This document shows positions 1 through 64,000 of a DNA stretch of 64,000 nucleotides, piece after piece. Numbering within the stretch: position 1 is the first letter of the stretch; each line of letters starts with the position of its first letter. The stretch comes from a virus. Below the pieces are notes generated by a model, which saw only the letters and a list, made by a program, of their open reading frames with translations, was not told where the DNA came from and did no database searches. Made by a program: the position numbers and the translations under genes. The stretch covers positions 64,001 to 128,000 of the IMG/VR virus record IMGVR_UViG_3300032180_000001. The stretch is one strand, 5' to 3'.

Positions 1-525
1 CTGGACAACGTATCGCCGGGATGGTCCTTCAACTGATTTTACTTTAGACAGCGATGTCGGGCCGAGGCACTTGTGATCTACGACACAGCGCTCAAGGGCA
101 TCGTAGAGGTCAGCATGTCCCGGATAATCTGGATGGGGAACAACCTTAGTCTCGGTAACCCATCGGAGGATGTGCTCTCGCGCGTTATCTCCTTCAAACG
201 CGTCAGCAAGCCAGGCGTGAATAGCGGTTCCGCAGATACTAGGCCAGGGGTCCGAGACGTGGTTGGTTCGCGGGATGCCAGCTAGCTTTCCGATCACCTG
301 CCTGTCGCATGCAGCTCCGATTTCGCTCGGCCCGAGATGTACTTGCAGCGAACGCGGTGCACGATTTGCCTGTCGAACAACAACACCTCGCAACTCCCTA
401 GCGTAACGACTTGCCCACTCTGAGTTTCCATCTACCCCTCGAGGCGCGGTGGCCATGTATTGCTGTGGAGAGATGTGCTGCGGAGAAGAAGCCATGAACT
501 CGTCAGGGCTGATACGGGGCGCCAT
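1..525 (-). CDS. Cas4/RecB-family PD-(D/E)xK exonuclease (partial, runs off left end)
   Basis: Manual translation of the minus strand from ATG 525 gives MAPRISPDEF...HLGPSEIGAACDRQ...WPSICGTAIHAWL...PGHADLYD...VVDHKCLG, open to position 1. Not in the ORF track. The GPSEIG-C-R, GTAIH, D-L-Y-D and D-H-K motifs are typical of phage Cas4-like nucleases. Confidence 0.8.
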   Translation of the reverse strand, partial: MAPRISPDEFMASSPQHISPQQYMATAPRGVDGNSEWASRYARELRGVVVRQANRAPRSLQVHLGPSEIGAACDRQVIGKLAGIPRTNHVSDPWPSICGTAIHAWLADAFEGDNAREHILRWVTETKVVPHPDYPGHADLYDALERCVVDHKCLGPTSLSKVKSVEGPSRRYVVQ

Positions 526-571
526 CTCAGTAGTGTAGGTCTCATTTTCGGCCTACGCTATACTAGCTTCC
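526..571. promoter_or_regulatory. Back-to-back leaderless-type promoters
   Basis: Minus-strand TACACT (537-532) lies 6 nt before ATG 525. Plus-strand TATACT (559-564) lies 7 nt before GTG 572. Confidence 0.5.
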
Positions 572-964
572 GTGGCCAACAATTTTCCATCCCAGCCATC
601 CGGCTTGGCGCTCGCCTCACTGAACTACGTCGTCAAGTTCGCCCCGCTGAGCGGACTTCCGCCGGTCAGCCCGTTCGCGTTCACAGGGGTGGCAACCGCC
701 CTGGTGACGCAGTTCGCGGCCGGGCAATGGGGGATAAACTTCGACTTCACGGTGCCGGGCCAGACGGGCTCGTTCGATCAGGATGCCGTTGAGGCGGGAA
801 TGAAAGTATGGCTGGAACTAGTCGCACAGGCACTGGCCGCCATTCTCGGCGTTACCCAGGCGCAGGCATCAGCCGGGATTACCGTGACGCGAATCTGGAC
901 GTGGCAGGACGACAGCGCGAGCAACGTCAGCAGCATGAGCGAGAGCTGGCCTTGGACGGCTTAA
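572..964 (+). CDS. hypothetical protein (solitary plus-strand gene)
   Basis: 130-aa ORF with natural composition. It fills the gap between two minus-strand genes and has its own -10 box. Confidence 0.65.
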   Translation: MANNFPSQPSGLALASLNYVVKFAPLSGLPPVSPFAFTGVATALVTQFAAGQWGINFDFTVPGQTGSFDQDAVEAGMKVWLELVAQALAAILGVTQAQASAGITVTRIWTWQDDSASNVSSMSESWPWTA

Positions 965-1644
965 CCCACGACCCTGCTCACGATGATCAGCACAGTAAGA
1001 AAGAAAGTAAAGACAAGAACACTCCACATGAGCTGCCGCTGGACCAGCGATACTTTGTCCGAACAAATGCTACTGGCGAGCGGCGGGTTATCTGGAGTGA
1101 CGAAACTGAGCATCCGCTCCCGATCAACGCTTGCCCCCGTTCTGGCAAAGTCATTTCGCGCATGCCGCCAGCCGTGGTAGCTTTCCTCGCCACCGTCCAC
1201 ATCACCCAGCGGGCCGAGGTAGAACGGAGACCGGTAGTCGCTATCGTCGTCGCTAATCGTTTCCCTAATGACGAAGGGCTCGTCGAGTCGCGTGATATCC
1301 TGTTCCTCAGCTGCCTCGACGGAATTTTCCGCAGGATCTACCCGAGCCCGGTGCACACCAGAAAGGATGCCGTTCTTATGACAGGCTCGGCACCATCGCT
1401 CCGTCCTGAGGGCTATCGGATCCGATACCTTCCCGCAAACCTCGCACTGCCACAGGTACTCACTCATCGCCGTCTCCTCCTGCGCTGAATGTACGCCTCC
1501 ATCAGGATCGGCCCTAACTCGGTGCATGCCCGTGACGATGCCGTCCTCATGGCAGTTCCGGCACCATCGCGTTGTTGCCTCAGCCTGCGTCCAGCATTTG
1601 ATTCCGCAAACCTCGCACTGCCACATCTTCCAGTCTCTGCTCAT
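961..1644 (-). CDS. protein with two tandem Zn-finger (WQCEVCG...WCRxCH) domains and a C-terminal TM helix
   Basis: Duplicated CxxC...CxxC units; ATGA overlap with the upstream gene; hydrophobic C-terminus. Confidence 0.75.
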   Translation of the reverse strand: MSRDWKMWQCEVCGIKCWTQAEATTRWCRNCHEDGIVTGMHRVRADPDGGVHSAQEETAMSEYLWQCEVCGKVSDPIALRTERWCRACHKNGILSGVHRARVDPAENSVEAAEEQDITRLDEPFVIRETISDDDSDYRSPFYLGPLGDVDGGEESYHGWRHARNDFARTGASVDRERMLSFVTPDNPPLASSICSDKVSLVQRQLMWSVLVFTFFLTVLIIVSRVVG

Positions 1645-1683
1645 CGTCTCCTCCTGCGCTGAATGTACGCCTCCATCAGGATC
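1433..1683. repeat. ~174-bp-period direct duplication with an exact 39-bp copy (1471-1509 and 1645-1683)
   Basis: cgtctcctcctgcgctgaatgtacgcctccatcaggatc occurs twice; ccgcaaacctcgcactgccaca also occurs twice. Confidence 0.9.
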
Positions 1684-1775
1684 AGCAGGACGAGGATCAG
1701 GCAGCTGACTCCGATGAGGATCCTCACGACCGGGCTGTACGGGAGGTCACCCAGCGGAAACGGCGGGCCGGTCAT
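1641..1775 (-). CDS. small membrane protein (44 aa)
   Basis: MTGPPFPLGD...ILIGVSCLILVLLILMEAYIQRRRRR; ATGA overlaps at both ends. Confidence 0.65.
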   Translation of the reverse strand: MTGPPFPLGDLPYSPVVRILIGVSCLILVLLILMEAYIQRRRRR

Positions 1776-1960
1776 GATGGCTGCCACGGCACGATGATCA
1801 ACTGGTAGCGGCCGATCGGGATGATCCGCTGCATGTAAGCGAAATGCGTGTAGTGGACGGACAGCTTCAGGCAGGGACAGAGAACGTTAAATGTTATGTC
1901 TGACGTCGTCGCCACGTCCCCGCACCGCGGGCACTGCCAGCGGATCACGATGGCTGCCAT
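1772..1960 (-). CDS. small zinc-ribbon protein, array member 5
   Basis: WQCPRCG...CPC...YQLIIVPWQPS; start may be GTG 1948 overlapping the upstream stop. Confidence 0.75.
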   Translation of the reverse strand: MAAIVIRWQCPRCGDVATTSDITFNVLCPCLKLSVHYTHFAYMQRIIPIGRYQLIIVPWQPS

Positions 1961-2136
1961 AGCACAATGACAATGCGGTAGGGAGCGAGCACTTCACGCA
2001 TGGTCGGGGTGGCCAGCAAATACGGGTCGCAGGCAAGACAGAAGTCAGGGATCGCAGGATAACTCGTCTTAATCCGGTGCCCGCAGACTGTGCACTCCCA
2101 GTCCCAGAGCTGGAAATCGCTCATGATGGCTGCCAC
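1945..2136 (-). CDS. small zinc-ribbon protein, array member 4
   Basis: WECTVCG...CLAC...YRIVIVLWQPS. Confidence 0.75.
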   Translation of the reverse strand: MAAIMSDFQLWDWECTVCGHRIKTSYPAIPDFCLACDPYLLATPTMREVLAPYRIVIVLWQPS

Positions 2137-2309
2137 ACTACGATGACAATGCGGTAGGGAGCAAGCACTTCACGCAGGGTCGGGGTGCGCAGCCAGTACG
2201 GGTCGCAGGCAAAGCAAAATCTATAAGCCATAGGTCCCGTCGTGAGCCGGTAGCCGCAGTCTGTGCACTCCCAGTTCCGGGCAAAGAAATCGCTCACGAT
2301 GGCCGCCAC
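2121..2309 (-). CDS. small zinc-ribbon protein, array member 3 (close paralog of member 4)
   Basis: WECTDCG...CFAC...YRIVIVVWQPS; start adjusted from the ORF-track 2363 by analogy with its paralogs. Confidence 0.75.
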   Translation of the reverse strand: MAAIVSDFFARNWECTDCGYRLTTGPMAYRFCFACDPYWLRTPTLREVLAPYRIVIVVWQPS

Positions 2310-2545
2310 GGTACGATTACCAAACGATACGGGTGCTCGGGTGTCAGCGGTGGCGTTCCCCACGGAATCTTCTTCATGAACGTAGTCTGCGTGAACGTTT
2401 CATAAGGATCAAACGTCTCCCAGGGCACGGGTATCTTCTGCAAGGAAGAGCAGCCGCAGACCGCTTGGCAGTAATAACCCGGAGTAACGAACTGACTTCC
2501 GCATCTCGGGCATTCCCACAGAATATCGCTCACGATGGCTGCCAC
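2294..2545 (-). CDS. small zinc-ribbon protein, array member 2
   Basis: WECPRCG...CGC...YRLVIVPWRPS. Confidence 0.75.
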   Translation of the reverse strand: MAAIVSDILWECPRCGSQFVTPGYYCQAVCGCSSLQKIPVPWETFDPYETFTQTTFMKKIPWGTPPLTPEHPYRLVIVPWRPS

Positions 2546-2694
2546 GGCACGACTACCAGGCGAACATTTACAAGACGCATGACTGTGAACGGAAATTCAG
2601 GGCCGAGGCAGCCGCAGACCCAGATGAGATTGAACTCAGAATTATCCGAGCCAGTTGCTTCACTCCCGCATTTCGGGCATTTCCAGATATTCAC
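2530..2694 (-). CDS. small zinc-ribbon protein, array member 1
   Basis: GTG 2694 preceded by GGGGAG; WKCPKCG...CGC...VRLVVVPWQPS. Confidence 0.75.
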   Translation of the reverse strand: MNIWKCPKCGSEATGSDNSEFNLIWVCGCLGPEFPFTVMRLVNVRLVVVPWQPS

Positions 2695-2698
2695 CGCG

Positions 2699-2959
2699 TT
2701 ACTCCCCGACCGGCCGTCCGCCTCGCCCGGAGCTATCACAGAGCCCCATGATCAGATCGTGCATGAAAATCAGCACCCGGCTGCCGTCATCGCGGACAAT
2801 GATCGCCGCCGCGTACGGGCCGTTGCCCTTGCGTCCCGGGTGCGGACCCTCCCAGATAAACCAGCGGTGGCGGCTGACTAGGTCGTAGTCTTCGTCGTCT
2901 ACTTTCGCAGTGCGAGTGTCGAGCGTACCGCGGGGGCCGTAAAGCGGGATTTCTTTCAC
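2699..2959 (-). pseudogene. truncated HNH-AP2 endonuclease (N-terminal part only)
   Basis: MKEIPLYG...VDDEDY...GPYA...MHDLIMG matches the N-termini of 2964-3488 and 4794-5375 but ends before the HNH motif. Confidence 0.7.
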
Positions 2960-2963
2960 TGTT

Positions 2964-3488
2964 TTAATTCCCTTCGCCGAGCGCTGATTGTTCGTTAGGG
3001 CCAGCGAAGTTCAGTCGGGCAAACTCTCCCCATGCCTTTCTCGCAGCAGTATCGTAAGCACAAGCAGCATCTTCTTCAACAGTAAAGCTTCCAATATAAT
3101 AAGTCTTGCCGTTTATTCTTATTGTTGCGATCCATCTGTATTTGCTTCGATAAACACCCTTAAATTTAGACGTTCCAGATCGAGAATATCCATTCGCCTT
3201 ATTCTGAGTATCTGTAGCGATACGAAGATTACTGCGCTGATTATTAAGGCCATTTCCATCACGGTGATCGATGTTTGTAGCACCTAGAATGAGGCAGTGC
3301 ATCCGAATTGTAGTTCCAGAGCCGTCCGCGCGCTTTATGGAAGAAACTGCATAAGGACCATGGAGGCGTCCAGGACGTTTTTCTTCAAGGATATGCCACT
3401 TGTATTGACTAACTAGCTGATAATCTTCATCATCGACGAGAGCAACGCGACCTGCTGCTTTTTTGCCGTTAAGTATTATTTCTTTCAT
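2964..3488 (-). CDS. HNH endonuclease with AP2 DNA-binding domain
   Basis: IDHRDGNGLNNQRSNLR HNH motif plus SKFKGV...WIATI...YIGSF...AACAYD...GEFARLNF AP2 motif; visibly AT-richer than its flanks. Confidence 0.9.
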   Translation of the reverse strand: MKEIILNGKKAAGRVALVDDEDYQLVSQYKWHILEEKRPGRLHGPYAVSSIKRADGSGTTIRMHCLILGATNIDHRDGNGLNNQRSNLRIATDTQNKANGYSRSGTSKFKGVYRSKYRWIATIRINGKTYYIGSFTVEEDAACAYDTAARKAWGEFARLNFAGPNEQSALGEGN

Positions 3489-3826
3489 TATATTTTCCTG
3501 ATCTCCCAGAATCCGATCTTCTTCTCGTAGCGTACATACATTTCCGGCTGCTCTTCCTTGAACCTCTTGCTGTCAAATCTGTACGGTGTCATCCAGGCCA
3601 GCTTCAGCTTCGGCAGACCCGGTGTCCCGGTGATGCTGGCGCGAGTCGTTCCCTCCGGGCATGCCGCAGTAGTCTCCGCCTTGATCGCATCCTTGATCGC
3701 CTCGAACCGGCTCGCTGCTTCTTCGGCGGCGGCCTTCGCGCTCTCATACGAGGCCAGTAGCTCCTCGAGACGGCTCCCCGGCTGCGCGGAAACCTGAAAC
3801 GGCGGCTCCTTCGGCTGCTCGGTCAC
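3488..3826 (-). CDS. hypothetical phage protein (coiled coil; C-terminus resembles YqaJ-type tails)
   Basis: Coiled-coil N-terminus and RFDSKRFKEEQPEMY motif; coupled to its neighbours. Confidence 0.6.
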   Translation of the reverse strand: MTEQPKEPPFQVSAQPGSRLEELLASYESAKAAAEEAASRFEAIKDAIKAETTAACPEGTTRASITGTPGLPKLKLAWMTPYRFDSKRFKEEQPEMYVRYEKKIGFWEIRKI

Positions 3827-4209
3827 TGCACCAGTCCTCTCGCGACGGCGCGCTCCCGTGCCTCCGGGGTCATGAACTGCACTGGCTTGCCGAGCTTCTC
3901 CGCGTGCGCGATCTCGCCGGCTGTGCTCGGTCCGAAGTAGCCGCTCTCGTCTGACACGACAAACACCCAGTCGGCCAGGGCGATCTTGTGCCGGTGCAGT
4001 TCGTCGAGCCGGATCTTGTCATCGTCGGTGATGTGCAGGTACGCGTCCGACTTGGTGTCGCAGCCGATCGACAGCACGATCTCGCCCGCCAGAGTCAGTC
4101 GGAAGTTCGCCTCCCTGAAAAGATCGTAGAAGCGAGTGCTTCCGCACAGGCATACGATGCGCGGCCGGGTGGGTGGCCACAGACCGTTATCCTCGAGCTG
4201 GTCGGTCAC
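3823..4209 (-). CDS. nucleoside 2-deoxyribosyltransferase-like / DUF4406-like protein
   Basis: IVCLCGSTRF...LHRHKIALADWVFVV...GYFGPSTAGEIAHA...GKPV pattern. Confidence 0.65.
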   Translation of the reverse strand: MTDQLEDNGLWPPTRPRIVCLCGSTRFYDLFREANFRLTLAGEIVLSIGCDTKSDAYLHITDDDKIRLDELHRHKIALADWVFVVSDESGYFGPSTAGEIAHAEKLGKPVQFMTPEARERAVARGLVQ

Positions 4210-4327
4210 AGCGGTGCTCCCTCGTGTCTGGCGGTACGATCGTTGTGAGTATAGAACCTATGTTGCGTCAGGGGGAAGCCTGACTTAGACTCTTAGAGAC
4301 TCAACGGAGCCTGTACTAAGGGGGCAC

Positions 4328-4708
4328 ATGTTCATCACAGGTGTTGATGATGACATAGTTTCATGCCGAGCCTACGGCCACCGCTGGCCCTCGAAGAACC
4401 TGCGATCCGGTCGGAAGCTGCCCAGGGGCTTCGTTCCGCGGGCGGTTCATAATGGCAGCGTGGAGATCACCGAGATATGCCCTGACTGCGGGAAGAAGCG
4501 GGTCACCGTGACGCTGCCTGGCGGAGCCTTCAACAAGGAGGTCATCCGGAACTACGTCGACCCGCCGAACTGGCCGGTGTTCAAGGGCGATGATCGCAAG
4601 ACGCCACGGGACTTCCAGGCAGAGATGTATCGTAGGGTGAACGAAGAGCTGATGGCCGAAGCGCGCAGGAACCCGCTACCCCACGACGGGGATGCTTCGG
4701 GTGACTGA
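4328..4708 (+). CDS. hypothetical protein with CRxxGHxW and CxxC motifs
   Basis: SD-like AAGGGGG upstream; first gene of the rightward cluster. Confidence 0.7.
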   Translation: MFITGVDDDIVSCRAYGHRWPSKNLRSGRKLPRGFVPRAVHNGSVEITEICPDCGKKRVTVTLPGGAFNKEVIRNYVDPPNWPVFKGDDRKTPRDFQAEMYRRVNEELMAEARRNPLPHDGDASGD

Positions 4709-4793
4709 CCTTCAAGGTAGCCTGAGGAGCAGAGAATGCCCTGGCACCGCGCCAACGGCCCAGGGCTGGCCACTGCCCCCGGAGAACAGCGAC

Positions 4794-5375
4794 ATGAAAA
4801 CTATACCGCTGTATGGTAAGAAGGCTGCTGGGCGTGTCGCACTAGTCGACGACGAAGACTACGAGCTAGCTATGAGGTACAGGTGGCACGTTTTTGAAAG
4901 AAAACAACCATCGGGTAACACAAATGGCCCTTATGCCTCCACCAACGTCAGAAAGCCTGACGGCTCCAAGCGTATTATCCGCATGCATCAACTGCTCATG
5001 GGGTTTCCCGCATGCGACATAGACCACAGTAATCACAATAGTCTAGACAACCAGCGCAGTACTAATCTGCGCTTGGCCACTCGCAGCCAAAACAACGCAA
5101 ATCAGATACCTCGATCAGGAAAAACTTCTGTATACAAGGGTGTTTCCTGGCATAAAGGCGCTAAAAAATGGACAGCTAATATCACTGTATACAGTAAACA
5201 GTGCTACCTCGGACTCTTCCTTAGCGAAGAAAATGCCGCCAGAGCGTACGATAAGGCTGCACTTGAGACATGGGGCGATCGAGCGCTGCTTAACTTTCGC
5301 CGGGTGAACGATGAGCTGATGGCCGAGGCGCGCAGGAACCCGCTGCCTAGCGACGAGCCTGAGGAGCCCGAATGA
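4794..5375 (+). CDS. HNH endonuclease with AP2 domain, C-terminally fused to a duplicated end of the upstream gene
   Basis: Start chosen by homology to 2964-3488 (MKTIPLYGKKAAGRVALVDDEDY) and GGAG SD; IDHSNHNSLDNQRSTNLR and AP2 motifs present. Confidence 0.9.
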   Translation: MKTIPLYGKKAAGRVALVDDEDYELAMRYRWHVFERKQPSGNTNGPYASTNVRKPDGSKRIIRMHQLLMGFPACDIDHSNHNSLDNQRSTNLRLATRSQNNANQIPRSGKTSVYKGVSWHKGAKKWTANITVYSKQCYLGLFLSEENAARAYDKAALETWGDRALLNFRRVNDELMAEARRNPLPSDEPEEPE

Positions 5376-5611
5376 CAACCGAGACGGAGCCGGCTGCTTC
5401 CTCCCTGCACGATCGCATCATCGGTCTGCTGTCGGCCGGCGGACCGGAGCAGATCCGGGCGGCCCTCGTCACGGTGCTGGAACGCCACGCCCCCCTACGC
5501 GATGACTGGGGCAGCATCTCGTGTGCATGCTGGTCGAAGCTCGGGCACCCAGCCTGGCCCTGCTCGGAACTGAAGCAGATCATCATGGCGCTATCGGAGG
5601 AGACGGAATGA
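5372..5611 (+). CDS. hypothetical protein
   Basis: ATGA coupling on both sides. Confidence 0.6.
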   Translation: MTTETEPAASSLHDRIIGLLSAGGPEQIRAALVTVLERHAPLRDDWGSISCACWSKLGHPAWPCSELKQIIMALSEETE

Positions 5612-5949
5612 CGACCACGGCAGAAAACCTGCGGAAGGCCGCGAGCCTGCTCCGCGAGCGCGGGCACTGCAAGAACGCCCTGGAAGACGATGACGGCCGG
5701 CTGTGCATGATCGGCGCCTGGAATCTGGCCGTTCTGGGCCACAGCAAGAGCACCCCCAGTCGTCACGGCTGCGCGGACGTAATCATGGACATTGTCGGCG
5801 AGCAGTTCCCCGACCGAGTTCCGAATTACATACTGTGGTCCTGGGCGACATTCAACAACCATGACGACACCACCGCTGATGACGTGATCATGGTGCTGGA
5901 GAAGGCTGCTGCCCGGCTGGAGGAGAACGATGAAAATCCTCGGGCGTAA
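5608..5949 (+). CDS. DUF6197-like actinophage protein
   Basis: LRKAASLLRERGHCK...GRLCMIGA...FNNHDDTTADDVIMVLEKAA pattern; GGAGG SD. Confidence 0.6.
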   Translation: MTTTAENLRKAASLLRERGHCKNALEDDDGRLCMIGAWNLAVLGHSKSTPSRHGCADVIMDIVGEQFPDRVPNYILWSWATFNNHDDTTADDVIMVLEKAAARLEENDENPRA

Positions 5950-6154
5950 TGCTGTGCAATCAGCGCAGGCTATTATCCTCGCCGTGAAATCATGGGATGA
6001 GCTGACGCAAACCATTATGAATGCTCAGGATGAGGCAGCCCGCAAACGAGATGATCCTTTCTTCAAGGGGGCATCGGCTGCCTACGCTAGCGTGCTCGAC
6101 TGGATGCAGGAGCTAGAAAAAAGAAATGGCCCGCTCGGAGGAAGAATCCGATGA
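5930..6154 (+). CDS. hypothetical protein
   Basis: SD-led ORF within the coupled cluster. Confidence 0.55.
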   Translation: MKILGRNAVQSAQAIILAVKSWDELTQTIMNAQDEAARKRDDPFFKGASAAYASVLDWMQELEKRNGPLGGRIR

Positions 6155-6372
6155 GTGAGTTCATCCTGACCACCTGCGGATGCAATGAGCCCCAGGTAAC
6201 CCCTCCCCCGCGATGCACAAACTGCGGCCGGTACAGCCACCGCGTAGATGACGGCTACAAGATTCCTCCCCGGGAAGGCCTGCTAACCGAGTGGTTTTTC
6301 CGGCGCTGGGCACGGCATAGGAACCAGCAGCCGCCGAAGCTGTCGGGTCGGATAACGACGGACTCATCATGA
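6151..6372 (+). CDS. hypothetical Cys-containing protein
   Basis: ATGA overlaps; CxC and CxxC motifs. Confidence 0.55.
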   Translation: MSEFILTTCGCNEPQVTPPPRCTNCGRYSHRVDDGYKIPPREGLLTEWFFRRWARHRNQQPPKLSGRITTDSS

Positions 6373-6773
6373 CCACTATTTACCTGGCTGTCAGCGGTGA
6401 GTATAGCGACTCCCGGGTCTGCCACGCGTTCAGCCGCCGGGAAGACGCCGAGAGCTACAAATTGGGCGTTGACGTGAGGGAGCTGGAGCTGCATGACGGC
6501 CCCGTCGAAGTGCGAGAATGGCACATGCTCTGGTGGCGGACAGATCTTCCCGACAGGGAGACGATACCGGGTTTCGCGAACGCCAATCCATACGAGTCAT
6601 TTTTGCTCCAGGACTTTAACGGCGACGAGCGGTACTGCCGTCATGACTGGAAAGGTGCGCCTGCCACATCTGCGGGTGTTCTTACCGTCCAGGGCTGGAA
6701 TCTCGATCAGGTTCGCAAGGTCTACTCAGAGCAGCGGGCACAGTACCTCGCAGGGAAAGAAGGCATCGCGTGA
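6369..6773 (+). CDS. hypothetical phage protein
   Basis: IYLAVSGEYSD...FSRREDAE N-terminal motif common in phage small proteins; coupled. Confidence 0.6.
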   Translation: MTTIYLAVSGEYSDSRVCHAFSRREDAESYKLGVDVRELELHDGPVEVREWHMLWWRTDLPDRETIPGFANANPYESFLLQDFNGDERYCRHDWKGAPATSAGVLTVQGWNLDQVRKVYSEQRAQYLAGKEGIA

Positions 6774-7366
6774 CCGAGCCGAAAATGCCTGAGCACATCC
6801 ATGACGATGACGGAACCGTCGAGGGCTGCCCCGGCTGCTTCGCGGAACCTCCTCTCGGAACGCGGCTATTCTATGAAGCGATGAAACGCGATGAGGCGAT
6901 CGAAGCAGAAAGACGGGAATCGGCCATCGTCCAGAGCCCGGACATGATCACCGAACTGCGGCCAGGCCAGATCATCGTAGTGGGAACGAACATCCGCGGG
7001 CTGCACGCCAGTGGCGCGGCCTGGTACGCGCACCAGCATTTCGGGCTCCGCTGGGGTGTCGGCCAGGGGCTGTCCGGACAGACGTACGCGCTGCCCACCA
7101 TGGAAGGCTGGAACGAGCTGCGCCTTGCTGCCGCCCTGTTCTGCAGCTACGCCGCGCTGTCCCACGACCTGACCTTCCTGCTGACCAAGGTGGGCTGCGG
7201 CATCGCCGGCTACGAGGAAGAGAAGGTCAGCGCGCTGTTCGCGAAAGCCCCGGTCAACGTGCTGCGCCCGACTGGGTGGCCGCCGTTCAAAGGTAAGCCC
7301 ATTGTTCATCCGGAACCTTACCAAGGCACTCTCCTGAAGCCGAAGCAGGCAAAGAAACATGACTGA
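6770..7366 (+). CDS. macro-domain-like protein (A1S_2505-type)
   Basis: IIVVGTNIRGLHASGAA...FG...G.G.GLSGQTYALPT...FLLTKVGCGIAGY motifs. Confidence 0.7.
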   Translation: MTEPKMPEHIHDDDGTVEGCPGCFAEPPLGTRLFYEAMKRDEAIEAERRESAIVQSPDMITELRPGQIIVVGTNIRGLHASGAAWYAHQHFGLRWGVGQGLSGQTYALPTMEGWNELRLAAALFCSYAALSHDLTFLLTKVGCGIAGYEEEKVSALFAKAPVNVLRPTGWPPFKGKPIVHPEPYQGTLLKPKQAKKHD

Positions 7367-7568
7367 CAGCGAAGACGACGAGCCTGTCGACTGGACTGGT
7401 GTGACTGGGCGCCTGCTGCTGAATTTCGTTCCCGAGGATAAACGCGAAGAGGCTGCGGGCTTTCTCGAAGTTTACCGGCAGGATGTCCGTGCCGCCACCG
7501 TTCATGATGTCGAAGTATGGCTGCGGGCAATCATTGAGCAAGCTAAAAAGGAGAACAACAATGGATAA
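7359..7568 (+). CDS. hypothetical protein
   Basis: ORF in the coupled cluster. Confidence 0.55.
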   Translation: MTDSEDDEPVDWTGVTGRLLLNFVPEDKREEAAGFLEVYRQDVRAATVHDVEVWLRAIIEQAKKENNNG

Positions 7569-7911
7569 CCCACAACTTGGCCGCAAGATCCTCGACATCG
7601 CCGACTTCGAGACAGAGCGGTTCGACATGCTCGTCTGGGGGATGACGACAAGCTGCGGAACTGCTGCCTGCCTAGCCGGGCATACTCTGCTGCAATCTGG
7701 CTACAAGCTTGACGGCGGCGAGAACTTCCTTCGCCCCGATGGCACCCCCATTCCAAACAACCCAGGGGAAGAAGCGCGGCAGCTGCTCGGGATGACCAGG
7801 GGAGAAGTAACCTTTTCCGACATGGAGCTGCCCCTGTGGGTGGATTTCAATCACGGGCTGGAGCGGTTCCGGGCAATCGTCGAGCGAGCCGAGAAGGAGG
7901 GGAGCGAATGA
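7561..7911 (+). CDS. hypothetical phage protein (CGTAACLAGH motif)
   Basis: AAGGAG SD before ATG 7561; conserved-looking FDMxxW...CGTxACxAG motif. Confidence 0.65.
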   Translation: MDNPQLGRKILDIADFETERFDMLVWGMTTSCGTAACLAGHTLLQSGYKLDGGENFLRPDGTPIPNNPGEEARQLLGMTRGEVTFSDMELPLWVDFNHGLERFRAIVERAEKEGSE

Positions 7912-8129
7912 CTGACCCTAGCCAGCGCGAAATCCGACACCCAGACGTGACCGTGCACCTCTCGACGGGATGCGACGGCAACATCGGCGCGGTCATGGCC
8001 AGGATCACCGAGGGGCTGCGCCGGGGCGGGTACGCCAACGAGCAGGACGCCTTCCGGAAAGAGATCTTCAACGCAGAGAGCTACGATCACGCCCTGCGGA
8101 TCTGCATGCGATGGGTACACGTGACATGA
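7908..8129 (+). CDS. hypothetical phage protein (DGNxxxxM...SYD motif)
   Basis: AAGGAGG SD; ATGA overlaps. Confidence 0.65.
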   Translation: MTDPSQREIRHPDVTVHLSTGCDGNIGAVMARITEGLRRGGYANEQDAFRKEIFNAESYDHALRICMRWVHVT

Positions 8130-8380
8130 CAGACAGGCCATCGATCTTCGGGTTGCCGCTGGACGTGAAAGACACTGACCGGATCATCACCTGTACGCCA
8201 CTAGCCGGGTTCGTTGTCCTCAAGGCTCTCGACAAAGAAGGCGAGATCGTGTACCTGGGCGGCGCCACCGATGGCCTGAAATCCATTGAATGCCTGGGCA
8301 TGGCCCGGTATGCGGTGCTGAGGCTGGAGCACGGACTTCTGCAAGAACTAGAGGAAGAAGACGAGGAAAACGATGAATGA
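8126..8380 (+). CDS. hypothetical protein
   Basis: ATGA overlap at start; acidic C-terminus. Confidence 0.6.
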   Translation: MTDRPSIFGLPLDVKDTDRIITCTPLAGFVVLKALDKEGEIVYLGGATDGLKSIECLGMARYAVLRLEHGLLQELEEEDEENDE

Positions 8381-8831
8381 CGAGGAGCGCATGATGGGCA
8401 CGGCAGAGCCTTTTTCCTTCTCCTGGACTATCACCTCTGTTGTCGACCGGAACGCGACGACAACCGCGATCGAGGCAGATTTCAACGGGGAGCAGTACGT
8501 TGTCACCGGATCGGCCAAGCGGGAAAAAGGCGACGTCTGGGATCCGGCCATCGGGCTCACCCTCTCCTTGTCTCGCGCCCTGAGCGAGCTGTCAGCAGAA
8601 CTGAAAACGGACGGCCAAGCTCTCGTTCAGGCTGCCGAGCAAGCGAAGCAGGAGCGCATCAGCAGGCACATCAAGCGCGTGGAACGGAAGGTACTGAACG
8701 AGCCGGGGCAGCGCCAAACCCTTTCCATCACTGCCATCCGGGAGAAGTACGGCAATGAGGCCGCCAAGCGGGCAAGCGAGAGGCGTACCCGTACCCGATG
8801 GACCCCGATCGGACGAGACACTTTCGCCTGA
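8373..8831 (+). CDS. DUF1876-like (dsRBD-fold) protein
   Basis: TGSAKREKGDVWDPAIGLTLSLSRAL matches the actinobacterial DUF1876 pattern. Confidence 0.6.
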   Translation: MNDEERMMGTAEPFSFSWTITSVVDRNATTTAIEADFNGEQYVVTGSAKREKGDVWDPAIGLTLSLSRALSELSAELKTDGQALVQAAEQAKQERISRHIKRVERKVLNEPGQRQTLSITAIREKYGNEAAKRASERRTRTRWTPIGRDTFA

Positions 8832-9016
8832 TGTCCATGCCCGACGAAACCCGCGAGATAGCCCCCAACCTGAACGGACGGCAGAGGCTCCTAGCCGACG
8901 CGATCCTGCTAGAACGAACGGCTGTGGTGCTGCTGCGGCGGGGTGGAGCTGCGGCCACCGTCACCTATCTTAAGTCAACTGCACGTTACTGGCGAGACTT
9001 GGCGGAGGAAGAATGA
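8831..9016 (+). CDS. hypothetical protein
   Basis: TGATG overlap at start. Confidence 0.5.
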   Translation: MSMPDETREIAPNLNGRQRLLADAILLERTAVVLLRRGGAAATVTYLKSTARYWRDLAEEE

Positions 9017-9438
9017 ATCGGGCGATGCGAATCAGATGGCAGGCGGCACCAGACGACTTGATCGGCGGCTGGTGTGTGCAGATGGAAGGCGAGCTGACAC
9101 CATCAGAAGGCGGAATTCAGATTGCGAACTTCGTCAGCCAGGAGGTCGCCGAGCACACCACTCTACTGCATAACCAGTGGCTGGAAGCGCAGGCCGAAGG
9201 CACCGCGGGGAGTATCAGGCCGGGGCAAGTGTGGGCGGATCTCACACCTGACCTGAGAGGCCGGACTGTAGAAATCCTGAGCATCGAAAAAGGCAGAGCT
9301 GTCTGCAAGGTTCTGACCAATAGCAAATGGTCTGCTAAATCGGCCGGACGTACGGTAAAGATCAGCCTGTCCAGGTTCCGGGAAACTAATCATGGATTTC
9401 GGCTCGTCGAGCAATCTGGGGGAAAGAATTATGCGTGA
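9013..9438 (+). CDS. hypothetical protein (C-terminal SH3-like: GQVWAD...GRTVEIL)
   Basis: GGAGG SD; ATGA overlap. Confidence 0.6.
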   Translation: MNRAMRIRWQAAPDDLIGGWCVQMEGELTPSEGGIQIANFVSQEVAEHTTLLHNQWLEAQAEGTAGSIRPGQVWADLTPDLRGRTVEILSIEKGRAVCKVLTNSKWSAKSAGRTVKISLSRFRETNHGFRLVEQSGGKNYA

Positions 9439-9826
9439 GATAGTTACCCAGATCCGGATTTATGACGACCTGGATCATGCCCGGGACAAGAGCAAGAACG
9501 AGGCTGCGCACACGGTCACCGTCGGGCTGAACGGCGTCTGGCGCGAGCTGGACCTGTCGGAGGATCACCACAAGGAGCTGATAGCGCTGCTGCAGCCGTA
9601 CCAGGACGCCGGGCACGTGCCGGCCGAGGCACCAAAGCCGAATGATCCGCTGCGCGGGAAGCGGTCGAGCCCGGAGTTCGCGTACATGCAAGGAATGCGG
9701 GAATTCGCGAAGGCGAACAACCTCCGGTATGTCACCTCGACGGGTAAGTTCTATTATAGTACCAGCCTGAGGAAGGCATATGCCGAACACCTGGCGAAGG
9801 AAGCGAGAGGGGAGACAACGCTATGA
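9431..9826 (+). CDS. lsr2: Lsr2-like nucleoid-associated protein
   Basis: IYDDLD...TVTVGLNGVWRELDLSEDHHKEL..LLQPYQDAG aligns with the Lsr2 dimerisation domain; MREFAKANNL...AY resembles the DNA-binding domain. Confidence 0.75.
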   Translation: MREIVTQIRIYDDLDHARDKSKNEAAHTVTVGLNGVWRELDLSEDHHKELIALLQPYQDAGHVPAEAPKPNDPLRGKRSSPEFAYMQGMREFAKANNLRYVTSTGKFYYSTSLRKAYAEHLAKEARGETTL

Positions 9827-9990
9827 TGGGGACTATGATACTCATGAGACACGGAGTGAAGGCCGGGGACATAGGTCGTACTGTGAAAAAGCGCGAACTA
9901 GAACCCCTGAGCGTGCCCGCCGAAGAGCCGCTGACAGCTCCTGCCGAGGAACCGGCACCTGTTCTCGTGCCCGAACCGCAGCCTGCTTAA
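9823..9990 (+). CDS. small Pro/Glu-rich peptide
   Basis: ...DIGRTVKKRELEPLSVPAEEP...VPEPQPA; fills the gap between two genes. Confidence 0.5.
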   Translation: MMGTMILMRHGVKAGDIGRTVKKRELEPLSVPAEEPLTAPAEEPAPVLVPEPQPA

Positions 9991-9993
9991 ACG

Positions 9994-11195
9994 ATGCAGC
10001 TTACCTTGCTGGCACTGCTCGTCCCCTGGGTTGTCGCGATCACAGCAGTCACCATCGCTTGGCGGGGGAATCAGGCCTGGAAAAAGAAACAGGCAGCCGA
10101 AAAAGAGAGAAGAAGGGTTATCCCGAGAGTGAGCACCAGCGCCTGCCCAGGAGCGTACAACCTCAGTTGCACCTGCACCGGTAACTGCGGTTTCAGTCAG
10201 CCACAGCCGTTCATGTTTTACGGGAAACCCGCCTGCGATTGCCTATCCTGCATAATTGCCATGTCCGGCGGATTTTCGGCGGGCAGCGGGGGCGGTGGCA
10301 GTGCGGGCAGCAGCTTCGCATCGGGAGGCAACGGAGTATATATGGGTAACGTCAGCGGAGGAGGAGGAGCGGGCGGTGGCAGTGCGGGCAGCAGCTTCGC
10401 ATCGGGAGGCAACGGAGTATATATATGGGTAACGTCAGCGGAGGAGGAGGAGGAGCGGGCGGCAGCACGGGAATCAGCAGTACCGGATTTAGCGTCGGCA
10501 GCAACGGAAAAAGCATAGTCGGAAACGGAGTTCTTGGCAGCATGAGCGGGCAGGGTCGAGCCGGACGCGCAGGTATGGCGGGCTTTGGCGAGCAGGATTA
10601 CGCGTTCGCCGTCGGAAGCGTCCGCGGGTTTCGTATCTGGCGGATGACATCACCGCCACTGCACCAGAACCCGCATGAGGCCTCCTGGGTGCCTACCTTG
10701 CTCCGAGGCCAGGCAAGCATGGAGTGGCGTCCCGGTGTGCAGGAAGCCTTGTGCAAGTACGTTCCCTCTCACAAGCCTCCTGTTGAATATGATACAAACG
10801 AGAAAGCCGAATGTGGCTGCGGCTATTGGGCGTATTGGAGCATGAGTGAACTCGGCTCGATGGTTACCGCCGACAGCAGTTCTCTCCCGATCGCCGGGAT
10901 CATCGAAGGTACCGGACGAGTCATCATCGGCGAGAAAGGCTTCCGCAGCCAGCGCGCAGCCATCCTCGCGCTCGCGCCCGCGTTCAGCATCCAGATCCAG
11001 GGCGGAGCTTCCGGGCAATCCGAAGAAACCGACCGATCTGACGAAGACCGCGAGCTGAGAGAAGCGCAGGAAAACGGCGATAGCTGGAGCGGCATCATTC
11101 AGGTCAAGCTGATGGAAATGTACCCAGACGCGCAGGTCTTCAGTACCGTCGACGGAATGCTAGCAACCATTAAAACCGGTGAAATGAGCGAGTAA
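9994..11195 (+). CDS. membrane-anchored Cys/Gly-rich actinobacterial protein, split by a 2-nt (TA) expansion at 10418-10426
   Basis: ORFs 9994-10518 and 10425-11195 join in frame if 2 nt are removed. The C-terminal GFRIWR...CGCGYWAY...GIIEGTGRVIIGEKGFRSQRA pattern is a conserved-looking actinobacterial domain. Confidence 0.6.
10291..10457 (+). repeat. 81-bp tandem duplication with variable (TA)n and (GGA)n tracts
   Basis: Unit 1 (10291-10371) has TATATAT and GGAx4; unit 2 (from 10372) has TATATATAT and GGAx5. Confidence 0.9.
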
Positions 11196-11197
11196 CT

Positions 11198-11575
11198 GTG
11201 GGGGATCATCACTACTTCGTCACCTCTCCGGCCTGGGGGTACAACGACGAAACTGAAATCCGGGATTTTGAACGCGTGCTTCGGGACCACTTCCGCGACG
11301 TCCTGCTGTTTTTCGGCGCGTACGCCATGCACGATAAGGATTTGGATAATTGCGGGGTAGAATTTGATATGCCGGATAGGGTCGATGCGCTCAGCGGCAT
11401 CCTGAAAGAGAATATAGCGATCGTGGCCGCCTGGGATCATCCGTGGCAGCTAGAGGAGTACGCAAAACGTGAGCGGCTGTGGATCGTACCTGGCTGGAAG
11501 ACGATGGGGCTGGACAAATCGCAGCGTCCGAAGCCGAAACTAACCATTACCCCCTGGGAGCCAAAGAAACCATGA
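11198..11575 (+). CDS. hypothetical protein
   Basis: ORF in the cluster with an ATGA overlap downstream. Confidence 0.55.
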   Translation: MGDHHYFVTSPAWGYNDETEIRDFERVLRDHFRDVLLFFGAYAMHDKDLDNCGVEFDMPDRVDALSGILKENIAIVAAWDHPWQLEEYAKRERLWIVPGWKTMGLDKSQRPKPKLTITPWEPKKP

Positions 11576-11844
11576 CGGAACAGCTGGACGACGAGCCGGG
11601 TCGCGCCTACTGCCGAGTGCCCGACTGTAGATGGGTTAGCAGGGAGTTCCAGTTCCGGGACATGGCAGGCTGCGCTGCTTCGTGGCACATATATGAAAAG
11701 CACCCGGAAACCTGGCGAGACCTTTTCGGTGATCGCCCGCCGAATGACCCTGACCCGCGTACCGATGCTGGGCTTGCTGAGATCTTCCTGCGGAACGTAC
11801 TGGTATTATGGAGACCGACCGGAGATGCTGGTGGTGCGGGATAG
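11572..11844 (+). CDS. hypothetical C2H2-like Zn protein
   Basis: CRVPDC...HIYEKH. Confidence 0.55.
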   Translation: MTEQLDDEPGRAYCRVPDCRWVSREFQFRDMAGCAASWHIYEKHPETWRDLFGDRPPNDPDPRTDAGLAEIFLRNVLVLWRPTGDAGGAG

Positions 11845-11989
11845 CCGTAACCGTGGACATAGATCTACCGGAGAGCAACGGCCTGATCCGTGATGACAGT
11901 ACCCTCGACGGAAGTGAATCGTGGATCTGCGCCGATCATGAAGCATGCCTGCGCCGGGCACGGGAGATCAAGTGGGGAATGGGGTAACG

Positions 11990-12328
11990 ATGGCTCGGTA
12001 CGGACGACGGCTGACGTCCGCCGAGGCACGCGAGCTGCGGATCATCCGGGTAACCACCCGCGCGAAAGTGGCTGATCTCGCCAAGCTGTATAACGTATCG
12101 CAAACCACAGTGCTGTCTGTCATCCGCGGGCTGAGCTACCTCGACGCGGGCGGCCCGGCCGATGACGTTATCCTGCACAAGGACGTCCGACGGGAACACG
12201 GTACCGCTGCGTGCTACGCGACCGGATGTCGACTGCCGGCGTGCGTGCAGGCCAACAAGGACCGGAGCCGCGAGTACCGGCAGCGGAAAAAGAAGGAACG
12301 GCAGCAAGAGGGGACAGACCGGTCGTGA
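11990..12328 (+). CDS. HTH DNA-binding protein with C-terminal HGT..Y..GCRxxxC motif
   Basis: VADLAKLYNVSQTTVLSVIRG HTH; HGTAACYATGCRLPAC. Confidence 0.7.
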   Translation: MARYGRRLTSAEARELRIIRVTTRAKVADLAKLYNVSQTTVLSVIRGLSYLDAGGPADDVILHKDVRREHGTAACYATGCRLPACVQANKDRSREYRQRKKKERQQEGTDRS

Positions 12329-12525
12329 GTGAGGGTGCCGTAACGTATCCGAAAGAACCCTATGAAGCCGCGCGCCCGTGCCCATACTGCCAGGGTGCCG
12401 GGAAAGAACTGGTCATCGTGCAGGTGAAGGTAATCGTGTTCAGTCCGACGGTGATTGGCTACGCGGGAAGATGCGGCCACATCTGGGATCTCGCCGCTTA
12501 CCGAATTCAAAAGCAGACAGCATGA
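12325..12525 (+). CDS. small Zn-ribbon protein
   Basis: CPYC...RCGHIW; GTGA overlap. Confidence 0.55.
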   Translation: MSEGAVTYPKEPYEAARPCPYCQGAGKELVIVQVKVIVFSPTVIGYAGRCGHIWDLAAYRIQKQTA

Positions 12526-12556
12526 ACCAGGACGAGCACCTACCTGAAAGATCAAA

Positions 12557-12730
12557 ATGCCTAAGCTAAACGAGCTAACCCTCAAGCAGGTCAGTGAAGC
12601 AGCCTCTGACGTCCGGCGGAACGTTCGCGGGGCAGTTGACGCGGCCAAATCCGGAAACCGGACGGAAGCATACGCGGCAGCTGAGCGCGCCCAGCACGCA
12701 GCCTTTGAACTGAAGCAGTTGTTTGCATGA
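12557..12730 (+). CDS. small helical protein flanked by 21-bp direct repeats
   Basis: MPKLNELTLKQVSEAASDVRRNVRGAV...ELKQLFA; manual translation. Confidence 0.55.
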   Translation: MPKLNELTLKQVSEAASDVRRNVRGAVDAAKSGNRTEAYAAAERAQHAAFELKQLFA

Positions 12731-12936
12731 ACCAGGACGAGCACCCGCCTGGCTCGATGGCTGTCTGCCGGCACTGCGGAAAGCTGATCACCCGGCTGGT
12801 TGCTGGCTGGACCGACCTCGACGGCTTCTTCGCCTGCGTCAAGTCACCGACCTACTCCGTTCGCGACGCGGTGCTGCACGTTCCCATGCCGGACGGGCTC
12901 ATCGGCGCAGCCTTCGCATCGATCGTGCCAGACTGA
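12727..12936 (+). CDS. small Zn-binding protein
   Basis: CRHCG...W...C...H pattern; ATGA overlap. Confidence 0.55.
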   Translation: MNQDEHPPGSMAVCRHCGKLITRLVAGWTDLDGFFACVKSPTYSVRDAVLHVPMPDGLIGAAFASIVPD

Positions 12937-12961
12937 ACGGCATCTAGTATGGTAGGGAATC

Positions 12962-13312
12962 ATGACTAATGACCCTGTGACCCAGATGGCCAGGCGCCCG
13001 GGAGCCGGAGTAGCCATTGACCGGGACAAGCTGCTTCGCATGCGCCAGACCATGCTGCTGTCTCGTTCCCAGCTGGCCGCGAAGATGAGCGATGACGGGG
13101 AAACCCCGGAGTTTACGATCACCGCAGACGCGATCGCCAAGATAGAGAACGGCTGGCGAAAGCCGAAAACCGCTACCTTTGGCCGGCTCTGTGATGCTCT
13201 CGACTGTAAGCCGGAAGATCTCCTGCCCGATATAGGCTCCACCCGGCCGAAACCATGTCCGCATTGCCAGGGGATCTTCGGCCATGAAAGCGGCTGCCCT
13301 GATGCAACCTGA
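12962..13312 (+). CDS. XRE-family HTH transcriptional regulator
   Basis: LLRMRQ..LLSRSQLAAK...IAKIENGWRKPKTATFGRLCDALDCKPEDL; C-terminal CPHC...HxxxC. Confidence 0.85.
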   Translation: MTNDPVTQMARRPGAGVAIDRDKLLRMRQTMLLSRSQLAAKMSDDGETPEFTITADAIAKIENGWRKPKTATFGRLCDALDCKPEDLLPDIGSTRPKPCPHCQGIFGHESGCPDAT

Positions 13313-13589
13313 CGCCACGCTTCTTCCCTATGATGACGAGTACGATAACGAGTACAACGACGAATCTGAGTACATACGCCAGCTTGCCCAGTACTATCCG
13401 CGCCTGGATAAATACCGAACAGAGGTAACCGAGCTTTCCGACGATCGGGGGTTTTACTGGCATCTCTATTCCCGCGATAACGGACGGCGCGTCAACGGAG
13501 GCCTCGCCGGAACCTGGTCGGGTGCCCTGCATGCCGCCCGCCTAGCAGCAGCATACGGACACGGGAGCGGTGCTCATGAACGCTACTAG
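13302..13589 (+). CDS. hypothetical protein
   Basis: ORF in the cluster. Confidence 0.55.
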   Translation: MQPDATLLPYDDEYDNEYNDESEYIRQLAQYYPRLDKYRTEVTELSDDRGFYWHLYSRDNGRRVNGGLAGTWSGALHAARLAAAYGHGSGAHERY

Positions 13590-14100
13590 ATATCACGTCA
13601 CTATATTTAACACTATGAAACCAGTCAAAGTTCTACGGATGCCAAGTGGTGAGATAGCGCTGATAGATCCGGAAAACTGGGCTAAGGTTCAGGAACGTGG
13701 ATCTTGGCACATTAATAAAACTCCAAGTGGAAAAACATATGTGCGCAGTAGCTCCAATAAAGGACGCCCTAAAGTACTGCTGCATGTATTCCTTACTGGT
13801 TTTCAGGAGACAGATCATATAAATGGTAATGCGCTGGATAACCGAATTGACAATCTAAGATCCGCAACCCGTAAGCAAAACATGGCTAACCAAAGAATGA
13901 AACGTACAAATAGATCAGGCTATAAAGGTGTAAGCTGGAATAGTGATACGGGTAAATGGCGAGCAGATATATCAAGAGGACCCGCTCACTACCTGGGACA
14001 GTTCACTGATCCTGTAGAAGCTGCCAAGGCTTATGACATAGCAGCGCTTAACCTCTACGGAGAGTTTGCTCTAACTAACGAAAGGATGGGCTTGCTATGA
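13570..14100 (+). CDS. HNH endonuclease with AP2 domain (probable start ATG 13615)
   Basis: ETDHINGNALDNRIDNLR plus SGYKGVSW...YLGQF...AAKAYD...GEFA; AT-rich. Confidence 0.9.
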   Translation: MLMNATRYHVTIFNTMKPVKVLRMPSGEIALIDPENWAKVQERGSWHINKTPSGKTYVRSSSNKGRPKVLLHVFLTGFQETDHINGNALDNRIDNLRSATRKQNMANQRMKRTNRSGYKGVSWNSDTGKWRADISRGPAHYLGQFTDPVEAAKAYDIAALNLYGEFALTNERMGLL

Positions 14101-14346
14101 GGTACCACGTTACCCCATGGGGTTTTTTACTGGCTTGTCATCCTGATAGCTATTGTCGGACCGGAGGTTTACTGGGTTTTCGTCAATGGTGCCAACACTA
14201 TTTCAGATAACACCTGGGCGGTCGAGCGCCTGGACTCGCATCCGTTCGACATGTCCGACTGGACCTGGCTGCACTGGACTATCGCGCTCCTGCTCTGGTC
14301 TCTCTTCGGATGGCTCTCGCTGCACCTCCCCTTCCATATCCTTTAG
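14097..14346 (+). pseudogene. small membrane protein frameshifted at T6 (14123-14128)
   Basis: Removing one T gives MRYHVTPWGFYWLVILIAIVGPEVYW...NTISDNTW...HWTIALLLWSLFGWLSLHLPFHIL; ATGA overlap with the HNH stop. Confidence 0.65.
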
Positions 14347-14416
14347 CACAAAATAATTATCCCGCGGCTGGTTTCTGTCCGGAACTGGAGCCGGGTCTTT
14401 CTTAGAAAGGCACGGC

Positions 14417-15118
14417 ATGCGGAAGATAAAGAAATTCTCACTCACGATCCTCGTCTTTTCTGGTCTGCTCACTCTACTGGCTTTTACAGGTAACCAGGCT
14501 CCTGCTGTATCAGCGCTCCCCGCCCCACCGCACGGCTACCATCTGACCTATAGCCATGACTTTGCAACCCAGGGCTGGGGCGACTGGTCAATTACCTCGC
14601 AGAACGGCGCAACAGAAGCTGTTACCAGTCAGGGACTCGGTTCAACCCTGACAGCCACGATGCAGAATGTTGGCGCAAGTTCAGCCTTTGCGTTCAAGCC
14701 AGGCTCGTTTATCCAGGGATACGTGTATCTGGACCCGATTAACGGGGTAATTGCTAACTGGCCCGCGTTCTGGTCAGTCGGCCCGAACTGGCCGTATGGC
14801 GGGGAGATCGATTTCGTGGAAGGGCTGGGCGGATCCGCCTGCTGGCACACGCATTACCCAAACGACCCTAACCCGGGTGGTTGCGCCCCGGCCGGGCAGT
14901 TCACCGGCTGGCACGTCTTCTCCGCGCTCTGGACGCACGGGAAGGTTACCTTCTGGTACGACAGCCAGCAAGTAGGGACCGAACCGCTGACGACAGATAA
15001 AAATCTTCAGCTTGAGTTCGGTTCCACGTCAAACGATTTCGGCTGCTCGATCTGTCTCGGACCTCCGAAGTACCCGTCAACGGTTTATCTTCAGTGGGTG
15101 AAGGTCTGGCATAAGTAG
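14417..15118 (+). CDS. secreted glycoside hydrolase family 16
   Basis: Signal peptide; WPAFW...GEIDFVEG catalytic ExDxxE motif; WHVFSALW...VTFWYD. Confidence 0.85.
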
Positions 15119-15490
15119 TCAGGGGGCAGGCGTTTTCGCGGGCAGTTTCGCCAGTGGCGTGAGGTTCTGCCGGAGCAGCAAGCCGAGAACGATGCTAACG
15201 GCCGCCGTAGTCGATCCGATCGCTGATGGAGAGAAATGCAAGTGGAAGGCGCCGAGCGCGATCAGCACGGACGTGAGACCGCCCTTGATCACCGGAAGGG
15301 ACACTTCGCGAACGAGCACGGCGGTGAGAATCGAGAGCACAGCAGTAGTAATAACGGTGATCGCTCCGGTCTGGTCGGCGGTGAGATGCCAGCCCCAGGA
15401 CACGGCTAGCGCTACCGCAGTGTTAACGCCGAACAGGATGACGGCCGGCTCCGTCCGGATGAGGTTCAGCAGCTGCTTGAGGTAATTCAC
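15119..15490 (-). CDS. holin-like multi-TM protein
   Basis: About 4 hydrophobic segments; RTEPAV...LTADQTGAI pattern of actinophage holins; last gene of the late operon. Confidence 0.65.
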   Translation of the reverse strand: MNYLKQLLNLIRTEPAVILFGVNTAVALAVSWGWHLTADQTGAITVITTAVLSILTAVLVREVSLPVIKGGLTSVLIALGAFHLHFSPSAIGSTTAAVSIVLGLLLRQNLTPLAKLPAKTPAP

Positions 15491-15492
15491 GG

Positions 15493-16386
15493 TCAGGCCT
15501 TTCGGTTACGGGTCAGCAGGGTTACCAGGGCGAGAAGGCACCCGGATGGAGAAGGCGCCGAAGACGGCGGAGTAGAAGACGAACTCGGTGCGAGCGGCGG
15601 TGACGATGCGGGGGCGGGAAAGGGATTCTGCCCGGTAATCGCATTAAATTCGGAGCCGAGCGTCACCAGATCGACACCATCCGGATCCTTCCCGCTCGTT
15701 TTGTTTACCCAGTTAAGGCTGACCGGCGCCCAGGCTTCGCTGCTGAAGGTGGACCAGAAATTCCAGTCCATGTGCCAGAGTTTCCCCCAGGTGAGCAGCA
15801 GGAAACCAGCCGCGTCGTACCCGCAAATCAAAACGCAGTGCCCGCCGGCCAGCGAAGTGTCAGTGGTAACGATCCACGGCTGACCGTTATCGAATTGCGT
15901 GATGGCACTGTTCGGCAGGTTCAGCGCGACGGACAGGCAGCCGAACTCCCAGATCGCGGTCTTCATCTTCTCGATGGCGGTAATGTCCACCTCGCCGTAA
16001 GCCGCGATCATCACGCCCGCCATGCCGGGGTTTTTCAGGTAGCTGAGGCCGTCCGGGATCTGCGCTCCGTTATCGGTCGGGTTGCGGCCTGGCGGCCCTG
16101 CGTTCGGGTCGAAGCCGCCAACCACCTCGTACGCTGTCAGCACCGCATCGTCGGGGACGGTAACCTCGGAGCCCTGACCGAACCAGGTCTGCTGCTGTAT
16201 GATATTCGCATCACTCGCGAGTACACAGCACCCGTACGTATCATTCAGGTGCATTCCTATCACAGGGATACCTGAGCCCCAGTTAACGCTCGGCGGGGCC
16301 ACGTTCTCACGTAGGGAGGCGGTCAGCCGGACTCGGGGGCGTTCCGATGGTGTCGGGACTAGTCCGCCCCGGAATACGGTTGTCAT
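15493..16386 (-). CDS. papain-like cysteine peptidase (possible lysin)
   Basis: GCCVLAS nucleophile region, GHCVLICGYD His motif and LTWG; Pro/Ser linker with a hydrophobic-basic tail. Confidence 0.7.
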   Translation of the reverse strand: MTTVFRGGLVPTPSERPRVRLTASLRENVAPPSVNWGSGIPVIGMHLNDTYGCCVLASDANIIQQQTWFGQGSEVTVPDDAVLTAYEVVGGFDPNAGPPGRNPTDNGAQIPDGLSYLKNPGMAGVMIAAYGEVDITAIEKMKTAIWEFGCLSVALNLPNSAITQFDNGQPWIVTTDTSLAGGHCVLICGYDAAGFLLLTWGKLWHMDWNFWSTFSSEAWAPVSLNWVNKTSGKDPDGVDLVTLGSEFNAITGQNPFPAPASSPPLAPSSSSTPPSSAPSPSGCLLALVTLLTRNRKA

Positions 16387-16395
16387 AGGGCCATC

Positions 16396-16554
16396 CTATC
16401 GTGCTTCCGGTTTCTTCTCTTCCGGCCGGTACTCCCAGGTTCGCCAGCCAGTCCGTCGGAAGCCCTCGCGCTTCAGCCGCCGAACCTGCCACGGCCAGGA
16501 GATCGCAATCCAGATCCGCAGGAAGAAACGGCTGCGCCGGGGAACACCCTCCAT
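16396..16554 (-). CDS. small basic hypothetical protein
   Basis: MEGVPRRSRFFLRIWIAISWPWQVRRLKREG...; C-terminal part of the long ORF-track call. Confidence 0.4.
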   Translation of the reverse strand: MEGVPRRSRFFLRIWIAISWPWQVRRLKREGFRRTGWRTWEYRPEEKKPEAR

Positions 16555-16722
16555 GCCTAACGGACCTTTCCGGGTAATCTGGGAGCCACCGCACGATACG
16601 GTCTGGCTGGCCACGCTGCTCCCCCAAGTGCTGGAGATGGCGATAGTCTGCGGACTCGTTGTGTCGAAGTTTACCCCGGTAGCTTGGTTGTCGAACAAAG
16701 TATTACATGTTATGCTAAAACC

Positions 16723-17433
16723 ATGAGCGGACCAGCAGGCGTTACCTACCCGCCCGGCTATCGTTTCGGCCGGGGCACCGTCATTGAAGAAGTCAGGTTT
16801 CCCACAACAGACCCCCGGTACCGGAGCGGCGTTCGCGGCATAAGACTGAGGTGTGACTGCGGAAACGTTTACGAAGTTCGGCTCGCAGCGCTGACTAAAA
16901 AGTATAAGCCAACCCAATCGTGCGGATGCCTGATGCGGGAAGTAGCACAAACAGCCTCCATAACGCATGGTCTTACTTATCACCCTCTTTACGAAGAATG
17001 GAGTAACATCAAACAGCGATGTTATAACCCGGATAATACCTCGTTCAGGTGGTATGGAGGGAGAATCACCCTGTGCAAGCGCTGGCACGATCCTGAGCTT
17101 TTCATAAAGGATATATTGGCCGAAATCGGTCCGAGACCTAAGGGGCGCACCCTGTCGGGAAAGATGCCAGCTTGGTGGATCGACCGTATCGATAATGATG
17201 GTGACTATAAACAAGGTAACGTCCGCTGGGTCACGCCAACTAAATCGACTCATAATCAACGTAGACACTGGGATACTAAACTTGATCCCGAGAAGATAAT
17301 TGATATTAAGCGACGGCTCATTGCAGGTGAGAGCGGGATTTCGATAGCCAGATCTTACGGTGTATCGAAAGGGCATATTAGCCGAATTAAAACCGGTAAA
17401 GCATGGTCTCATATCAAGGACCTTTCCGGGTGA
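16723..17433 (+). CDS. HNH endonuclease with C-terminal HTH (antisense insertion)
   Basis: HPLY..W..IKQRCYNP...YGGRI...IDRIDNDGDY..GNVRWVT; HTH IARSYGVSKGHISRIKTG; TGnTATGCT 6 nt before ATG 16723. Confidence 0.85.
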   Translation: MSGPAGVTYPPGYRFGRGTVIEEVRFPTTDPRYRSGVRGIRLRCDCGNVYEVRLAALTKKYKPTQSCGCLMREVAQTASITHGLTYHPLYEEWSNIKQRCYNPDNTSFRWYGGRITLCKRWHDPELFIKDILAEIGPRPKGRTLSGKMPAWWIDRIDNDGDYKQGNVRWVTPTKSTHNQRRHWDTKLDPEKIIDIKRRLIAGESGISIARSYGVSKGHISRIKTGKAWSHIKDLSG

Positions 17434-19669
17434 GCTGACTGCCACCGCACGATACGGTCTGGCTGGCAACGCTGCTCCCCCAGACGCTAGAAATGGCGAT
17501 AGTCTGCGCGCTAGTCGTATCGAATGCTACGGACGTACTTTGTGAGCTTAGGTATGCGTTGTTATTATTTGATCCCGATGAGCGATTGGCGTTGATTCCG
17601 ATCCCGCCATCGATAAAAAGGCTTACCTTACCCGAAGATCCGGCAGTAGTTATCATTGCTTTCAACGTGATATGCCCGGAAAATGCCTGACCAGCACTGA
17701 AGAATCCTCCGCCGATTGTGTCGCCTCCGCTAGTCGTCTCAACGGTGCCCGACAGGTTCGGCTTAAACCCGAGCGTAGCTGTTTCGAAGGTACCATTAAA
17801 CTCCGCTTCCACCTCATAAATGGTACCGACTACCGCGTCATTCGCCGGAATGGCCCAGGCGACTGTCATCAACTGCGTGCCATTATTGGCGTTAGTCTTG
17901 GCAGTCGTGTCCGTCTGCACGATCGGGAAGGTTCCGGAAAATGCAGCGTTAGTCAGTCCAGACGGCCTGCCAGAGAGCGTTACCGTTCCTCCGATAGCCT
18001 GAATCTCAACACCTTCCGTACCTGCCTGGATCAGGAAACCGGTCGTCGGGTTCCACCATTGAAGTGCCCCTATGGCAGACCACGGGCTGACGCTCCCGGT
18101 CATCGCACTGGCCTTGTACCAGTTGATCGCACCGCCTTGCTGGAGCTGCATCGCAATGTAACCAGATCCAGTAATCGTGTCAGGCCCGTAGGTTACCAGC
18201 CCGGGGAGCAGCCAGTTACCGTACTGATCCTGAGCTTCCGACGGCGCGACGTTGCTTGCCAGCAGGGTATTCGCACCTCCGACGGACAAGTACTGGCCGC
18301 TCACGGTACCGTCCGCCCCGTTACCGCCCTTTGGCGGGGCCGCAGCGGTGTGCCCGTACACGGTAAGAACCGGCGCCTGGGTACCGCCGCCGGCTCCGGC
18401 GAAAGAACAGCGATAGCTCGTATCCAGAGCAGGAGCGAGGCCGAAGGTTAGCGCGGTGGCGGTCCCGGCCTTCAAGGCGGTAAGAAAGCCGGTGGCCGCG
18501 GTGAGATCGATCACCGTGGTAACGCCCGCAAAGGCAGTGAAACTCTGGATTTGCGTGATGGCCGGAGACAGGCCGGTCCAGGATGGTCCGATGCCCGGCC
18601 CAAAGGTCGCGTACCCAAGCTTGACGGTCGCCCAGGCGCTGTACGTGGTCAGGCAGGTCAAGGTTAGCGTTACCCGGTCGATGGTCACGGTTGCCAGGTC
18701 GCTGGCTATCGACGACGGCAGGATCATGCCAGATTTCTGGGTGCCGTACAAGTTCCCCGGGCTGCCGGAAACGCCACCCTGATGCAGGGTGCCATCCGAG
18801 GGCGTAGAATTAGCCAGCTGATTGGCGCCACCTCCGATCGCGTCACTGCCATTCCAGGTTCCAGACAACGTTGGGTTGTAGACATGCGTGACCTGACCCG
18901 CTGCCGAGGCCGCCCCCGCACCGCCGCCGCCCGCACCAGGCGACGCACCGTTGCTGCCGCTAACGCCCGCATTACCGCCGGCACCGCCCGCGCCGCCGCC
19001 AATCGAGCCTGCTAGGCCACCCAGGGCTCCACCGCTCCCGCCAGACGTAGCACCATCGCCGCCATCGTCGGCGTTTCCCGCGCTCCCGCCGCCACCGCAG
19101 CCGCCCGTTGACTGAGTGCCGTCACCGCCGCCGATGCCGCCGTCCTGCCCGTTACTGCTGAGACCGGATGGAGCGCTGCCGCCCGTTCCGCCAGATCCCC
19201 CGATGAGGTTACTTCCGGCGTTACCTCCATTAGCTGATATTCCCCCGAGGGCGCTGCCGAGATCAAAGGAGGAAGCCGTGCCAGGCTGACCAGGATTTCC
19301 GGTTGTACCGCCGCTGCCGCCCGCGCCAACGGTATATGAATATATTTGACCTGGGGTTACTGGATAAGCTGGGCAGGAAAAGTACTCGCCTCCGCCGCCG
19401 CCTTCCCCGCCTTTCGCCGATGTTCCGCCGCCACCGCCCGCTCCCGCACCCCAGCACTGCATCAGAAGCGACGTTACACCGGCCGGGCAGGTCCAGGTAT
19501 ACGTTCCCGCAGCGGTGGCTGGCATTCCGGCGGGACTGTTAGCCGTAATTTCCCAGACAATGCTTCCGTTCGGCGGCGGCTGCGCGACAAGCGCGTTGAA
19601 CCGCTGTTCCAGTCCCTGCAGCTTCGCGAGGCCCTTGGGCAGAAGCTGTGCTCTCGAAGGGGTGGGCAT
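17414..19669 (-). CDS. glycine-rich minor tail / tail fibre protein
   Basis: WTCPAGVTSLLMQCWGAGAGGGGG glycine-rich domain; position after tail genes; start adjusted to MPTPSRAQ. Confidence 0.75.
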   Translation of the reverse strand: MPTPSRAQLLPKGLAKLQGLEQRFNALVAQPPPNGSIVWEITANSPAGMPATAAGTYTWTCPAGVTSLLMQCWGAGAGGGGGTSAKGGEGGGGGEYFSCPAYPVTPGQIYSYTVGAGGSGGTTGNPGQPGTASSFDLGSALGGISANGGNAGSNLIGGSGGTGGSAPSGLSSNGQDGGIGGGDGTQSTGGCGGGGSAGNADDGGDGATSGGSGGALGGLAGSIGGGAGGAGGNAGVSGSNGASPGAGGGGAGAASAAGQVTHVYNPTLSGTWNGSDAIGGGANQLANSTPSDGTLHQGGVSGSPGNLYGTQKSGMILPSSIASDLATVTIDRVTLTLTCLTTYSAWATVKLGYATFGPGIGPSWTGLSPAITQIQSFTAFAGVTTVIDLTAATGFLTALKAGTATALTFGLAPALDTSYRCSFAGAGGGTQAPVLTVYGHTAAAPPKGGNGADGTVSGQYLSVGGANTLLASNVAPSEAQDQYGNWLLPGLVTYGPDTITGSGYIAMQLQQGGAINWYKASAMTGSVSPWSAIGALQWWNPTTGFLIQAGTEGVEIQAIGGTVTLSGRPSGLTNAAFSGTFPIVQTDTTAKTNANNGTQLMTVAWAIPANDAVVGTIYEVEAEFNGTFETATLGFKPNLSGTVETTSGGDTIGGGFFSAGQAFSGHITLKAMITTAGSSGKVSLFIDGGIGINANRSSGSNNNNAYLSSQSTSVAFDTTSAQTIAISSVWGSSVASQTVSCGGSQLTRKGP

Positions 19670-19691
19670 CGTTTGTCGGTCCGTCCTCTGA

Positions 19692-21179
19692 TTAGAATTT
19701 TTCAGGATACATACTGGAAACCAGTGAAGCCATGTCCATCCGAACTCCAGCGAACGGCGTAATTGTTGCCGTATCCGTATCATTATCGAATTCATAAGAG
19801 CCAACGAGGAAAGTGATGGGGCCGGGGGTTACCTCGCCGCCAAGGCTCGCGTCGGTGCAGATCAGCTGGGCTACTTCCCCCGCGTGCTCGCAGCCGAGAT
19901 CAACCGGAACGCCACCCGGATTCAGGTACTGTCCCGGCCCGACGGTGAACGGCCCCGCCCAGTTGGCCCTTATATAACGAGACAGTATATTATTCCCGAT
20001 CGCCTGCGCCTGCGTGGCTGTAAGCGTGCCAGCCGAGGTAATGTCCTGGTAATATTCCAGCACCCCGTGTTTCTGCGCTGATGCTGTATTCTGCACGGTA
20101 GTCGTCGTAAATGTCGCGAGAACTTCTGCTACGAGCACCGCTCCGCTAGGCCCGGTTACTGCGGGGATATCCGGGGTCTCCTGATAACGCAGCACCAGGG
20201 TATTAATGTCCAGCGCGATGGTGCGCGCGACGGGCGTGGTGGCAACCAGCATGCGGGTGGGCTTCCCGTTCGGATTGCCTGCCGCGTCGGTGGGATACGG
20301 GAAGACCCGCAACTGCCACGGACCGCTCGGCAATGTTGACCCCTGGCCTTCTTGCACATCCCAGAGCAAACTACCGCCCGTGCAAATCAAAGTGAGATAA
20401 TCCGTAATGGTCTGGCTACCGGAATCCTGCTCTTGAAGAAGATAAACACCAGCCGGAGTGCCAATGCCGTGATTTACCCAGCGGAGTCCTCGGGTGATCG
20501 CTTCGTTGACATGGTCGTCGGGGTTACCCCACGTGGTGTACATGCTGGCGAAGTTCGTGCCAAGGGTGCCAGCTCCGTGTGCTGTGCAAGTCCAGCCGGC
20601 CGACGTGGGCTGCGGCTCGTCGAGGATGCCCTCCCATACGCATCCGGCACCGCGGAAGATCTGTATCACCCGTCCGGGATCAAGGGCATCGGTACGGGTT
20701 TCCGGTGGGATCTGCAATGTCCAGCTGGCCGCGTCCGGGCCACCAGGGCAGGTGAAAGAGTACTTGAGGCCACCGACGTGACCGATCGCGCCCAGCCAGC
20801 GGGGGTTTTTTGGCCGGGGCAGGATGTTTATCTCATCGGTCGCCACGGGCGTGACCGCAGGCAGCGGCGTGAACGATATTGTGTAGTTCGCTCCCGCACC
20901 TGGTGTTACCGTGCTGACCCGGAACACTGTCGGCTCTTTCAGCGATCCGCCTCCCGTTTGAAGCTGAAAAGCATCACCGGGCTGCGGAACATACCCGAAA
21001 AGCGTTCCCGTTACAAACGGCTGAACAACCACATAGGGAAGATAAAGACCTCCTGACTGTGAAGTCCCGGCCGACGTGATGGCGATAACGGTGCTCAGGC
21101 TCGGGCTTGTCGGCGAATAAGCCGGCCAAGCGGGTGCAAGGGAACATATCTGCGAACGACTTCGTGACTCCAATGGCAT
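19692..21179 (-). CDS. minor tail protein (Tal/hub-like)
   Basis: Position and ...GPDAASW...GRVIQIFRGAGCVWEGILDEP pattern. Confidence 0.65.
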   Translation of the reverse strand: MPLESRSRSQICSLAPAWPAYSPTSPSLSTVIAITSAGTSQSGGLYLPYVVVQPFVTGTLFGYVPQPGDAFQLQTGGGSLKEPTVFRVSTVTPGAGANYTISFTPLPAVTPVATDEINILPRPKNPRWLGAIGHVGGLKYSFTCPGGPDAASWTLQIPPETRTDALDPGRVIQIFRGAGCVWEGILDEPQPTSAGWTCTAHGAGTLGTNFASMYTTWGNPDDHVNEAITRGLRWVNHGIGTPAGVYLLQEQDSGSQTITDYLTLICTGGSLLWDVQEGQGSTLPSGPWQLRVFPYPTDAAGNPNGKPTRMLVATTPVARTIALDINTLVLRYQETPDIPAVTGPSGAVLVAEVLATFTTTTVQNTASAQKHGVLEYYQDITSAGTLTATQAQAIGNNILSRYIRANWAGPFTVGPGQYLNPGGVPVDLGCEHAGEVAQLICTDASLGGEVTPGPITFLVGSYEFDNDTDTATITPFAGVRMDMASLVSSMYPEKF

Positions 21180-21520
21180 TAGCTAATCACCCATCTTCCG
21201 TTTATTAGCTGACCATGATCACCGCAATGACAGAGCAGCGATGGTGAAAGTGTCAGTGGTTCCCAGGACAGTACCTGCCAGAACGGGCCTCCTAGAAGCT
21301 GTCGTTGCACCGGGCCGTCAAAGGTAATCGATCCTTCGCAGAATCCGTTCTTCTGGCAGAACTCGTTACCGTCATCCGGACGCAAATCATGTCCGACTAT
21401 TGCCCCCCATTTTTCTACATCCGGAAATTTCGCGTACTGCGGGTTCAGCTTCCGGTCCGGTCCCCATGAGGTAAAATGGAGCCAGTGGGCGCTGCCGAGA
21501 TCAAGCCGTGGGCTAGTCAT
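21179..21520 (-). CDS. small Zn-binding protein (DUF6527-like)
   Basis: WQVLSWEPLTLSPSLLCHCGDHGQLINGRW. Confidence 0.55.
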   Translation of the reverse strand: MTSPRLDLGSAHWLHFTSWGPDRKLNPQYAKFPDVEKWGAIVGHDLRPDDGNEFCQKNGFCEGSITFDGPVQRQLLGGPFWQVLSWEPLTLSPSLLCHCGDHGQLINGRWVIS

Positions 21521-24500
21521 AAGACGAGACGCTCCAAGAACCAACGATTCACAAAAGTTACACCGAGCGAGGGTGCCCCGGAGGGACTGTACGCGAACAA
21601 CAGGTTGTCGGTTTTGTTCTGTCCGCCATCCAGGTAGAAGGGACCACCACTGGGGATTGCCGAATCGAGTACGCTGACGGCCTGGCTCCTGTCCAGGTCG
21701 CTGCCCAGGATCCGGCCGAGGTCTCTGTCAGTTGACGGCTCGTCGATGTAGAAGTTGGTGTACACTCCGCCAGACGGGATATTAACGATAACGGTCTGTC
21801 CCTGAGTGTCGATAAACAGCACGTCAAGGAACTGATCTTCCAAATCAGTATCGGTGATGGACACCGTAAAGTATCCCGACGTGTTACTGAAATCGATATC
21901 CTTGACGGGCAGTGTCATCTCACCCATCATCACGATTCCATTCACGATATCAGTGGCTGGCGTAAAGGTACGATTAATCGTAGTCTGAAAAGGTGCCTTC
22001 GACTTCCCAAGGTACTCATACTGGTTGACAGTAATGGTCATTCGCCGTGATGCGGTGGGGTTGTCCCAGTTGTACGCTACGGCTATTACACTGTACGTAC
22101 CGTCGAATAGAGCATTCTGACCTGCTATGAGGGTCGGAACTTTATATTCAATGCCCGTGGGGAGGTCTGCAGTGTTCAAGATTGGCACACAGGGGTTAAG
22201 TGACGGCGGAGCATTATGCCCGGGTCGGTGTACGATGAGGGTGCCGAATGGTGCGAGTGGCGGAGTATGCGTCAGGGTGATAGAACCTTGCCCGCCGAGA
22301 CCGCCCGCGACGGCATTACCGGAAGAGTAATCCGCACCGCCTCCGCCACCGCCGGGTGCTGAACCAGATAGGCCCACTGTATTCGCGACGGTTGCGCCAT
22401 TCCCGCCCTTGCCACCACCTTTTACTGCGGGTGCGCCGGTTCCGCCTGACGCTCCGGCCGTCCCCGCAGTGCCTGTCGCTGCAGATCCGCCAGAGCCGCC
22501 GCCGCCACCACCATTCGTGCCGCCGAGGCCGCCCGCGCCGCCATCGTGATGTGTGGTGGCCGAGCTTCCGGTACCACCAAGACCACCCGTCGTGCTGTTC
22601 AGCAAAGTTGCCTTGCCGCCGTGCGCGGTCACCGTGACGCCAGCCGTGCCGGAGGCCCCAGTCCAGCCCGGATAGGTCCCGAAGGTAGTACTTCCGCCGT
22701 CTACCGGGCTCCCGGATGCCACCGTATAGGTGAGCACGATCTGCCCGGTACTACCATTCGCACCAGGGTTGTTCACGCCAGTGTTAGGATTGGTGTAACC
22801 GCCGCCCCCGCCTCCGCCAGGCGCCCCGCCAGCTGTCGGCCAGCCGGGCGAACTCGCGCCATTGCCGCCCGCACCGCCGCCAGTCACCGCAGTAGCGCCC
22901 GTGCCACCAGTCATGCCCGACGCGTTGTTACCGGTGTTCCCGCCGGCCGCGCTCCCGCCAGACCCGCCGCCGCCGCCGGCGCCGTAAGAGGGAGATGTTC
23001 CGCCGGCACCGCCGTCGTGATGCGTTGTGTTTGCGCTGCCTGTACCGCCCACGCCACCGAGAGTGCCGCCGGGCTTCTCGGTCAGTCCGCCGTTCGCGGT
23101 CACGGTCTGATGCGCGGTGGCGGGCGTATCGCCAGCGAACGTAGTGGTGCCGCCAACAGCGCCCTGGAAGCCAGCGAGACCCCAGTTACCACCCAGCCCG
23201 CCCACGCCAACGGTAAACGGATAAGAGGTTCCCGGTGTAACGGCTACGGCTGGTTCCGCCGCGTATTCTCCGCCTCCGCCGCCACCGCCGCCCGCCGCTC
23301 CGCCCGACCCGCCGCCCCAGCATTCAGCTTTAACCGCGGTCACCCCGGCGGGGCAGGTCCACGACCCGTTACCTGCCTGATTGAAGGTCACTACAACCGG
23401 GGCTGCACCGGACTGGCCGCCCGTCCCGCATGCGTAAGGCACCGGGGTACCCGCTGCGACGGTCAGCACCTGTGAGGCGTACTCGCCGCCGCCTCCACCG
23501 CCACCGAGACCTGCTGTTGACCTGGCACCGCCGGATCCGCCAGCGCCCACGCATTCAGCCGTTACCGATGTTACTCCGTTAGGCGGCCACCACAGGCCGG
23601 TGCTGCCGGTTAGCGTCTGGGTAATGACTGCCTGACTGGGCAGCTGGAACTGAGCCGAGAACGGGGTTCGGGCAGTACCGGGTACGCCCATAATATTGTA
23701 GTTAACACCGCGCACCGAGGCCGGAGTCGAGATCGACGGCGGATTGGCCACGATATTATCGAGCCAGGCGTTCATCAGTCGCCACTCGGACCAGCCGCCG
23801 CTAACCCGATGGTTGGAGATCACGAGTTTGTAGGCTGTTATCCCGTTATAATTGAATCCGGCAGTTCCCTGCGGAATAGCCGCAGTCAGCCGAGTCCATT
23901 TAGGAGCTTCTGAACTGACAGACCAGGGCGTTTTCTTTCCGGTGACGTGAAAGGACAGTGTATGGCCACTGTTGTCAGTGAGCGTCCAGTTTAGTGTTAC
24001 GTCAGAAGCGAACGGCACCCACGGCTTCCCGTGCGGCGCATCAAAACTCTGCCCGAACCAGACGGACAGCGCGGTCAGGCCAGCGATGCTCAGCGACAAC
24101 CCGGTTCTGGTATATACGGCGGTTACGTTCGCGTTCGCAGACGGCTGGGTGTACCGCGCTGAATGCGGTCCGACGACGAACTGCGTTGCCGACTGCGTCC
24201 AATTGGTACCGGAGACCGATGAGAAATTGTCGAGCGTGACGGCAGGCGGCGGAGCGGACTGGCCGGTCAGCGGGGAAGCAAAGTTAACGGTAGTCTGTCC
24301 TGCTGGATCGGTCCGCCCGTAGGGCAGCGCCTGGAAGCTCAGCGTGATCCCGGCGATGGGCGTAACTGCTTCCGGCGCGAATCCGTAACTGTTAACCGTC
24401 GGCAGCGCCCGGAAACAATCAAAAACCTGCGTGAGCCCGGTGCTCGCCGGAGTCCAGGATAGCGTCCAGGTTTGCGCGTCTACCGTCGCCATCAATAGTT

Positions 24501-24819
24501 CTTTTGCCGCAGCAAGAGTTACGTAATCAGGCGCACGGATAATAATCGGCAGCGTGATCGTCCGGTTGCTGGCCCGGTAACCGAAAGGACGCTCGCCATC
24601 CAGCAGCAGGCTCTGGACTAGGTCAGTAGTCGGCTGTGGTGTCCCCAGGTCATAGTTAGCAGGAGCGCCTACCGTTGTGCCCCCGCCGGCCGGATTGTAC
24701 AGCCGGAAGGTAGCACCAACACCATTGGCATTCATTAGCTCTGGTATGTCACTTTGAACAGGTGTATTCCCGCCAAGCAACTCAAACAAATCAGCAATTA
24801 CAAGCGAGTCACTTGACAT
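21517..24819 (-). CDS. distal-tail-like protein with glycine-rich insertions (1100 aa)
   Basis: Follows the tape measure gene; N-terminal NRTITLPIIIRA Dit-like region plus repeated Gly-rich units. Confidence 0.7.
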   Translation of the reverse strand: MSSDSLVIADLFELLGGNTPVQSDIPELMNANGVGATFRLYNPAGGGTTVGAPANYDLGTPQPTTDLVQSLLLDGERPFGYRASNRTITLPIIIRAPDYVTLAAAKELLMATVDAQTWTLSWTPASTGLTQVFDCFRALPTVNSYGFAPEAVTPIAGITLSFQALPYGRTDPAGQTTVNFASPLTGQSAPPPAVTLDNFSSVSGTNWTQSATQFVVGPHSARYTQPSANANVTAVYTRTGLSLSIAGLTALSVWFGQSFDAPHGKPWVPFASDVTLNWTLTDNSGHTLSFHVTGKKTPWSVSSEAPKWTRLTAAIPQGTAGFNYNGITAYKLVISNHRVSGGWSEWRLMNAWLDNIVANPPSISTPASVRGVNYNIMGVPGTARTPFSAQFQLPSQAVITQTLTGSTGLWWPPNGVTSVTAECVGAGGSGGARSTAGLGGGGGGGEYASQVLTVAAGTPVPYACGTGGQSGAAPVVVTFNQAGNGSWTCPAGVTAVKAECWGGGSGGAAGGGGGGGGEYAAEPAVAVTPGTSYPFTVGVGGLGGNWGLAGFQGAVGGTTTFAGDTPATAHQTVTANGGLTEKPGGTLGGVGGTGSANTTHHDGGAGGTSPSYGAGGGGGSGGSAAGGNTGNNASGMTGGTGATAVTGGGAGGNGASSPGWPTAGGAPGGGGGGGYTNPNTGVNNPGANGSTGQIVLTYTVASGSPVDGGSTTFGTYPGWTGASGTAGVTVTAHGGKATLLNSTTGGLGGTGSSATTHHDGGAGGLGGTNGGGGGGSGGSAATGTAGTAGASGGTGAPAVKGGGKGGNGATVANTVGLSGSAPGGGGGGADYSSGNAVAGGLGGQGSITLTHTPPLAPFGTLIVHRPGHNAPPSLNPCVPILNTADLPTGIEYKVPTLIAGQNALFDGTYSVIAVAYNWDNPTASRRMTITVNQYEYLGKSKAPFQTTINRTFTPATDIVNGIVMMGEMTLPVKDIDFSNTSGYFTVSITDTDLEDQFLDVLFIDTQGQTVIVNIPSGGVYTNFYIDEPSTDRDLGRILGSDLDRSQAVSVLDSAIPSGGPFYLDGGQNKTDNLLFAYSPSGAPSLGVTFVNRWFLERLVL

Positions 24820-24847
24820 CGCAACCAGCTCCTAGCATCATGGAATC

Positions 24848-25594
24848 ATGAGTGAATCGAAGGAGCGCTGGCTCCCTGTTCCAAGGTACGAAGGCCTGTA
24901 TGAGGTATCCGATCTCGGCCAAGTTCGCAGTCTTGATCGTTACATACGAGGAAAGTACGGATCTCGTTTCCTTCGCGGACGAGTTCTTCACCCAGGTTCC
25001 CCTCGAAATGCGCGTCGAACTGTATCGCTGTGCCGCGATGGTGAACGTGAGACTCGTCTCGTAGGTAATCTGGTCCTGGAGGCATTCGTCAGCCCGCGCC
25101 CCGTAGGACAGGTAATACGCCATGGCCGGGCTGGAGGCGGTGCGCTTAATGACAGCCTGGATAATCTTGAATGGGGTACCCCAGAAGAGAACATGGGAGC
25201 GGACTGCCTTCGTGACGGCACAGATCGCAGGGGTGAAAAATGTGGAATGGCAAAGCTGACTGCAGCTATCGTCACGGAGATGCGCATCAGGTACCTGGCT
25301 GGAGAAACAGTAACTTCTCTCGCAGCAGAATTCGGAGTTAGCGAATCGACGGCAAGTAATGCGATAACCGGAAAGAGATGGAGCTGGCTGCCCGGTGCTG
25401 TGCCGATTGACAATAAACGTCGTGGAAAACAAGGAGAAAATCATCACGCTGCAAAGCTTACGGCCGAGATAGTCCGGGAATGCAGAATTCGTTACGCAGC
25501 AGGCGAAACTACATACGCACTTGCCGAAGAGTTCGGAGTAAAACAGCCAACCATGCAAAAGGCCATCTCGGGTAAAACCTGGAAGAACATTTAG
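24848..25594 (+). CDS. NUMOD4-HNH endonuclease with two C-terminal HTH repeats (antisense insertion)
   Basis: ERWLPVPRYEGLYEVSDLGQVRS NUMOD4; IRH...NDSLDNLEWGTPEEN; two AKLTA..V.E.R.RY.AGET...LA.EFGV repeats. Confidence 0.9.
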   Translation: MSESKERWLPVPRYEGLYEVSDLGQVRSLDRYIRGKYGSRFLRGRVLHPGSPRNARRTVSLCRDGERETRLVGNLVLEAFVSPRPVGQVIRHGRAGGGALNDSLDNLEWGTPEENMGADCLRDGTDRRGEKCGMAKLTAAIVTEMRIRYLAGETVTSLAAEFGVSESTASNAITGKRWSWLPGAVPIDNKRRGKQGENHHAAKLTAEIVRECRIRYAAGETTYALAEEFGVKQPTMQKAISGKTWKNI

Positions 25595-25628
25595 CCCCGC
25601 GATCACCAAACTGTCCGCAGTCATTTAA

Positions 25629-28600
25629 TTACCACCCGCCATAATTTCCGCGGCTTGCCGCCCGATGTGCCGATCCGGTGAGCGCTTGGCTGAAGGCCGG
25701 TCCCTGCCGGTTGACCGCCGCCGTGTTCGCGTCCATCGACGCCCGCAGGGCACGCATCTCGTTGAGACTTTCCCGCTCGTAGGCAGTCATTCCGTCAGGA
25801 GAAACCGGCCGCGACGATCTGCTGTCACCGTGCCCTCGTGGCGAGATCCAGCCGCTGCGGCTCGGGGTGAGCATTTCCGGAGCGCCGGTCTGGTTGTTGA
25901 TCAGGTTCAGGCCTGGCTGGACGAGACCGCCCTGGTCGAAACGACGGCCGTGCTCGTCTATCCCGTGAATGCCGGTTGCCTTGCCTGCCAGCTTCAGCGC
26001 CTTCGTCTGTCCCTTGTCCATGAGGAACTGCTGCACGGCAAGCTGAGCGGCATCGTAGTTAGCTTGCATGCCCGCGTACAGCCCGCCATTCTGAGTCGCG
26101 GACTTGCCCACCCAGGAGGCGGGGTTGAAGACGTTCGCCACCATCAGGTCGCCGAGTTCCGGCTGCATCGCCCAGCCGAGCGGCGTAACCGAGCCCGGTC
26201 CGGAGATCAGGTATTTTAGCATCGGGTTGGTGGTCAGCGCCCGGACGAGCTGCAGCACGGGCGTGTTCGCCGTCGGCAGCTGCAACCCAGCACCGCCGGG
26301 CAGGGCACCGAGCTTCTGCTCCAGCCCCCGCAGGACCCCTTGGTCACCGGTCACCCTGTTTCCGGCATTGAGGTAGGCCCGGAGCGCCCGCTGGTAATGC
26401 CAGTTGTCGGTTTTCCACTTTTTCGAACCCTTTCTGTCATGCCCCAGGATCCGCTGGTCTGTTTCTGCCACACCGTAAGCGATGTTCGCTGCCTTCTCCG
26501 CGGCGGCGATCTTCTTCTCTTCTGAGGAGATCTGCCGGACCAGAGCGGCCCGCTCCTGCTCGGGAATGGCGGCGAGAACCGCCTCACGGTGCTTAATCGC
26601 CAGCTGGTCTTTCCCGATCGCGAATTCGGCACCCTTGTAAAGCTTGCTGTCCCGGAAGTACCCGGCGTCGTCGTGGTGCTTGCTGTCGTTGGCCATCCCG
26701 GCGGCGGCTTTCGCTGCGGCTGCCTGATCGCGAGTCAGTTTCGCCAGCAGTCCCCGCAGGTACCTGTCGTTGCCCGGGTTCTGCTGGTACTGCGCCACCT
26801 GTTTCGCCGCAGCATTGTAAGCAGCCTGGTCGCCCTTCTCAACCTGCCCGGCATGGAACAGCGCGGCCTGCGCCTTCTGGTAATTTTTCAGCTCGAGACG
26901 GTAAGCCGGGCTGGTCTTGCTGCCCTTGAACCGAGATAGGGTGCCGCCGAGCGACTCCACATTAGCCAGCGCCGCCGCAACGGCGTCTTTTGCATGCGTC
27001 AGGGCCAGGTCGTCGCGCTGGACGGTCTGCTGCGCCTTCTGCAACGGAGTTAGCGCCATCCACGCCTTGTATGCCTTGATGTTCGCCTGCTCGGTCGCGG
27101 CGGCAAACAGCGCGTTCTGCGCCTTGACGCTGTCAGCGGAGTACGCGCCGGTCAGCCCGTGCGCCAAGTCGTAATTCATCTTATTGCCGTAGCGAGTCTC
27201 GGCGCGCTGGTCAGCTGCCAGCGCGGCTTCCATCCCGGCTAGGGTCTGCTTCGGGGTTTTCGGCTTCGGTTTCTGGCCTGGTTTTCTGTTCCGCTGATGC
27301 CCCCCGTGGCCGCCGCTCATGCCGGGGATGCCCAGCCGCTCGCCAACCGTGAGAAGGTTCGGGTTCCCGCCAATCACCGAGCGGTTGGCGTCCCAGATCT
27401 CCGCCCAGTCACCCGCGTTACCGAGGAACCGCGCCGCGATGCCAGAGAGCGTGTCACCCGCCTTCACGTTATAGACTAGGCCACCCTTACTCTTCATGAA
27501 ACTAGCCGCGAGTGATAGTCCGGTAGAGTGCACGTCATTAATGCCATACCGTTCGACACCCTTACCCCAAAGATTAGCTGCCTCTAGTACTGACGTTGTT
27601 GATTTCATCTGACTGATAACTCCCTGATCGCCAGATGAATTGACGAATTCTATAATGGCGGGAAGCTGCGTTTTCATTCCGCCCTTAAAGGCAGCATCAG
27701 AGATAGTACCCGCCGGCGTCCAGCCAATGAGCCCTCGTCCGCCAGTGCCAGCAGCAAACGGGTTCCAGTTCGACTCTCCCCAAATTGATGCCGTAGCGCC
27801 AGCAGCAGCGAACTTTTGTCCGCCGAACAAATTTGTCAGCAGATAGTTATACAGCTCCCTGCCGTTAGCCATTTCCGAGCCAGTAGCACCGCCCGCCGGG
27901 CCGGTCCCAACTCCGCCTGCCAGCGCCGACGCTCCGGCCTTCGCGATGTGCGCAACCGCCTCTTGCGCTAGCTTGGGCGGCATGCCGCTCAGAATCCCGG
28001 CCAGGTTGCGCGTGCCGGTACCTTTCGCCGGATTACCGGTACCTTTCAGCAGGTCAACGACGGCCTTCGCGTTTCCGGCACTCGTTTGCAGCAGCAGATC
28101 GGTACCGACAGCGGAGAGCTTGCCCAGCGCGGAGGGATCCGGCCCGGTCGGAACGGTACTCACGCCGCCGCTGGCCGCGACGGACCCGCCCATGTTCGTT
28201 GGAGTCTGCTTCGTGCCCAGGCTCTTTAGAAATGACCAGAACTCTGCGCCCCCTGCGGTCAGTCCGCCGCCCTGGGTCAGCGGATGGGTGCCGGAAGGAT
28301 CAGCAAAGCCAGTTTCTATCGAGCTGCCATTCATCACGCCGATAACCTGACCGGCAGTGAGGCTTCCGCCTACTTTGAGACCGGGTACCAGCGGAACACC
28401 TTCAGCAAGATAAACAACACTGCCAGCCTTAGGACCGTCATTCAGACGGTAGGTGAAGAAGGTGCCCGGACTTGGTCCAGCGGGCGGACCCCAGCCGCCT
28501 TCTGATGTGCGGAGAATAGTTCCGTTACCAATAGCGAGCACCGGACCTGCACCGGTGAAGTCGACTCCTTGGTCAATCCTTGAACTTCCGGCACTTGAGG

Positions 28601-31600
28601 GAATCGGGTTAACATAGCCACCACCGACCACACCGCCCTTGGCGAACCCCGGAACGCCCATCGCCTTCAGCGCGCTTGCGTGCTTCCGGACGGTCATCTT
28701 GTCAACGACGGCTTCGCCGGGCTCGAGAAGCGCGGGTACGGAGTCGCCGCCGCCGAAGCCGTCGAGTCGGCCACCGCGGGCCATCGTAGCAATCTTCGGG
28801 ATGCTGCCCGAGACGCTTGCCCACGAGCCAATCGAGTTGATGCCAGTCACCAGGTTGTTCAGCCCGCCGATCGACGTGTTAACGGGAGGCTTGATGACAC
28901 TGGTCAGGCGCCCCCAGGCCCCGCCGACGTTGCTGACTCCGGTGGCGAATGCCTGCGGCACCTGGCTCGTGTAGATGGTGGTCATGGTGCTCAGGAACGG
29001 GCTCTTCTGCCAGGCGAGGTGACCGGTCATGATGCCGCGCACCGGCGTGTCGTACTGCGTCGAAGACGTTTTCGCTGATGCGTTGTAGACGCCCGGTATC
29101 GCCTGGGTGTACAGGTTGCTGATACCGGTGCCGAAGGTGCCCTGCTGCCAGTTCAGGTGCTGAGCCATCGTTGTGCGGACCGGCTTGTCATACCTGGACG
29201 AGGCAGCCTGCGCGCTGTTGTCGTAGACCGCTGGCAGCGCCTTGGTGTAGAGCTTGTCCATAGCGGTGCCGAACGTATTCTGCTGCCAGCCGAGATGACC
29301 GGTCAGCGTCTTCTGCACTGGCTTGGCAAACTTATCGCGAGTGCTTGCGGCTGACTTGTCGAGGCTGGCGGGGAGATCCTTGGTGAACACCCTGCTCAGT
29401 CCGTTACTGAACTGTCCCCTGACAAAACCTAGCGCGTCATTCAGGTTCTTTTTCACGGACTTGCCGAGCTTGCCCGTGCCCCCGTCACCGAGTTCGGCAT
29501 GCTTAGCGCTACCACCACCGGTGCTTGTCAGCGTAATTGCATGCGCGGGATGACCCGCTCCGCCGCCACCAACCGATCCGCCGGTCGCATACTTGTTGAG
29601 CCCGTCCAGGAATCCCGGTCCGTACATCTTCTTCAGGTGCGCGGCAGCGGTCTTGGTGAGCACGAACTCGCCGGGGGTGAGCATGGCCGGAACGGTATCA
29701 CCGTGTCCGGTGCCGCCGATGTGACCGCCCTTAGCGTGACCCGGCAGGCCGTACATCAACGCATTGAGTCCCGCCGCGCCAAGCTTTCCGAGGTGCATGG
29801 TATCCGGAACGAGGGTGATCGGGATCCTGAGGGGAGGTGGCTGCTGCACCGTTGGCTTGATGGGCGGCGGCTGCTGCACCTGCGGCTTGATCAGCGTTGA
29901 GTTGATAATGGCGATTTGGTTACTGTTCAACCCGAGATGATGTAGTAGGGCATCAACTTGTCCGGGATCACTGCCAGGCTTGATCTTCAGCTTATTAACG
30001 TCCGCTATCTGCGTGGAATTCAGCCCGATAAGTCCCAGCATTTTGTTCACGTCACGCGGATCACTGCCGGGGTGAATCTTCAGCGCGTTTACTTCGTTGA
30101 TCTTATGCTGGTTCAACTTGAGCCCTTGCAGAAGACCGGTAAGTCCCGCCCGCGCAATAGCCGAGCTGAGCTTGACAGATGGCGGAACCGCATGAATCTT
30201 TCCGGTAAGATCCTTTACACTGGCTGTGGCTTGATTAATCGGGACGTGCGCGTCTGTCAGGATTTTGATGAGCTTTCGCTGATTAGTGCCAATCGCGGTC
30301 TTGTTGTTACTAGCAACAGCCTGCGTCAGGTTATCAATGACAGCTTTCGCCTTTGGCGTCGTGGCGACCATGTCCTTGGTGTACTCAACCGCCTGTGCTT
30401 GAGAATGCTGCTGGTCCTGGATGACACCTGTGTACTTAGAAACCGACGCGGTCGCCTGCGCCTGAGTAGAAAGCCCGTCCTTCACGAGTGAATTGGCCAG
30501 CGCTGTCCGGTCAGCAACTAGCTTCTGTGCGGAAGCGTTGTTGTTCAGGTCCCGCGTGTAGGTGACAAGCGCCCTGCCGATGTCCGGTGGCGTGCCCGTC
30601 GTGCCCGGCTTGGTGATGTCGGCGTACCCCGCAGCAAGATTGACCGGACTCCTGCCCCCGCCCGGTGGCGTGCTGTACATGTCCCCCTTCGGACCTCGTG
30701 CGGGGACATAACCCGCCGGTGATGTGAATCCAGGATGAGGAGGCTGATCAACCGCAGGACGGCCCCGGCTGTCAGTCGGCGGAACATAACCGCCTCGGGT
30801 CACGTGCCCCGGCTGATTAGGCTTCGGTGGCGCTGGCTTGGGCGTCGTCGCAGTAGTGATTGTTGCTGCAGCCGTTGTCGCCGCTCCCGTCGTTATCCCC
30901 GCCGCAGTTGTCGCCGCCCCCGTTGTCGTGCCCGCTGCAGTCGTTGCTGCTCCCGTAAGTGCCGCTCCTGCCTTATTCGCCGCCGTATTTACCGCAGATA
31001 CTCCGGCATTGTTCAGCCTGTTCTGAGCATTTTGGGCAGCAGCCTGAGCGTTCGCGGCAGCAAGAAGCTGCGCCTGGGTAGCCTTGTGCTGGCCGTACAC
31101 CTTGTTCAGGTTCGTCATCTGAGCGACAGCCCCGGCCTGAGCATTATTCAGGGTCTTGTGTGCGGCGGCGAGCTGCGCGGAGGTAGCCGTACCGCTGGCC
31201 AGAAGTTTGTTCAGGTTCAGCTGGGCCGCAGCCGCCGACGCGTTGGCTCCCGTCAGGCCGCTCTGTGCTGCTTTTTTCTGCGCTGTTGTTGCCGGTCCCT
31301 GTGCCATCAAAGCGGTCAGCTTGTTCGTCGCCGCAGTTAGCTTGTTCTGCGCGTAAATCCCCGCGAGGATGGAGGCCCCGGTGACCAGTGGAGTGCCGCT
31401 CGCGCCCGTAGCCGCAGGAGAGACTGCCTTCGCCGCCTTCGCAGGAGAGACGCCCGCTTTTTTCTGCGCTGCCGCGATTGAAGCAGGTGTAGCACTGTAC
31501 GTCCCCGCCGGAACTGTAACTCCCGGCGCACCGAACTGATCGAAAACCGAACCGCCAGCTGCGAACTTATTCATTTTATGCAGGACGTCCGGCCCAAATT

Positions 31601-34600
31601 TATTCTCTAGCTTCTTCCGGGCATTCTTGTTGATCACGAACTCGCCGGGAGTCAGCAGCGCTGGCACTGTATCGCCACTGCCGCTACCGGGAACATGACC
31701 GCCCTTAGCGTAAGTAAATTCGAAGCTCAGGCCGAACGGAAGCGAAACGTGGACATGATGGCCGGTAAGCGCATTGTTAATAACATTGAAGAGAGTATTG
31801 CCGAGACCCGCGAGCCCGCTGATAGCCTCATCCCAGAGGTGCGCGGCCTCATGGCGCATCCCGTCGAAGATGACCGCGCCTTCCTGAAGGGCGGTGCTCA
31901 CCAGCCCGCTGAGCCCGCTGATCGCCTCGTCCCAGAGATGGGCACCTTCATGACGCATCCCGTCGAAGATGACCGCGCCTTCCTGGATAGCGTTGTTCAC
32001 CAGCCCGCTGAGCCCGCTGATCGCCTCGTCCCAGAGATGGGCACCTTCATGACGCATCCCGTCGAAGATGACCGCGCCTTCCTGGATAGCCCTGTTCACG
32101 AGGCCGTTGAGCCCGCTGATCGCGTCGTCCCAGAGATGTGCGCCCTCGTGCCGCGCTCCGTCGAAGACCACGGCCATCTCGTGCGGGAAAGAGTCACCGA
32201 TCGCGTGCACGAACCGGTTATGGAACCCCTGGGCGATGATGCTCCAGAAACCGTCGAACAGCTTCAGCGTGTTGGACAGGAATCCCTTCAGGTCGCTGCC
32301 CTTGCTCCCGACGAAGAAATCGTAGATCTTGTCGGCGACGTCGTGCTGGAATCCAGTGAAGACCCCAGCCCACGCCGTATGGAACACTCCGCCGATCGTT
32401 TTGCTTGAACTGCCCAGGGCTCCGACGACCGAGTTCGGGTCACGCGGACCGCCCTGCCCGGAATCTGACGTCCGGTGACCGGTAAAGAACCCTGTCACGG
32501 CATTGGCACCGCCAACAGAGATATTCGCCGCGCCCTGCCTAGTGAACAGCAGGTTGGCGATCGGCTGGAACCAGCCGGGGACCGTTTTGTTGTACGTTGC
32601 CAAGTTAGACGCCTGCGTTGGCTTGCCCACCACAGCATTGCTGACGCGACCGAGCACCTGACCGATGATCGCGGCGATAAGTGCAGTCCCGCCCGCGCCC
32701 CGCAGCAGCCCTTCCCCGCCCGCTCCTTCAGCTCCCCCGCCTGCCTTGCCGAACAAGCCCTTGAACCAGGTGCCAAACCGGGAGAAGAAGCCACCGGCCG
32801 CCAGCTCGCCGCCCTGCACGACATCGGATGTGCCGCGGGCACCGGGGATGCCAGTGGGCGGGCCGAACTTGCCCCCAGTCGCTGCTCCGGCTGTTTCTTC
32901 AGTCGCAACAGTCGCTCCGCCCGAAACCAGCGCTTCCCTGATCATAGCTGCGGCACTAGTGCCTCCTTCCTCGAACGCCGTTCTCATCAGGGCAGCTGCG
33001 TTTGAACCATCAACTTTCCCGCCGAGAAGACCACCGGTAAGCCTACCCAGAAGACTGCTACCGCTGAGAGCTTTGAAAAGGCTAGTAACACCAGTGAATT
33101 TCAGCAGTGCAATACCAGCAAGCGTGACCGCGATGCTCTCCAGAAATAGTTTGCCAGCCGTGTTCTTACTGATGTCCTTGACCCAGCCAGCGAAAAGGTT
33201 CAGCCCGTGCATAAGCGGAATGCCAACAACATCGATGATCTGCTTCAGGTTAAGCCGCAGGCTCTGGATCGTATCCGAAAAGCTGCTGGTGCCTGGTTTG
33301 GCGGCAGTCGTTGCCTTTCCCAGGTTCAGCGTGTAATTTGCCAGGTCATTAACGTACTTCGCGGCGTCCGGCCCGTAGATGCCTACTGATTTCAGGTCGG
33401 CGAGAAGCTGTACGCGATCCTTGCTGGCTGCGGCCTTATTGCCTTTTCCAAGGTCCGTAGTAAACTTAGCAAGAGCTGTCTGCACCTTACCGGTACTGCC
33501 AACGAGGGCCTGCTGCGCCGGAGTCAGGTCGGATTGCAAGGTATGCGCGAGCGCGGCGGCCTTGCCCGTCAGGTTGCTGTTGCCGATGGTGACCGCGTTC
33601 TGATTCCCCTGAAGTTTAGTCAGGCTGCCACCCATCTGGCTGATCCAGTTCGTCGCCTGCTGGAAGGTAGTTACGTACGGAGCGGCCCGTTGCACCCAGG
33701 AAACTACCTCAGCTTGCCAGGTCTTGTTGTTTCCGGCGGCCGTAACCATCGCCGCACCCGTATCAGCGATAGAACTCGTCAACTGTGGACCGGAGGCTCC
33801 TGCCTTCATGTTGGCGTCGACGAGAGAGTTAGCGTTGGTCAACAGCGACTGAAAATCAGTGTTCACTGTGTCGTAGGTGCTCGTGCCAGACGCAATGTCC
33901 GTGTTGAAAGTCTTCATGCTCTGGCCGAAGGTAGCCATCGACGTCTGGGTGCCAGTAACGATGCCGTACCAAGTGTCCCAGGCGCTCGTCAAGTTGTTAA
34001 TCGCTGTCACCTGGTCGTTGGCAGTTACCGACAGCACGTTCATGTCGCTGCCGACCATGCCCATCGTCTGGCCCATGTTCAGGTAACCGGTTACCAGGGA
34101 CGCGATCATTTGCATGGAGGTAGCCCACGCTTTGTTGTCCGCATTGGTGAAATCAGATACCTTGACTCCGGCTGTCTGTGCCAACTGCATTGCTGCGGGC
34201 AGACTGATTCCGTAGAGCTTCGAAATCTGAACAAGGCGCTCGGATTCAAGGGTGAAGTCCCCGAGGAGTTGCTGACGCGACTGGCCGAGCGTTCTCGCAT
34301 CAGCGCTGCCCGACGCTACTGCCTGCCGCCATGCGGCGGTAACATTCTTCAGCGAATTTTCTGTCGTGCTGAGCATAGTAATGGGTGTCGAATTAGCAAC
34401 GGCTGCAATTTGCGCGGATGCGTACTTCTGCATGGCATCCTGTGCCTTGACAGCCCAGACAACTACGGCAGCCAGTGCTGCTGCGATAAAGATGGCACCG
34501 CTTACCGCAGCCGGACCGAGTCCTTTCAGGACTTCACCAAATCTGGCGATCCGGCCACCCAGTGCTTCAAACATCGGTCCAACGACAGCCCAGCCTTTAG

Positions 34601-37600
34601 CCGCTGCGAGCCCGATGCCAAGACGTTCAACCAAATTCAAAAGGGCAGTAGCAGCAAGTCCGCTCCAGGCGTAGAGGGCATGCAGCCCGATTGCCCAGGC
34701 TGCCAGGGCGCCGCCAAACGGCGTATGGATAAAGTCAGCGACTACTCGAAACAGCTTGGTGACAGCGACGCCGATTCCTAGCATAATCTCAGCAATATGC
34801 GTTCGCTGGGTGATCCCGGCCAGAGCCCCCAGGAGCGCTCCAAGGTTAGCAAACGCTGTTGCCAGACCGGCGATGTCGCGCTGTCCCATCTTGATAAAGT
34901 TTGACAGGCCGGTACCAGAGCTGGCTTTATTCATGTCCACGGCAATGCGGGCGGCTGTCCTGTCTAGTGCCGTTCCGGTGTCCGTGATCAGCTTTTGCAT
35001 CACACCGCCACTCTTGCTGGCCATTGCGGTGAGCGCACTTCCGTATAGTTCGAATACCTGCGGGCGAACTTGATCCTGCAGCGCACTGAAAGAATTACCT
35101 AGTGAACTTACCTTTGTCGTAACGCCACCTGCTTGAGCGCCTAGCTTCTGAAGACTACCGCCTGCCGACACCACCATGAAATTCATCTGCGTGCCCATAG
35201 CCGTCGTCACAGTACCCAGATTTTTCACATATGTGGTAACCTGCGTAACCGCATCTTTGGCAGCAAGAGCAAATCCGCCGAGACCGAGCGCCAGCGTAGC
35301 CAGCGCCGGAATCCAGACGGCAAAAATTTCAACAGCCAGTTCCATGGCGATATGCCAGAGCTTGACGCTTTTCGCCGCACCATTAAATGCCTGAACCTGC
35401 TGCTGCATCCAGCCGAACCAGCCACCCGCACCCTTTGTGAGGAACGGGGTAATACCACCTCCGCCGGCTGCACCTGCCGCACCTGCTGCAGCGGCTGCAA
35501 GAACTCCACCCCCTCCACCGCCCTTGCCCCCGCCTGCACTCCCAGCCATAGTAGTGGCCATGACGGAACGCAATCTCCCGTACGCAGAGGCGAGATCTTT
35601 CACCCGGGCGATGTCTCCGGCGGTAGCCTTACTGAGGTCTATACTAGCTATATCTTTCAGTTCATCCTGAAGTCTTATCGCTTCGACAGCAATATCAGCT
35701 AGTACCCTCTTGGCGGAATCGCTGTCAACATGAGTTGCAAGGCTTATCAGGGTTTCCTTTATCTTCTTCGACTCAGCATCAAGCATAAATAGCTTATTCA
35801 TCGCCTCCGTAATGTCAATATTAGCGGCTGCGGTCTGCGGTGCAAGAAACTTCTGATATTCTTTAAGTGCAGCTTCCTGAAGTTTGCCGAGATCATTCCA
35901 GTCTTTCGTCATTTTCCGGGCTAGGTCATCCCAGGCTTTCCGCTGGTCCGCGTCAAACTTAAGATTATCCTTATTAGCGGACGCTTGCAGCTTACTGAGA
36001 TCATTCCAGTCTTTTGTCATTTTCCGGGCTAGGTCATCCCAGGTCTTCTGCTGATCCGCACCACCAGCAGCGCCACTCGCCGTATGCGCGGCTTTGACCC
36101 GCTTCAGTTCCTTTTCTGCCTGACTTAGCAGGGTTACCATCCGGATAACAGTGTCCGCCGCTGCCGCCTGGCTCATGAGGTCGACAGTCGACTGCTTCAT
36201 CTCATTCGATAGCTTGCTCTGCTCAATCCGGAGAATCATGGCCTGAGCAGCAGAATAACCGGCCTTCTCACCGAGATCAGACGTTGCAGCGTCAAGTTCC
36301 TTTAGTTTTGCTATCATATCAGCAGGAATAATAGTATTAAGCGGTTCGAATGCCTTTGCTGACTTTGCTGCCTGCGCTGCTGTTGCCGCCATAGTCGCGC
36401 CCAGTCCGCCGGTACTATCGGCTGCGGCATCTGCTGCCTTTTCCTGTACTTTTTCCGCAGCAGCAGCCAGGTACTCAGCCGCAGCCATCCCGCCTATCGC
36501 AGCGGTGGTGACAGTATATCCCTTATCAGCATAACCCCTAACGCCACCCTGACTTGACTCCCCGTATCCCTTGGCGTAAATAGCCCGGACGCGCTCAACC
36601 TCAGCAGCAGTCGTTTCAACTGTGTTCTTGAGCTTACCCCACTTACTAATTTGCAAGGTGATCGAAGTGTCCGCTGCTGCCGTTACCCGCTGATACTCCT
36701 GAAGGAAGCCTTTGCCCGTACCTACTTTCTCCGTCCAAGTGACTAGCTCCGCTGTTGCTTTCTCCATCGCCGGTGCCAGATTAACTTCCGGGGTGATCTT
36801 TGGCTTTTCCGTTGCGATTTTTTCGTCGAGCGCTGCTGCTTCCGCTAGTGCCGGTTTTTCATCAAGCTTCGGAGTAACAACCGGCGTATCAGCTTGATTG
36901 AAAGCAGCTTTCGCAGCCGTAGCAGCCTCTTTACTGCCATTCTCTATCGCCGTCCTGAACTCCCGGGTCGCGGCTTCCTTATTTACAGTTAGCGGCACCG
37001 CGACGGGCTTCATGACCTCCCCTACCCGGGCCTTAGCCGCCGTCATCATCATGTCCTGATACAGCTTATCGCGTGCTGCTTCCGACATCTTCGGCTCAAC
37101 AGGCACCTCGACTGGCTTACTGATCTTCGCGTCAAGCGCTGCCACCTCCGCCGTCGCCGGTCCCAGATCAACCTTCGGCTGAATGAATTCTTGCGACGAT
37201 ACTCGGTGCTTGTATTCCCCGCCGACAAACATGGCCTGCTGCCGCTGAAGATCTGTCAATGTCTGCTGGTTATGCTGCGGGACAAGGTTAACTTTCTGAT
37301 CCCGGTAAAGCTGGACTAGTGCTGCATCTAGATTCTTAACACCACTGAGCGCCGCCCGCAGATCCGTCAGGTTGATGTATCCTCCGGGCCTGTCCCCGCC
37401 TGCGGTTGCCATACTGCGGATCGTGGTCATAATCAGCTTGTCGAGCGCCATAACTTCCGTCATGGCCGGAGCCGTGTCCGCAGTAATCGACACCTCGGGC
37501 TTCTCTGCTTCTATAGCTTTGTCAAGCGCTGTGCATTCTGCCATGGCAGGAGCTGTGTTCAGTTCGGGGGTAACGACGGGCTTAGCTGCGGTAAGAGCAG

Positions 37601-40600
37601 CCTGAAATTTTTCCTGAACCTTGCGCATAAGAGCGGATGACTCGAAAGCTGCAAGGAACTCATTTATATCCGGAACAGCTTCGACAGGAACGGTTAGCTT
37701 AGTACTACTCCATTGTGCGCCAAGTGCCTGTGCGGCGGCAAGATTAGCATCCTCAACTTCTGTTCTATAGGTATCAAAAAATTTCTTCTGTGCCTTCGTC
37801 AGCGGAACCGTGATCGCCTCAGCAGTTGCGTCACCCGCACCCTTCATCGTTGTCCGGACCTTGTCGGCAAACCCGGTTAGCGCTGTCTCCGACTCTTCTA
37901 TGCTCGGCCCGAGATCAACCGGTATCTCAACAGGATTGGCCTTCACCTCCGCAACAGCCGCGGTAACAGCCGTTGCGACCTCCGGCATGACCTTCGACGT
38001 GTCCGCAGTGAACGGAACGCTTGCCGCCGCCGCCGCTGCCGCCTCTTGCGCGGCCTTCTTCAGCCTGGCTTTCATCACCATGTCGGCCTGCTTCTCCGAC
38101 AGCCCGGCCGCGATCAGCTCCGGTATCCCTCCCGCGACGGGCTTGTACTCTTCCCGCCCGACCGACATCTGCACGCTCTTCATAAAGTCGGCCATATTGG
38201 CTTTAACCGGGATTGTCCGGCTCTGAGTTATCCGCGCCATCTCCGCCTGGATCTCGGCTTCGCTGAACTTAGCCTTCATTTCGACTGGATGAGCTGCAAT
38301 CTCGGCATCCGCCACCGCGACTACCTTAGCTACCTCCGGGGTAATCACCGTTGTGTCTGTCTTGATTTGTTCCACAATCGGATTAGCCGCTGCCCAGGCG
38401 CTTGCTGCTTTTTTCGCTTTATCTAGATCATCATCCAGGTCTTCCAGGTAGTCAGCCGCAGGCCGAACAGATACCGTAGCAATAATCTTATAACCGGTTT
38501 TTGATGCATAGCTACCAGAACTTGGGTAGGCTGACGCATGAGGGGCATTATCTGCCGGATTTACGGGGGCGACCTGGTACGTATATCGACCAAGCAGGTT
38601 AGCCGCATTTGGTTTCTCATTAGCCCACGCCAGTCCGCTCCTACCGGGGTTAATGATATCTCCGACATCTAGCTTCGCATTAGTTGCGTGAAACAGGTCC
38701 TTTACCTCAGTGACGGCAGCAGTGGCCTCTGAGATAATTTTTTCTGTGTCAAGTTCTACCGGAATTTTAGTGTTCCTGTACTTAGCCTTTATGGCGGCTA
38801 GCTGCGCCTCAATCGGATCTTTATTTATATCTGGCGTGAACTCCATCTTCATCGACTTCATAATCTCGGCGACCGACTTGTCCGGCACCGGTACTGCGTT
38901 CTCCGGCTTATACAGGACCTGAGTAGCGCCCTTAAATACATCCTTCGAAGGGACGTCGAACGACCGGACAACGAAACCAAGCTCTTTCAGCTTAGGCAGC
39001 CATTCATCAAACCAGGTGTTCAACTGCTTCATGTCCTCGAATGCGCTGCGAGCACCTTCGCTGAAAAGCTTTATTGCCTTGTCTTCACTGACGATGTTTC
39101 CAAGAAGCGAGTCTTCCCAGACAGGAGGGTGCTCCCAATCTCGGGCGTTGTGCGTTGATGGTGCCGTCTCGGACACGCCAGGACTGCCCGCGTACGGCCC
39201 CCTGCCGGTCTCTGCATGCTCAACGCGGAAGATGCGAGTCATCTCCTGCTTTACTGCGGCTTCAGCAGCTTTGTCCATAACAGGCTCAACCGTAACCGGC
39301 AGGGCTTCAAGGTGAATATTCCGAACGCCCTCAATAATTTGATCTTTAAGTACCTTAAACGGCTGATTTCTCGGGAAGGTAAATTCATGTGCGTCGTCCG
39401 GGAGATCCCCCAGGGCTATACTCTGCCTATTCAGGGCCTTGACTCCCGGTCCTGCAGTAATTTTCATCAAGGTGGTGCCGAATGTTTTTGCTACATCCTC
39501 CGACACTGCGGCGCTAGTGTAGCCCTTATCCTGGATTATCTGACCGGTCTTACTCCCAACACTACCGAGAATCTCATCAGGCTTATTAACACCCCGAAAC
39601 AAAGTAACCTGCTGAGTAAAATCTGATACTTTATTAATCAGGGAGTCAATATCTGAGACAATACTAGCAACACCATTATCCTGAGTACTTCCAGCACCCC
39701 CGACTGATAGACCCCTTAGTTGATCCTGTATTGTCTTGAAAGACCACTCGTAATACCTTTTCATAGCAAACAGGTCGTCTTCAGTCGTGCTGCTAGGAGT
39801 CCCTTCGCTGGACTTAGCTAGTTTCATTCCTGACAAAGCCTGCTTCATCTCCCGGGAGGCATCCCTGAACTCCCCAGCAGACATCTGCACGCTTCGCATA
39901 AAGTCGGCCATTGACGATCCAGCGCTCGCGGTCGGGCCAGGCCCTGCAACCCCCGCTCCCGCAACCCCCGCTCCCTCAAGCCCAGAAGAATCAACCCGGA
40001 TCTTGACCGTCCGGTCCCGGGTGACGATCTTCAGCATCTCTTCGGCCACATCGATCGAACGGTCATCCAGGTCGGCCCGTATCCTCACCATGCGCTCGGC
40101 GGTCAGCGCGTCCAGTGCCGCCTGCGCCGCAGCCGAGTCCAGGACGACGTCGATCTCAAGGTCCTGTCCCGGCGGGAGTACGAGCTTTCCAACGTCAAAC
40201 GTCACCGGAATCTGGGTAGTAAGGCTGCGAAGCTCCGCCAGCTTCCGGTCCAGATCAGCCGTGTTGATATCGATGCTCAGGTAGTCGGACAGACCGGTTT
40301 GCGCGATCAGCTTCTTGATCAGCATGAGCTGGCTGCGGATCTTCGACTGAGGCACGTTAACATCAGCGAAGTCCGCCAGGCCAGACTGGGCTGCCAAAGT
40401 CTTCAGCTTCGCGAACGCCGCAGGAGCGCCCTCAACATTGACGCCGACATCAACCGTCCGGTCCGCCGTCAGGGCATTCAGCTCCGTTTTCGCCGCCGTC
40501 ACAGAACCAGGCTTCAGGTAAAACTCGACCGGAATATCCGCCACGACATCCTGAGTAACGGCGGCAACCTTAACCTGCAAGCCAATTGCGGTACCCAGAT

Positions 40601-41159
40601 TGAACTCAGCCGGAATATCCGCCTTAACGCCTTCGGTAACCGCATCAACCTGAGCCTGCAGTCCGCCCGAGCCACCGCGGACACCAAGATCGACAGGAAC
40701 GAGTGCGCTGGCGCCTTCCGCCATGGCATCAATCTTTACCTGAAACTCGGCCCGAGATGGCATGTTAAGGTCAACCGGTATCTTGGCTCCGATACCCGCA
40801 GTCAGCGTCTCAACCTGAGCCTTCATTCCTGTTTTAGTTCCAGTCAGGTCAACAGGTACCTTCGCCTTGATTCCTGCAGTCAGCGTCTCAACCTGAGTCT
40901 TTACGGCTGCCTTTGAAGGAAGCTTAAATTCGACTGGTATCTTTGCCTGAATCCCCGCGGTCAGCGTCTTAACCTGGCCTTGCAATTTAGTCTTAGTCCC
41001 AGTCAGCTCAATTGGAACCTTTACCTGCAAGTCATGATCAGTAAGAGCCAGCTTGTTAACTTCCCCCACCGCAGTTTTTACCTGCTTGGTAAGATCAGCA
41101 AAAAAACCGTCATCATTTGGTTTAATGTTAACGTAGGCCTCTCCCAAAAGACGGGCCAC
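25629..41159 (-). CDS. giant tape measure protein with ART-like, M23-like, tail-lysozyme and LysM domains
   Basis: 5176-aa ORF after chaperone genes; MARLLGEAYVNIKP start; Ala-rich helical core; 33-aa W/F repeats; three GGxxxGxGxGDxVPAxLxPGExV units. Confidence 0.9.
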   Translation of the reverse strand: MARLLGEAYVNIKPNDDGFFADLTKQVKTAVGEVNKLALTDHDLQVKVPIELTGTKTKLQGQVKTLTAGIQAKIPVEFKLPSKAAVKTQVETLTAGIKAKVPVDLTGTKTGMKAQVETLTAGIGAKIPVDLNMPSRAEFQVKIDAMAEGASALVPVDLGVRGGSGGLQAQVDAVTEGVKADIPAEFNLGTAIGLQVKVAAVTQDVVADIPVEFYLKPGSVTAAKTELNALTADRTVDVGVNVEGAPAAFAKLKTLAAQSGLADFADVNVPQSKIRSQLMLIKKLIAQTGLSDYLSIDINTADLDRKLAELRSLTTQIPVTFDVGKLVLPPGQDLEIDVVLDSAAAQAALDALTAERMVRIRADLDDRSIDVAEEMLKIVTRDRTVKIRVDSSGLEGAGVAGAGVAGPGPTASAGSSMADFMRSVQMSAGEFRDASREMKQALSGMKLAKSSEGTPSSTTEDDLFAMKRYYEWSFKTIQDQLRGLSVGGAGSTQDNGVASIVSDIDSLINKVSDFTQQVTLFRGVNKPDEILGSVGSKTGQIIQDKGYTSAAVSEDVAKTFGTTLMKITAGPGVKALNRQSIALGDLPDDAHEFTFPRNQPFKVLKDQIIEGVRNIHLEALPVTVEPVMDKAAEAAVKQEMTRIFRVEHAETGRGPYAGSPGVSETAPSTHNARDWEHPPVWEDSLLGNIVSEDKAIKLFSEGARSAFEDMKQLNTWFDEWLPKLKELGFVVRSFDVPSKDVFKGATQVLYKPENAVPVPDKSVAEIMKSMKMEFTPDINKDPIEAQLAAIKAKYRNTKIPVELDTEKIISEATAAVTEVKDLFHATNAKLDVGDIINPGRSGLAWANEKPNAANLLGRYTYQVAPVNPADNAPHASAYPSSGSYASKTGYKIIATVSVRPAADYLEDLDDDLDKAKKAASAWAAANPIVEQIKTDTTVITPEVAKVVAVADAEIAAHPVEMKAKFSEAEIQAEMARITQSRTIPVKANMADFMKSVQMSVGREEYKPVAGGIPELIAAGLSEKQADMVMKARLKKAAQEAAAAAAASVPFTADTSKVMPEVATAVTAAVAEVKANPVEIPVDLGPSIEESETALTGFADKVRTTMKGAGDATAEAITVPLTKAQKKFFDTYRTEVEDANLAAAQALGAQWSSTKLTVPVEAVPDINEFLAAFESSALMRKVQEKFQAALTAAKPVVTPELNTAPAMAECTALDKAIEAEKPEVSITADTAPAMTEVMALDKLIMTTIRSMATAGGDRPGGYINLTDLRAALSGVKNLDAALVQLYRDQKVNLVPQHNQQTLTDLQRQQAMFVGGEYKHRVSSQEFIQPKVDLGPATAEVAALDAKISKPVEVPVEPKMSEAARDKLYQDMMMTAAKARVGEVMKPVAVPLTVNKEAATREFRTAIENGSKEAATAAKAAFNQADTPVVTPKLDEKPALAEAAALDEKIATEKPKITPEVNLAPAMEKATAELVTWTEKVGTGKGFLQEYQRVTAAADTSITLQISKWGKLKNTVETTAAEVERVRAIYAKGYGESSQGGVRGYADKGYTVTTAAIGGMAAAEYLAAAAEKVQEKAADAAADSTGGLGATMAATAAQAAKSAKAFEPLNTIIPADMIAKLKELDAATSDLGEKAGYSAAQAMILRIEQSKLSNEMKQSTVDLMSQAAAADTVIRMVTLLSQAEKELKRVKAAHTASGAAGGADQQKTWDDLARKMTKDWNDLSKLQASANKDNLKFDADQRKAWDDLARKMTKDWNDLGKLQEAALKEYQKFLAPQTAAANIDITEAMNKLFMLDAESKKIKETLISLATHVDSDSAKRVLADIAVEAIRLQDELKDIASIDLSKATAGDIARVKDLASAYGRLRSVMATTMAGSAGGGKGGGGGGVLAAAAAGAAGAAGGGGITPFLTKGAGGWFGWMQQQVQAFNGAAKSVKLWHIAMELAVEIFAVWIPALATLALGLGGFALAAKDAVTQVTTYVKNLGTVTTAMGTQMNFMVVSAGGSLQKLGAQAGGVTTKVSSLGNSFSALQDQVRPQVFELYGSALTAMASKSGGVMQKLITDTGTALDRTAARIAVDMNKASSGTGLSNFIKMGQRDIAGLATAFANLGALLGALAGITQRTHIAEIMLGIGVAVTKLFRVVADFIHTPFGGALAAWAIGLHALYAWSGLAATALLNLVERLGIGLAAAKGWAVVGPMFEALGGRIARFGEVLKGLGPAAVSGAIFIAAALAAVVVWAVKAQDAMQKYASAQIAAVANSTPITMLSTTENSLKNVTAAWRQAVASGSADARTLGQSRQQLLGDFTLESERLVQISKLYGISLPAAMQLAQTAGVKVSDFTNADNKAWATSMQMIASLVTGYLNMGQTMGMVGSDMNVLSVTANDQVTAINNLTSAWDTWYGIVTGTQTSMATFGQSMKTFNTDIASGTSTYDTVNTDFQSLLTNANSLVDANMKAGASGPQLTSSIADTGAAMVTAAGNNKTWQAEVVSWVQRAAPYVTTFQQATNWISQMGGSLTKLQGNQNAVTIGNSNLTGKAAALAHTLQSDLTPAQQALVGSTGKVQTALAKFTTDLGKGNKAAASKDRVQLLADLKSVGIYGPDAAKYVNDLANYTLNLGKATTAAKPGTSSFSDTIQSLRLNLKQIIDVVGIPLMHGLNLFAGWVKDISKNTAGKLFLESIAVTLAGIALLKFTGVTSLFKALSGSSLLGRLTGGLLGGKVDGSNAAALMRTAFEEGGTSAAAMIREALVSGGATVATEETAGAATGGKFGPPTGIPGARGTSDVVQGGELAAGGFFSRFGTWFKGLFGKAGGGAEGAGGEGLLRGAGGTALIAAIIGQVLGRVSNAVVGKPTQASNLATYNKTVPGWFQPIANLLFTRQGAANISVGGANAVTGFFTGHRTSDSGQGGPRDPNSVVGALGSSSKTIGGVFHTAWAGVFTGFQHDVADKIYDFFVGSKGSDLKGFLSNTLKLFDGFWSIIAQGFHNRFVHAIGDSFPHEMAVVFDGARHEGAHLWDDAISGLNGLVNRAIQEGAVIFDGMRHEGAHLWDEAISGLSGLVNNAIQEGAVIFDGMRHEGAHLWDEAISGLSGLVSTALQEGAVIFDGMRHEAAHLWDEAISGLAGLGNTLFNVINNALTGHHVHVSLPFGLSFEFTYAKGGHVPGSGSGDTVPALLTPGEFVINKNARKKLENKFGPDVLHKMNKFAAGGSVFDQFGAPGVTVPAGTYSATPASIAAAQKKAGVSPAKAAKAVSPAATGASGTPLVTGASILAGIYAQNKLTAATNKLTALMAQGPATTAQKKAAQSGLTGANASAAAAQLNLNKLLASGTATSAQLAAAHKTLNNAQAGAVAQMTNLNKVYGQHKATQAQLLAAANAQAAAQNAQNRLNNAGVSAVNTAANKAGAALTGAATTAAGTTTGAATTAAGITTGAATTAAATITTATTPKPAPPKPNQPGHVTRGGYVPPTDSRGRPAVDQPPHPGFTSPAGYVPARGPKGDMYSTPPGGGRSPVNLAAGYADITKPGTTGTPPDIGRALVTYTRDLNNNASAQKLVADRTALANSLVKDGLSTQAQATASVSKYTGVIQDQQHSQAQAVEYTKDMVATTPKAKAVIDNLTQAVASNNKTAIGTNQRKLIKILTDAHVPINQATASVKDLTGKIHAVPPSVKLSSAIARAGLTGLLQGLKLNQHKINEVNALKIHPGSDPRDVNKMLGLIGLNSTQIADVNKLKIKPGSDPGQVDALLHHLGLNSNQIAIINSTLIKPQVQQPPPIKPTVQQPPPLRIPITLVPDTMHLGKLGAAGLNALMYGLPGHAKGGHIGGTGHGDTVPAMLTPGEFVLTKTAAAHLKKMYGPGFLDGLNKYATGGSVGGGGAGHPAHAITLTSTGGGSAKHAELGDGGTGKLGKSVKKNLNDALGFVRGQFSNGLSRVFTKDLPASLDKSAASTRDKFAKPVQKTLTGHLGWQQNTFGTAMDKLYTKALPAVYDNSAQAASSRYDKPVRTTMAQHLNWQQGTFGTGISNLYTQAIPGVYNASAKTSSTQYDTPVRGIMTGHLAWQKSPFLSTMTTIYTSQVPQAFATGVSNVGGAWGRLTSVIKPPVNTSIGGLNNLVTGINSIGSWASVSGSIPKIATMARGGRLDGFGGGDSVPALLEPGEAVVDKMTVRKHASALKAMGVPGFAKGGVVGGGYVNPIPSSAGSSRIDQGVDFTGAGPVLAIGNGTILRTSEGGWGPPAGPSPGTFFTYRLNDGPKAGSVVYLAEGVPLVPGLKVGGSLTAGQVIGVMNGSSIETGFADPSGTHPLTQGGGLTAGGAEFWSFLKSLGTKQTPTNMGGSVAASGGVSTVPTGPDPSALGKLSAVGTDLLLQTSAGNAKAVVDLLKGTGNPAKGTGTRNLAGILSGMPPKLAQEAVAHIAKAGASALAGGVGTGPAGGATGSEMANGRELYNYLLTNLFGGQKFAAAGATASIWGESNWNPFAAGTGGRGLIGWTPAGTISDAAFKGGMKTQLPAIIEFVNSSGDQGVISQMKSTTSVLEAANLWGKGVERYGINDVHSTGLSLAASFMKSKGGLVYNVKAGDTLSGIAARFLGNAGDWAEIWDANRSVIGGNPNLLTVGERLGIPGMSGGHGGHQRNRKPGQKPKPKTPKQTLAGMEAALAADQRAETRYGNKMNYDLAHGLTGAYSADSVKAQNALFAAATEQANIKAYKAWMALTPLQKAQQTVQRDDLALTHAKDAVAAALANVESLGGTLSRFKGSKTSPAYRLELKNYQKAQAALFHAGQVEKGDQAAYNAAAKQVAQYQQNPGNDRYLRGLLAKLTRDQAAAAKAAAGMANDSKHHDDAGYFRDSKLYKGAEFAIGKDQLAIKHREAVLAAIPEQERAALVRQISSEEKKIAAAEKAANIAYGVAETDQRILGHDRKGSKKWKTDNWHYQRALRAYLNAGNRVTGDQGVLRGLEQKLGALPGGAGLQLPTANTPVLQLVRALTTNPMLKYLISGPGSVTPLGWAMQPELGDLMVANVFNPASWVGKSATQNGGLYAGMQANYDAAQLAVQQFLMDKGQTKALKLAGKATGIHGIDEHGRRFDQGGLVQPGLNLINNQTGAPEMLTPSRSGWISPRGHGDSRSSRPVSPDGMTAYERESLNEMRALRASMDANTAAVNRQGPAFSQALTGSAHRAASRGNYGGW
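31800..32170 (-). repeat. 99-bp (33-aa) tandem repeat, about 4 copies, inside the tape measure gene
   Basis: EGAVIFDGMRHEGAHLWDEAISGLSGLVNNAIQ-type units. Confidence 0.85.
35880..36060 (-). repeat. 108-bp (36-aa) duplication inside the tape measure gene
   Basis: WDDLARKMTKDWNDL occurs twice. Confidence 0.85.
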
Positions 41160-41160
41160 A

Positions 41161-41556
41161 TCACACCGTCCCTTCTAGATCGAACAAGCCGGTGGTAAGG
41201 AACGGATAAGAGTTAGCCTCGGAACCTGGGCCGCCCGGCCCGTGCATCTGGATAGCAGGATGTTCCAGGAACACGGTGGGATTCGTCGGTGCTGCCGCGC
41301 TGCCGTAAATATGGCCGGTGTCATCCCAGCCGACGTACGGGTGCGTGAGTTCCTTGGTAAATCCCGGAGGCCTAGCGTTACTGCCCCGTCCAGTCCGGGC
41401 CGAAGCAGGCGTCCCTGGGCGAACATGCACCACAGCGATCGCGACTGCCGCAGCCCGGTCCGCGAGATCGAGCATCAAAGGTGCGACGAGACCCGTAGGA
41501 GAATTCAACATCTCAAATACCGCCTCTTCTGAGATATGAACGTCATCCACGTCCAA
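41161..41556 (-). CDS. putative neck/tail-completion protein (HK97 gp10-like)
   Basis: Size, LNSPTGLV...VFLEHP...YPFLT pattern and position. Confidence 0.5.
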   Translation of the reverse strand: MDVDDVHISEEAVFEMLNSPTGLVAPLMLDLADRAAAVAIAVVHVRPGTPASARTGRGSNARPPGFTKELTHPYVGWDDTGHIYGSAAAPTNPTVFLEHPAIQMHGPGGPGSEANSYPFLTTGLFDLEGTV

Positions 41557-41565
41557 GCGCCTCCT

Positions 41566-42608
41566 TTACATCCCCATAAAAGACCCGGGGATCTCCTCGT
41601 CCTTGCCTTCTGCTTCCCAGGGCACAAGATTGCCGTCGGCTCCCTTGCGGAACCCACTGACAGGGGCGTCCGGGTTCTCGACCACCATTCCCGCTGCCTC
41701 CTGGAAGGCTTTCAGTGCCTTCAGCGCCTCCTTCTCCGGATCGACGCGCTGGCCGATCGTTTCCTCGAACGCTTCCAGCTGGTCGGCGTCCATGCCGTCC
41801 GTGCAGATCGCGTACACCATGTTGAGCAGCTGGCGCGGGGTTAGCGCCTCGATGCCTTTTTCCGTGTGCCGGAGCCGTTCCCCGTCGAGACGCGCTGAGT
41901 GGTGGGCGGCGTAACTGAGGAGCCATCGCGCGGCTTGGTAGGGCGCCCGGAGACGATCTCCATCACCTGCGAGATCACCGGCAGAAGCTCTTCCGCGTCA
42001 GCCTTGGTCTCGATGGCATGATTCTCGAAGGCCTGCCAGTCGCCCGTGTCGAACGACTTGCACATGGCCTCCCGGCCGGCCTTGCAGTGCTCGCAGTTGC
42101 CGCATGCCTTCGAGCCCGCATAAATGCAGTCTCGCAACATCATGTAGACCGCTCCCAGGGCGCGCGGGTCGTCGGATGACATATCCGCCGCGGACGCGTA
42201 CTTGAGCAGGGGCATCAGGCCGATCTTCTCCGCGATGCGGAACTTCTTCCCGAGCAGCTCGATCGTGTCGTGGTTCTCGATGACCGCACCCTCGGTGATC
42301 ATCGGCGCCCCCTCGGCCTTCGCGGCCCTGGCGTGCACGACGGCGAGATCCCGGTCGTCCTCGTTCGAGATGCCGTTCGCGGCTGCCGTAGCGGCTGCCT
42401 GAGGGGGCGTCACCGGTGCGGGCACAGAGGCGGGTGCGGAAGACTCCTCTTCCTCATCATCATCATCGTCGTAGTCGTCGACCGGAGTCGGCGTAGGGGT
42501 AGCGCGTGCGGCTGGGCTCCGGTACGCAGGAGGCGGTGTCGGGGTAGGCACATTGTCGGCTTCATTCCAGTCGATCTCGATATCGTAATCGGCTTCCTGA
42601 GCAGGCAT
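41566..42608 (-). CDS. tail assembly chaperone pair (short form 41841-42608; predicted -1 frameshift extension to 41566)
   Basis: The short ORF ends ...SGRPTKP...; the -1 frame is open from 41943 as PYQAARWLL...LTPRQLLNMVYA and continues into ORF 41566-41820. Confidence 0.7.
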
Positions 42609-42785
42609 TTTAACTTCTCTCTATTGTCTGATAGTGTCTGAAAGCGGTCCGGTCCACTTAGGGAACGTGAGCCATAGATGCAACGGCCGGATCGCATTTT
42701 CTTTGAGGAACTCCCCCGGCCAGGACCCTTTCGCAGCCGGGGGAGCTTCTTTCTTGTTTTGTTACGGATGGTGCTAGCGATACGG

Positions 42786-43534
42786 TTACGTACCGGAGAT
42801 GCCCGTGGTGGGATAGCGCATTATCGCGCTTGCTGCGCTGAACGTGCTCTTCATGGAGACCGCTGCCGCAACGCCGCCGGCGACGGCGTAGTCGGGAAGG
42901 ATCTTGCCGAAGAAGTACTGGCCTGGCCCGGCTCCCTGCACGCCGACCGTGGACGGGTAGAGGTAAAAGTTCCGGGGCTGGCCGTCGGTCGCCGCGACGT
43001 AGGTCTGCGCAGTGGCAGTGTCGTAGAAGCCGGTAAAGTCACCGGATGCGTCCGGCAGGCCGGCCACCCAGATCAAGTTAGAGTCTCCCATGGTGGTGAC
43101 GTCTACCTTGGCGACGGTGAAGTTGAGGCTCCAGTCTGACAGAAACGCCATCGGGCTTGCTGAGTCGGTCGGGTTTACGCCAATGTAAGCGATCGTTCTG
43201 TTACCTCTCGTCCTTTTTACAGGGCGAGCGGGCTGGTCATTTCTGCCAGCCTCTGCATGTCTCCATGCAGTCCGGACTATACCTTCACCCACAAGGGGTG
43301 CCACGTACCTAGTCTCTGAACCATCCCGTCGAGACCTTTCAGTTCAGGCGGGCTCGGCTGCTGATTACCCCTGCTAATCTCTTTTTGAACCATCGCGCTC
43401 GCGTTTTCACGCCACGCTGTGGTGCGATCAGGTGACTCGGGCGTCCCAGCAATTCTCGCAGTTTGCACTGAGTGATTGCTCTCTCAGGCGGCCAGTCGAC
43501 CGTTGCGTCCATGAATTCTCGAGATGGTACTCAT
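42786..43534 (-). CDS. major tail tube protein, two exons (43534-43499 and 43193-42786)
   Basis: Spliced product MSTISRIHGRNG|IAYIGVNP...WSLNF...VDVTTMGD...GLPDASGDFTGFYD (147 aa) resembles actinophage tail tube proteins; AAGGAG upstream. Confidence 0.8.
43194..43498 (-). ncRNA. group I self-splicing intron (305 nt, no ORF)
   Basis: P AATTGCTGGG (43454-43445), Q AATCAGCAG (43366-43358), R TCAGAGACTA (43319-43310), S AAGGTATAGTC (43285-43275). P1 has U-G at the splice site, the intron ends in G, P9 has a GAGA tetraloop, and removal restores the reading frame. Confidence 0.92.
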
Positions 43535-43825
43535 CTCCTTCTGTATCGGCGCCTTGACGCCATACGGGAGAGACCGGCTCCAAGCGCATCGTGCCCGTGG
43601 CCGCGATCTAGTGCTGCTCCTGCCATAGTAACTGTCTCGGAGGCGGATTGAAAGCTGCGCCGGATGCACTTACCAATCTGGCGGGAGATTACTTCTCGGA
43701 GGACTTCCAATCTCCTTTACAGAAGGGACCGAGTGGATGGCTAGATGACACTCTCCCTGTTGTGATAGGATTTTCTTATCTACAATCGCGCCAAAAGCTA
43801 GTCAACCCCAAAGAGGTGCCTGATT

Positions 43826-44941
43826 ATGAAAGAGAAAATCTGCATCGATTGTGGCAGAACTTACACACACGGCGGACGGGGGCTGTGCCCGAACGACTAC
43901 GCAAAAAGGAAGCGCTACGGAACACTTCCGCCCCTGAAAACAAGAGGCCCCGACGCTCAGTGCAAAGCTCCCGAAGGATGCACGAACATGGTAGGGCGCT
44001 CCGGCGCCAGAGGGCTGTGCCCTAAGCACTACCAGCGACTTGTCAAGTCAGCTGGAGGGCTGGAGCAACCGGTGCGAACGGCTCCACTAGCGGCGAGGTT
44101 TCGCGCGAAAATAAGTACCGAGCCATGCCCGTGCGGTTGCGATTGCGAACTGTGGACGGGAGGGATTCAGCCTAAAACCGGGTACGGTAATTTCTCGATC
44201 AAGAACAAGACTTATCTAGCACATCGCGTCGCGTGGGAGCTGGAGAAAGGCGAGATACCGGACGATTTCGATATCGATCACGTCCAGGAGCGCGGCTGCC
44301 GTCATAGGCATTGTGTTAAGATTACGCACCTGGAACCTGTTCCGACGGTGCTGAACAATCGGCGTATACCAATGACGGAGCAGCGAAGAGACGGACTTTC
44401 GGAAGCAGGAAAGAGGGGATCTGCCATCCGCTGGGCAAGAGTCCGGGCCGGTGAGGCTGAAGTCGATCAGGCAATCTGCTCCCGGGTTCTCGCTTTCGTT
44501 CTTGCCCATCCCGATGGTAGTCGTGCGCGGCAGATAGCAGAGGCGCTGGATATGTCTATCCACAACGCAAGGCAAGGTCTTACCCGTCTCGCTAAACGCA
44601 AGATGATTCTCGGTAATGGTTCCGGGCTTTACCAGCCGCTACCTGCTGAAGAATGCTGGCGTCCTGTGCGAGGCTATGCCGCGTTTTATGAAATCTCTGA
44701 CCGGGGGAACGTCTCTGCCCTGGCCCGGCCGCGAACGCACGGCGGACTGCTGATTCCCCAGCTCAACTCCGCAGGCTTCCGGGTTGTTCGGCTGTCTAAG
44801 TACGGTCAAGTGACAACATGGACTGTAGGACGACTCGTGCTCGAAACGTTCTGCTGGCCACCTCCGCATCCGAAGGCGAGAGCGAAGCATGGCCTAAACG
44901 GTAAGCTAGATGACGCACTGTCAAATCTTCACTGGAGTTAA
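43826..44941 (+). CDS. chimeric HNH endonuclease (Zn fingers, HNH, HTH, NUMOD4, truncated second HNH)
   Basis: CELWTG...GYG...LAHRVAWE...DIDH...CRHRHCV...HLEPV, followed by WRPVRGYAAFYEISDRGNV. Confidence 0.8.
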   Translation: MKEKICIDCGRTYTHGGRGLCPNDYAKRKRYGTLPPLKTRGPDAQCKAPEGCTNMVGRSGARGLCPKHYQRLVKSAGGLEQPVRTAPLAARFRAKISTEPCPCGCDCELWTGGIQPKTGYGNFSIKNKTYLAHRVAWELEKGEIPDDFDIDHVQERGCRHRHCVKITHLEPVPTVLNNRRIPMTEQRRDGLSEAGKRGSAIRWARVRAGEAEVDQAICSRVLAFVLAHPDGSRARQIAEALDMSIHNARQGLTRLAKRKMILGNGSGLYQPLPAEECWRPVRGYAAFYEISDRGNVSALARPRTHGGLLIPQLNSAGFRVVRLSKYGQVTTWTVGRLVLETFCWPPPHPKARAKHGLNGKLDDALSNLHWS

Positions 44942-44949
44942 ATAAAACC

Positions 44950-45186
44950 ATGACTGACTACAGGGATGCTCACCGCGACGCGATGGCCGCCGTGCAATGC
45001 GAGGTCAACGACGACACCGAGGGCGTAATGGCGGTGCTGAACAACGCGAGCAACCTGGCTGCCACGGCACAGATCCTCGCCATCTGGCAGGCAGGCTTCC
45101 TCCGGTACATAGCCTCAGAAAGCGGTGCCCCCGTGCAGGAAGTGCTCGCCGCCTGGCGAAGGAACGAGGAGACGAGGAGCACCTGA
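44950..45186 (+). CDS. hypothetical protein
   Basis: Helical 78-aa ORF after the HNH gene. Confidence 0.55.
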   Translation: MTDYRDAHRDAMAAVQCEVNDDTEGVMAVLNNASNLAATAQILAIWQAGFLRYIASESGAPVQEVLAAWRRNEETRST

Positions 45187-45517
45187 TCCTGGCCGGAAAG
45201 CGATGGCGCAACGAACCGGTGCCTGGTAAATTTCTTGCGTCGAGCCCCCGCACCTCCGGTTCCCGAAGCCTCGCTAGGCAGTGGAACGGGAGGAATCATG
45301 GTTCAGGCGGTACCAGAAGGTCGTGAAAGCGGGTACGGATCGCACGTCAGAGAAGCCGCGGAGACAAGGGCAGGGCGGCCCTGCCGGCTAGGGATGAGGC
45401 CGGCACCTTCCTGATCGGGATCCCTGGTTGCGTGCCCTCCTACTCTGTTATACTCTAAGCGTAGATAGAAACGAAGGAAGCAGAGTCACGGCCGACCGCT
45501 ACACGGGGAGTAACCAG

Positions 45518-46162
45518 ATGAGCGCAAATGTCGACGGAGGTGGTAAAAAATTTACCTGCTCGCGCTGCCATCGAGACGATCTAACGGAAGACGACTTCCC
45601 GATCGACTTGCGTCGAACATCAGGTCGATACCCCTGGTGCAAGCCTTGCAAGGCTGCATACATGCGAGAGAAATATCCTGAACGATACTCTGATGAGCAT
45701 CCAGGCCCACCTCTGTCTCCTGTCTGCACAGGATGCGGTGGACCACGGGGGGCTAAGCGTGCCCGTTGCAATGAATGTGAAGCAAAATACCAACGAGAAT
45801 ACCGCCATGGTGTAGTAATTAAGGAGTCGCCACTGACACTTGAACAACGAACTGAAAGACGTAAACAGAGTCAACGAGAGTCAAAAAGGCGCACAGAACT
45901 TCGACGCTACGGAACAACCCCAGAAGAATGGGATCGAGTACTTGTAGCTCAAGGAAATTGTTGCGCTATCTGTCGTACGAATACGCCTACAGGCGCTGGA
46001 GCTAAATACGGGCACTGGCATACAGATCACGACCACGCAACAGGAAAACTGCGCGGACTACTATGTTCATCATGCAATCTTCTCCTTGGACATGCTGAAG
46101 ATAATCCCGCACGACTGCGAGCAGCAGCAAATTACCTAGAAAAATACCTAGAAAAGGATTAA
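45518..46162 (+). CDS. endonuclease VII-domain protein
   Basis: LRRYGTT.EEW...AQGNCCAIC...TDHDHATGKLRGLLCSSCNLLLG...LRAAANYL; N-terminal Zn fingers; TGTTATACT upstream. Confidence 0.85.
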   Translation: MSANVDGGGKKFTCSRCHRDDLTEDDFPIDLRRTSGRYPWCKPCKAAYMREKYPERYSDEHPGPPLSPVCTGCGGPRGAKRARCNECEAKYQREYRHGVVIKESPLTLEQRTERRKQSQRESKRRTELRRYGTTPEEWDRVLVAQGNCCAICRTNTPTGAGAKYGHWHTDHDHATGKLRGLLCSSCNLLLGHAEDNPARLRAAANYLEKYLEKD

Positions 46163-46165
46163 ATT

Positions 46166-47236
46166 ATGCCTGCTGGTGAAATTCAAGAAATGTTCAGTGT
46201 CCGAGAGACGCCGTGGCACCGTCAGGGTCATGTTCTCGACGACTACCCGCAGACCTTCGAGGAGGCCCGCAAGCTTGCCGGGCTCGACTGGGATCCGATT
46301 GCTGTCCCCGTCTACCAGGGGCTGGACAAGGACAGGCTTCGTGAACGGATCGTTGAGGCCCTTAGAGAGGAGAGGCCGCTTGAGCAAGTCGATGCCCTTC
46401 TCGCAGCCTGCGATCAGTCACTCATCACCGACAAGGAGTTCCGACGCATCGCCCGCAGCGACGACGTGCCCAAGTCGCTCTCCTATCAGCGCGACAGTTA
46501 CAACATCATCCCGAACAGCGTCTTCGGCGAGATCATCGACTCGATCACCGGCGCCGCGCCAGGCAAGATCCGGCTGGAAACAGGTGGCTGCCTGTCCGGG
46601 GGCCGCCAGGTCTGGATACTCGCCCGCCTCGACGAGCCCATCGAGTTCAAGGGCGACAAGTCGCTGACCTTCCCGCACCTGGGTATCACCAGTCGTAACG
46701 ACGGCAAGGCATCCTGCGCCGCCCGACTCACTACCGTCAGAATCGTCTGCTGGAACACCTTCAGCGCTGCGGAAGCCGAGGGTGAGCGCACCGGCGCGGT
46801 GTACAGCTTCAGCCATCGCGGTAACTGGCGTGACCGGATCGGCGAGGCTCGCGAGGCACTGATGTTCGCCCGGCGTGAAGCTGCCGAATACGTCGAGACG
46901 ATGACCGAACTGCTCGGCATCAAGGTCACCTCGGTCCAGGAGCAGCTGTTCCTGCAGGCGTTCATCCCGTCACCGCCCGAAGGCGTCATCTCCGACCGGG
47001 TAGCAAAGAACATCGACGAGGCACGGGCAGCCGTTGCGGGCTTCCTGAACAGCCCGACGGTGGAAGGTGCCGGCGTCCGCGGTACTGCCTACGGTCTGGT
47101 GCAGGCGGCAGGTGAGTACCTCGATCACGCACGCCGGGCGAACAGTTGGGAAACGAAGATGGGGAGGTCGATTTTGCGGCAAGAACCCTTGAAAGCAAAG
47201 GCTGCTCAGCTGGCCCGGCAGGCGGCGCTGGCGTGA
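46166..47236 (+). CDS. DUF932 / TIGR03299-type phage-plasmid protein
   Basis: RETPWHRQG...AGLDW...ETGGCLSGGRQVWILA...TTVRIVCWNT...H.GN...GTAYGLVQAAGEYLDH. Confidence 0.85.
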   Translation: MPAGEIQEMFSVRETPWHRQGHVLDDYPQTFEEARKLAGLDWDPIAVPVYQGLDKDRLRERIVEALREERPLEQVDALLAACDQSLITDKEFRRIARSDDVPKSLSYQRDSYNIIPNSVFGEIIDSITGAAPGKIRLETGGCLSGGRQVWILARLDEPIEFKGDKSLTFPHLGITSRNDGKASCAARLTTVRIVCWNTFSAAEAEGERTGAVYSFSHRGNWRDRIGEAREALMFARREAAEYVETMTELLGIKVTSVQEQLFLQAFIPSPPEGVISDRVAKNIDEARAAVAGFLNSPTVEGAGVRGTAYGLVQAAGEYLDHARRANSWETKMGRSILRQEPLKAKAAQLARQAALA

Positions 47237-47430
47237 CGAACACACCCGGTCCGATCCTGCTCGAAACCTCTTCCGCTGACGTTAGCCTCAGTCCGGTCAC
47301 CCCAGAATCGTGCGATCGCTGCGGCCCAGCCGTCCGGGCGCTCTGGCAGGTCTCGGCCGGAACAGGAGTGCTGACCTTCTGCGGGTCGTGCTACCGGAGG
47401 TTCCGGAAGATAGCAGCGAGCCGGGAATGA
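47233..47430 (+). CDS. small Zn-ribbon protein
   Basis: CDRCG...LTFCGSC; GTGA overlap. Confidence 0.6.
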   Translation: MTNTPGPILLETSSADVSLSPVTPESCDRCGPAVRALWQVSAGTGVLTFCGSCYRRFRKIAASRE

Positions 47431-47521
47431 TCTGTTTCGTCCCTCGGTTACACCACCTCGTACCTCAGCACACCCCAGGCGAGACTCATCAGGAGTCGCC
47501 GAGAGAGCCGAGGAGAACAAG

Positions 47522-47995
47522 GTGCTATCAGCACTCGCAGCAATTTTCATCACAGTCCAGCCCGGAGACACGCTGTCCGGCATCGCCGTCAGTCACGGTG
47601 TGTCACTTGCCGCGGTGGAGGCGGCCAACCCCCAGATCGAGAACTTCAACCTGATCTACGCGGGCAACCGGGTCGCCATTCCGAAAGGGGGCAGCTACCA
47701 GGCGCAGCCTCAGCCGACCTACCGCCAGCCATCGCAGGCCCCGTCAAACAGTTACGGCGTTGCGGGCACAGGCGGCGGTTCCCTGTCGGATGTCCCGGGC
47801 GTCCCGTCGTCGTTCGCAGCATGCGTGGCCCTGCGAGAGTCGGGTGACGGGTCGGGCAGCTCGAACATCTACGGGATCATCCCTGGGAGCGGATACAGCG
47901 TCGCAGGTGACTCGCTAGCGCAGCAGAAGGCGGTGTTCGCCCAGATCTATCAGAGGTATGGAGTGACAGCCTGGCAGCCCTGGGACGGATGTTAG
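47522..47995 (+). CDS. LysM plus Rpf/transglycosylase-like protein
   Basis: VQPGDTLSGIA...ANPQIENFNLIYAG LysM; C-terminal CVALRESG...IYG...QQKAVF..IY...G..AW; AGGAG SD. Confidence 0.75.
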   Translation: MLSALAAIFITVQPGDTLSGIAVSHGVSLAAVEAANPQIENFNLIYAGNRVAIPKGGSYQAQPQPTYRQPSQAPSNSYGVAGTGGGSLSDVPGVPSSFAACVALRESGDGSGSSNIYGIIPGSGYSVAGDSLAQQKAVFAQIYQRYGVTAWQPWDGC

Positions 47996-48060
47996 AGTGG
48001 CCGAAAAGGCACTCCATCCGTTAACCTGTACCTGATGGGTCGTGGCTGACCCTGGGCAGA

Positions 48061-48099
48061 AGAACCACCGCTCCCCGTGTCAGGAGCGGTGGTTCTTTC
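48061..48099 (+). terminator. intrinsic terminator hairpin
   Basis: AGAACCACCGCTCC-8 nt loop-GGAGCGGTGGTTCT perfect 14-bp stem followed by TT. Confidence 0.8.
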
Positions 48100-48183
48100 A
48101 CGCTCGGCCCTCCGGATGGGGTATTATATGTGTAGCGGGTTTAGAGTGAACAACTAGTAAAGAGAAGGGGACGGGAAAGTAGC

Positions 48184-48432
48184 GTGCTGATAAAGCAGAA
48201 ATCTCATCCGATGCCCGATGAGGTCCTGCTGGTCGCCCGGATGGAAGCGGAAGACCGTCGCAAGACCCGGGAAGAGTACTATCACTGGCAGGAGCGGGAT
48301 CTCAGGATCCGGCTGGCGATCTACACCGACATCGTGACCGGAAAGCGCTTTCCTGCCGAAGGTCGCACCTACTACAAGGTCCGCATCGCGATGATCCGCA
48401 ACGAGCTGAAGGCGCGGAAGGCGGGGCCATGA
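48184..48432 (+). CDS. hypothetical protein
   Basis: 82-aa ORF convergent with the minus-strand cassette. Confidence 0.55.
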   Translation: MLIKQKSHPMPDEVLLVARMEAEDRRKTREEYYHWQERDLRIRLAIYTDIVTGKRFPAEGRTYYKVRIAMIRNELKARKAGP

Positions 48433-48819
48433 CTAGTGCGGATACAGAGCCTTGCAGTCCCGCGGAGCGTCCTTGGCGTTCACGATCGCGCGCAGCTCGG
48501 TTACCTCCGCTATTATCTTCGGCGTCAGCTTTGCTCCCTTCGGCGTCGCATCAGAGAAAAATGCGCCCCAGAGAAGTTTATCTTGCGCTCGTGCACTATT
48601 ATTTTCCACGCACTGACTGTACTGAACGACCGCTTCACCGCTGTTCCCGTGAATCTGCCCGATCGTCAGGAAAACAACGATGATCGACAGTGCTACATCC
48701 AGGCAGATGGAAACAGCCAGCATCAGCGCGGTCTTCTTGCTGGCTTTGCCTCGCTGCAACTGCCCGATCAGCCTCATCGCCGTGCTGATCAGGGCCTCAT
48801 CATCCTCTTCCGGCTTCAT
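48433..48819 (-). CDS. single-TM membrane protein, paralog B
   Basis: DDEALISTAMRLIGQLQRGKASKKTALMLAVSICLDVALSII. Confidence 0.7.
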   Translation of the reverse strand: MKPEEDDEALISTAMRLIGQLQRGKASKKTALMLAVSICLDVALSIIVVFLTIGQIHGNSGEAVVQYSQCVENNSARAQDKLLWGAFFSDATPKGAKLTPKIIAEVTELRAIVNAKDAPRDCKALYPH

Positions 48820-49214
48820 CTCGTCCCCTGTCCGTATACTTGCTGGCAGTCCACAGGAATATAAAGAGCTTCAACTACTTTCAGGAAAGATTTACCGAGC
48901 GCGTTACTATGAAAATCCTCAGTATTCAGTATCCACAGACTAACAAACTCCTGCTGAGTAGCATTGCTCTCATTGCAAATGGTCAGCTCCTGTGAGCGAA
49001 GTCGGTTTTCCTGATCAACAAGTCCGGAATTACTGTGCGACAACCCGACCCCGAGAAGTATCACCACAATGGAAAGCGTGACATCCAGAAAAATAGAAAT
49101 AGCGAGCAACAGCACAGTTTTCTTGCTGGCCTTCGTCCGCTGAAGTTTCTTTATCAACTCCATCGCAGTGCCGATCAGAACATCATCGGCGGGTTCCTCA
49201 GTTCTGTCCGGCAT
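48816..49214 (-). CDS. single-TM membrane protein, paralog A
   Basis: DDVLIGTAMELIKKLQRTKASKKTVLLLAISIFLDVTLSIV; start adjusted to MPDRTEEP. Confidence 0.7.
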   Translation of the reverse strand: MPDRTEEPADDVLIGTAMELIKKLQRTKASKKTVLLLAISIFLDVTLSIVVILLGVGLSHSNSGLVDQENRLRSQELTICNESNATQQEFVSLWILNTEDFHSNALGKSFLKVVEALYIPVDCQQVYGQGTR

Positions 49215-49446
49215 CCGATCGCTCCTGCTCGATAACGCGCAGCATAATAGCCGCTGCCATCTTATCCCGATTCGGTTTCTTCGCATCCTCGCGAATCGAG
49301 ACCAGCAAGCTAATAAGCCGCAGCATATCTCCGTTCGTCAGTCGTCCTTCCTGATACCCTTCGAGCAGGCGATCAAGATCAGCCTTATCCGAATTAAGCT
49401 CGTCCACGATCACCGCCATTATTTCCGCCCCAGCCGCAGGTACCAC
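49198..49446 (-). CDS. small helical protein (LDxLL...AAAIMLR family)
   Basis: Paralogous to 50556-50771 and to the C-terminus of 51721-52446. Confidence 0.7.
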   Translation of the reverse strand: MVPAAGAEIMAVIVDELNSDKADLDRLLEGYQEGRLTNGDMLRLISLLVSIREDAKKPNRDKMAAAIMLRVIEQERSDAGQN

Positions 49447-50264
49447 ATCCGTGCGGACATCTCCCTCTCCGGAGCGAGAAAGGCTAGCGCCCAGGTGCCG
49501 AACCAGATAAACCAGCCCGCATCCCCAACGGACGGCTGACTCCAGCTCCAGTGCAGGATGGCATACGCGAACAGCGAATCAGAGGCCAGTAGCCCCAGTG
49601 CGCCGATGCTAATCAGCCAGAAGGAATTCGACACCCTCGTTCCGTGACGAAAATGCCGCATGGCCAGAACGATGGTGACCAGCGCGCAGATCTGCAGCAG
49701 CAGTAGAATGTCCGCCGTCGGATAGGCGATGGATACTACCTTGGCGATGGTCGAGGCGCCACTGGCATGCGCGTTAGGACTGATGAGGAGAGGCCAGGAG
49801 AACAGCCCGAAAGTAAGACCTGTTACCGCCACTGCCACCGCTGCGGCACGCCGGTTCACGTGGATGTTGCCGCCGCTGGCCAGCATCACCAGTCCGGCCA
49901 CGAAAAATACGTAGCTGCTCAGTTCCAGCGCGTCGGACAGCCCTGGATAAGGCACGCTGTCCGTGATCTTCGTGTAAGCGAGAGCCGTTCCAGCGCCCAG
50001 CAAGTTCAACGCCATCCCGACGAGCAGTAGCAGCCAGGCGAACTTCCGCCGACTGGGATTAAGCACGACGCCGAGGATCATCCCCGCTACGGCCAGTCCC
50101 AGAACCGGCATGAACCCCACCGTGATCCAGCCAGGCACTTTCGGCTGAATGTAGTAGGCGACGATGACCGCGATGTAGCCGAGAAGGAACAGCGCCTGCG
50201 CCTGGCTCAGGAAACCGGGCCAGGGCGCAGCTGGCTTTCCGGTGTCCGATGCTGAAATAGCCAT
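49419..50264 (-). CDS. stand-alone multi-TM sensor domain of the type N-terminal to actinobacterial GGDEF proteins
   Basis: About 8 TMs; AWLLLLVG...YPGLSDALELSSY...AYPTADILLL...LLASDSLFAY...DAGW pattern; no cytoplasmic output domain. Confidence 0.7.
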   Translation of the reverse strand: MAISASDTGKPAAPWPGFLSQAQALFLLGYIAVIVAYYIQPKVPGWITVGFMPVLGLAVAGMILGVVLNPSRRKFAWLLLLVGMALNLLGAGTALAYTKITDSVPYPGLSDALELSSYVFFVAGLVMLASGGNIHVNRRAAAVAVAVTGLTFGLFSWPLLISPNAHASGASTIAKVVSIAYPTADILLLLQICALVTIVLAMRHFRHGTRVSNSFWLISIGALGLLASDSLFAYAILHWSWSQPSVGDAGWFIWFGTWALAFLAPEREMSARMWYLRLGRK

Positions 50265-50530
50265 TACGATTCTCCATTCGCTTCCGGAACTACTCTTCTG
50301 GTGATCTGAACAACACGGCAGGGTGCCCCGCGGCAGGCTCTGGCGAGCTGTTTCGCCTCATCAAGCGTCAGCGGCCCCGTCAGTGAGAACCCGAGAAACG
50401 ATCTCACCTCGAACCCGGCTCCTCGCCACGCACCGAGAAGAAACCACTCGACATCATATTCTTCAGCCCAGCCAGCATCCGGCTCGATCTCGCGATCATC
50501 TGAACTGTCGTCTTCTCTCCATGCCTCCAT
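50264..50530 (-). CDS. hypothetical protein
   Basis: TAATG overlap with the downstream gene; acidic N-terminus. Confidence 0.5.
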   Translation of the reverse strand: MEAWREDDSSDDREIEPDAGWAEEYDVEWFLLGAWRGAGFEVRSFLGFSLTGPLTLDEAKQLARACRGAPCRVVQITRRVVPEANGES

Positions 50531-50555
50531 TGCGCACCTCCCCGCAGTTCTCTGC

Positions 50556-50771
50556 CTAGCTCAGCCATTTTTCCGTCTTCGCCTGCTCGATGAAACGTAG
50601 CATGATCGCCGCCGCAACCCTGTCCCCAGCGATAAAATCTTCTGCCACGCCGTTCATGATCCGCAGGAGCAGTCCTTTCAGCTCTTCCGTCTCCACAGGT
50701 ATCAGCTCGTCCCGGCCGAATTTCTCTAGCAAAGTATCCAGGCGCAGACGACTCGACGGGATAGCTGTCAC
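50556..50771 (-). CDS. small helical protein (LDxLL...AAAIMLR family)
   Basis: LDTLLEKF...DRVAAAIMLRFIEQ. Confidence 0.7.
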   Translation of the reverse strand: MTAIPSSRLRLDTLLEKFGRDELIPVETEELKGLLLRIMNGVAEDFIAGDRVAAAIMLRFIEQAKTEKWLS

Positions 50772-51268
50772 GACGAACCTGACTCGTCCTGGAAAAACTC
50801 TCTGCGCCTGACGGCAGCAATAACATACAACCCTCGCTCTGTCGGAATAGGGGCCAGTGTTATATCGACAGGAAGTTCCTGACCGCTCTTCGTCAGTAGC
50901 GAAAGAGCGAGGCCCGTGCCCATCGGGCGAATTACCGGGTTAGTCAGGTAAGCTTTCCGATGCGCCGCGTGCCCAGACCTCAGAACACTAGGTACCAGCA
51001 TATCTATCGACTCTCCGCGCAGTTGTGATCGGTAATAACCAGTCAGCAGCTCCATCTGACGGTTAACCAGGAAAATTTTTCCGGTCTCTCCCTCGACAAT
51101 GGTAATAGCATCCGGAAAATCATCGAATATCTTGATAGTCAGATCAGCGACGAAAACTATGTCAGTGCGAGGAATCTCCGGACGCAGCAGGAGATGCAGT
51201 ACAGGCACAACATACGTTTCAACCGAATTATCCGCCAATTCACTGCCTCCCTGTTCACTATTTGTCAT
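50768..51268 (-). CDS. stand-alone PAS domain protein
   Basis: FDDFPDAITIV...IFLVNRQMELLTGY.RSQLRGESIDMLVP...H...Y...RPMG...TKSGQELPVDITLAP. Confidence 0.85.
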   Translation of the reverse strand: MTNSEQGGSELADNSVETYVVPVLHLLLRPEIPRTDIVFVADLTIKIFDDFPDAITIVEGETGKIFLVNRQMELLTGYYRSQLRGESIDMLVPSVLRSGHAAHRKAYLTNPVIRPMGTGLALSLLTKSGQELPVDITLAPIPTERGLYVIAAVRRREFFQDESGSS

Positions 51269-51720
51269 GGCGAACCTGGCTTACCTGACGGACCATTTCG
51301 AGGCTCCCTGCGCCGAAGCGTAGCGATGACGAACAGGCCGTGCATTGTTGAAACGGGAGCGAGCATGATGTCCACCGGAACCTCCCGCCCGCTCTTCGTC
51401 TGAATCGAAAGATTGAGGTTGGCGCCCATCTGCCGGACCTTAGGATCAACCATGTACCCGGTTCGGTGCTCGAGATGCCGCGGACGGCGCTCTTGCGGCA
51501 CGAGCATGTCCACCGTCTGGTTGCGCAACTCGCTACGGTGATAGCCGGTCAGGAACTCAGCCTGGTCATTGACGAGCCGGATCCGGCCGGTTTCCCCGTG
51601 CACGATGATGATCGCATCCGGTGACTGCTGGAAAATCTGAACAGCCAGGTCGGCGGTGAAGCGGATATCTTCGGCGATCTGACCGATTCCGCGCTCGTCC
51701 TGGTAACTCTCTGTGCTCAC
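51265..51720 (-). CDS. stand-alone PAS domain protein
   Basis: FQQSPDAIIIV...IRLVNDQAEFLTGYHRSELRNQTVDMLVP...H...Y...RQMG...TKSGREVPVDIMLAP. Confidence 0.85.
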   Translation of the reverse strand: MSTESYQDERGIGQIAEDIRFTADLAVQIFQQSPDAIIIVHGETGRIRLVNDQAEFLTGYHRSELRNQTVDMLVPQERRPRHLEHRTGYMVDPKVRQMGANLNLSIQTKSGREVPVDIMLAPVSTMHGLFVIATLRRREPRNGPSGKPGSP

Positions 51721-52446
51721 TTAAGTCTCGCCTTCTAGTACCCGGAGAATAATAACTGCTGCGATCCGGTTCCCCGTCGGTGCCTCCCGACTGTCCAGAA
51801 TCTCCCGGAGCATATCGGCTAGCGCCGCTTTCTCATTCGACGTAATGATCTGCGCCTGGTACCTTTCTAGCAAATTGTCCAGCTCCGGCGTATGCGGGCT
51901 GTGCAGAATGCGCGCGGCGTCATAGGCGACGTTCTTCCAGAACACGTCGATCTTGGTTTCCAGCACGCCAGTCCGGTCAGCAACCGTGCTCAGCCGGTCA
52001 GTAACTGACTGAAGCGAGGGCACGACCCGCCGGTTGATCTCGTCGACCTTGCCTTCCAGCGCTCCGGTTCGGTCAGAAACGAGATTGAGCTTGTCTGTTG
52101 CCGCAAGGAGTGCCGGAGCGACCCGGCTATTAATGTCGGCGATGTCCCGCTCGTTCTTCTCGATTTTGCTGATAAAGCCCTCTACCGAACTAGCCACTAC
52201 ATCCTTTGCGATGCCCTGTATCTGGGCAACACGATCCTTAGAGCTATCCCTTCTCCGAGAGTACAGAAAAGAGATAACAGCGACAAGAACAGCAGCTATC
52301 GCAGAAAGTATCGTGAGGATCTCGTAAAAAGCTACACCGCCGGACGAAGAAGATGCTGCCGCATCAGCCACCGTCAGTATCAGACCGCCTGCCACGCCCA
52401 GATTCCCTTCGCTCGCAAGGGACCGGCTCCAGCAGGCCGCGGTCAT
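51721..52446 (-). CDS. TM / coiled-coil protein with a 31-aa duplication and a C-terminal LDxLL...AAxIxLR domain
   Basis: TM segment ILTILSAIAAVLVAVISFLY; repeats INSRVAP...LEGK and INRRVVP...LETK. Confidence 0.7.
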   Translation of the reverse strand: MTAACWSRSLASEGNLGVAGGLILTVADAAASSSSGGVAFYEILTILSAIAAVLVAVISFLYSRRRDSSKDRVAQIQGIAKDVVASSVEGFISKIEKNERDIADINSRVAPALLAATDKLNLVSDRTGALEGKVDEINRRVVPSLQSVTDRLSTVADRTGVLETKIDVFWKNVAYDAARILHSPHTPELDNLLERYQAQIITSNEKAALADMLREILDSREAPTGNRIAAVIILRVLEGET

Positions 52447-52483
52447 ATACGCTTAGCGTAGCGTACCTGTCTAGTACAGTCTA
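52447..52483 (-). promoter_or_regulatory. sigma70-type promoter for the PAS cassette
   Basis: TAGACT (52483-52478), 17-nt spacer, TACGCT (52460-52455), then 8 nt to ATG 52446. Confidence 0.5.
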
Positions 52484-52621
52484 AGCCTCGCTCGCGGGGG
52501 ATGATCCTTCCGGCGGAACGGTGAAATCGCGGTCACGTACCCAGCCCTGCCGTTCGAGGAGGACGGCCATCTCCTCGCTTACCACCGGCTTCGCGTGCAC
52601 CGGCCCGTCCCGGAAGTCCAT
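52481..52621 (-). CDS. small hypothetical protein (46 aa)
   Basis: MDFRDGPVHAKPVVSEEMAVLLERQGWVRD...; fills the gap after the glycosyltransferase gene. Confidence 0.4.
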   Translation of the reverse strand: MDFRDGPVHAKPVVSEEMAVLLERQGWVRDRDFTVPPEGSSPASEA

Positions 52622-52631
52622 GCCTGGCAGT

Positions 52632-53712
52632 TTACAGGTCGTCTAGCGCCCGCAGCAGCTTCCTGGCGTTCGCTTCGAAAGTTCTGTCGGCAACAGCTTC
52701 CCGCGCCTGCTCCGCTATCTTGCCCCGTTCTGCCTCGTGCGTGATATACCAGTGCAGGATTTCGCTGGCATCTTCCGGGTCGGTGAACCGCGGCAGCATG
52801 TGCAGCACTTCGTCTCCTTCCGGGCGCGCGTCCCGAAGGAAGGGCAATCCGATGGCCGCCATCTCTACCTCGCGCGGCCCCATGGCCCAGCCCTGGCCAG
52901 CGTAGGCGTCTTCGGACTCACGCCGGTACAGATTGATCCCCATCTTTGCGTGCCGGTACAGCTCCGCCGTTTCCGTGTTGTCCACACAGGTATCGCGACC
53001 GTGCCCGATATACTTCCGCAGCCTGCTGTCCGGTGCCAGCTCCTCGTCCCAGTAATTGCCGCCAAGCAGCACGTCGAGGTTCCCCAGATCGAGGCGCTCG
53101 AAAAACTCGGCACGGCTCTTGAAGCAGGTTCCGATGAAGGTCAGATCGGCAGCCAGCTCCGGGTTCACCGGCCCGCGCCGAGGGTAGTGCACGTCCGGGC
53201 GGTACGCGTGCGGCATGTACAGCGCCGGGCCAAGTTCCCGGTACGCAGCGATATTAACTGGATCGTTGAGGAGGTTCAGGTCAGCATGCTGAGCCCGGTC
53301 CAGTTGCTCTCCGTCCTGATAAGTAAGGCGATTCTGTATGAAGGATCACTTGCTTCATTTTCCGTAGCTTGAAAAGCTGGAACATGCCCCCGGTAATAAA
53401 GAACCCGGACACGTACAGAATAACGTCAGGCCAGAAAGTCATCGCCGCGTGGGTCAGCCCCTGCATCGACATGACGATGGCGTCCTTTTGACTCTTCACG
53501 GCCTGCTCGACGACAGGAAGCCCCTGTTCGTCCGTCACAATGTTGCCATGCTCATCTGTTTTCGGAAGAAGAGCCTTGGAATAAAACACGAGCCGATCGT
53601 TCAGGTTATACATAAGGACCTCATTGCCCAGCTCGCGCAATGCATCAGCCCATCCGTAGTAAACATCAGCAACCGAGAAGTCCGGGCCGGGGTGACATAT
53701 CAGAATACGCAC
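52632..53712 (-). pseudogene. CgeB-family glycosyltransferase frameshifted by a 4-bp duplication (53320-53327)
   Basis: GGAGG then GTG 53712. Removing one TAAG gives ...HTESPYQDGEQLDRAQHADLNLLND...MPHAYRP...DLTFIGT...Y..AKMGINLYRR...GPREVEMAAIG. Confidence 0.8.
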
Positions 53713-53821
53713 AAAACCACCTCCTCCCGATGACACACTCGAAATTTTATGGTACGATTTATTCGGCTCGGTAGCACCGGTCAGGGGTACTTCCGAGCCT
53801 GATCGCATCGGAGGTGCGACT

Positions 53822-54355
53822 ATGCCTGATCATACACAGGCGGAGCGCTGGCTGCCAGTGCCGGGGTACGAAGGATTCTACGAGATCAGTAATCGCGGTC
53901 AGGTCCGCAGCATCCGCCACATGACGCAGGCCGGATGGCGCGGTGGCAAGCTGCTCTCACCGTTCCTCGATGCCGATGGGTACTTGCGTGTCAACCTCAG
54001 TCGTTATGGTGCTACTCGAAGTGTTACCATCCACACTCTCGTGCTGACAGCATTCGACCGTCCCCCTGCAAGCGGGGAGCAAGGCAGGCACGGACTCGGC
54101 GGGAAAACTGACAACCATCTAGAGAACCTGGAATGGGGAACGCCACAGGAAAACAGTGACGATAAATACAGAGACGGCACGATGGCCTGTGGCGAGAAGC
54201 AGGGAAATTCAAAACTTACCGCTACTGATATAAAATCAATCAGAACTCGTCGTGCTGCCGGGGAGGAAGCAAGTTCACTAGCTCTTAACTTTAAAATAAG
54301 TGAGACACATGTAAACCGAATCGTAAAGCGTGAATCGTGGCGTCACATACCGTAG
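53822..54355 (+). CDS. NUMOD4-HNH endonuclease with C-terminal HTH (antisense insertion)
   Basis: ERWLPVPGYEGFYEISNRGQVRS; GRHGLGGKTDNHLENLEWGTPQEN; paralog of 24848-25594. Confidence 0.9.
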   Translation: MPDHTQAERWLPVPGYEGFYEISNRGQVRSIRHMTQAGWRGGKLLSPFLDADGYLRVNLSRYGATRSVTIHTLVLTAFDRPPASGEQGRHGLGGKTDNHLENLEWGTPQENSDDKYRDGTMACGEKQGNSKLTATDIKSIRTRRAAGEEASSLALNFKISETHVNRIVKRESWRHIP

Positions 54356-54365
54356 CTCAGTACAT

Positions 54366-54788
54366 TTAAATCACGCCGCACTGCACACCAATCCTGGCTC
54401 CAAAGAAAGTCACTCCATTAAAAAGCAATCGCCCGTAGCTCTCAATTGCGATAGGCTCAGCGAAATGACAGGCTCCGCCCAAGGTTGGATCAACCATAAT
54501 GGCTTCTGGAATACTACTCGATGTTATATTTTCTCCTATACCGAGAAAACTATCCAGGGCGCGTTGGACAGCCTCGCTAGGCGCTGCATCACTGATCGCA
54601 ATAAGCACCCTTAGATTACAGGTGAACGCCCCGTCCATCGTAGCACCATAGGTAACGTATGGTTGGCCTGGCAAAATCACCGCGACAGGAGGCTGGATCG
54701 AGTCTTTCGCCTCGGCCATAACCCGCAGACCCGTCTTCGCGGCGATCTGATTCGCCAGGGCTGCCCGAACCGCACCAAGATCAGCCAC
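54366..54788 (-). CDS. tail terminator-like protein
   Basis: VRAALANQI...PPVAVILP...IMVDPTLGG pattern; TAGTG overlap at start. Confidence 0.7.
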   Translation of the reverse strand: MADLGAVRAALANQIAAKTGLRVMAEAKDSIQPPVAVILPGQPYVTYGATMDGAFTCNLRVLIAISDAAPSEAVQRALDSFLGIGENITSSSIPEAIMVDPTLGGACHFAEPIAIESYGRLLFNGVTFFGARIGVQCGVI

Positions 54789-55246
54789 TAGTTCTCTCCT
54801 CCGCTTGCTTGCTCTCCCGAATGGTGCCGCAGGCGCTCCTCGACGTGCGCGAGATGCCGGGCATGAACGTCCGCAACAAACGCGGCCGTTATCGATCGGG
54901 TACCGGGGTGATCTGGATGATGACGGCGGCACAGGTTATAGGTCATTCCGGTAATGGGATCAGTCAGGGCATGATGTCCTAGCCGCCAGCACCAGCGCTG
55001 ATGACAATTGTGTTTCTTATAGATGGCAATTAGACCACCGATAATTGTCACTTCCGCCAGATCGCTGCCGAAACCCGAGAAAAACCCATAGTAGGGACCT
55101 GGCTCGTTAATGGTACCGGTATGAAACTGAAGCCAGTAGCCCAGGCCGAAATGAGTCACGTTCCACTGCCAGATTCCGTACGCTAGTACGCCTAGCAAGG
55201 CAACCGGAACAAGATACCAGAAAGTTTTCACACAAGTATGTCCCAT
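54788..55246 (-). CDS. membrane protein with His/Cys-rich C-terminus
   Basis: GPYYGFFSGFGSDL...HNCHQRWCWRLGHH...LCRRHHP. Confidence 0.65.
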   Translation of the reverse strand: MGHTCVKTFWYLVPVALLGVLAYGIWQWNVTHFGLGYWLQFHTGTINEPGPYYGFFSGFGSDLAEVTIIGGLIAIYKKHNCHQRWCWRLGHHALTDPITGMTYNLCRRHHPDHPGTRSITAAFVADVHARHLAHVEERLRHHSGEQASGGEN

Positions 55247-55851
55247 TCCAGCGCCCAGGCTTCTTCCCGCTGGCCTGTGAACGGCATTAGCCTGCCCCAG
55301 GACACCATCCCCGCCGGATGTGTCAGGACCGCATGCCCGTCGTGCGGCAGGGAAATACCCATAACCAGGCCGGGTACCGGAGCATCCTCCGCAACCCGGA
55401 AGAAATCTCGCAGTCGCACCCGGCAGCCGCCACTCCTTGCCGCTTCCAGCGCGGCCTCGATCGACGTACCGCTGTCTACGGTCCCGCCGGCTAGGCGGTG
55501 CAAGGCCAGGATCTCATCGTCGGCTAGGACAATGCCGGTCACGGTCGCGAGATGGTAGGCGATCGCCAGGGCAGAGCAGGTTGGATAGACGTCGTTGAAG
55601 CCAGGCACTTTCGACATCACATCGGATGCCATGGCAGCTCGCTTAGCCGCCGTGTTCGCGGTAACCAGCGGGGAGACACTCGCCTTGTACAACGCCGCCT
55701 GGTGCTTCTGCTGCGCGGTCTGCTTCGCCTGTAGTGCGGCAAACTGCTTCTGTCCCGTCGGCAGCAGCGTGCGGGTTACCCACGACCGGGATCTCCGCGG
55801 GGTGTAGACCCGCTGCCACGGCCCGCCGCCCCACCCTTTTCCCCGGGCCAT
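55228..55851 (-). CDS. hypothetical protein; C-terminal half resembles a papain-fold peptidase
   Basis: TCSALAIA...GHAVL...MVSWG. Confidence 0.5.
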   Translation of the reverse strand: MARGKGWGGGPWQRVYTPRRSRSWVTRTLLPTGQKQFAALQAKQTAQQKHQAALYKASVSPLVTANTAAKRAAMASDVMSKVPGFNDVYPTCSALAIAYHLATVTGIVLADDEILALHRLAGGTVDSGTSIEAALEAARSGGCRVRLRDFFRVAEDAPVPGLVMGISLPHDGHAVLTHPAGMVSWGRLMPFTGQREEAWALEWDILV

Positions 55852-56041
55852 AACCGGCCCTTACCGCTGGTGCGAGGACCCGCTACCCGGAGCATGACCA
55901 CTGTGCCCGACGGAGTGAGGATCTGCGGGACAATACCCCAGCAGTTGGTCGTCGTCAGCACAGGTCTCGTCCTGTCCACACCAGAGCCTCCTGTTCGAAG
56001 TCCCGGCTCCGGCTGTGACAAGCTGGCCGCAGGCTACAGTA

Positions 56042-56854
56042 TCAGTGTAGACGTTCGAGCAGCTCGTCGCGGTAGTTCGTCACCACAAAGTCAAGCAGAG
56101 CCCCTCGGTAGTTCGCCACCACAAAGCTCAGCAGATCATCGACGCGCTGCCCCTTCCAGGACACCCATAGTTCTAGATTGTCAGGCCGATTATCAGTCTT
56201 GATGCCATTCTTGTGATGAACCTCCTCTTCTCGAAGTAGCGGACGCCCTAGCTGTTCCTCCATGACTAGACGGTGTTCGAATCGATCCCTGCCATTAACC
56301 TTAATTTTTCGATAACCATTTTCTGTAACCCAGCCGCGATCATCGTGATAGTAGGCCGGGCCATCCATCGGGCTGCCTGCCTTGCGTCGTCGCTCATGCC
56401 GAGGGCAGAGACCGCTTGCCGAACTTATCTTGGGCTGGTCGCATCCTTCCCAGACGCACTCCGGAACGGGTTCGTCTTTCCGGCGATGCGGTCGGATTGG
56501 CGCGTTCATATCTGAATGCAGAATGTACTTTCGATGATAATGCACCGAGCAGTATCCACGTGAGCTATGCGGACGATCACAGCCAGGGTGACTACACAGC
56601 TTCTTTTCAGCAAACGGTACGTCCATGTTCCGGCCATTACGAACCCGCTGATAGTGTGCCGAACAGTATCCGCCCGCATGATGTGGCCGATCACAACCAG
56701 GATGATTGCAGTTTCGTTGACTGCCCCTGAACGGTATGTTCATGTCCCGACCCGTGAGCTGACGCTGGTAGTGCGCGTTGCACAGACCTGTTTTCTTATA
56801 AGAACGAGGCCGGTCGCAGCCAGGCCACGTGCAGGTAGACTGATCTTGTGTCAT
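56042..56854 (-). CDS. HNH endonuclease with four N-terminal CxxxGC...C..HY Zn-finger repeats
   Basis: EHRLVME..LGRPL...EEVHHKNGIKTDNRPDNLELW; TAAAAT 6 nt before ATG. Confidence 0.9.
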   Translation of the reverse strand: MTQDQSTCTWPGCDRPRSYKKTGLCNAHYQRQLTGRDMNIPFRGSQRNCNHPGCDRPHHAGGYCSAHYQRVRNGRNMDVPFAEKKLCSHPGCDRPHSSRGYCSVHYHRKYILHSDMNAPIRPHRRKDEPVPECVWEGCDQPKISSASGLCPRHERRRKAGSPMDGPAYYHDDRGWVTENGYRKIKVNGRDRFEHRLVMEEQLGRPLLREEEVHHKNGIKTDNRPDNLELWVSWKGQRVDDLLSFVVANYRGALLDFVVTNYRDELLERLH

Positions 56855-56903
56855 ACCCTTATTTTAACACACCGACCAGAATTTCAAAAACCAACAAATT
56901 CGA

Positions 56904-57845
56904 TCACACGCCGACTTTCAGGCGCTGATCGGTATACGGGCGAAGCATTTCGATGATCCACGGATTGGCCTGAATTCTCACGACACCAAGGTCTCCTGCC
57001 CCAGCAATGCCAAAAGGCGCATCCTTGCGCTTAAACCATTCGGTGGCCAGCTCCAGGCAGGCCTGCGATACTGTCGGCGGAACAGATGGCCATCCCCAGG
57101 TGCCGGTAATCTGCACTCGGTCCATGTGCGCGAACGGGTAAATATACGGGAACCACTTACCGTTCTGCAGTACCTGTACCTTCTTGAACGGGCGCTGGAC
57201 TCCGAGAGCGTTCAGGTTGTAGCGATCTTTGCCAAACTTGAGCTGGTAGTCCACGTTCTGCGTCCACGCCTCAGCGAACACGCCATTCCCGGTCTGATCG
57301 ACGTTAAGAGAGGTGATGCTGACCAGAGGGTCAATCGTCAGTTCCCGGATGTCGTAGGGTACGAACGTCCGCGTCTCGGTAATCCGGTAAAAATGGGTGG
57401 CGCAATGCTCATTGATCCACGTACTCGCCGCCTGGATGGCCTGCTGCATGGCGAAATCGTCGGAACCGTCTTCAACGCTGATCCGGTCTCGCAGCTCCTC
57501 CAGTCCGCAGTACCAGTTGCCGAGTTGGGGCGGGAACACGCGCCAGGTGCCTGGTTGAACGTCGGAAACAGCTCCGGTACCGATCCAGATGTAGCTCCAC
57601 AGCCCGTCGATTCCGGTGATGGCCGGGGAACAGGGCACGATAAGCTCATAATGCCCAACCAGTGGCTTGGTGATGTCTGCGGGAGAGGCACCGTTGTACG
57701 TATGAACAACCTGATTTCCTGATGGATCAGTGACAACACAGGAAACAGTTGTCGGATCGGTGTCGACGAGTGGGTCGCCCGCCTGAAACTCGTTGCTGAG
57801 CAGGGCTATCTCGTTCTGGTTGTCATAGTAGATAGTGCTGGTCAT
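56904..57845 (-). CDS. head-to-tail adaptor (gp6/gp15-like) with N-terminal extension
   Basis: YCGLEELRDRI...AIQAASTWINEHC...F...TWGWPSVPPTVSQACLELA...FKRKDAPFGIAG. Confidence 0.8.
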   Translation of the reverse strand: MTSTIYYDNQNEIALLSNEFQAGDPLVDTDPTTVSCVVTDPSGNQVVHTYNGASPADITKPLVGHYELIVPCSPAITGIDGLWSYIWIGTGAVSDVQPGTWRVFPPQLGNWYCGLEELRDRISVEDGSDDFAMQQAIQAASTWINEHCATHFYRITETRTFVPYDIRELTIDPLVSITSLNVDQTGNGVFAEAWTQNVDYQLKFGKDRYNLNALGVQRPFKKVQVLQNGKWFPYIYPFAHMDRVQITGTWGWPSVPPTVSQACLELATEWFKRKDAPFGIAGAGDLGVVRIQANPWIIEMLRPYTDQRLKVGV

Positions 57846-57900
57846 CAGGGCCTCCTGCGCGAGAACCCTGGCTCCATGACGGCCGCAGCGGTACGTACCC

Positions 57901-60351
57901 TCATGATACTCCGCTTAGGCTTCGTGCCGGGGAGGTGACAGTACTCGCGCCTGGCGCACCACCCGACACCGCCCCGTTCCGGCTCGACGCGGACTGGTTA
58001 ACCGCACTCTGCGCAGGTACCAGAGCCAGTATGCTGTCCTGGCTTACCATCGGCTGTCCGATCGACGTCGCCGTGCTGTGCCCCTTAATGGTGCTGATCT
58101 CTAGGGTTCCCGGACGCAGTACGACAGACAGTGCCTCGGCAGCCTGCGCATGTGCCGCCAGCAGTAGCGAAGCAGCGGTTATCCCTGTTCCTGTCGCTAC
58201 GCCGGCAGTTAGGGCAACCTCGGTTGAAGGTGACAGCACCGATCCGGTCCCGCTGGCAAGAGAAGGAGTCACCGCAGGAGCCGCAGGCAAGACGGTTCCG
58301 GTTCCAGTTGCAAGACCAGCAACGGTAACGAAGTCGGCCGAAGCGTCCGGAGCAGTACTCACCCCGTTGGCCACTCCGGCAGTGATAGCTGTCGCGATCC
58401 CCGCATCCAGAGCGAGTCCAGACCCGAGAGCCCCCGGATCACCGCAGAATCCCGCTTCAGATGCCAATGCAACCCCGATGCCGACAGCGAGTACGGCGTC
58501 AGTAGCGATCGCGGCAGCTACAGGCAATACGGTTCCGGTTCCTACAGCGACCCCGAGCGTGGTCTGACTATCAATCGCAGAAGCCGGGGTGGCACCTGTC
58601 CCGCTGGCAAGTCCCGCACCCGCCTGATTATCAGCATCCGACGCTAGGCTAGTTCCGCTTCCGGTTGCGGTATCAGCTACAAGCGCGAAAGAAACAACAG
58701 AAGCCTGACCCGTACCGGTAACAAGTCCAGCGGCAGTAAGCGCAGCAGTTACAGACGATACAGTCCCGATTCCGGTAGCGGTCCCCGCTGTAATCGCAAT
58801 CACGGCTGGAGTCGTAACAATACTTGTTCCTGGCGCAAAACCAGCATTCCCAACGTTATCGGCATCAGGTGCCTGGCTCGCACCCGTTCCAGTCGCGAAT
58901 CCAGGGGCTAGGCCAATTCCGGTAATACCAAGGCCGTAGAAACCTTCGCCGTAAGAACCTCCACCGTAAATGATCTCCGTCAGGGCGCTCGCAAGATCGG
59001 CAAAACCTTGACTGCCCGCACTAGCTGACGGGACACCCCCGGTTCCGCTGGCAGATCCCGCTGCAAGGCCGATTCCTGGTGCTTGCACAGTGACGAGGCC
59101 GTCAGCAAGCCCCGTGCCTGCAGCTACCGCGGATCCGGATGGCTGCGCAATGGCGAGACCGGTCGCAGATCCTGCCGCTAGGCTGATTCCCGGTGCTAGT
59201 GCTAGGCCCGTGCCCGATGCGAGTCCTACGAAGCCCTGATTATCGGCATCCGGTGCCTGCGCAGCTCCGGTTCCAATGGCAAGCCCCGCAGCTACGAATA
59301 CCGGAATCTGAGCTGTTGGTGCCTGTGCCGTACCGGTGGCGGATGCGAAGCCGGGGGTCAGTTCTGCTCCAGGGGCTCCTGCCGTGCCCGTGCCTGAAAC
59401 GAGTCCTGCGCCCCCCTGGTTGTCGGCATCAGAGGTCTGCGCTATTCCGGTTCCGGTGGCGAGACCTGGTGTCAGTCCGACCGCAAGCCCGTCAACAACG
59501 GGAGCCCCCGTACCGATCCAGGTTTGATCTGAAGCAGCAAGGTTATCCATCCAAAACGTGTTCGTGCTGTTCGATACGCTGGAGCCGATAAGGGCGAAGT
59601 TAAGTGCGGAAACGTTGTTGTTAGCTGCGTTGTTGACTGAATCCTGCAGAGTACCAGAAGCGTCGTAAAGTCGAGCGAAAGTCTGCGCATTTCCTGCCCC
59701 GGAAACAAACATGCCTTCAATTCGGTACCAGGTGTTCAGTGACATGGCGGTACCGGTACCGTTAACATTGCCGCCAGGTCCTATGGCAGAAATATGCCCG
59801 GTGCCTGTGATACCCAGCCCTAGTGCACCGGCTCCTGCACGGAATACGTACCCGATTGAATAGTTTGTCAGGTAGATATAAGCCCGCAGATAGAGGATAG
59901 CCGAGTTATACGGAAGCGGGTTCCAGCCGGTATAGCTGAGGCTCGCGGACGTGACAAACTTATAAGCCAGGGAGCCAGCGAAAACCTGAGAGTTGTCAAA
60001 GGTAATTGTTCCCACGCCACCTTGGGTAAGCGCATCACCTGACACTCCGCCGGAGTTCCCCGCTGTTACGGCCGTAGTGTTCGAGCCGCCTTCAGCTGTG
60101 TTTTTCAGCGCTAGAAAGCGAGCGCAGGCTACTCCGGTGCCTGTGGCGAGTCCGGCAGCCAGTCCTATTCCGGAAGACTGTACAGCACCGGTTCCGTGGG
60201 CGAGTCCTGCAGTGACGAATAGAGATGCCTCGCTATACAAAACAGGTGAGGCAACCGTCGTGCAGGCCGGCCATGGGAACTGCGGGACGACAATCTTACT
60301 AGTGCCGGGAACAAGTGCGACACCGCCGTCGAGCTGGATGACTACTGCCAT
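57901..60351 (-). CDS. large Ala/Gly/Thr-repeat virion protein with a lectin-like domain
   Basis: Many AGLATGTG-type repeats; internal NTAEGG...WYRIE...FWMDNLAAS domain. Confidence 0.6.
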   Translation of the reverse strand: MAVVIQLDGGVALVPGTSKIVVPQFPWPACTTVASPVLYSEASLFVTAGLAHGTGAVQSSGIGLAAGLATGTGVACARFLALKNTAEGGSNTTAVTAGNSGGVSGDALTQGGVGTITFDNSQVFAGSLAYKFVTSASLSYTGWNPLPYNSAILYLRAYIYLTNYSIGYVFRAGAGALGLGITGTGHISAIGPGGNVNGTGTAMSLNTWYRIEGMFVSGAGNAQTFARLYDASGTLQDSVNNAANNNVSALNFALIGSSVSNSTNTFWMDNLAASDQTWIGTGAPVVDGLAVGLTPGLATGTGIAQTSDADNQGGAGLVSGTGTAGAPGAELTPGFASATGTAQAPTAQIPVFVAAGLAIGTGAAQAPDADNQGFVGLASGTGLALAPGISLAAGSATGLAIAQPSGSAVAAGTGLADGLVTVQAPGIGLAAGSASGTGGVPSASAGSQGFADLASALTEIIYGGGSYGEGFYGLGITGIGLAPGFATGTGASQAPDADNVGNAGFAPGTSIVTTPAVIAITAGTATGIGTVSSVTAALTAAGLVTGTGQASVVSFALVADTATGSGTSLASDADNQAGAGLASGTGATPASAIDSQTTLGVAVGTGTVLPVAAAIATDAVLAVGIGVALASEAGFCGDPGALGSGLALDAGIATAITAGVANGVSTAPDASADFVTVAGLATGTGTVLPAAPAVTPSLASGTGSVLSPSTEVALTAGVATGTGITAASLLLAAHAQAAEALSVVLRPGTLEISTIKGHSTATSIGQPMVSQDSILALVPAQSAVNQSASSRNGAVSGGAPGASTVTSPARSLSGVS

Positions 60352-60391
60352 AACACTACCAGCATGTGATCACGCACTTATAATCACAACC

Positions 60392-60859
60392 CTACTTTCT
60401 AGGTGTACCGTTATAAACTCTCCCCTTATGCAAACCACATGTGCAGCCTGGAAGACAAGGTTGCTTCCTTGGAGCATTATGCTTTCCACAATCACAGCCA
60501 GGAAGACAAGGAGGGGACCCAGGAAGACCATGTTTTGCGCATTCGCAGCCCGGAAAACATGGTGGAGATGGTCTAAGATTTCCAACTGTTCCATCATAAA
60601 CTCCGTGACAGCTATAGCACAACGGCCTGTAGTGCCAAACATCTGAACCATCTAGTCCGTGAATTTGAGACCATTGCTTAGCAAAGTCGTTACAAAACGT
60701 GCATCCATAACCAGTAGCTTTGCCTCTTACTTTCTTAACAAGAGAATGGAGGTTAAAGTAGTCTAGTTCACCATCGTATGCCCTACCTTTGTGTCTACCG
60801 CACTCGCACCCTGGAAGGCATTTTTTACCGGGGTGATTACTTCGATTTCCTTTAGTCAT
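60392..60859 (-). CDS. HNH-like endonuclease with four CxPGCxCxxH repeats
   Basis: CTFC..FAKQWSQIHG.D...YRPLCYSCHGVYD; TATAAT 6 nt before ATG 60859; in frame with the upstream gene. Confidence 0.7.
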   Translation of the reverse strand: MTKGNRSNHPGKKCLPGCECGRHKGRAYDGELDYFNLHSLVKKVRGKATGYGCTFCNDFAKQWSQIHGLDGSDVWHYRPLCYSCHGVYDGTVGNLRPSPPCFPGCECAKHGLPGSPPCLPGCDCGKHNAPRKQPCLPGCTCGLHKGRVYNGTPRK

Positions 60860-61879
60860 AGTAGTATTATACAACATTCCTTGAATAAATTCAACCATTG
60901 AAATTCCTAACCAGCATGTTATACAGACGAGTCCATTACCACCGTTCCCGCCTGCACCGCCTGTAACTCCACCGCCTCCGCCTCCGCCGCCACAGCCGAT
61001 AGCACCATCGCCACCACGGCCACCGATACCAGCGCTAGCCGATCCGCCACCCGTTCCCCCGAAGAATACCCAGGTTAGATTGGTATAACTAGCTCCGGAC
61101 ACTCCGGCACCTCCCCCGCCTGCGACCCCGGTACCCCCAGGAAAATTAGCCGGAAAAAAATTAGGCCCTACACCTGAATATGTATTCGAATACGGTGTTA
61201 TACTACCGCCATTTGTATCGCCATTTGCAGCTGATGCGCCCCCTCCGCCGCTGCCTCCGGTTGTCATTATTCCGCCTGCAGCAAGAGTCACACCTGTAGC
61301 ATTTCCTGTTCCATTCCCGCCAGCGGAGGCGGAGGCGATAATGGAACTAGCTGATACCATCCCGACCATACCATAACCAGCATAAGACTGACTTCCATTT
61401 TCACTAGCCCCAGCTGCACCGCCCACACTAGCTGTCCCGGCTGATCCGAAAGCTGCCGACTGGTTTGAATTAGTTACAGCAAGAGCAGGGGCCTGACCGC
61501 CTATATTACTGCCGCGCATGATGTCACCAAATAGTCCTACGGCAGTAACATCGCCCGAAGAGCCGTTTGAACCAGCCGCACCGCCCGCACCGCCAGTCCC
61601 TGCATAAACATATAGAGAGGCAGGCAAGAGAAATGCCGGGACCAGGTACCGTACAGATGCCCCGGCGCCGCCACCGCCTCCGCCGCCACGTAGTGTAGAA
61701 GTGGCTCCAGAATAGCCTCCTCCGCCACCAGCCCCGGGTCCGATCAGCATCATCCAGACCATGGTAATCCCTTTTGGTTTTGTCCATATCTGACAGGAGT
61801 TTAGACCGATATTGTAAAACACCTGCTGCCGGTCACCTGTATCTGGCCAGCCAAAAAAATCAGGCATGTCAGTAATCAC
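60860..61879 (-). CDS. glycine-rich virion protein (expected stop after ITCW absent; reads into the HNH gene)
   Basis: WTKPKGITMVWMMLIGPGAGGGGG...GGNGGNGLVCITCW. Confidence 0.7.
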
Positions 61880-62309
61880 CGCCGACGACTGATACCCGCA
61901 CTCCGGCTGCTACAGCAGTTCCTAGCGTACAGTTAATGACATATCCAGCGGGGATGGCAAAATTAAAGGCGATCTCGCTTGTCTGAAGAGCTGCTGCCGC
62001 ATTCGCGGTAGATGCAGGAATAGTCAGCTCTGAGATCAAGACGTTGTTCGCTTGCGTCGCGTTAGTAGACCCATTATTAAGAAAAACACGGAGAACAGTA
62101 GTAACATTCGTACCGACCGGACGGCAGACTAGCTTCTGAATGTACGAGCCATTCGCCCCGGCGGTGAAGACCGAAGTTACATAACCTGTACCATCCATCG
62201 CTGTGTTAGCAGACAGTATCGGTCCTGCGGTTGCCGCCGCATTGTCGTCGACTGAACCCCAGCTGATATGCGGCGTGAGGGTAAACAGGGGGGCGGTGTT
62301 AGCAGGCAT
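61869..62309 (-). CDS. putative virion structural protein
   Basis: MPANTAPLF...VLRVFLNNG...LISELTIP...VSVVGGDY. Confidence 0.65.
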   Translation of the reverse strand: MPANTAPLFTLTPHISWGSVDDNAAATAGPILSANTAMDGTGYVTSVFTAGANGSYIQKLVCRPVGTNVTTVLRVFLNNGSTNATQANNVLISELTIPASTANAAAALQTSEIAFNFAIPAGYVINCTLGTAVAAGVRVSVVGGDY

Positions 62310-62317
62310 CTCGGCTC

Positions 62318-62530
62318 CTACTCGTGATCCCGGTCGTCACCCTGGGCGGTAACGCCTGGCTGGCTGCTCGCTGGGTAGACGCGGGTTAGCTCGGAGCCGT
62401 CCGGGTAGACGCGAGCCGAGTCGGGGTTGCCGTCAGCGGCGAAGTACGAGCCGGTGACCGTCAGGTCGGTGAGGTTCAGGGCGGCAGCAACCGCAGACGC
62501 GAGTCCCGAGGGGAGACTGAGGTTTGCCAT
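62318..62530 (-). CDS. hypothetical protein
   Basis: AGGAG SD before MANLSLPSG. Confidence 0.5.
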   Translation of the reverse strand: MANLSLPSGLASAVAAALNLTDLTVTGSYFAADGNPDSARVYPDGSELTRVYPASSQPGVTAQGDDRDHE

Positions 62531-62660
62531 GTCGTCTCCTGCAGGTCGAGGGAACCTGGCTCCAGGATGGCGCTGGCCGCAGATGGCACTTCTCGTCCAT
62601 CGTACCGTCAACCGGCCCGATCGTACCTCCGCGCTCCCGAAGACTTGCCGAGCTGCACCG

Positions 62661-63128
62661 CTATGCCGCCATCTGAATCGTAAGAATCCCGAGCACATTC
62701 CATGAAATGGCGAATGTTCCGGCTACCGTCGAATACCCGGTGCCGCCGAAATAAATGCCGCAGATTTTAGCCTTCGGACTAAGACCATTAGCATATATAT
62801 AGCAGCCATAGGCAGGGGCGGTTGTAGTGGTGCTCCCGACGCTAACATTATTCATTGACCACATAAGTGTTTTACTTGGTGATTGCGTCAGGGTCGGGGC
62901 ATAGGAACCAGTGCTCAGGTTGATGCCGCCCGTCGGCCAATTCGAACCCGCAGTCACCTCATTCCCATTAGTCCAGGTAGACGGATCAGTAGCTGAAATA
63001 TAGTCAGGTGTCTCCGAGTTTGTAGATAGCGACAAATTATTGTTTGTATCGAGAAGACTCATCGCGATGACTTGCTTAAGGGTATCTCTAAAAGTGGCGT
63101 AAAAGATACCACTCTCCGTCCAGGCCAT
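62661..63128 (-). CDS. putative virion structural protein
   Basis: GGAGG SD; MAWTESG...NEVTAGSNWPTGG...GTFAISWNVLGILTI. Confidence 0.7.
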   Translation of the reverse strand: MAWTESGIFYATFRDTLKQVIAMSLLDTNNNLSLSTNSETPDYISATDPSTWTNGNEVTAGSNWPTGGINLSTGSYAPTLTQSPSKTLMWSMNNVSVGSTTTTAPAYGCYIYANGLSPKAKICGIYFGGTGYSTVAGTFAISWNVLGILTIQMAA

Positions 63129-63129
63129 A

Positions 63130-63384
63130 TCACCCTCCGTTACTCGGTAGCACGCCCGCTGCCACGCCCTGCGCGGCCCGGACCGGTGCCAGCTCGTCAG
63201 CGAGAGCCTGCGCAGCGGTGTGATCTCCGTCTGCCATCGCCTCCGCGTACAGAGCGACCAGCTCATTCAGCGGACGGGATGCGCCCAGGTGCCCGACTGC
63301 GGCCTTGCGCAGCACGGCAGGGTCAGCGTCTGGCTGATGCTCGCGCAGCGCCTTATCAAAAATCGCCTGGCTCTGCCAGCTCAT
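63130..63384 (-). CDS. hypothetical protein
   Basis: ATGA overlap. Confidence 0.6.
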   Translation of the reverse strand: MSWQSQAIFDKALREHQPDADPAVLRKAAVGHLGASRPLNELVALYAEAMADGDHTAAQALADELAPVRAAQGVAAGVLPSNGG

Positions 63385-63626
63385 ATCAGCCCCGTCTTCG
63401 TCTCGATAGTCTGGGGATGGATGTTCACATCTTGCCGACAGGAAACTCCTGAGCCGGGATTACTATGTTCGGTTACCATGTTTCCAAGCGTGTCAGTAGT
63501 TTCCTTGAAAGGCAGGTGCGACTCGGGGTGCTCACGGCCTGATTTTTCTGTTACCCGTGTTCGTCCATGGGACAGATGACCGATTGACTTCATCCGGTCC
63601 AGCTGCTTACGCCACTCATCCGTCAT
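63381..63626 (-). CDS. hypothetical protein
   Basis: GGAGAGG SD before MTDEWRKQ. Confidence 0.55.
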   Translation of the reverse strand: MTDEWRKQLDRMKSIGHLSHGRTRVTEKSGREHPESHLPFKETTDTLGNMVTEHSNPGSGVSCRQDVNIHPQTIETKTGLI

Positions 63627-63649
63627 CGCGATGTCCTCTCCAACTGCTC

Positions 63650-64000
63650 TCAGGGTACCGTCCACACAGCGTTAGAATTATCCGGTACGCCAATTACGCC
63701 AGGTGCGTTCGTCCAGGCTCCCTCCCCCGCAGTCACCGGCAGGTCTTCAGCCGTGGCCCAGCTGAGCGATGTCACGTCGGTGATGACTGGGAACGCCGGC
63801 ACGACGGCAAGAGTAGCCGGGTGCACGGTGGCGTTCGCATCGGCCACGACCGCCGGTACCGGGATCACCGCAGAGACGCTCAGCGCACTCGCGAAGATAT
63901 GCGCGGCCTCGAACCCGGCAGTAGCGGCCGGTAGCGCTGAGGCAACGGCAAGCGTACTCGGAGCGACCGACGCGTTCACGATCCCGCTAGCCGATGGTGC
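63650..64000 (-). CDS. C-terminal part of an Ala/Val-rich structural protein (partial)
   Basis: The reading frame stays open to the right end of the window. Confidence 0.5.
   Translation of the reverse strand, partial: APSASGIVNASVAPSTLAVASALPAATAGFEAAHIFASALSVSAVIPVPAVVADANATVHPATLAVVPAFPVITDVTSLSWATAEDLPVTAGEGAWTNAPGVIGVPDNSNAVWTVP

Follow-up and report, generated by a model that had tools for sequence, protein, structure and literature searches.

The window analysed here is a 64,000-nt stretch of the genome of an uncultured actinobacterial phage (184,980 bp, ~185 kb). Its minus strand carries five tandem zinc-ribbon genes, designated u1-u5, whose products comprise 54, 79, 58, 59 and 58 aa, respectively, when counted from the RTG inside each RTGA overlap. 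The array and the two genes downstream of it consist of the following features:

u1: 2530..2694, minus strand; 54-aa Cys4 zinc-ribbon protein with a GTG start and the C-terminus RLVVVPWQPS, at the head of the coupled chain
GGGGAG Shine-Dalgarno site of u1: 2702..2707, minus strand; 7 nt upstream of the u1 GTG, the only such site of the array
u2: 2294..2533, minus strand; 79-aa zinc-ribbon protein with a longer middle and the C-terminus RLVIVPWRPS; GTG start within the GTGA overlap with u1
u3: 2121..2297, minus strand; 58 aa, C-terminus RIVIVVWQPS; recent paralogue of u4
u4: 1945..2124, minus strand; 59 aa, C-terminus RIVIVLWQPS; overlaps u3 by ATGA
u5: 1772..1948, minus strand; 58 aa, C-terminus QLIIVPWQPS; overlaps u4 by GTGA
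44-aa hydrophobic mini-ORF: 1641..1775, minus strand; single membrane span, ATGA start in junction 5, no Shine-Dalgarno site and no tag
gene 7: 961..1644, minus strand; 227 aa, two further WxCxxCG...CxxC zinc ribbons and a C-terminal membrane anchor, tagless

The original prediction described five genes that share an N-terminal WxCxxCG, a second Cys pair and the ending (R/Q)(L/I)(V/I)(I/V)VxW(Q/R)PS, and alignment confirmed all of these features. Invariant throughout u1-u5 are a W, the CxxCG, a third Cys and V-x-W-x-PS. The cysteines at positions 6, 9 and 26/27 (C6, C9, C26/27) are common to all units, and the fourth is supplied by a CxC in u1, u2 and u5 or a CxxC in u3 and u4; each unit thus displays Cys4 zinc-ribbon spacing, with two Cys knuckles fit for one zinc. 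As for the lengths of 54-83 aa given at first, the lower value of 54 aa holds, whereas those of 80-83 aa stem from upstream in-frame starts, the real range being 54-79 aa. Public gene calls on two assemblies of the phage lack u1 and u2; the phage is present in the assemblies ERZ27257219 and SRR9648402.

Predicted translational coupling of the array

Stop and start codons overlap by 4 nt (RTGA) at 5/5 junctions, and the 44-aa membrane mini-ORF forms the sixth gene of the chain. Anti-Shine-Dalgarno pairing amounts to -7.4 kcal/mol for u1 and -10.3 kcal/mol for gene 7, whose start and internal Met60 each have a strong Shine-Dalgarno site; u2-u5 and the mini-ORF reach only -1.8 to -4.8 kcal/mol. 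Since these last five genes start in RTGA overlaps and lack Shine-Dalgarno sites of their own, they would depend on termination-reinitiation. The coupling of the units proposed earlier is therefore well in keeping with the sequence (all junctions are RTGA overlaps, with a Shine-Dalgarno site at u1 only), and u1-u5 together with the membrane mini-gene are clearly predicted to be expressed as one translationally coupled chain.

Where genes overlap by 4 nt, termination-reinitiation is known to couple their translation, and the products are often subunits of the same complex (PMC6728339, PMC10666635). Like other operons coupled by ATGA or GTGA, the array combines 4-nt stop/start overlaps, downstream genes devoid of Shine-Dalgarno sites and small co-directed genes (PMC6728339, PMC10666635); unlike them, it places six successive genes on one ribosome-binding site and has the same protein tail before every overlap. 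Six genes on a single ribosome-binding site provide a clean natural case for studies of termination-reinitiation in high-GC hosts.

Relationships and divergence of the zinc-ribbon units

It had been suggested that no described family has this design, and none was found to fit in Pfam, in PHROG or in a profile search of 1.84 billion proteins. The best Pfam matches of the units (E 0.01-0.08) lie far below the cut-offs for a curated zinc-ribbon family, and PHROG matches have E values of at least 0.01. Beyond the window's own proteins, the profile search recovered only two small single-domain relatives, the other matches being generic multi-zinc-ribbon repeat proteins; a word-indexed protein search with the five units returned the window's own proteins only. 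Back-translated searches of viral and metagenome contigs gave pattern matches, none of which could be confirmed as a relative of the units, and no look-alike of u2 at ≥ 0.9 was present in the ESM Atlas. The unit profile matched none of five related viral records, and the neighbouring 128-aa gene had no match in five relatives. The AlphaFold2 model of u5 (pLDDT 72) contains two N-terminal hairpins and a tail without a regular strand, and in a Foldseek comparison with the PDB it matched only generic zinc ribbons (MCM, ribosomal and rubredoxin), all with E > 1. The units resemble Cys4 zinc ribbons and rubredoxin-like knuckles (Pfam Zn_ribbon families, DUF7129) in their Trp-preceded CxxC knuckle and in the second CxC/CxxC some 15-20 residues further on; they differ in reaching no Pfam or PHROG family threshold. 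An array of RiPP precursors was also considered and set aside, because the Cys pattern is that of a zinc ribbon and the tail also occurs on proteins of 100 aa.

The units u3 and u4, at first taken for near-duplicates, share 69% identity in protein and 86% in DNA over 99 nt, and are paralogues rather than near-identical copies. Between them, the last 28 codons show a pN of 0.08 and a pS of 0.28, and the first 19 codons a pN of 0.23 and a pS of 0.22. The earlier picture of variable zinc-ribbon heads on a constant tail is upheld by these values, the tail of the pair being constrained and the head free. The orthologue of u2 on another contig (L006) is 45% identical with pN 0.34 vs pS 0.62, and the ORFs of the array accordingly behave as coding. 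As judged from sequence comparison, the five ORFs are evidently genuine paralogues that encode small predicted Cys4 zinc-ribbon proteins and arose by tandem duplication, with the u3/u4 pair as the latest copy.

The expected variation of unit number among relatives was observed in the three comparable genomes: five units plus the membrane mini-gene are present here, at least three units on L006, and none (0) upstream of the gene-7 orthologue on the contig L068. Orthologues of gene 7 accordingly follow an array on L006 and stand without one on L068. Among the L006 units, only u2 has a clear orthologue. The head of u2 also matches a tagless protein, P0028, of another actinophage contig (E 1e-13), which indicates that head and tail are separable.

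The junctions and the phage-wide tail

The five junctions of the array, all containing the shared 15-nt sequence TGGCRGCCATCRTGA, are located as follows:

junction 1 (u1 stop / u2 start): 2530..2544, minus strand; TGGCAGCCATCGTGA
junction 2: 2294..2308, minus strand; TGGCGGCCATCGTGA
junction 3: 2121..2135, minus strand; TGGCAGCCATCATGA
junction 4: 1945..1959, minus strand; TGGCAGCCATCGTGA
junction 5 (u5 stop / membrane mini-ORF start): 1772..1786, minus strand; TGGCAGCCATCATGA

These 5 exact matches compare with 0.03 expected in shuffles, and beyond the five array sites TGGCRGCCATCRTGA has no match in the whole 184,980-bp genome. The junction-to-junction spacings are 173, 176, 173 and 236 bp, the same values as reported originally. 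Pairs of junctions 150-180 nt apart were sought in viral contigs, with 0 matches. Each junction consists of tail codons (TGG, CRG, CCA, TCR) and the directly overlapping RTGA stop/start.

The tail itself extends well beyond the array. The ends of ~21 small proteins of the phage, whose N-terminal parts are unrelated, are formed by the module P-x-[YR]-[RW]-L-V-V-V-P-W-x-P; near-C-terminal matches number 22 genome-wide vs 1.2 in shuffles, and 21 of the 22 are on the minus strand, the single plus-strand match being doubtful. The genes form four tightly coupled minus-strand clusters, at 12.2-14.1, 15.7-17.1, 30.0-32.3 and 65.8-66.7 kb of the genome. The bodies of the tagged proteins include several (at least three) Cys patterns, an alpha/beta repeat family termed 'TPEEA' and a 46-aa helix-only protein, and Pfam and PHROGs gave no significant match for ten tagged proteins outside the array. 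Between 1 and 21 further residues, often 3-21, lie beyond the tail, so that it is a poor fit to readers of a free C-terminus and, unlike a C-terminal degron, does not sit at the free C-terminus. Being common to ~21 proteins, the constant C-terminus is not special to the array, but is evidently one instance of a phage-wide tail module that orthologues on other uncultured phage contigs retain as well.

This conservation can be followed in orthologues that are 45% identical on L068, and likewise in P0170, in the u2/L6A pair and in P0030, whereas nine related viral records all lack the tag. The second Pro of the tag is found in 19 of 21 tags here and is missing from all three tags of L006. The tag thus appears to be lineage-specific and to change in a concerted manner. 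A full-text literature search for the motif VVPW retrieved unrelated papers only.

The repeated 15-nt junction is a side effect of the shared tail and not a dedicated site: it is the by-product that the tail leaves whenever the next start directly overlaps the stop. The original prediction had regarded it as a conserved recombination and dual-coding element, a view that is not supported, given that the tail is common to ~21 proteins, that synonymous codons vary across the tags and that the junction is not kept in L006, where the corresponding ends read VPWTAAL*, VPWTAS* and VPWKKASPDE*. Dual coding is confined to the 4-nt start/stop overlap. An upstream RTG start was considered as true dual coding and rejected, since the frame follows automatically from the Pro-Trp codons and lacks a Shine-Dalgarno site, and since the residues it would add are MAAI here and MDGSA or MDSV on L006.

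As a cassette model, the recombination proposal would have the constant junction maintained as a site at which coupled units are added, dropped or shuffled, a coding analogue of integron attC or of the T4-type PeSL. The differing unit content of the three genomes would suit such a site, as would the recent tandem u3/u4 copy with its unit-length period, a RecE-like fragment encoded nearby, and the precedent of PeSL cassettes, in which small phage ORFs are shuffled via repeats (PMC2839356). The Pro codon of the junction is CCA in 5/5 cases vs 15% genome-wide, and the DNA identity of the tags is slightly above that predicted from protein and codon usage (0.752 vs 0.675 for the five, 0.63 vs 0.605 for all). 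This excess is small, however, and expected from shared ancestry, and most junction bases are fixed by the Trp, the start/stop overlap and GC-rich codon choice. The junction is moreover not kept in L006 and found nowhere else, unit order is identical in the two assemblies of the phage, and the saturated pS between u2 and its orthologue marks the units as old and not rapidly shuffled. The array shares with PeSL cassettes and integron attC the short repeats between small variable ORFs and an ORF content that varies among relatives (PMC2839356), but its repeat is coding, is not conserved at the DNA level in L006 and has neither promoter, terminator nor recombinase site; no integrase and no promoter/terminator cassette flanks the units. 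We consider recombination cassettes improbable, and, whatever the role of the tail, the conserved dual-coding junction ought not to be listed among new recombination elements.

Possible roles of the shared tail

On balance, the array probably represents a duplicated family of early proteins, produced from a coupled chain, in which variable zinc-ribbon heads are joined to a shared tail that serves as a common handle. The tail would form a short hydrophobic strand with a Pro-Trp cap, docking all tagged proteins onto one partner or into one assembly, and the fast-evolving heads would each confer a different binding specificity. On this view, the array would be a set of early host-takeover or adaptor proteins that has been duplicated and is diversifying, and whose members are made in fixed proportion; the original prediction had put forward anti-defence adaptors as an example. 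Shared C-terminal docking tails are familiar from phages, as in the clamp-binding tails of T4 gp43, gp33 and gp55 and the acidic tails of T7 gp2.5 and gp4. As in T4 and T7, where such tails dock on one partner, a single short peptide ends several unrelated proteins of the same phage; here, by contrast, it is a hydrophobic L-V-V-V-P-W-x-P on ~21 mostly tiny orphan proteins, often with up to 21 residues beyond it. A beta-clamp gene, sought as a possible reader of the tail, was not found in the phage.

A different account of the shared ending, unlikely but deserving of weight, is that it forms the last strand of a small C-terminal beta-hairpin needed for each protein's own fold or self-association, the proteins having descended from one ancestral gene with diverged N-terminal parts and having no common partner. 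The tail is preceded by a turn (Pro/Gly + Tyr/Arg) and often by a second hydrophobic stretch, and the tag genes lie in contiguous runs, as expected from tandem duplication. In the 'TPEEA' family, the tail resembles the last strand of a conserved C-terminal domain of ~35 residues, G-x-D-P-x-x-V-L-L...Y-R-L-V-x-V-P, and some relatives keep the strand with VPDP instead of VPW and thus without the Trp (YRLVAVPDP); the tail could therefore be a structural element and not a handle. The 'TPEEA' family showed only a non-significant likeness to the subtilisin propeptide (E 1.1) in a profile search against the PDB, its AlphaFold2 model was unusable (pLDDT 45), and back-translated searches of viral and metagenome contigs confirmed no relative. 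Bodies with three or more Cys patterns, with the alpha/beta repeats of one family and with nothing but a helix in the 46-aa protein are hard to reconcile with one common fold, and another phage has the u2 head on a tailless protein. In the AlphaFold2 model of u5, the tail is not paired as a strand, and the three L006 tags deviate alike, which fits a shared reader or gene conversion.

More specifically, the common handle might be an address label read by one partner that groups ~21 early proteins and co-evolves with its label between lineages (W-[QR]-P here, W-T-A on L006). A ClpC-type N-domain, either that of host ClpC1 or the phage copy, would be the foremost candidate for this partner, with the array serving as adaptors that deliver different host targets; we offer this version tentatively, as an unlikely one. 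The groove of the ClpC N-domain binds cyclomarin-like peptides. In a narrower form, the hydrophobic Val-rich/Trp tail would itself be the ligand of that domain, either for timed degradation by host ClpC1P1P2 or for retention by the phage ClpC N-domain protein as decoy or adaptor. The phage encodes a 276-aa protein with a double Clp_N repeat (Pfam E 3e-37) directly upstream of a seven-gene tag cluster, in the same coupled run; the protein is 70-77% identical to actinobacterial ClpC N-domains, and Clp_N and tag, both present here, are both missing from the nine related viral records. ClpC N-domain proteins that stand alone (ClpC2) serve as competing binding sites, and in Bacillus the ClpC N-domain is reported to be bound by a phage protein (PMC10030653). 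In common with ClpC2-type proteins and phage ClpC modulators, the phage thus has a stand-alone ClpC N-domain, encoded beside one tag cluster, and such domains bind hydrophobic peptides (PMC10030653), but the candidate tie between tail and Clp is here one of gene adjacency. Co-occurrence is confined to one genome, the Clp_N gene lies ~50 kb away from the zinc-ribbon array, and the tail often stops short of the extreme C-terminus. Two tagged genes but no Clp_N are found in the syntenic part of L068, and, of the mycobacteriophages Myrna and Phabba, which both have a Clp_N gene, Myrna shows no enrichment of the tag (7 matches vs 5 for a control pattern). Stand-alone Clp_N proteins on large contigs were inspected as phage parallels, and 3/3 were chromosomal. 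A direct Clp ligand is thus decidedly improbable, and the ClpC N-domain gene adjoining another tag cluster is only a lead to the tail's partner.

The tail, or its mRNA, might instead act in translation, for example through a pause, nascent-chain or codon-specific, that occurs towards the end of the ORF and aids reinitiation on the next gene. The tail is always within 21 codons of a stop that the next start follows directly, and in 24 of 25 tags GTG or GTA encodes the Val that precedes Pro-Trp, vs 48.5% of Val-Pro pairs genome-wide (p ~4e-7), a bias that indicates synonymous constraint beyond what protein function explains. Known arrest peptides typically contain Trp and Pro, but the tail is unlike any described arrest motif, and it lies at varying distances, 1 to 21 residues, from the stop. 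Ordinary Shine-Dalgarno sites are present in the tail extensions of clusters I and II, which hence need no such help, and both the hydrophobic strand and the conserved hairpin upstream of it resemble folded protein. We regard a signal of this kind as very improbable.

If the tail is merely a structural strand, the array is an ordinary expansion of paralogues. Should it be the common handle that we favour, ~7% of the phage genes (from a rough estimate of 300 genes) would act via one docking site, and a single pull-down could name the partner of some twenty orphan proteins. The split between head and tail would then show which zinc-ribbon residues pick the targets.

The zinc-ribbon array and its translation

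The 15-nt sequence TGGCRGCCATCRTGA, joining the stop of one unit to the overlapping start of the next gene, occurs five times, on the minus strand only, compared to 0.03 occurrences expected, and no further copies were found across the rest of the 184,980-bp genome. The junctions are spaced by 173, 176, 173 and 236 bp, and each RTGA overlap supplies the RTG at which a unit is taken to begin. Alignment of the five units reveals invariant Trp, CxxCG, third Cys and V-x-W-x-P-S positions, the fourth Cys occurring within CxC or CxxC, which makes a Cys4 zinc-ribbon arrangement. The originally observed five-unit array with its repeated junction is thus confirmed. The array and other features of the window are as follows.

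Array genes and neighbouring features (window coordinates)
2530-2694, minus: u1, 54 aa
2294-2533, minus: u2, 79 aa
2121-2297, minus: u3, 58 aa
1945-2124, minus: u4, 59 aa
1772-1948, minus: u5, 58 aa
1641-1775, minus: hydrophobic mini-ORF, 44 aa, starting in the fifth junction and overlapping gene 7
961-1644, minus: gene 7, 227 aa, two more WxCxxCG ribbons, membrane anchor at the C-terminus
2333-2881, plus: 182-aa antisense ORF over u1/u2, probably spurious
2699-2959, minus; 2964-3488, minus; 4692-5375, plus: HNH/AP2-type homing-endonuclease-like genes, three paralogues within 3 kb
3488-3826, minus: 112-aa ORF, similar to RecE-like exonucleases at their C-terminal end alone (PHROG 434, E 6e-7)
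25,629-41,159, minus: single ORF of 5,176 aa, probably a giant tape-measure-like virion protein

The HNH/AP2-type paralogue adjoining u1 is an 86-aa N-terminal fragment.

Upstream of u1 lies a Shine-Dalgarno sequence, GGGGAG (pairing -7.4 kcal/mol), whereas u2-u5 and the mini-ORF have no such site (-1.8 to -4.8 kcal/mol); that of gene 7 is strong (-10.3 kcal/mol). Because only u1 among the first six genes has a Shine-Dalgarno site and the others overlap, a single ribosome-binding site would serve all six via 4-nt overlaps, a layout in which termination-reinitiation is known to link the translation of neighbouring genes (PMC6728339, PMC10666635). The run of overlapping minus-strand genes spans 4209 down to 961, with no prominent promoter-like or terminator-like sites inside it.

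L006, a metagenome contig of 910 bp, carries an orthologue of u2 (45% identity over 73 residues; pN 0.34 versus pS 0.62). Between u3 and u4, pN/pS values are 0.23/0.22 for the first 19 codons, 0.52/0.59 for the next 10 and 0.08/0.28 for the last 28; these small counts indicate purifying selection on the tails and not on the heads. Public gene calls for two assemblies of the same phage include u3-u5 as well as the mini-ORF and gene 7. They omit u1 and u2 (the equivalent of window 2262-2598 is uncalled in both ERZ27257219 and SRR9648402), and the antisense ORF covering them is probably spurious.

Gene 7 looks like two zinc-ribbon units joined by duplication, and its second half could be separately translated. 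A 53-nt repeat (89% identity) with a strong AGGAGG site occurs at 1460-1512 and 1634-1686; it is read in two frames, as the mini-ORF end (...EAYIQRRRRR, then stop) and, in gene 7, as ...DPDGGVHSAQEET ahead of internal Met60. The array itself is a commonplace outcome of tandem duplication, and its coupling chain is unusually long.

A C-terminal tail shared across the genome

The five-unit profile also matched other C-termini in this linear, 99% complete viral genome, of which the window takes up bases 64,001-128,000. A motif scan of the genome identified about 21 minus-strand ORFs that have [RW]-L-[VA]-[VI]-V-P-W-x-P at most 21 residues from the stop; near-C-terminal matches number 22 (including one doubtful plus-strand match), versus 1.2 in shuffled sequence (shuffle maximum, 4). 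The tagged ORFs form contiguous runs, overlapping or nearly so.

Tagged genes
genome 4,257-4,394: single gene
genome 12,162-14,117, minus: seven consecutive genes
genome 15,721-17,108, minus: three genes
genome 29,982-32,251, minus: five genes
window 1772-2694, minus: u1-u5 array

A weak tail copy, which could be chance, possibly ends a plus-strand ORF at window 11,797 (genome 75,797; ...NVLVLWRPTGDAGGAG, then stop).

The bodies of the tagged proteins are mutually unlike, comprising several Cys-rich patterns, a 'V-T-P-E-E-A' repeat family, paralogous 100-aa proteins and a 46-aa helix, and no Pfam families were found among them. Upstream of the tail there is a Pro/Gly turn, often with a second hydrophobic stretch, which suggests a hairpin. 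Tails not directly at the stop are followed by 3-21 extra residues, often encoding the Shine-Dalgarno site of the next gene; for the cluster at 30-32 kb, TGG AGG, which encodes the Trp-Arg pair, itself provides GGAGG 7 bases ahead of an ATGA overlap.

Conservation of the tail and origin of the junction

The large terminase of the phage exhibits 28-35% identity to its counterparts in phages of Rhodococcus, Arthrobacter and Mycobacterium and 51-74% to those on uncultured viral contigs (up to 190 kb), and an Lsr2 gene lies close downstream of the array region; on the strength of these relatives and this gene, the host is most likely an actinobacterium.

Among 1.84 billion proteins, a profile search recovered only generic multi-ribbon proteins and two small relatives. 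One (P0030, 63 aa) shares the head of the units and has the C-terminus RLVVVPWTAS; the other (P0028, 71 aa), from a different actinophage-like contig, has a u2-like head (E 1e-13) without the tail. On L006, the u2 orthologue is followed by P0030, then by a third tagged unit whose N-terminus is longer, and lastly by an orthologue of gene 7. The junctions of this contig are VPWTAAL, VPWTAS (with ATGA overlap) and VPWKKASPDE, each before a stop, so the DNA junction is not conserved; the second Pro is absent from all three tags there and present in 19 of the 21 of this genome. The 117-kb contig L068 carries a tagged 'TPEEA' homologue (P0170), an orthologue, with its tail retained (FVVVPWLPS, then stop; 45% identity, E 5e-16), of a further tagged Cys-rich protein, and a gene-7 orthologue with no zinc-ribbon array ahead of it. 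Distant 'TPEEA' homologues end in YRLVAVPDP or are tailless. The tag is absent from nine related viral records (three at least 90% complete), and its strict DNA pattern has 8 matches here versus 0 in those records.

Synonymous codons vary freely among the tags. Mean pairwise DNA identity is 0.63 for all 21 tags, versus 0.605 predicted from protein and genome codon usage, and 0.752 versus 0.675 for the five array tags; shared ancestry would yield a slight excess. Two synonymous biases stand out: the junction Pro codon is CCA in all five cases (15% genome-wide), and 24 of 25 tags from this genome, L006 and L068 use GTG or GTA for the Val ahead of Pro-Trp, versus 48.5% of this genome's Val-Pro pairs, the latter bias being a synonymous constraint. 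Trp has a single codon, Gln/Arg are CAG/CGG in a GC-rich genome, Ser TCR supplies the R of RTG and the stop is TGA, leaving the Pro wobble as the sole free base. The upstream in-frame RTG ('MAAI...') comes with any pair of Pro-Trp codons. Since the codons fix nearly all bases and this RTG is automatic, the junction is simply the tail joined directly to a stop/start overlap, multiplied by tandem duplication. The proposal that it serves recombination is therefore unsupported, the sequence being a by-product not kept on L006; nor did dual coding hold, the upstream RTG having no Shine-Dalgarno site and encoding a different peptide on L006.

Possible roles of the tail

A ClpC-type protein lies about 50 kb before the window.

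Genome 13,939-14,766, minus: 276-aa protein, double Clp_N repeat (Pfam E 3e-37)

With actinobacterial ClpC N-domains it shares 70-77% identity; domains of this kind bind hydrophobic peptides, and their stand-alone copies serve as competitors (PMC10030653). A link between the tail and this domain is very improbable: the gene directly adjoins, upstream, the seven-gene tag cluster and is missing from all nine tagless relatives, but on L068 the syntenic stretch carries tags and no Clp_N, and Mycobacteriophage Myrna has Clp_N with no tag enrichment. The last ~60 codons of the gene overlap the next gene in a different frame. A 31-aa remnant repeating its start (MYERFTDQARRVVVLAQEEA...) lies at genome ~15,590-15,680 (minus), and between the two is a plus-strand 253-aa Cys-rich ORF (14,844-15,605) with no Pfam match; as a guess, remnant and ORF represent a homing-endonuclease-type insertion with target duplication.

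Fold and feature searches returned generic zinc ribbons only. The predicted structure of u5, a model of moderate quality (pLDDT 72), has two N-terminal hairpins and no regular strand in the tail, and that of the 'TPEEA' family was unusable. A purely structural tail is a serious rival. Shared docking tails are known in T4 and T7. Because the heads are variable while the tail is constrained, genome-wide, lineage-specific and changing in concert on L006, this undescribed shared tail, which is the interesting part and reaches well past the array, is most plausibly a common handle that diverse early proteins would carry.

Follow-up and report, generated by a model that had tools for sequence, protein, structure and literature searches.

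In fungal mitochondria, mORF 'gene hybrids' have been described in atp6 of Allomyces macrogynus and in atp6, atp9, cox2 and nad3 of Glomus (PMC3630166), and C-terminal duplications of atp6 and cob in Endoconidiophora (PMC6279837). In the mORF hybrids, the terminus that completes the gene is foreign and the displaced terminus is native. In phage T4, intronless homing has been described for the free-standing nucleases SegF, SegG and MobE (PMC2790892; review PMC2988022; see also Belle et al. 2002, as cited in PMC8351571). According to these papers, nucleases of the T4 type presumably propagate when repair of the break co-converts the markers on their flanks, and the allele that carries the nuclease is protected by sequence differences (PMC8351571; PMC2790892; PMC2988022). 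Among actinophages, the Cluster J mycobacteriophages have free-standing HNH genes (PMC3706429), and Xanthomonas phages have HNN-AP2 genes (PMC2248197); in both, related genomes differ in whether they carry these genes, and some copies are degenerate (PMC3706429, PMC2248197).

Here we examined the IMG/VR record IMGVR_UViG_3300032180_000001, a phage genome of 185 kb, of which positions 64,001 to 128,000 form the window (64,000 nucleotides; coordinates refer to the window unless marked as genome). HNH genes of this phage repeatedly had the terminus of the adjoining gene on both sides, once as a working copy and once as a displaced remnant. Over the whole genome, terminus duplications were found at about eight of 18 nuclease-type genes. 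In a genome-wide control, none of about 125 other genes had flanking duplications once tandem paralogues and the repeat region of a transposase were set aside, so that the association was confined to nuclease genes. High-scoring flank matches at genome 13432-13779 and 31623-31955 and at window 48816-49214 and 50768-51238 proved to be tandem paralogues, and those at genome 58.8-61.2 kb belonged to an array of repeats in which a transposase-like gene is embedded; none of these is an insertion. An apparent non-nuclease case at genome 14787-15590 (minus strand) was a gene-call error, namely an open antisense frame of the plus-strand HNH gene at 14844-15605.

Five sites in the window, referred to below as cases 1 to 5, had been put forward as duplications (Table 1). 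Cases 1, 3 and 4 were each found to consist of two copies of one gene terminus around a nuclease gene, case 5 is probably a terminus duplication around an inserted domain, and case 2 did not rise above chance level. For cases 1, 3 and 4, and probably also for case 5, the data support an arrangement like that of Allomyces atp6, in which a displaced copy lies on one side of the nuclease gene and a functional copy with diverged codons on the other. Further support comes from four more cases outside the window in this genome and from one in an unrelated phage. The HNH identity claimed for all five sites was borne out by Pfam or phrog matches in cases 1, 2, 3 and 4 and found no match in the case 5 domain; of three in-frame fusions claimed, two (cases 1 and 5) were recovered and the third was not real. 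Across the cases, the repeats varied in length from 18 to 144 nt and were 74-91% identical, both 5' and 3' gene ends were affected, and half of the nuclease genes lay on the opposite strand. Repeats of this kind rule out a transposon target-site duplication, which would be short, identical and of fixed length. Intron-encoded nucleases were ruled out as well, since Rfam found no intron at the five sites; the sole group I intron that it detected lies at 43253-43508.

Table 1. Coordinates of the features at the five sites and of further duplication pairs elsewhere in the genome.
Feature	Position	Strand	Remarks
Case 1 target gene, 126 aa	4328..4708	+	last 26 codons (4628-4705) are the in-gene terminus copy
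Case 1 HNH-AP2 gene	4794..5375	+	Pfam HNH_3 and AP2
Case 2 HNH-AP2 gene	13615..14100	+	Pfam HNH_3 and AP2
Case 3 orphan copy of tail gene 3' end, 42-48 codons	16561..16704	-	sequence match to in-gene copy
Case 3 HNH gene with HTH tail	16684..17433	+	phrog_374 HNH endonuclease, E 1e-40
Case 3 target, glycine-rich tail protein, 796 aa from longest start	17414..19804	-	in-gene terminus copy 17417-17560
Case 4 target, glycine-rich tail protein, 1100 aa	21517..24819	-	in-gene N-terminus 24787-24819
Case 4 NUMOD4 / HNH_3-like gene with HTH repeats	24848..25594	+ (opposite strand)	Pfam NUMOD4, E 2e-12; HNH_3 weak
Case 4 orphan N-terminus MTADSLVIAGL	25592..25624	-	counterpart of in-gene MSSDSLVIADL
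Case 5 orphan terminus CVITCW + stop	60356..60376	-	5 nt before ATG (60351) of 816-aa gene
Case 5 inserted domain, CxPGCxCGxH repeats around CxxC...H...CxxCH core	60392..60898	-	in frame with target gene
Case 5 target, glycine-rich protein, 323 aa	60911..61879	-	natural last residue W323; stop lost
Further duplication pair	genome 2468-2599 / 3224-3355		flanks nuclease-type gene
Further duplication pair	genome 14680-14778 / 15596-15694		flanks nuclease-type gene
Further duplication pair	genome 20139-20246 / 20926-21012		flanks nuclease-type gene
Further duplication pair	genome 28602-28679 / 29220-29291		flanks nuclease-type gene

In case 1, the in-gene peptide YRRVNEELMAEARRNPLPHDGDASGD with its stop (4628-4708) was repeated as FRRVNDELMAEARRNPLPSDEPEEPE with its stop (5295-5375), and the two copies (4628-4705 and 5295-5372) shared a DNA core of 54 nt at 87% identity. 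Lacking its own stop codon, the HNH-AP2 gene continues in frame into the orphan terminus (5295-5372), whose stop shares bases with the ATG of the following gene (ATGA at 5372). The HNH-less homologue P0008 of the target ends in YRRSAEDIMAEARRNPAAEE followed by a stop. In case 3, the HNH gene, for which no Pfam match was found, lies on the strand opposite to its neighbours, probably starts at the ATG at 16723 and overlaps the in-gene copy with its last 17 nt. The two copies of the tail gene end were 84% identical over a 107-nt core and 77-86% identical as peptides, and the orphan carries TTA in place of the in-gene TGA and so has no stop; the homologue P0006 ends in ...TRKGP and a stop, after which no HNH gene follows. 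Judged from these alignments, both cases were confirmed as clear diverged 3'-end duplications around an HNH gene.

The duplication in case 4 comprises 11 codons of the 5' end of the tail gene, and its pairwise score lay within the control range (p ~0.1). Since a repeat of this length is too short for pairwise statistics, a profile of independent homologues (61 N-termini) was used, which recovered just these two sites genome-wide; they scored 26.1 and 24.0 bits, and the best of the remaining sites reached 13.7 bits. The ATG of the orphan lies immediately 3' of the TAA of the upstream 5176-aa gene, and the GC3 of the target was 0.40 in the first 40 codons compared to ~0.7 further in. HNH-less alleles were found in the locus L017 and the P0017 contig. 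On this outside evidence from homologous sequences, the case 4 duplication was confirmed.

In case 5, the target has lost its stop by a change from TGGTAG to TGGTTAG, and the pair consists of VCITCW (60911-60928, minus strand) and CVITCW with a stop, that is, six codons plus the stop. The terminus of the family is ...GLVIITCW-stop (140 independent homologues). The inserted domain gave no Pfam, NCBIfam or PDB sequence match; a protein atlas returned weak HNH and NUMOD3 leads (0.85-0.88), and a single-sequence fold reached a pLDDT of 35. A free-standing paralogue of the domain was located at genome 2583-3218 and has a 132-nt duplication on its flanks. In addition, the gene end affected in case 5 is occupied by another HNH_3-HTH gene in an unrelated metagenomic phage from a different sample (L019), with an in-gene copy that is read through and an orphan ...DLVVITAWL-stop, a duplication of the same type as case 5; this short terminus duplication was spotted by eye, and the duplication scan gave only an unrelated repeat in L019.

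The claim that the copies agree in protein and differ in codons held: pN/pS was about 0.1-0.3 in every copy pair and changes were mainly synonymous, although copies found through similarity bias pN downward. The GC content of the nuclease genes was 0.44-0.53 compared to 0.58-0.62 in resident genes, and in six of seven pairs the copy with the lower GC3, as in the nuclease genes, was the in-gene copy. The orphan retained the native gene junction in cases 1, 4 and 5. No close HEG-less relative (HEG, homing endonuclease gene) was found, and the assignment of the native copy draws on junction context and GC3, the latter weak at six of seven pairs; together they suggest that the orphan is the native copy. 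A megablast search of 20 kb against GenBank phages gave no match, and scans of IMG/VR returned fragments only with the case 1 target, no match with the case 3 tail protein, and distant loci without the arrangement with the gene adjoining that tail protein. At the corresponding junctions, no HNH gene is present in L017 and the P0017 contig (case 4), in L015 (case 1) or in L014 (case 3); the proteins of these relatives are no more than 50-70% identical. HNH-less homologues begin or end exactly where the copies do.

In view of these patterns, the duplications are probably the footprints of free-standing HEGs that invaded the extreme 5' or 3' ends of genes. At each well-supported HEG, the gene is completed by the copy that is continuous with its body, while the other copy is an orphan in its original junction to the neighbouring gene. 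In such an event, the HEG would cut a HEG-less genome close to a gene end, and the break would be repaired from a diverged donor phage, so that both the HEG and the donor's form of the gene end are copied in. If homology were available on the gene-body side only, the other side would be joined illegitimately, and the part of the recipient gene beyond the break, its original terminus, would be left behind as the orphan. The orphan and its flank could then act as a second homology arm, allowing the whole unit to home into HEG-less alleles, and recombination between the copies could remove the HEG and restore an intact gene. With its many synonymous differences, the in-gene copy probably escapes recognition by the nuclease, which would provide self-immunity. 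The pN/pS of 0.1-0.3 was counted in favor of a donor since it falls below the expectation for neutral decay after an in-place duplication; counted against the HEG footprint were the case 3 orphan without a stop, the chance-level match in case 2, the mere six codons of case 5 and the origin of the record as a metagenome contig.

Among the short cases, coincidental similarity near gene boundaries is a rather probable explanation for RYHVT in case 2 and possibly for ITCW in case 5. In control windows (+/-70 nt around 125 non-nuclease genes), 14% attained at least the score of case 2 (p ~0.14) and 29% that of case 5 (pairwise p ~0.1-0.3), and the DNA-level score of case 5 lay at about the 87th percentile. 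The case 2 matches (13582-13602 and 14094-14114) share RYHVT and a 14/19-nt match only and have no credible neighbouring gene end, the downstream ORF having 37 codons and being absent from the gene calls; the codons nevertheless differ at four of the five residues in common, a feature of the real cases too. We therefore consider a duplication in case 2 not confirmed on the sequence at hand. Coincidence fits case 5 less well, where the orphan ranked first among the 8512 stop-terminated hexapeptides of the genome in the family profile and sits exactly at the expected gene end, and where L019 shows the same pattern at the same gene end.

Another alternative is an origin in place, in which break repair at HEG insertion duplicated the target's own terminus, as a long target-site duplication or through a template switch, and the copies diverged later. 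Direct repeats of variable length (18-144 nt) around the insert are what imprecise repair would leave, and a donor was not identified. However, the 9-26% nucleotide divergence is mostly synonymous, while a neutrally decaying orphan would be expected to show a pN/pS of about 0.5 or above; in six of seven pairs it is the in-gene copy whose GC3 is lower and resembles that of the HEGs; and the reading frames of the HEGs have stayed intact over the long period that such divergence implies. We consider this origin unlikely. Still far less probable is an artefact in which a metagenome assembler joined HEG-plus and HEG-minus strain variants in series: the record is indeed a metagenome-derived contig, but eight independent mis-joins would be required, each with shared k-mers at a non-homologous junction, the reading frames are preserved in cases 1 and 5, and the same structure occurs in the different sample from which L019 derives.

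Whether HEG invasion of gene ends amounts to a general mechanism is doubtful, because the HNH-bearing related loci L017 and L018 showed no duplications around their HNH genes in the same scan; together with the single short duplication of L019, this indicates that terminus duplication is not obligatory. A joint reading under which 'bring your own gene end' is a general strategy of free-standing phage HEGs is offered tentatively, as a possibility that we regard as less than even. The mobile unit would consist of the nuclease gene and a codon-diverged copy of the target terminus, which would permit insertion into coding regions of densely packed operons with no need for an intron or intein. The displaced native end would have two roles, providing a homology arm and a substrate from which precise loss could later occur. 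Large actinophage-like genomes would commonly show this strategy, and the CxPGC-repeat protein would belong to a homing nuclease family that follows it and has not been described before.

If the HEG footprint reading is correct, HEG traffic between mosaic phage genomes swaps gene ends, including those of tail genes, and leaves datable scars that directly record HEG movement with one homologous flank only. Orphan ends would mark likely cleavage positions, making the target sites of uncharacterised HNH families predictable from sequence. It would also advise caution in annotation, where three kinds of frame would be miscalled as genes: the short ORFs of orphan ends, fusions by read-through as in cases 1 and 5, and open frames antisense to HNH genes.

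A footprint of this kind is known from fungal mitochondria, and the literature that we searched yielded no phage description and no report of retained terminus duplications in phages. Like this phage, the Cluster J and Xanthomonas phages carry many HNH and HNH-AP2 genes per genome; unlike here, the papers on them describe precise insertions or no conserved flanks, and no gene-end duplications. T4 intronless homing likewise involves free-standing nuclease genes between or beside conserved genes, but in the T4 cases described the flanks were converted cleanly and no orphan of the replaced segment remained, whereas this phage kept the orphan. Unlike in the mORF hybrids, the relatives of this phage are too distant to show which copy is foreign; the host genome is that of a bacteriophage, the nucleases belong to HNH families rather than LAGLIDADG or GIY-YIG, and both 5' and 3' ends are affected, with half of the nucleases on the opposite strand and about eight events in one genome. 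The mORF hybrids and this phage nevertheless have in common an endonuclease ORF at a gene end, a diverged terminus that completes the gene, another terminus displaced beyond it, mostly synonymous differences between the two, and an ORF that is sometimes in phase with the gene.

Gene-end duplication around nuclease genes is real and recurrent in this genome. Of the five sites at which the initial annotation had placed an HNH-type gene between two versions of a neighbouring gene end (cases 1 to 5), three were solid, one was probable and one was unsupported; here the in-gene copy is the terminus joined to the gene body, and the orphan is the displaced copy beyond the nuclease gene. In case 1, the 126-aa target ends in ...YRRVNEELMAEARRNPLPHDGDASGD, and the HNH-AP2 gene, whose likely start (MKTIPLYGKK) is shared with its paralogues, has no stop codon of its own, its frame continuing into FRRVNDELMAEARRNPLPSDEPEEPE up to a stop that shares bases with the start codon of the following gene (ATGA). 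The copies are 87% identical over a 54-nt DNA core (synonymous differences, pS, 0.36; nonsynonymous, pN, 0.09), and since a 52%-identical homologue at an HNH-less locus ends in ...YRRSAEDIMAEARRNPAAEE-stop, the duplicated segment is the natural C-terminus. In case 3, a 796-aa glycine-rich tail protein ends in ...SQTVSCGGSQLTRKGP-stop, a terminus that the HNH gene with an HTH tail overlaps by its last 17 nt, and the orphan beyond this gene encodes QATGVNFDTTSPQTIAISSTWGSSVASQTVSCGGSQITRKGP. These copies are 84% identical over a 107-nt core (pS 0.43, pN 0.13), the likeness ending at the stop codon, where the orphan has TTA; a 62%-identical homologue ends in ...TRKGP-stop with no HNH gene following.

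In case 4, the duplication concerns a 5' end: the 1100-aa tail gene starts with MSSDSLVIADLFELLGG, the orphan MTADSLVIAGL starts directly behind the TAA of a 5176-aa upstream gene, and a NUMOD4-type HNH gene lies between them on the opposite strand. The copies use different codons at nearly every shared residue (DNA identity 46-48%); their pairwise score lay within the controls (p ~0.1), and when the comparison was anchored at gene termini, only 1 of ~125 controls reached it. M-x-DSLVIA-x-L is a conserved N-terminal motif of the target family, and a profile of 61 homologues searched in the six frames of the genome found just two sites: the true start scored 26.1 bits and the orphan 24.0 bits, against 13.7 for the next best; we take these homologues from outside the genome as the decisive evidence. 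In two relatives, L017 and the P0017 contig, a tape-measure-like gene is followed within 30-52 nt by the case 4 homologue with no HNH gene between. The 5176-aa ORF occupies the tape-measure position, where relatives have 1529-1985 aa, and carries an ADP-ribosyltransferase domain (PF03496, residues ~456-619), a LysM domain and a 99-nt tandem repeat.

The case 5 ORF (495 aa) is a glycine-rich protein with a fused Cys-rich domain (CxPGC type). Its target family (140 homologues, 280-335 aa) ends in ...GGxGLVIITCW-stop, and W323 of the query aligns with the last residue of the homologues, so the gene has lost its stop (TGGTAG to TGGTTAG); CVITCW-stop follows the inserted domain and is separated by 5 nt from the ATG with which the next gene starts. 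Pairwise statistics were weak, but with the family profile the orphan hexapeptide ranked 1/8512 among stop-terminated positions and 4/310,453 overall. Independent support comes from L019, a metagenomic phage locus: at the equivalent gene end, where an HNH_3-HTH gene (Pfam) lies on the other strand, the in-gene copy reads through (...VWITCWLQRV...) and the orphan, ...DSDLVVITAWL-stop, stands after the HNH gene. No model recognised the Cys-rich domain; its paralogue lies between the two copies of a 132-nt duplication (84% nucleotide and 91% protein identity), which starts precisely with the downstream gene's ATG, and thus behaves like the HNH genes. The case 2 duplication was not upheld: the sole shared element is A-x-RYHVT (14/19 nt), one copy preceding the likely start of the HNH gene and the other starting a 37-codon ORF without a gene call, and 14% of controls scored as high or higher.

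As a control, both flanks were compared for all genes encoding 100-430 aa. Strong matches were confined to three settings: nuclease-type genes, tandem paralogue arrays and a repeat array at a transposase-like gene. One seeming exception, at a non-nuclease gene, was traced to the crude gene caller, which had picked the wrong strand: the antisense strand of an HNH gene is itself an open frame. The antisense of four opposite-strand HNH genes is completely open and has a better codon-usage score than the true HNH frames, so that such frames are easily miscalled as genes. Apart from the repeats at the transposase-like gene, flank similarity away from nuclease genes came solely from several tandem arrays of small paralogous genes; one family ends in ...VPW(Q/R)P and another starts with M..LVAVPDVFLPDG. 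Outside the window, four additional duplications were found. The displaced orphan N-terminus at the Clp_N gene, MYERFTDQARRVVVLAQEEARLLDH, looks closer to bacterial ClpC1 than the in-gene copy does.

The window covers bases 64001-128000 of an IMG/VR virus record that has 184,980 bases (estimated completeness 99%) and no nucleotide match among GenBank phages; Streptosporangiaceae-labelled homologues, an Lsr2 gene in a related locus and a ClpC-like N-terminal-domain gene point to a large actinophage-like genome. Pfam models gave 14 HNH or NUMOD4 loci in the genome; other methods added four nuclease-type genes, the case 3 gene, the case 5 domain and one paralogue of each. Outside the window, the genome showed no tRNA genes. 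An intact HNH-AP2 gene is followed immediately downstream by a truncated N-terminal HNH-AP2 fragment, an arrangement that looks like a tandem invasion with one copy decaying. Towards the 5' end of a major-tail-protein-like gene there is a group I intron, and ~320 nt away, on the opposite strand, an HNH_3 and NUMOD4 gene; the pair may represent an intron and a free-standing nuclease next to it.

Coordinates of the gene-end duplications and associated features
Feature	Position	Strand	Remark
Case 1 target	window 4328-4708
Case 1 HNH-AP2 gene	window 4794 (start), 5372 (ATGA)
Case 3 target stop	window 17414
Case 3 HNH gene	window 16684 or 16723 to 17433	opposite	phrog_374, E 1e-40
Case 3 orphan	window 16561-16704
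Case 3 gene paralogue	genome 14844-15605		nuclease-type
Case 4 target start	window 24819
Case 4 orphan start	window 25624
5176-aa ORF	window 25629-41159	-
Tandem repeat	window 31807-32167		3.7 copies
Case 5 ORF	window 60392-61879		domain counted among nuclease-type genes beyond Pfam
Case 5 domain paralogue	genome 2583-3218		free-standing
Additional case	genome 2.6 kb		CxPGC type, 5' end
Additional case	genome 14.8 kb		case 3 type, 5' end of Clp_N gene
Additional case	genome 20.3 kb		NUMOD4 type, 5' end
Additional case	genome 28.7 kb		HNH-AP2, 3' end
Clp_N gene (orphan N-terminus)	L004:13936-14766 (15596-15694)	-	phage-encoded, two Clp_N repeats
HNH-AP2 fragment	window 2699-2959	-	truncated
HNH-AP2 gene	window 2964-3488	-	intact
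Group I intron	window 43253-43508	-	RF00028 (Rfam), 52.5 bits, full-length model
Major-tail-protein-like gene	window 42786-43304		phrog_10528
HNH_3 and NUMOD4 gene	window 43826-44941	+
Open antisense frames	window 16396-17469, 24809-25624; genome 272-1012 of L005, 14787-15590 of L004	-
Tandem paralogue arrays	window 1775-2593 (-); genome 13.4-13.9, 31.6-32.0, 161.0-162.2 kb
Transposase-like gene	genome 60043-60879		phrog_4285
Repeats around it	L007:3800-6200 (genome 58.8-61.2 kb)		~6, non-coding, 100-130 nt each

In every pair the changes were mostly synonymous, bearing out the earlier observation that the copies agree in protein and differ in codons; pooled over five of the pairs, pS was ~0.49 and pN ~0.12. 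A copy decaying neutrally since a duplication in place would be expected to give pN/pS of ~0.5, so most of the divergence arose before the two copies came together in one genome. In the orphan, the native boundary with the neighbouring gene is preserved in its compact form; the nuclease genes are low in GC, and third-position GC (GC3) is lower in the in-gene copy in 6/7 pairs. Together with the mostly synonymous changes, these features speak for an in-gene copy that was imported along with the nuclease gene, from a diverged donor, and displaced the native end. In the 1100-aa gene, GC3 of 0.40 over the first 40 codons against ~0.7 further in suggests that the imported tract extends beyond the duplicated segment. 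A plausible route would be repair of a break with homology confined to the gene-body side and illegitimate joining at the other, and recoding of the in-gene copy may confer immunity. Duplication is not an obligatory outcome, since HNH genes without it are present in related loci (L017 and L018, and by blast scan L002, L003 and L014).

Intronless homing with co-conversion of flanks is established in phage T4 (PMC2790892, PMC2988022). Among open-access papers, the only literature covered, none was found to describe orphan termini retained in a phage, and an absence so limited in scope is weak evidence. In the mitochondrial mORF gene hybrids, a foreign C-terminus has displaced the native one, the endonuclease ORF in some instances reads in phase with the gene, and the differences are mostly synonymous (PMC3630166, PMC6279837). 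The anatomy of these hybrids matches that of the phage cases, and the feature is best regarded as a phage version of this known mitochondrial phenomenon.

Follow-up and report, generated by a model that had tools for sequence, protein, structure and literature searches.

The tail locus and its tape measure gene

The analysed DNA comes from an uncultured soil phage with a genome of 184,980 bp, and the window considered here is a stretch of 64,000 nucleotides (positions 64,001 to 128,000 of IMG/VR record IMGVR_UViG_3300032180_000001), which was found in one soil-metagenome run. A giant open reading frame (P0001, 25629..41159) lies on the minus strand of the window, as do all of its parts described below, and its frame is open through 5176 codons. 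Upstream of it we found a gene for a major tail protein (phrog_10528, 42786-43304), with two small overlapping ORFs at 41161-41926 between the two genes, and downstream it is followed by a gene for a protein of 271 aa and a tail-tip-like gene of 1100 aa. The orthologous gene in L002, which codes for 2683 aa, shows the identical order of neighbouring genes. The giant protein contains hydrophobic segments at aa 1940-1967 and aa 2213-2241, repeated GDxVPAxLxPGE units and, at its C-terminal end, the Pfam domains Phage_lysozyme2 and LysM. Comparison with the tape measure families of the PHROG collection yielded only a weak match to phrog_25241 (E 0.003), and no tape measure model of Pfam or NCBIfam matched the protein; a search of the tail module for a second candidate tape measure gene likewise yielded none. 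Judged by gene position and synteny together with these tape measure features, the giant ORF is assigned as the tape measure protein of the phage.

The N-terminal region of this protein (aa 1-416, 39912..41159) carries short (V/I)PV(D/E) repeats and is conserved in relatives. It is followed by a block of 572 residues (aa 417-988), which stays in frame and contains three globular inserts, designated domains i to iii in the following. An initial annotation of the window had described an ADP-ribosyltransferase (ART)-like cassette within the tape measure protein, and the three inserts were indeed found at the positions given there. The cassette is identical in a second assembly (P0152, ENA), and because of this identity it appears unlikely that the block is an artefact of a single assembly, although the ENA sample is possibly non-independent. 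The copies in the tape measure protein are the only matches to PF03496 and to the T4 Y00F family in the phage genome, and a search for a Macro domain across the same genome found none. Another insert in the tape measure protein, located at aa 1236-1335, is similar to stand-alone HTH proteins.

Both boundaries of the block were located by a repeat search, which detected two copies of a Met-rich motif: MADFMRSVQMS at the left boundary (copy 1, aa 417-427, 39879..39911) and MADFMKSVQMS at the right one (copy 2, aa 989-999, 38163..38195). The 32-bp direct repeats claimed before to flank the block proved to be real, since positions 38164-38195 and 39880-39911 are identical at 29 of 32 nt and lie 1716 bp, or 572 codons, apart. 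Both 32-mers encode MADFM(K/R)SVQMS, and the three mismatches between them all fall within the Lys/Arg codon (AAG vs. CGA). The 32-mer has two matches in the window, compared to none expected from 100 shuffles. At nine of the ten residues common to both flanking motifs, the codons are identical (P ~0.003 from the codon usage of the gene), and the similarity of the repeats ends abruptly beyond ~39 nt. A degenerate third copy, VAEIMKSMKME (VAEIMKSMKMEF), was recovered by a protein pattern match at aa 763-773 (38841..38873); it sits between domain ii and the module of domain iii and shares 64% DNA identity with copy 2 across 39 nt. Internal initiation of translation at MADFM had been suggested as a further point to be checked, but is considered unlikely because neither ATG is preceded by a Shine-Dalgarno-like sequence.

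Three globular domains in series

Domain i (aa 456-619, 39303..39794) matches the Pfam family PF03496 (ADPrib_exo_Tox), for which the gathering cut-off is 23.4 bits, with 29.6 bits when analysed within a 1033-aa piece and 35.5 bits on its own; the genome search scored it at 33 bits, and its homologues cover aa 440-627. The conservation of individual residues was assessed from an alignment of 46 domains, consisting of domain i and 45 homologues. R522 within TLFRG stands in a column with at least 90% Arg, and S549 of the S-T-S motif occupies another column conserved to at least 90%, followed by Ala-Ala in place of Thr-Ser. From the [QE]-x-E motif, E592 is kept (column ~90% conserved), whereas A590 is found two residues before it at a position where ~70% of the homologues have Glu. 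The first Glu or Gln of this motif matters for the transfer to protein targets in characterised toxins. The domains closest to domain i belong to large phage proteins composed of several domains, among them a MuF fusion and a protein whose gene lies in a group of large genes, possibly structural ones. With a PF03496 score above the gathering value and the Arg, Ser and catalytic Glu retained, the earlier assignment of domain i as an R-S-E clade ART of the VIP2/Alt type is borne out, and the domain may be capable of ADP-ribosyl transfer.

Domain ii (aa 638-760, 38880..39248) was recognised by a match to phrog_1106 (aa 631-773, E 1.8e-25) and by its structural model, and more than 60 stand-alone homologues of ~115 aa each were included in its alignment. 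Precomputed annotations of PF26820 (T4 Y00F) are present on the phage's own protein (P0002), on P0003 and on P0031, and domain ii is assigned by sequence to the PF26820/phrog_1106 family. The near-invariant residues of this family, R645, G654-P-Y656, H670, W716-F717 and Q747, are all kept. An AlphaFold (AF2) model of domain ii with a pLDDT of 80.5 matched a cluster of the Atlas that is 94% PF26820 with a TM of 0.74, and matches to BFVD reached E-values as low as 1e-8. T4 Y00F, a protein of 166 aa encoded in the motB-dexA region and of unknown function (PMC8076793), belongs to the family in which domain ii is placed by precomputed Pfam, PHROG and structure; family members are otherwise encoded by small genes of their own, located among further small genes, whereas the domain is fused to the tape measure protein here and in P0003. 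When the model was compared with the PDB, at least 42 of the best 50 chains were ART-fold proteins, including MbcT, TreTu, RES toxins, ParT, PARPs, DarT and KptA as well as diphtheria, pertussis and cholera-type toxins. These matches are weak, with a best Z of 5.0 and Foldseek E-values of at least 0.25, and for the range of Z ≤5 the tool warns that a common arrangement can produce such matches. No sequence profile was found to link domain ii to a known ART, and hhalign comparisons of the Y00F alignment with Arr-3 and with domain iii revealed no relationship. The fold of domain ii had been called possibly ART-like, and it may still be called so: the best structural matches point to an ART-like fold, but all of them have low Z values and a link by profile is missing.

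Domain iii (LFHAT...KIIATV, aa 822-908, 38436..38696) was identified as Arr-like by BLASTP against the rifampin ADP-ribosyltransferase Arr-3 (plasmid NZ_MN961670.1; PF12120), which gave an E-value of 4e-5 and 26% identity over Arr residues 20-140. The Smith-Waterman score of this pair is 58, compared to 26 ± 4.4 for shuffles, and none of 3000 shuffles of either sequence reached 58. Both proteins share an N-terminal F/Y-H-x-T...L..GD segment, a GR.Y.Y.V.P strand and a C-terminal LEDL helix, and H824 of domain iii is aligned to the His of F-Y-H-G-T in Arr-3. Whereas Arr-3 stands alone as a resistance enzyme, domain iii forms part of a virion protein and is ~19 residues shorter; the corresponding gap of 19 residues covers the Tyr-bearing Arr strand, and the Asp of domain iii (in PADN) is one position off the acidic E-D-D of Arr-3. 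The active-site residues of Arr-ms are reportedly His, Tyr and Asp. The PF12120 profile scored 13.7 bits (E 0.07) on domain iii, matching at profile positions 1-20 only and remaining below the cut-off of 25 bits. A search of 1.8 billion representatives and a word-indexed search yielded no homologues of domain iii, which is thus a sequence orphan, and no meaningful match emerged when PDB sequences were searched by phmmer with the cassette or with its domains one by one. A lead from the Atlas to clusters of Arr-ms and PARPs was weak. Structure prediction, which the initial annotation had proposed for each insert, resulted in the model of domain ii described above, but the single-sequence AlphaFold model of domain iii was unusable (pLDDT 41). 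Of the proposal that domain iii is an Arr-like ART, the significant similarity across the Arr core stands, while the score below the Pfam cut-off and the unaligned Tyr strand speak against it.

Relatives and assembly of the block

Our searches yielded four relatives, all of them distant or fragmentary. The protein P0153 is 42% identical over aa 1-368 and contains a single motif copy (MATFMKSLQMM, aa 371), which aligns to both flanking copies, and none of the three domains; beyond the motif, it continues with linker modules and reaches its membrane core ~290 residues on. L005 has an N-terminal region of 36-37% identity and is also devoid of all three domains, and P0003, with 38% identity over aa 1-133, contains only domain ii. 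The motif was not recognisable in either P0003 or L005. The search for alleles without the block was therefore successful with P0153 and L005, and P0003 represents an allele with only part of it, but because just these few distant or fragmentary relatives were available, no near-isogenic block-less allele was seen. Close relatives were sought by DNA search of INPHARED, by peptide patterns and by the degenerate motif pattern in IMG/VR, and in GTDB genomes, but none was found, and when aa 1-420 were used for a near-length protein search, the protein of the window itself was the sole match. One metagenome match (L006) turned out to be a false lead to a Bacteroidota-type SprA protein.

The linkers inside the block (aa 776-812 and 914-975) are paralogous to other linkers of the same protein (aa 1032-1093, 1328-1361 and 1429-1470). 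The GC3 values are 0.45 for domain i, 0.46 for domain iii, 0.63 for domain ii and 0.56-0.71 for the remaining gene; low GC was also found in other parts of the N-terminal third. Because native-type linkers are present inside the block and GC3 is unequal between the domains, the block looks composite and appears to have been assembled stepwise, not as one unit. The Y00F domain, which is common to a distant orthologue, would be the older part, and the R-S-E and Arr-like domains may be later arrivals from DNA of lower G+C. Because the block sits between two motif copies and the nearest relative has one, it may have been gained, or may be losable, by recombination at the motif with the frame left intact. 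A transposon-like insertion with target-site duplication was considered unlikely because no transposase is coded, the linkers are of the native type, and the Y00F part also occurs in a distant orthologue. The earlier view of a swappable block is supported by the differences between the relatives at this site, with the caveat that the composite block does not look like one mobile unit.

Proposed cargo function and alternative readings

The block looks like optional cargo, which is probably sent into the host along with the DNA. We propose that the N-terminal third of the tape measure protein is a cargo region, in which globular domains of the ART superfamily lie between native linkers, are gained or lost at the motif and are delivered to the host, and we regard this reading as probable, if far from certain. 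The cargo domains would be spliced in frame between short linker modules, and they would be of types that occur elsewhere as free-standing or head-packaged phage proteins. During infection, the tape measure protein would exit the tail before the DNA, with the C-terminus and its wall-lytic domains leading; the N-terminal cargo would exit last and then refold. The refolded domains would modify host targets with host NAD+ as soon as infection begins, in the manner of the Alt protein that T4 delivers from its head. The domain identities, at the strength given for each, the repeat and the presence or absence of the block in relatives are observed, whereas packaging in the tail, passage into the cytoplasm, catalytic activity and the targets are the parts of this reading that we infer. 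It speaks against the reading that the lumen of the tail tube should be too narrow for globular domains to lie next to each other in the folded state. In a more far-reaching version, the Met-rich motif would be a cargo-exchange junction, used both for recombination and as a processing site in the host, and the three NAD-using domains would act jointly in the first seconds of infection. Their possible effects include, for example, a re-programming of RNA polymerase, the inactivation of defences that depend on NAD, or the modification of a small rifamycin-like molecule if the host is a soil actinobacterium; we present this version as a speculation that is hardly likely to be correct in full.

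Virion-packaged R-S-E ARTs are represented by T4 Alt and by MuF-VIP2 fusions, which are presumed to be active on DNA entry (PMC5512222, PMC7302621). Domain i belongs to the same clade (PF03496) and is also part of a virion protein, but the known examples are capsid-borne, either as internal proteins or fused to MuF, whereas domain i lies inside a tape measure protein, is accompanied in series by two further ART-like domains and shows the motif variants S-A-A and A-x-E. The polyvalent proteins described by Iyer et al. 2017 (PMC5512222) resemble the block in their strung effector domains including ARTs, in their entry into the host with the DNA and in the solo versions found elsewhere. Their carriers are MuF, portal, DarB-like or relaxase-linked proteins instead of a tape measure protein, and the word 'tape' is absent from the text of that survey. 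Tape-measure-like proteins are known to carry globular domains that may refold after ejection (PMC13277306). The Sle1/Tme effectors of contractile injection systems (CIS) and the motif-bearing tape measure proteins from the same study are similar to our case in that the scaffold tolerates swappable modules, and it has been proposed that their globular parts adjust to the lumen and regain their fold once ejected, as would apply to the block. The modules reported there are wall-lytic/Rpf-like motifs in actinophages or C-terminal membrane/toxin domains in contractile injection systems, unlike those of the block, which are NAD-enzyme-like, N-terminal and located between duplicated motif copies. 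We found no paper describing an ADP-ribosyltransferase domain in a tape measure protein.

As an alternative to delivered effectors, the three domains may represent catalytically dead remnants (pseudoenzymes), whose role would be structural, as spacers or plugs or to pad out the length of the tail. Domain i retains one residue of S-T-S and lacks the first residue of [QE]-x-E, domain iii is ~19 residues short across the Tyr-bearing Arr strand, domain ii shows none of the catalytic motifs recognised for known ART clades, and the N-terminal third is a repetitive array whose length could be a selected trait. We still consider inactive padding unlikely, since the most conserved residues of the R-S-E clade (Arg, first Ser and catalytic Glu; columns of at least 90%) are present and the embedded copy keeps every polar residue that is near-invariant in the Y00F family (R, Y, H and Q); moreover, the relatives without the block fare well, which is more readily expected of an accessory cargo than of a structural part that the phage cannot do without. 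A different question is whether the Met-rich motif is mainly a peptide signal, such as a cleavage site for a protease or a docking site for the chaperone or the tail tube, which marks the module boundaries, and not a recombination scar. In that case, the block would be freed as one or two polypeptides (aa 417-762 and 763-988), and the nucleotide identity would be secondary. The degenerate third copy falls precisely between domain ii and the module of domain iii, hydrophobic residues at i, i+3, i+4 and i+7 give the spacing of an amphipathic helix, and P0153 keeps the peptide motif with different codons at the equivalent position behind the N-terminal region, all of which would suit a signal. 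The identical codons at nine of ten residues are nevertheless unexplained by peptide-level selection alone (P ~0.003), P0003 and L005 are without a recognisable motif, and to our knowledge no protease specificity is known for a motif of this kind. We rate a mainly peptide-level role as decidedly unlikely; the two explanations of the motif are compatible, and both can be true.

The identity of the giant ORF itself may also be disputed, since it could be, in place of the tail-length ruler, a fused ejection or 'polyvalent' protein stored elsewhere, for instance in the capsid or neck, with the block as head cargo similar to Alt or MuF proteins. Its 5176 aa are far beyond the length of an ordinary tape measure protein, its profile matches to tape measure families are weak (phrog_25241, E 0.003), and its closest ART relatives occur in MuF-type or other large virion proteins. 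Such a location appears very improbable in view of the gene order, in which the major tail protein, the two small overlapping ORFs, the giant ORF and the tail-tip genes follow each other as conserved in L002, together with the hydrophobic core segments, the GDxVPAxLxPGE repeats, the C-terminal tail lysozyme with LysM and a tail module without any other candidate tape measure gene.

Virion-delivered ADP-ribosyltransferases are a classic means of phages to take over their hosts, and in the known cases they are carried by proteins of the head. Should tape measure proteins carry exchangeable in-frame modules as well, the first protein to cross the envelope would double as an effector vehicle, and phage tails could be loaded with proteins by means of this natural scaffold. 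P0153, with one motif copy and no block, provides a clear model for a deletion construct. If true, the proposed cargo function would also yield a testable hypothesis for the widespread T4 Y00F family, whose members may be NAD-utilising enzymes of the ART fold acting early in infection, and it would partly explain why phages of ~200 kb have tape measure proteins of such extreme length.

Genomic setting of the giant tail gene

The virus record, of which the window covers bases 64001-128000, comprises 184,980 bp at a CheckV completeness of 99%, and the only public run containing the stretch is a soil metagenome. A single open frame of 5176 codons occupies 25629-41159 on the minus strand, which we accept with high confidence as a tape measure protein (TMP) because of its neighbours, two hydrophobic segments (aa 1940-1967 and 2213-2241), a weak match to a tape measure PHROG in profile comparison, a tail lysozyme and LysM at the C-terminal end, and the synteny with locus L002. 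The major tail protein (42786-43304; phrog_10528) is encoded upstream, and the genes for 271-aa and 1100-aa proteins downstream show matches of tail-fibre type and glycine-rich character. Locus L002 codes for a distant TMP orthologue of 2683 aa (P0003) with the same neighbours, and the 1136-aa protein downstream of it is 37% identical to the 1100-aa protein. Given these features, it appears improbable that the giant ORF codes for another kind of ejection protein which does not serve as a ruler.

Two small ORFs of 127 and 131 aa lie directly upstream of the TMP gene (41161-41926, minus strand), in different frames and with a 14-nt overlap; this position is the usual site of a tail assembly chaperone pair with a programmed frameshift. 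The 271-aa ORF (24809-25624, minus strand) just downstream shows an odd Cys/Ser/Arg-rich composition and 26% identity to a 274-aa called gene (L002 10634-11458). Both this ORF and the next gene start with DSL(V/I)(I/L)A, and its actual frame or start may be other than listed.

Domains of the N-terminal block

Residues 417-988 of the TMP form a block with three globular domains. The first (domain i, aa 456-619) had been proposed in the initial annotation as an ADP-ribosyltransferase (ART) of the VIP2/Alt type with R-S-E signature, which agrees with a Pfam match to ADPrib_exo_Tox above the gathering score. After aligning it with 45 homologous domains from a search of 1.8 billion proteins, R522 (TLFRG), S549 and E592 were found on the most conserved columns. 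In place of S-T-S the domain has S-A-A, and Ala occupies the position two residues ahead of the catalytic Glu (Glu in ~70% of the relatives). The closest relatives, at ~28% identity, are themselves domains of large phage proteins with several domains; a MuF fusion is among these, as is a protein encoded in a cluster of large genes that may be structural. Some relatives exhibit striking architectures (P0005 from JGI, 980 aa; P0112, 2160 aa); one contains a Zeta-toxin kinase domain with an ART domain on either side, another seven ART repeats.

The second insert (domain ii, aa 638-760), previously regarded as possibly ART-like, matches phrog_1106 (E 1.8e-25) and more than 100 stand-alone homologues of ~115 aa each. 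Precomputed Pfam hits place the TMP itself, P0003 and the stand-alone members in PF26820 (Phage_T4_Y00F). The Y00F protein of T4 is a product of the motB-dexA early region with unknown function and was not expressed in trials (PMC8076793). An AlphaFold model based on a 60-sequence alignment (pLDDT 80.5, pTM 0.76) matched a PF26820 cluster of the ESM Atlas with a TM score of 0.74. In BFVD, its matches were small, uncharacterised proteins from many cultured phages (E down to 1e-8), followed by entries named ADP-ribosyltransferase and Arr. Among the 50 best chains of solved structures, at least 42 were of ART fold, namely MbcT, TreTu, RES toxins, ParT, PARPs, DarT, KptA and diphtheria, cholera and pertussis-type toxins, all with Z values of at most 5 and Foldseek E values of at least 0.25. 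Judging from this model, domain ii probably adopts an ART-superfamily fold and is a candidate enzyme only. Its homologues occur as stand-alone hypothetical proteins in cultured actinophages and Pseudomonas phages (INPHARED hits H1-H6), e.g., gp14 of Streptomyces phage phiBT1, gene 5 of Arthrobacter phage Atuin, gene 39 of Streptomyces phage Euratis, and in Pseudomonas phage PHB09, and are found within runs of small unannotated genes on metagenomic contigs (L010-L014).

For the third insert (domain iii, aa 822-908), no homologues were obtained from the 1.8-billion-protein search or a word-indexed search, and the single-sequence structure model was not usable. In the ESM Atlas, there were weak leads pointing to clusters of Arr and PARP proteins. 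Arr-3 as encoded on plasmid NZ_MN961670.1 served as the reference. BLASTP aligned domain iii across Arr-3 residues 20-140 (E 4e-5), and the Smith-Waterman score of 58 exceeded those of all 3000 shuffles of either sequence (mean 26, SD 4.4). H824 aligns with the His of the Arr-3 motif F-Y-H-G-T; the Tyr-bearing strand of Arr falls into a 19-residue gap, and there is a one-position offset of the acidic residue. The Pfam profile Arr-ms scored 13.7 bits (cut-off 25) and was matched in its first 20 positions alone, so domain iii is not an Arr-family member by that criterion. The Arr-like character claimed initially is thus retained as a similarity to Arr-3, and derivation from the Arr family seems rather likely from the alignments. 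As a less probable alternative to putatively active enzymes, the domains of the block may represent pseudoenzyme spacers.

The duplicated junction and its relatives

The 32-bp direct repeats noted initially were recovered exactly as described, at 38164-38195 and 39880-39911, 1716 bp apart, where none are expected by chance. Their three mismatches fall within one codon (AAG Lys vs. CGA Arg) of the encoded motif MADFM(K/R)SVQMS, and identical codons encode nine of the ten residues that the copies share (P ~0.003 from the codon usage of this gene). The similarity stops abruptly beyond ~39 nt, and a degenerate third copy (VAEIMKSMKME) is present at 38841-38873 between the second and third inserts. 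A less probable rival reading of the motif is a processing signal. An identical cassette is present in another assembly of this phage (P0152, ENA), whose TMP differs solely by lacking one copy of a 33-residue tandem repeat (AVIFDGMRHEGAHLWDEAISGLSGLV...) far downstream (aa ~2960-3095; ~31875-32282, minus strand); this reflects either variation in copy number or a difference between the assemblies.

Close relatives were absent from INPHARED, IMG/VR and GTDB genomes, and three distant ones were found, among which alleles lacking the block, as sought from the initial annotation, did occur. P0153 (ENA), a fragment of 1208 aa, shows 42% identity over aa 1-430 and contains a single copy of the motif (at aa 371, MATFMKSLQMM) and none of the three domains. 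Its motif is directly followed by linker modules weakly alignable with the sequence behind the second motif copy of the present TMP (38164-38195), and its membrane core starts ~290 residues past the motif. The two alignment segments between both proteins overlap on the single P0153 motif, the pattern expected of insertion, or deletion, between duplicated junctions. None of the three domains is present in L005 either (JGI, a fragment of 1339 aa), and P0003 carries only the Y00F domain (45% identical), directly after the conserved N-terminal region.

Proposed assembly and delivery of the block

Two linkers within the block (aa 776-812 and 914-975) have paralogues among later linkers of the TMP itself (e.g., aa 1032-1093; 37% identity over 62 residues, E 2e-8). 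GC3 amounts to 0.45 and 0.46 in domains i and iii, compared with 0.63 for domain ii and 0.56-0.71 elsewhere in the gene. These native-type linkers, the GC3 contrast and the Y00F domain shared with P0003 suggest stepwise assembly and agree less well with a single mobile cassette. The Y00F cargo would be older, the R-S-E and Arr-like domains would have been added later from lower-GC sources, and the motif would have been duplicated at the junction. A further globular insert downstream of the block (aa 1236-1335; 37155-37454, minus strand) resembles stand-alone phage and Actinomycetota proteins of ~90-105 aa named helix-turn-helix in its ESM Atlas features (score 0.93; 209 of 256 shared), with no match in Pfam or PHROG; with this insert, the cargo region reaches beyond the initially flagged block.

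There is ample published precedent for virion ARTs (Alt, MuF-VIP2) and for polyvalent effector proteins (PMC5512222, PMC7302621), and the survey of polyvalent proteins nowhere mentions tape measure proteins (PMC5512222). A full-text literature search returned no paper on an ART inside a TMP. The present case adds three ART-type domains in series within one TMP and a sharply bounded duplicated junction, together with a relative carrying the single-copy junction. For the tape-measure-like scaffolds of contractile injection systems, it has been argued that they accept foreign modules and that globular parts of their effectors conform to the lumen of the tube and take on their fold once ejected (PMC13277306). 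The domain identities at the levels given above, the repeat, and the occurrence or lack of the block in relatives are direct results. Drawing on what is established for siphophage infection and on the analogy to T4 Alt, we infer that the TMP would exit the tail before the DNA with its C-terminus leading, followed by the N-terminal cargo, which would refold after exit and may then act on host targets with host NAD+.

Follow-up and report, generated by a model that had tools for sequence, protein, structure and literature searches.

A group I intron without an open reading frame in the tail-tube gene of an uncultured soil phage, with close relatives at four sites of the same gene

The tail-tube gene of an uncultured soil phage is interrupted on the minus strand, at positions 43498-43194, by a group I intron of 305 nt that contains no ORF. 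We put at about 0.88 the probability that this segment is a functional, ORF-less group I ribozyme, which would have to leave the late mRNA in order to yield the only tail-tube protein of the phage. Positions are those of the window, that is, the whole stretch of 64,000 nt that was analysed, which belongs to a virus record of 184,980 bp (~185 kb; CheckV completeness 99%). The intron is an ordinary kind of element, genuine and correctly delimited. The novelty lies in the occurrence of its close relatives at four sites of the tube gene, each with a guide that matches its site.

Structure and splice junction of the intron

The elements of the interrupted gene and of the intron are the following.

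43499-43534, minus strand: exon 1 of the major tail tube gene, MSTISRIHGRNG, ending in the U of the U.G splice pair
43502-43498 with 43493-43489, minus strand: P1, CGGUC with GGCCG, with the U.G pair at the 5' splice site
43489-43493, minus strand: internal guide GGCCG, the 3' strand of P1, pairing with exon CGGU and the first intron base
43484-43486, minus strand: in-frame TGA at the P1/P2 boundary, ending translation after four intron codons
43487-43480 with 43475-43468, minus strand: P2, a helix closed by a GCAA loop
43461-43457 with 43305-43301, minus strand: P3
UUGCUGG with UCAGCAG, minus strand: P4
43395-43417, minus strand: P5b hairpin, capped by a GAAA tetraloop, within the extended P5-P5a-P5b arm, which has an A-rich bulge
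43314-43310 with 43279-43275, minus strand: P7, GACUA with UAGUC; the region 43275-43314 encloses P3' and P8 and forms the pseudoknotted catalytic core
43300-43286, minus strand: P8, CACCC with GGGUG, a compact 5-bp hairpin
43270-43253, minus strand: P9, CUGCAUG-GAGA-CAUGCAG
3' of P9, minus strand: P9.1 and P9.2, followed by the terminal G
43194, minus strand: terminal G (omega G)
42786-43193, minus strand: exon 2 of the major tail tube gene, 135 codons and a stop (42786-42788)

A preliminary description of this DNA had listed a full group I core, all elements of which are indeed present in their places on the minus strand, and P3, P5/5a/5b, P6, P9.1, and P9.2 can be added to that list. The loops of P2, P5b, and P9 are of the GNRA type, and P3 and P7 form the expected pseudoknot. 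An Infernal-type search with a group I model, which the same description had named as a check, gives the same answer: the Rfam group I model RF00028 is matched at 43508-43253 (minus strand) over its whole length (model positions 1-253), with an E value of 1.7e-10 and 52.5 bits, only 2.5 bits above the gathering score of 50. This is the sole Rfam match in the window and the sole group I match in the entire 184,980-bp record. The fold of the single sequence is moderately better than that of its shuffles (z = -2.4), and P10, in which the guide would pair with the first bases of exon 2, is weak, with at most one to three pairs by eye.

The introns of phage Twort belong to subgroup IA2 and carry P7.1/P7.2. 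In the window intron P7.1/P7.2 are absent, P3' (43305-43301) running directly into P8 (43300-43286), and the intron is therefore unlike the IA2 introns of T4 and Twort. Its core looks IC-like by P2, the linear P5-P5a-P5b arm with its GAAA loop, P9.1, P9.2, and the sequence of J8/7. All six frames of the 305-nt intron are closed or short and none holds an open frame of endonuclease length; being too small for an endonuclease, the intron could not move alone. Among the sequencing runs listed, the locus was found in the probable source soil sample only, and in no RNA run.

Exon 1 reads, from 43534 downwards, ATG AGT ACC ATC TCG AGA ATT CAT GGA CGC AAC GGT, and exon 2 opens with ATC GCT TAC ATT GGC. 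The in-frame joining of the two exons, 43499 to 43193, to give HGRNG-IAYIG had been proposed from the outset and agrees with the uninterrupted homologs. Exon 2 has 801 homologs in the protein collection, most of them uninterrupted and 144 aa long; these read MSRIHGRNGIAY[IV]GVNP, with the N-terminus M/V-SRIHGRNGIAY, a motif that exon 1 plus exon 2 reproduce exactly, and [IVL]HG[RK]NG is continuous in the 78 uninterrupted alleles fetched. The junction is fixed because the uninterrupted homologs read SRIHGRNGIAY, and U43499/G43194 is the only pair that combines canonical U...G ends with the conserved protein; the use of any other G nearby would shift the frame. From the reading of the joined exons, the spliced tube protein would begin (M)STISRIHGRNGIAY, and the peptide that spans the junction would be IHGR/NGIAYIGVNPTDSASPMAFLSDWSLNFTVAK.

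By established group I intron chemistry, splicing would begin with the pairing of the guide GGCCG to CGGU at the end of exon 1, which would form P1 and place its U.G pair at the splice site. Free guanosine, bound by P7, would then attack after U43499, the terminal G43194 would take over the G site, and the exons would be joined to encode HGRNG-IAYIG. A ribosome that entered unspliced RNA would be stopped at the TGA four codons into the intron; the early stop, after the sense codons R L A A, had been noticed in the preliminary description and is present as described. Thus, a ribosome halted at this TGA would not run through and unfold the catalytic core.

The ribosome binding site of exon 1, GGAG, directly abuts the ATG without spacing, so that translation may in fact begin at the ATC three codons further in, and exon 1 would therefore comprise 9-12 codons. 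Upstream of the tube gene (43535-43600, minus strand) lies a conserved GGAGCCGG motif followed by a hairpin, the 5' arm of which, UCUCC, can pair with GGAGA of the ribosome binding site, as is also the case in loci L003 and L017.

The interrupted tail-tube gene

The host gene had been named as the tail tube, and this assignment is sustained by PHROG matches, by fold, and by position before the tape measure gene. Exon 2 matches no Pfam family and only weakly the PHROG major tail protein families (E 1.7e-5), while 78 of 93 diverse relatives match PHROG major tail protein (phrog_10528), with best E values of 1e-14 to 1e-15. An AlphaFold model of a homolog that is 84% identical (P0003), built with an alignment of the 93 diverse relatives, reached a pLDDT of 88.5, and its Foldseek comparison with solved siphophage tail tubes gave TM values of 0.7-0.8. 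The best-described matches are the tail tube of siphophage R4C (TM 0.74/0.81), lambda gpV, SPP1, and the GTA particle, and the model also matches tube-fold chains of the 80alpha baseplate model. A profile search of PDB sequences with the tube protein returned nothing. The modelled structure supports a siphophage tail-tube fold for the host protein.

The tube gene lies upstream of three small ORFs and of a 5176-aa tape measure ORF. This last is a single open frame (25629-41159, minus strand) that stands where a tape measure gene is expected and exceeds the usual length several-fold. Some remote relatives of the tube protein (P0125, P0133, P0128, and P0131) carry C-terminal extensions that bring them to 450-1160 aa in total. 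Only one copy of the tube gene is found in the genome, which is 99% complete by CheckV, and the phage would therefore depend on splicing to build its tail, that is, on a ribozyme for its most abundant tail protein.

The collection of cultured phages gave no match to the locus by blastn or to exon 2 by tblastn, and the neighbouring 495-aa protein has two weak matches only, both in Gordonia phages. With a G+C content of 59%, these weak Gordonia phage matches, and the kinship of the intron to a mycobacteriophage intron, it is plausible that the virus is an actinophage.

Intron family, neighbouring nucleases, and possible routes of mobility

A 21-nt core word from P4/P6 matches 29 IMG/VR contigs, and a family profile built for nhmmer finds one to four full copies per locus, plus split copies; the window intron matches this profile with E 8.6e-79. 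In an alignment of 29 family members with a consensus fold of 75 pairs, compensatory changes on both sides occur in 53 pairs, vs 19-25 when the partners are slid by 1-3 columns, and standard pairs fill 96.9% of the cells, vs 32-41% with slid partners; none of 500 shuffles reached the observed values. P5b shows compensatory changes in five of its eight pairs around an invariant GAAA loop, and the G-C pair that closes P7 is invariant in all 29 sequences. The window intron obeys the family covariation, with all core helices intact.

The hosts of the family introns are major head protein genes (PHROGs phrog_1357, phrog_267, and phrog_13692, the last with no assigned function). The window intron is a member of a prolific family that resides mostly in the major capsid genes of uncultured, high-GC soil phages and sometimes in the tube gene. 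The family is large and largely undescribed. Since many capsid genes in metagenomic phage contigs are split by it, protein catalogues for such phages are systematically truncated. In L029, L018, L012, L008, and L025, loci of related uncultured phages, two to four family copies interrupt the major capsid gene (phrog_1357); that of L029 (2766-4580) holds three introns, at 2766-3064, 3319-3618, and 4269-4580. In L015 (5819-6791, minus strand), three introns lie nearly back-to-back in a phrog_13692 gene (6791-6486, 6476-6172, and 6128-5819), and the intervening exons would be only ~9 and 43 nt.

A sense-strand ORF of 330-350 aa (cut by the contig end in one case) is present in four family members, where it is inserted after profile position ~222 in the P8/P9 region. 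These ORFs have DUF559 (Vsr/EDxHD-like) and NUMOD3/HTH domains, and the DUF559 nuclease is a candidate for the family's own homing endonuclease. The introns that bear them are as follows.

L016, 3935-4942: DUF559 ORF-bearing intron
L028, 2038-3036, minus strand: DUF559 ORF-bearing intron
L015, 8134-9195, minus strand: DUF559 ORF-bearing intron
L026, 3386-3982: DUF559 ORF-bearing intron

Among tube loci fetched without regard to introns, 4 of 80 carry an intron, which represent two distinct alleles; when loci found via the intron are added, the count of independent tube alleles with an intron rises to six, distributed over four sites that all lie within ~110 nt in the first ~40 codons of the gene.

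Site A, HG/RNG: 5' exon end CAC GGU, guide GGCCG; found in L003/L004, L017, and L070/71/73
Site B, NG/IAY: 5' exon end AAC GGU, guide GGCCG; found in the window only
Site C, LTD/W: 5' exon end CGAU, guide GUCG; found in L102
Site D, inside the Val codon of AKV-D: 5' exon end AGGU, guide GCCU; found in L010

At every site the junction restores the conserved protein and the guide matches the exon; all six tube-gene introns end in G and have the guide as well as the U.G pair. One relative at the neighbouring site scores 68.8 bits on RF00028. A scan of JGI metagenome contigs for site-B exon codons plus guide found no second site-B case; the one pattern match was a chance occurrence and not an intron. 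Homologs of 121 aa were also considered as intron alleles, and those of L001 and L005 were rejected as uninterrupted genes with missed TTG starts, the intron being present in L003 and L004 only. The site-A tube gene of L017 (3640-3700) contains an extra 7 nt, TTAGCTC, between the PMAFL and SDW codons, next to site C; this insertion shifts the frame and could be explained as a scar, as an assembly error, or as a sign of a pseudogene.

Two genes for nucleases or candidate nucleases lie in the neighbourhood of the tube gene.

43826-44941, plus strand: free-standing HNH endonuclease gene, 371 aa, intact (Pfam, PHROGs)
45428-46162, plus strand: second free-standing candidate nuclease, with an Endonuclease VII domain (Pfam PF02945, E 4e-21), in the same plus-strand island

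The HNH gene is divergent from the tube gene, 291 bp from its start, and encodes Cys-rich N-terminal repeats, HNH_3, a winged-helix-like stretch, and NUMOD4. The EndoVII gene lies 1.9 kb from the interrupted gene. Upstream of the tube gene, EndoVII-like remnants are found in L003, L069, and L103. The slot upstream of the tube gene is thus a hot spot for free-standing nucleases, a pattern that would fit collaborative homing. The plus-strand island (43826-47995) is placed between the head-tail connector genes and the tail-tube gene and holds the HNH endonuclease, a small ORF, the EndoVII-domain protein, DUF932, and a LysM/transglycosylase-like gene; DUF932 homologs accompany HNH in the same place in L039/L040. 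A further free-standing HNH gene (56042-56854, minus strand) is located in the head-tail connector block, adjoining the head-tail adaptor gene (56904-57845).

The reading of the segment as a functional intron has as its rival a dead intron with a pseudogene, or a protein started inside the intron or exon 2, which we consider very improbable. The gene call on record for the contig (P0002), a 172-aa ORF that begins at GTG 43304 in the intron, would speak for it, as would an Rfam score near threshold. However, the start at 43304 had already been regarded as an artefact in the preliminary description, and rightly so: the 172-aa ORF is exon 2 read back into the intron, a mis-call of the tube gene, with no ribosome binding site before the GTG, which sits inside P3'. 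Moreover, the nearly invariant N-terminal RIHGRNG would be lost in a protein started there, the core helices are intact and follow the family covariation, and the gene in question is the sole tube gene of a near-complete genome.

As for the way in which a functional ribozyme came to this gene, the HNH endonuclease of 43826 could, in co-infection, cut intron-less tube alleles near their 5' end, and repair would copy the HNH gene together with the intron, which, by splitting the target, would protect its own genome. Such collaborative homing, which the preliminary description had suggested, is a possible but doubtful route. The nuclease gene is intact, close to the tube start, and equipped with DNA-binding modules (NUMOD4 and the winged-helix-like stretch); all four intron sites are at the gene end nearest the nuclease slot; and precedents are known in the S-PM2 psbA intron with F-CphI and in T4 mobE with I-TevIII (PMC3984707, PMC2790892, PMC6083498). 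HNH/NUMOD4 relatives are present upstream, on the opposite strand, in six of six independent intron alleles vs 19 of 55 unique empty ones, a co-occurrence with a naive one-sided Fisher p = 0.003, although a phylogeny-aware test rests on the one well-supported independent pair offered by the tube tree and cannot reach significance. The nearest empty allele has no HNH relative for three or four of the six intron alleles and has one in two. Nevertheless, many alleles that lack the intron also have an HNH homolog in this slot, so that the nuclease can do without the intron, and at most intron-bearing loci only the NUMOD4 end (~100 aa; in L003, a 103-aa ORF) is recognisable. The genome has ~11 HNH_3 matches, and an HNH neighbour by chance would therefore not be rare. 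Furthermore, the ORF-bearing members of the family encode DUF559 nucleases and not HNH. ACGGT is found in unique empty alleles at site A in 6 of 47 and at site B in 4 of 47, with no clear difference by HNH state.

No endonuclease would be needed if the intron had come from a neighbouring site of the tube gene by reverse splicing into the mRNA, or by another guide-dependent route, followed by reverse transcription and recombination, an unlikely course that nevertheless agrees with several features of the tube introns. On the tree of intron cores, a single group with moderate support (81/78) takes in five of the six, which represent sites A, B, C, and D, and the tube label requires 2 changes vs 5.6 in shuffles, none of 500 shuffles being as low. 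The nearest relative of the window intron is that at site D (84% identity), followed by site A; sites A and B, separated by 9 nt, have both target (ACGGU) and guide (GGCCG) in common, and the guides of C and D are retuned to CGAU and AGGU. The lengths involved agree with the 4-6 nt that reverse splicing is described as requiring (PMC3984707). Against this stands the fact that an identical pattern would arise from ectopic homing at a nuclease cut, and the match of guide and exon does not discriminate between routes, since splicing needs matching guides whatever the route of insertion. To our knowledge, no reverse transcriptase is known in this phage system. That one intron lineage was transposed among four sites within ~110 nt of the tube gene, guided by its 4-5 nt guide, can likewise be offered as a tentative suggestion at most. 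It is still less likely that the intron is a relic of classical homing, which arrived with an endonuclease ORF of the DUF559/EDxHD type and later lost it; in its favour are the four ORF-bearing family members, with their insertions in the P8/P9 region, and the standard life cycle, in which a fixed intron goes on to lose its endonuclease (PMC3984707), but the six tube-gene introns show neither an ORF nor a visible remnant of one, the P8 hairpin of the window is compact, with 5 bp, and no DUF559 match over threshold is found in the genome of the window phage.

Should the four sites have been reached by reverse splicing, or by guide-dependent capture at nuclease breaks, the tube gene would provide a tractable, protein-coding model for this mobility pathway. 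Moreover, as four guide-matched sites lie beside a recurrent nuclease slot, the competing nuclease-assisted and guide-directed models for the arrival of ORF-less introns at new sites could be tested on one small natural allele set.

Comparison with known systems

The preliminary description had called an intron in an abundant structural gene unusual, which was overstated, given Twort orf142, the capsid and tail introns of cluster J, and the members of the same family in capsid genes. In Twort, the gene orf142, which holds three group I introns, has since been identified as encoding the tail tube (PMC11878797), and splicing of introns from capsid and tail genes occurs in LittleE, BAKA, and Optimus, mycobacteriophages of cluster J (PMC3706429). 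Because of these cases, neither an intron in a tube gene nor one in a high-GC phage's structural gene is new in kind. Together with Twort and cluster J, the window intron indicates that the range of group I introns extends beyond DNA-metabolism genes. Like the window gene, orf142 is a highly expressed late structural gene for the tail tube with small group I introns. However, Twort is a low-GC myovirus (Herelleviridae) with three introns in one gene, whereas the relatives of the window phage have one intron per gene at four alternative sites.

The intron of BAKA and Optimus is located in a minor tail gene and is an ORF-less element of 265 nt, that of LittleE is in the capsid gene, and splicing of the BAKA intron has been proven in vivo by RT-PCR (PMC3706429). 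The family described here is related to the BAKA intron, which matches the family profile with E 2e-14 (nhmmer) over its last 90 nt, P7'-P9-P9.1-P9.2-GUAACA, and has the same GGCCGCC guide region. In both cases a large, high-GC siphophage has a tail gene interrupted by a group I intron without an ORF, and many free-standing HNH genes are found around it. They differ in that the P4-P6 half of the BAKA intron cannot be aligned to the family, in that BAKA has only 28.6 bits on Rfam, and in the host gene, a minor tail protein in BAKA and the tube in the window. No DNA or protein similarity was detected between the window phage and BAKA or the cluster J phages.

Precedents for collaborative homing are the psbA intron of S-PM2 with the free-standing F-CphI and the DNA polymerase intron of T3/PhiI (PMC3984707, PMC6083498), and T4 mobE mobilises the defunct I-TevIII intron in trans (PMC2790892). 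F-CphI of cyanophage S-PM2 uses an EndoVII catalytic motif (PMC6083498). The S-PM2, T3, and T4 pairs, like the window, join an ORF-less intron to a free-standing endonuclease gene that adjoins the interrupted gene. Unlike in those systems, the nuclease slot of the window is also filled in many intron-less alleles, and cleavage of the empty site is a candidate activity only.

The guide-directed mobility pathway has so far had only circumstantial support, from rDNA introns, where related group I introns at different sites make the case for reverse splicing (PMC3984707). As in rDNA, close relatives of the window intron occupy several sites of one gene with site-matched guides; unlike in rDNA, the gene is protein-coding and belongs to a phage, and its four sites lie within ~110 nt, two of them with the same 5-nt target and guide.
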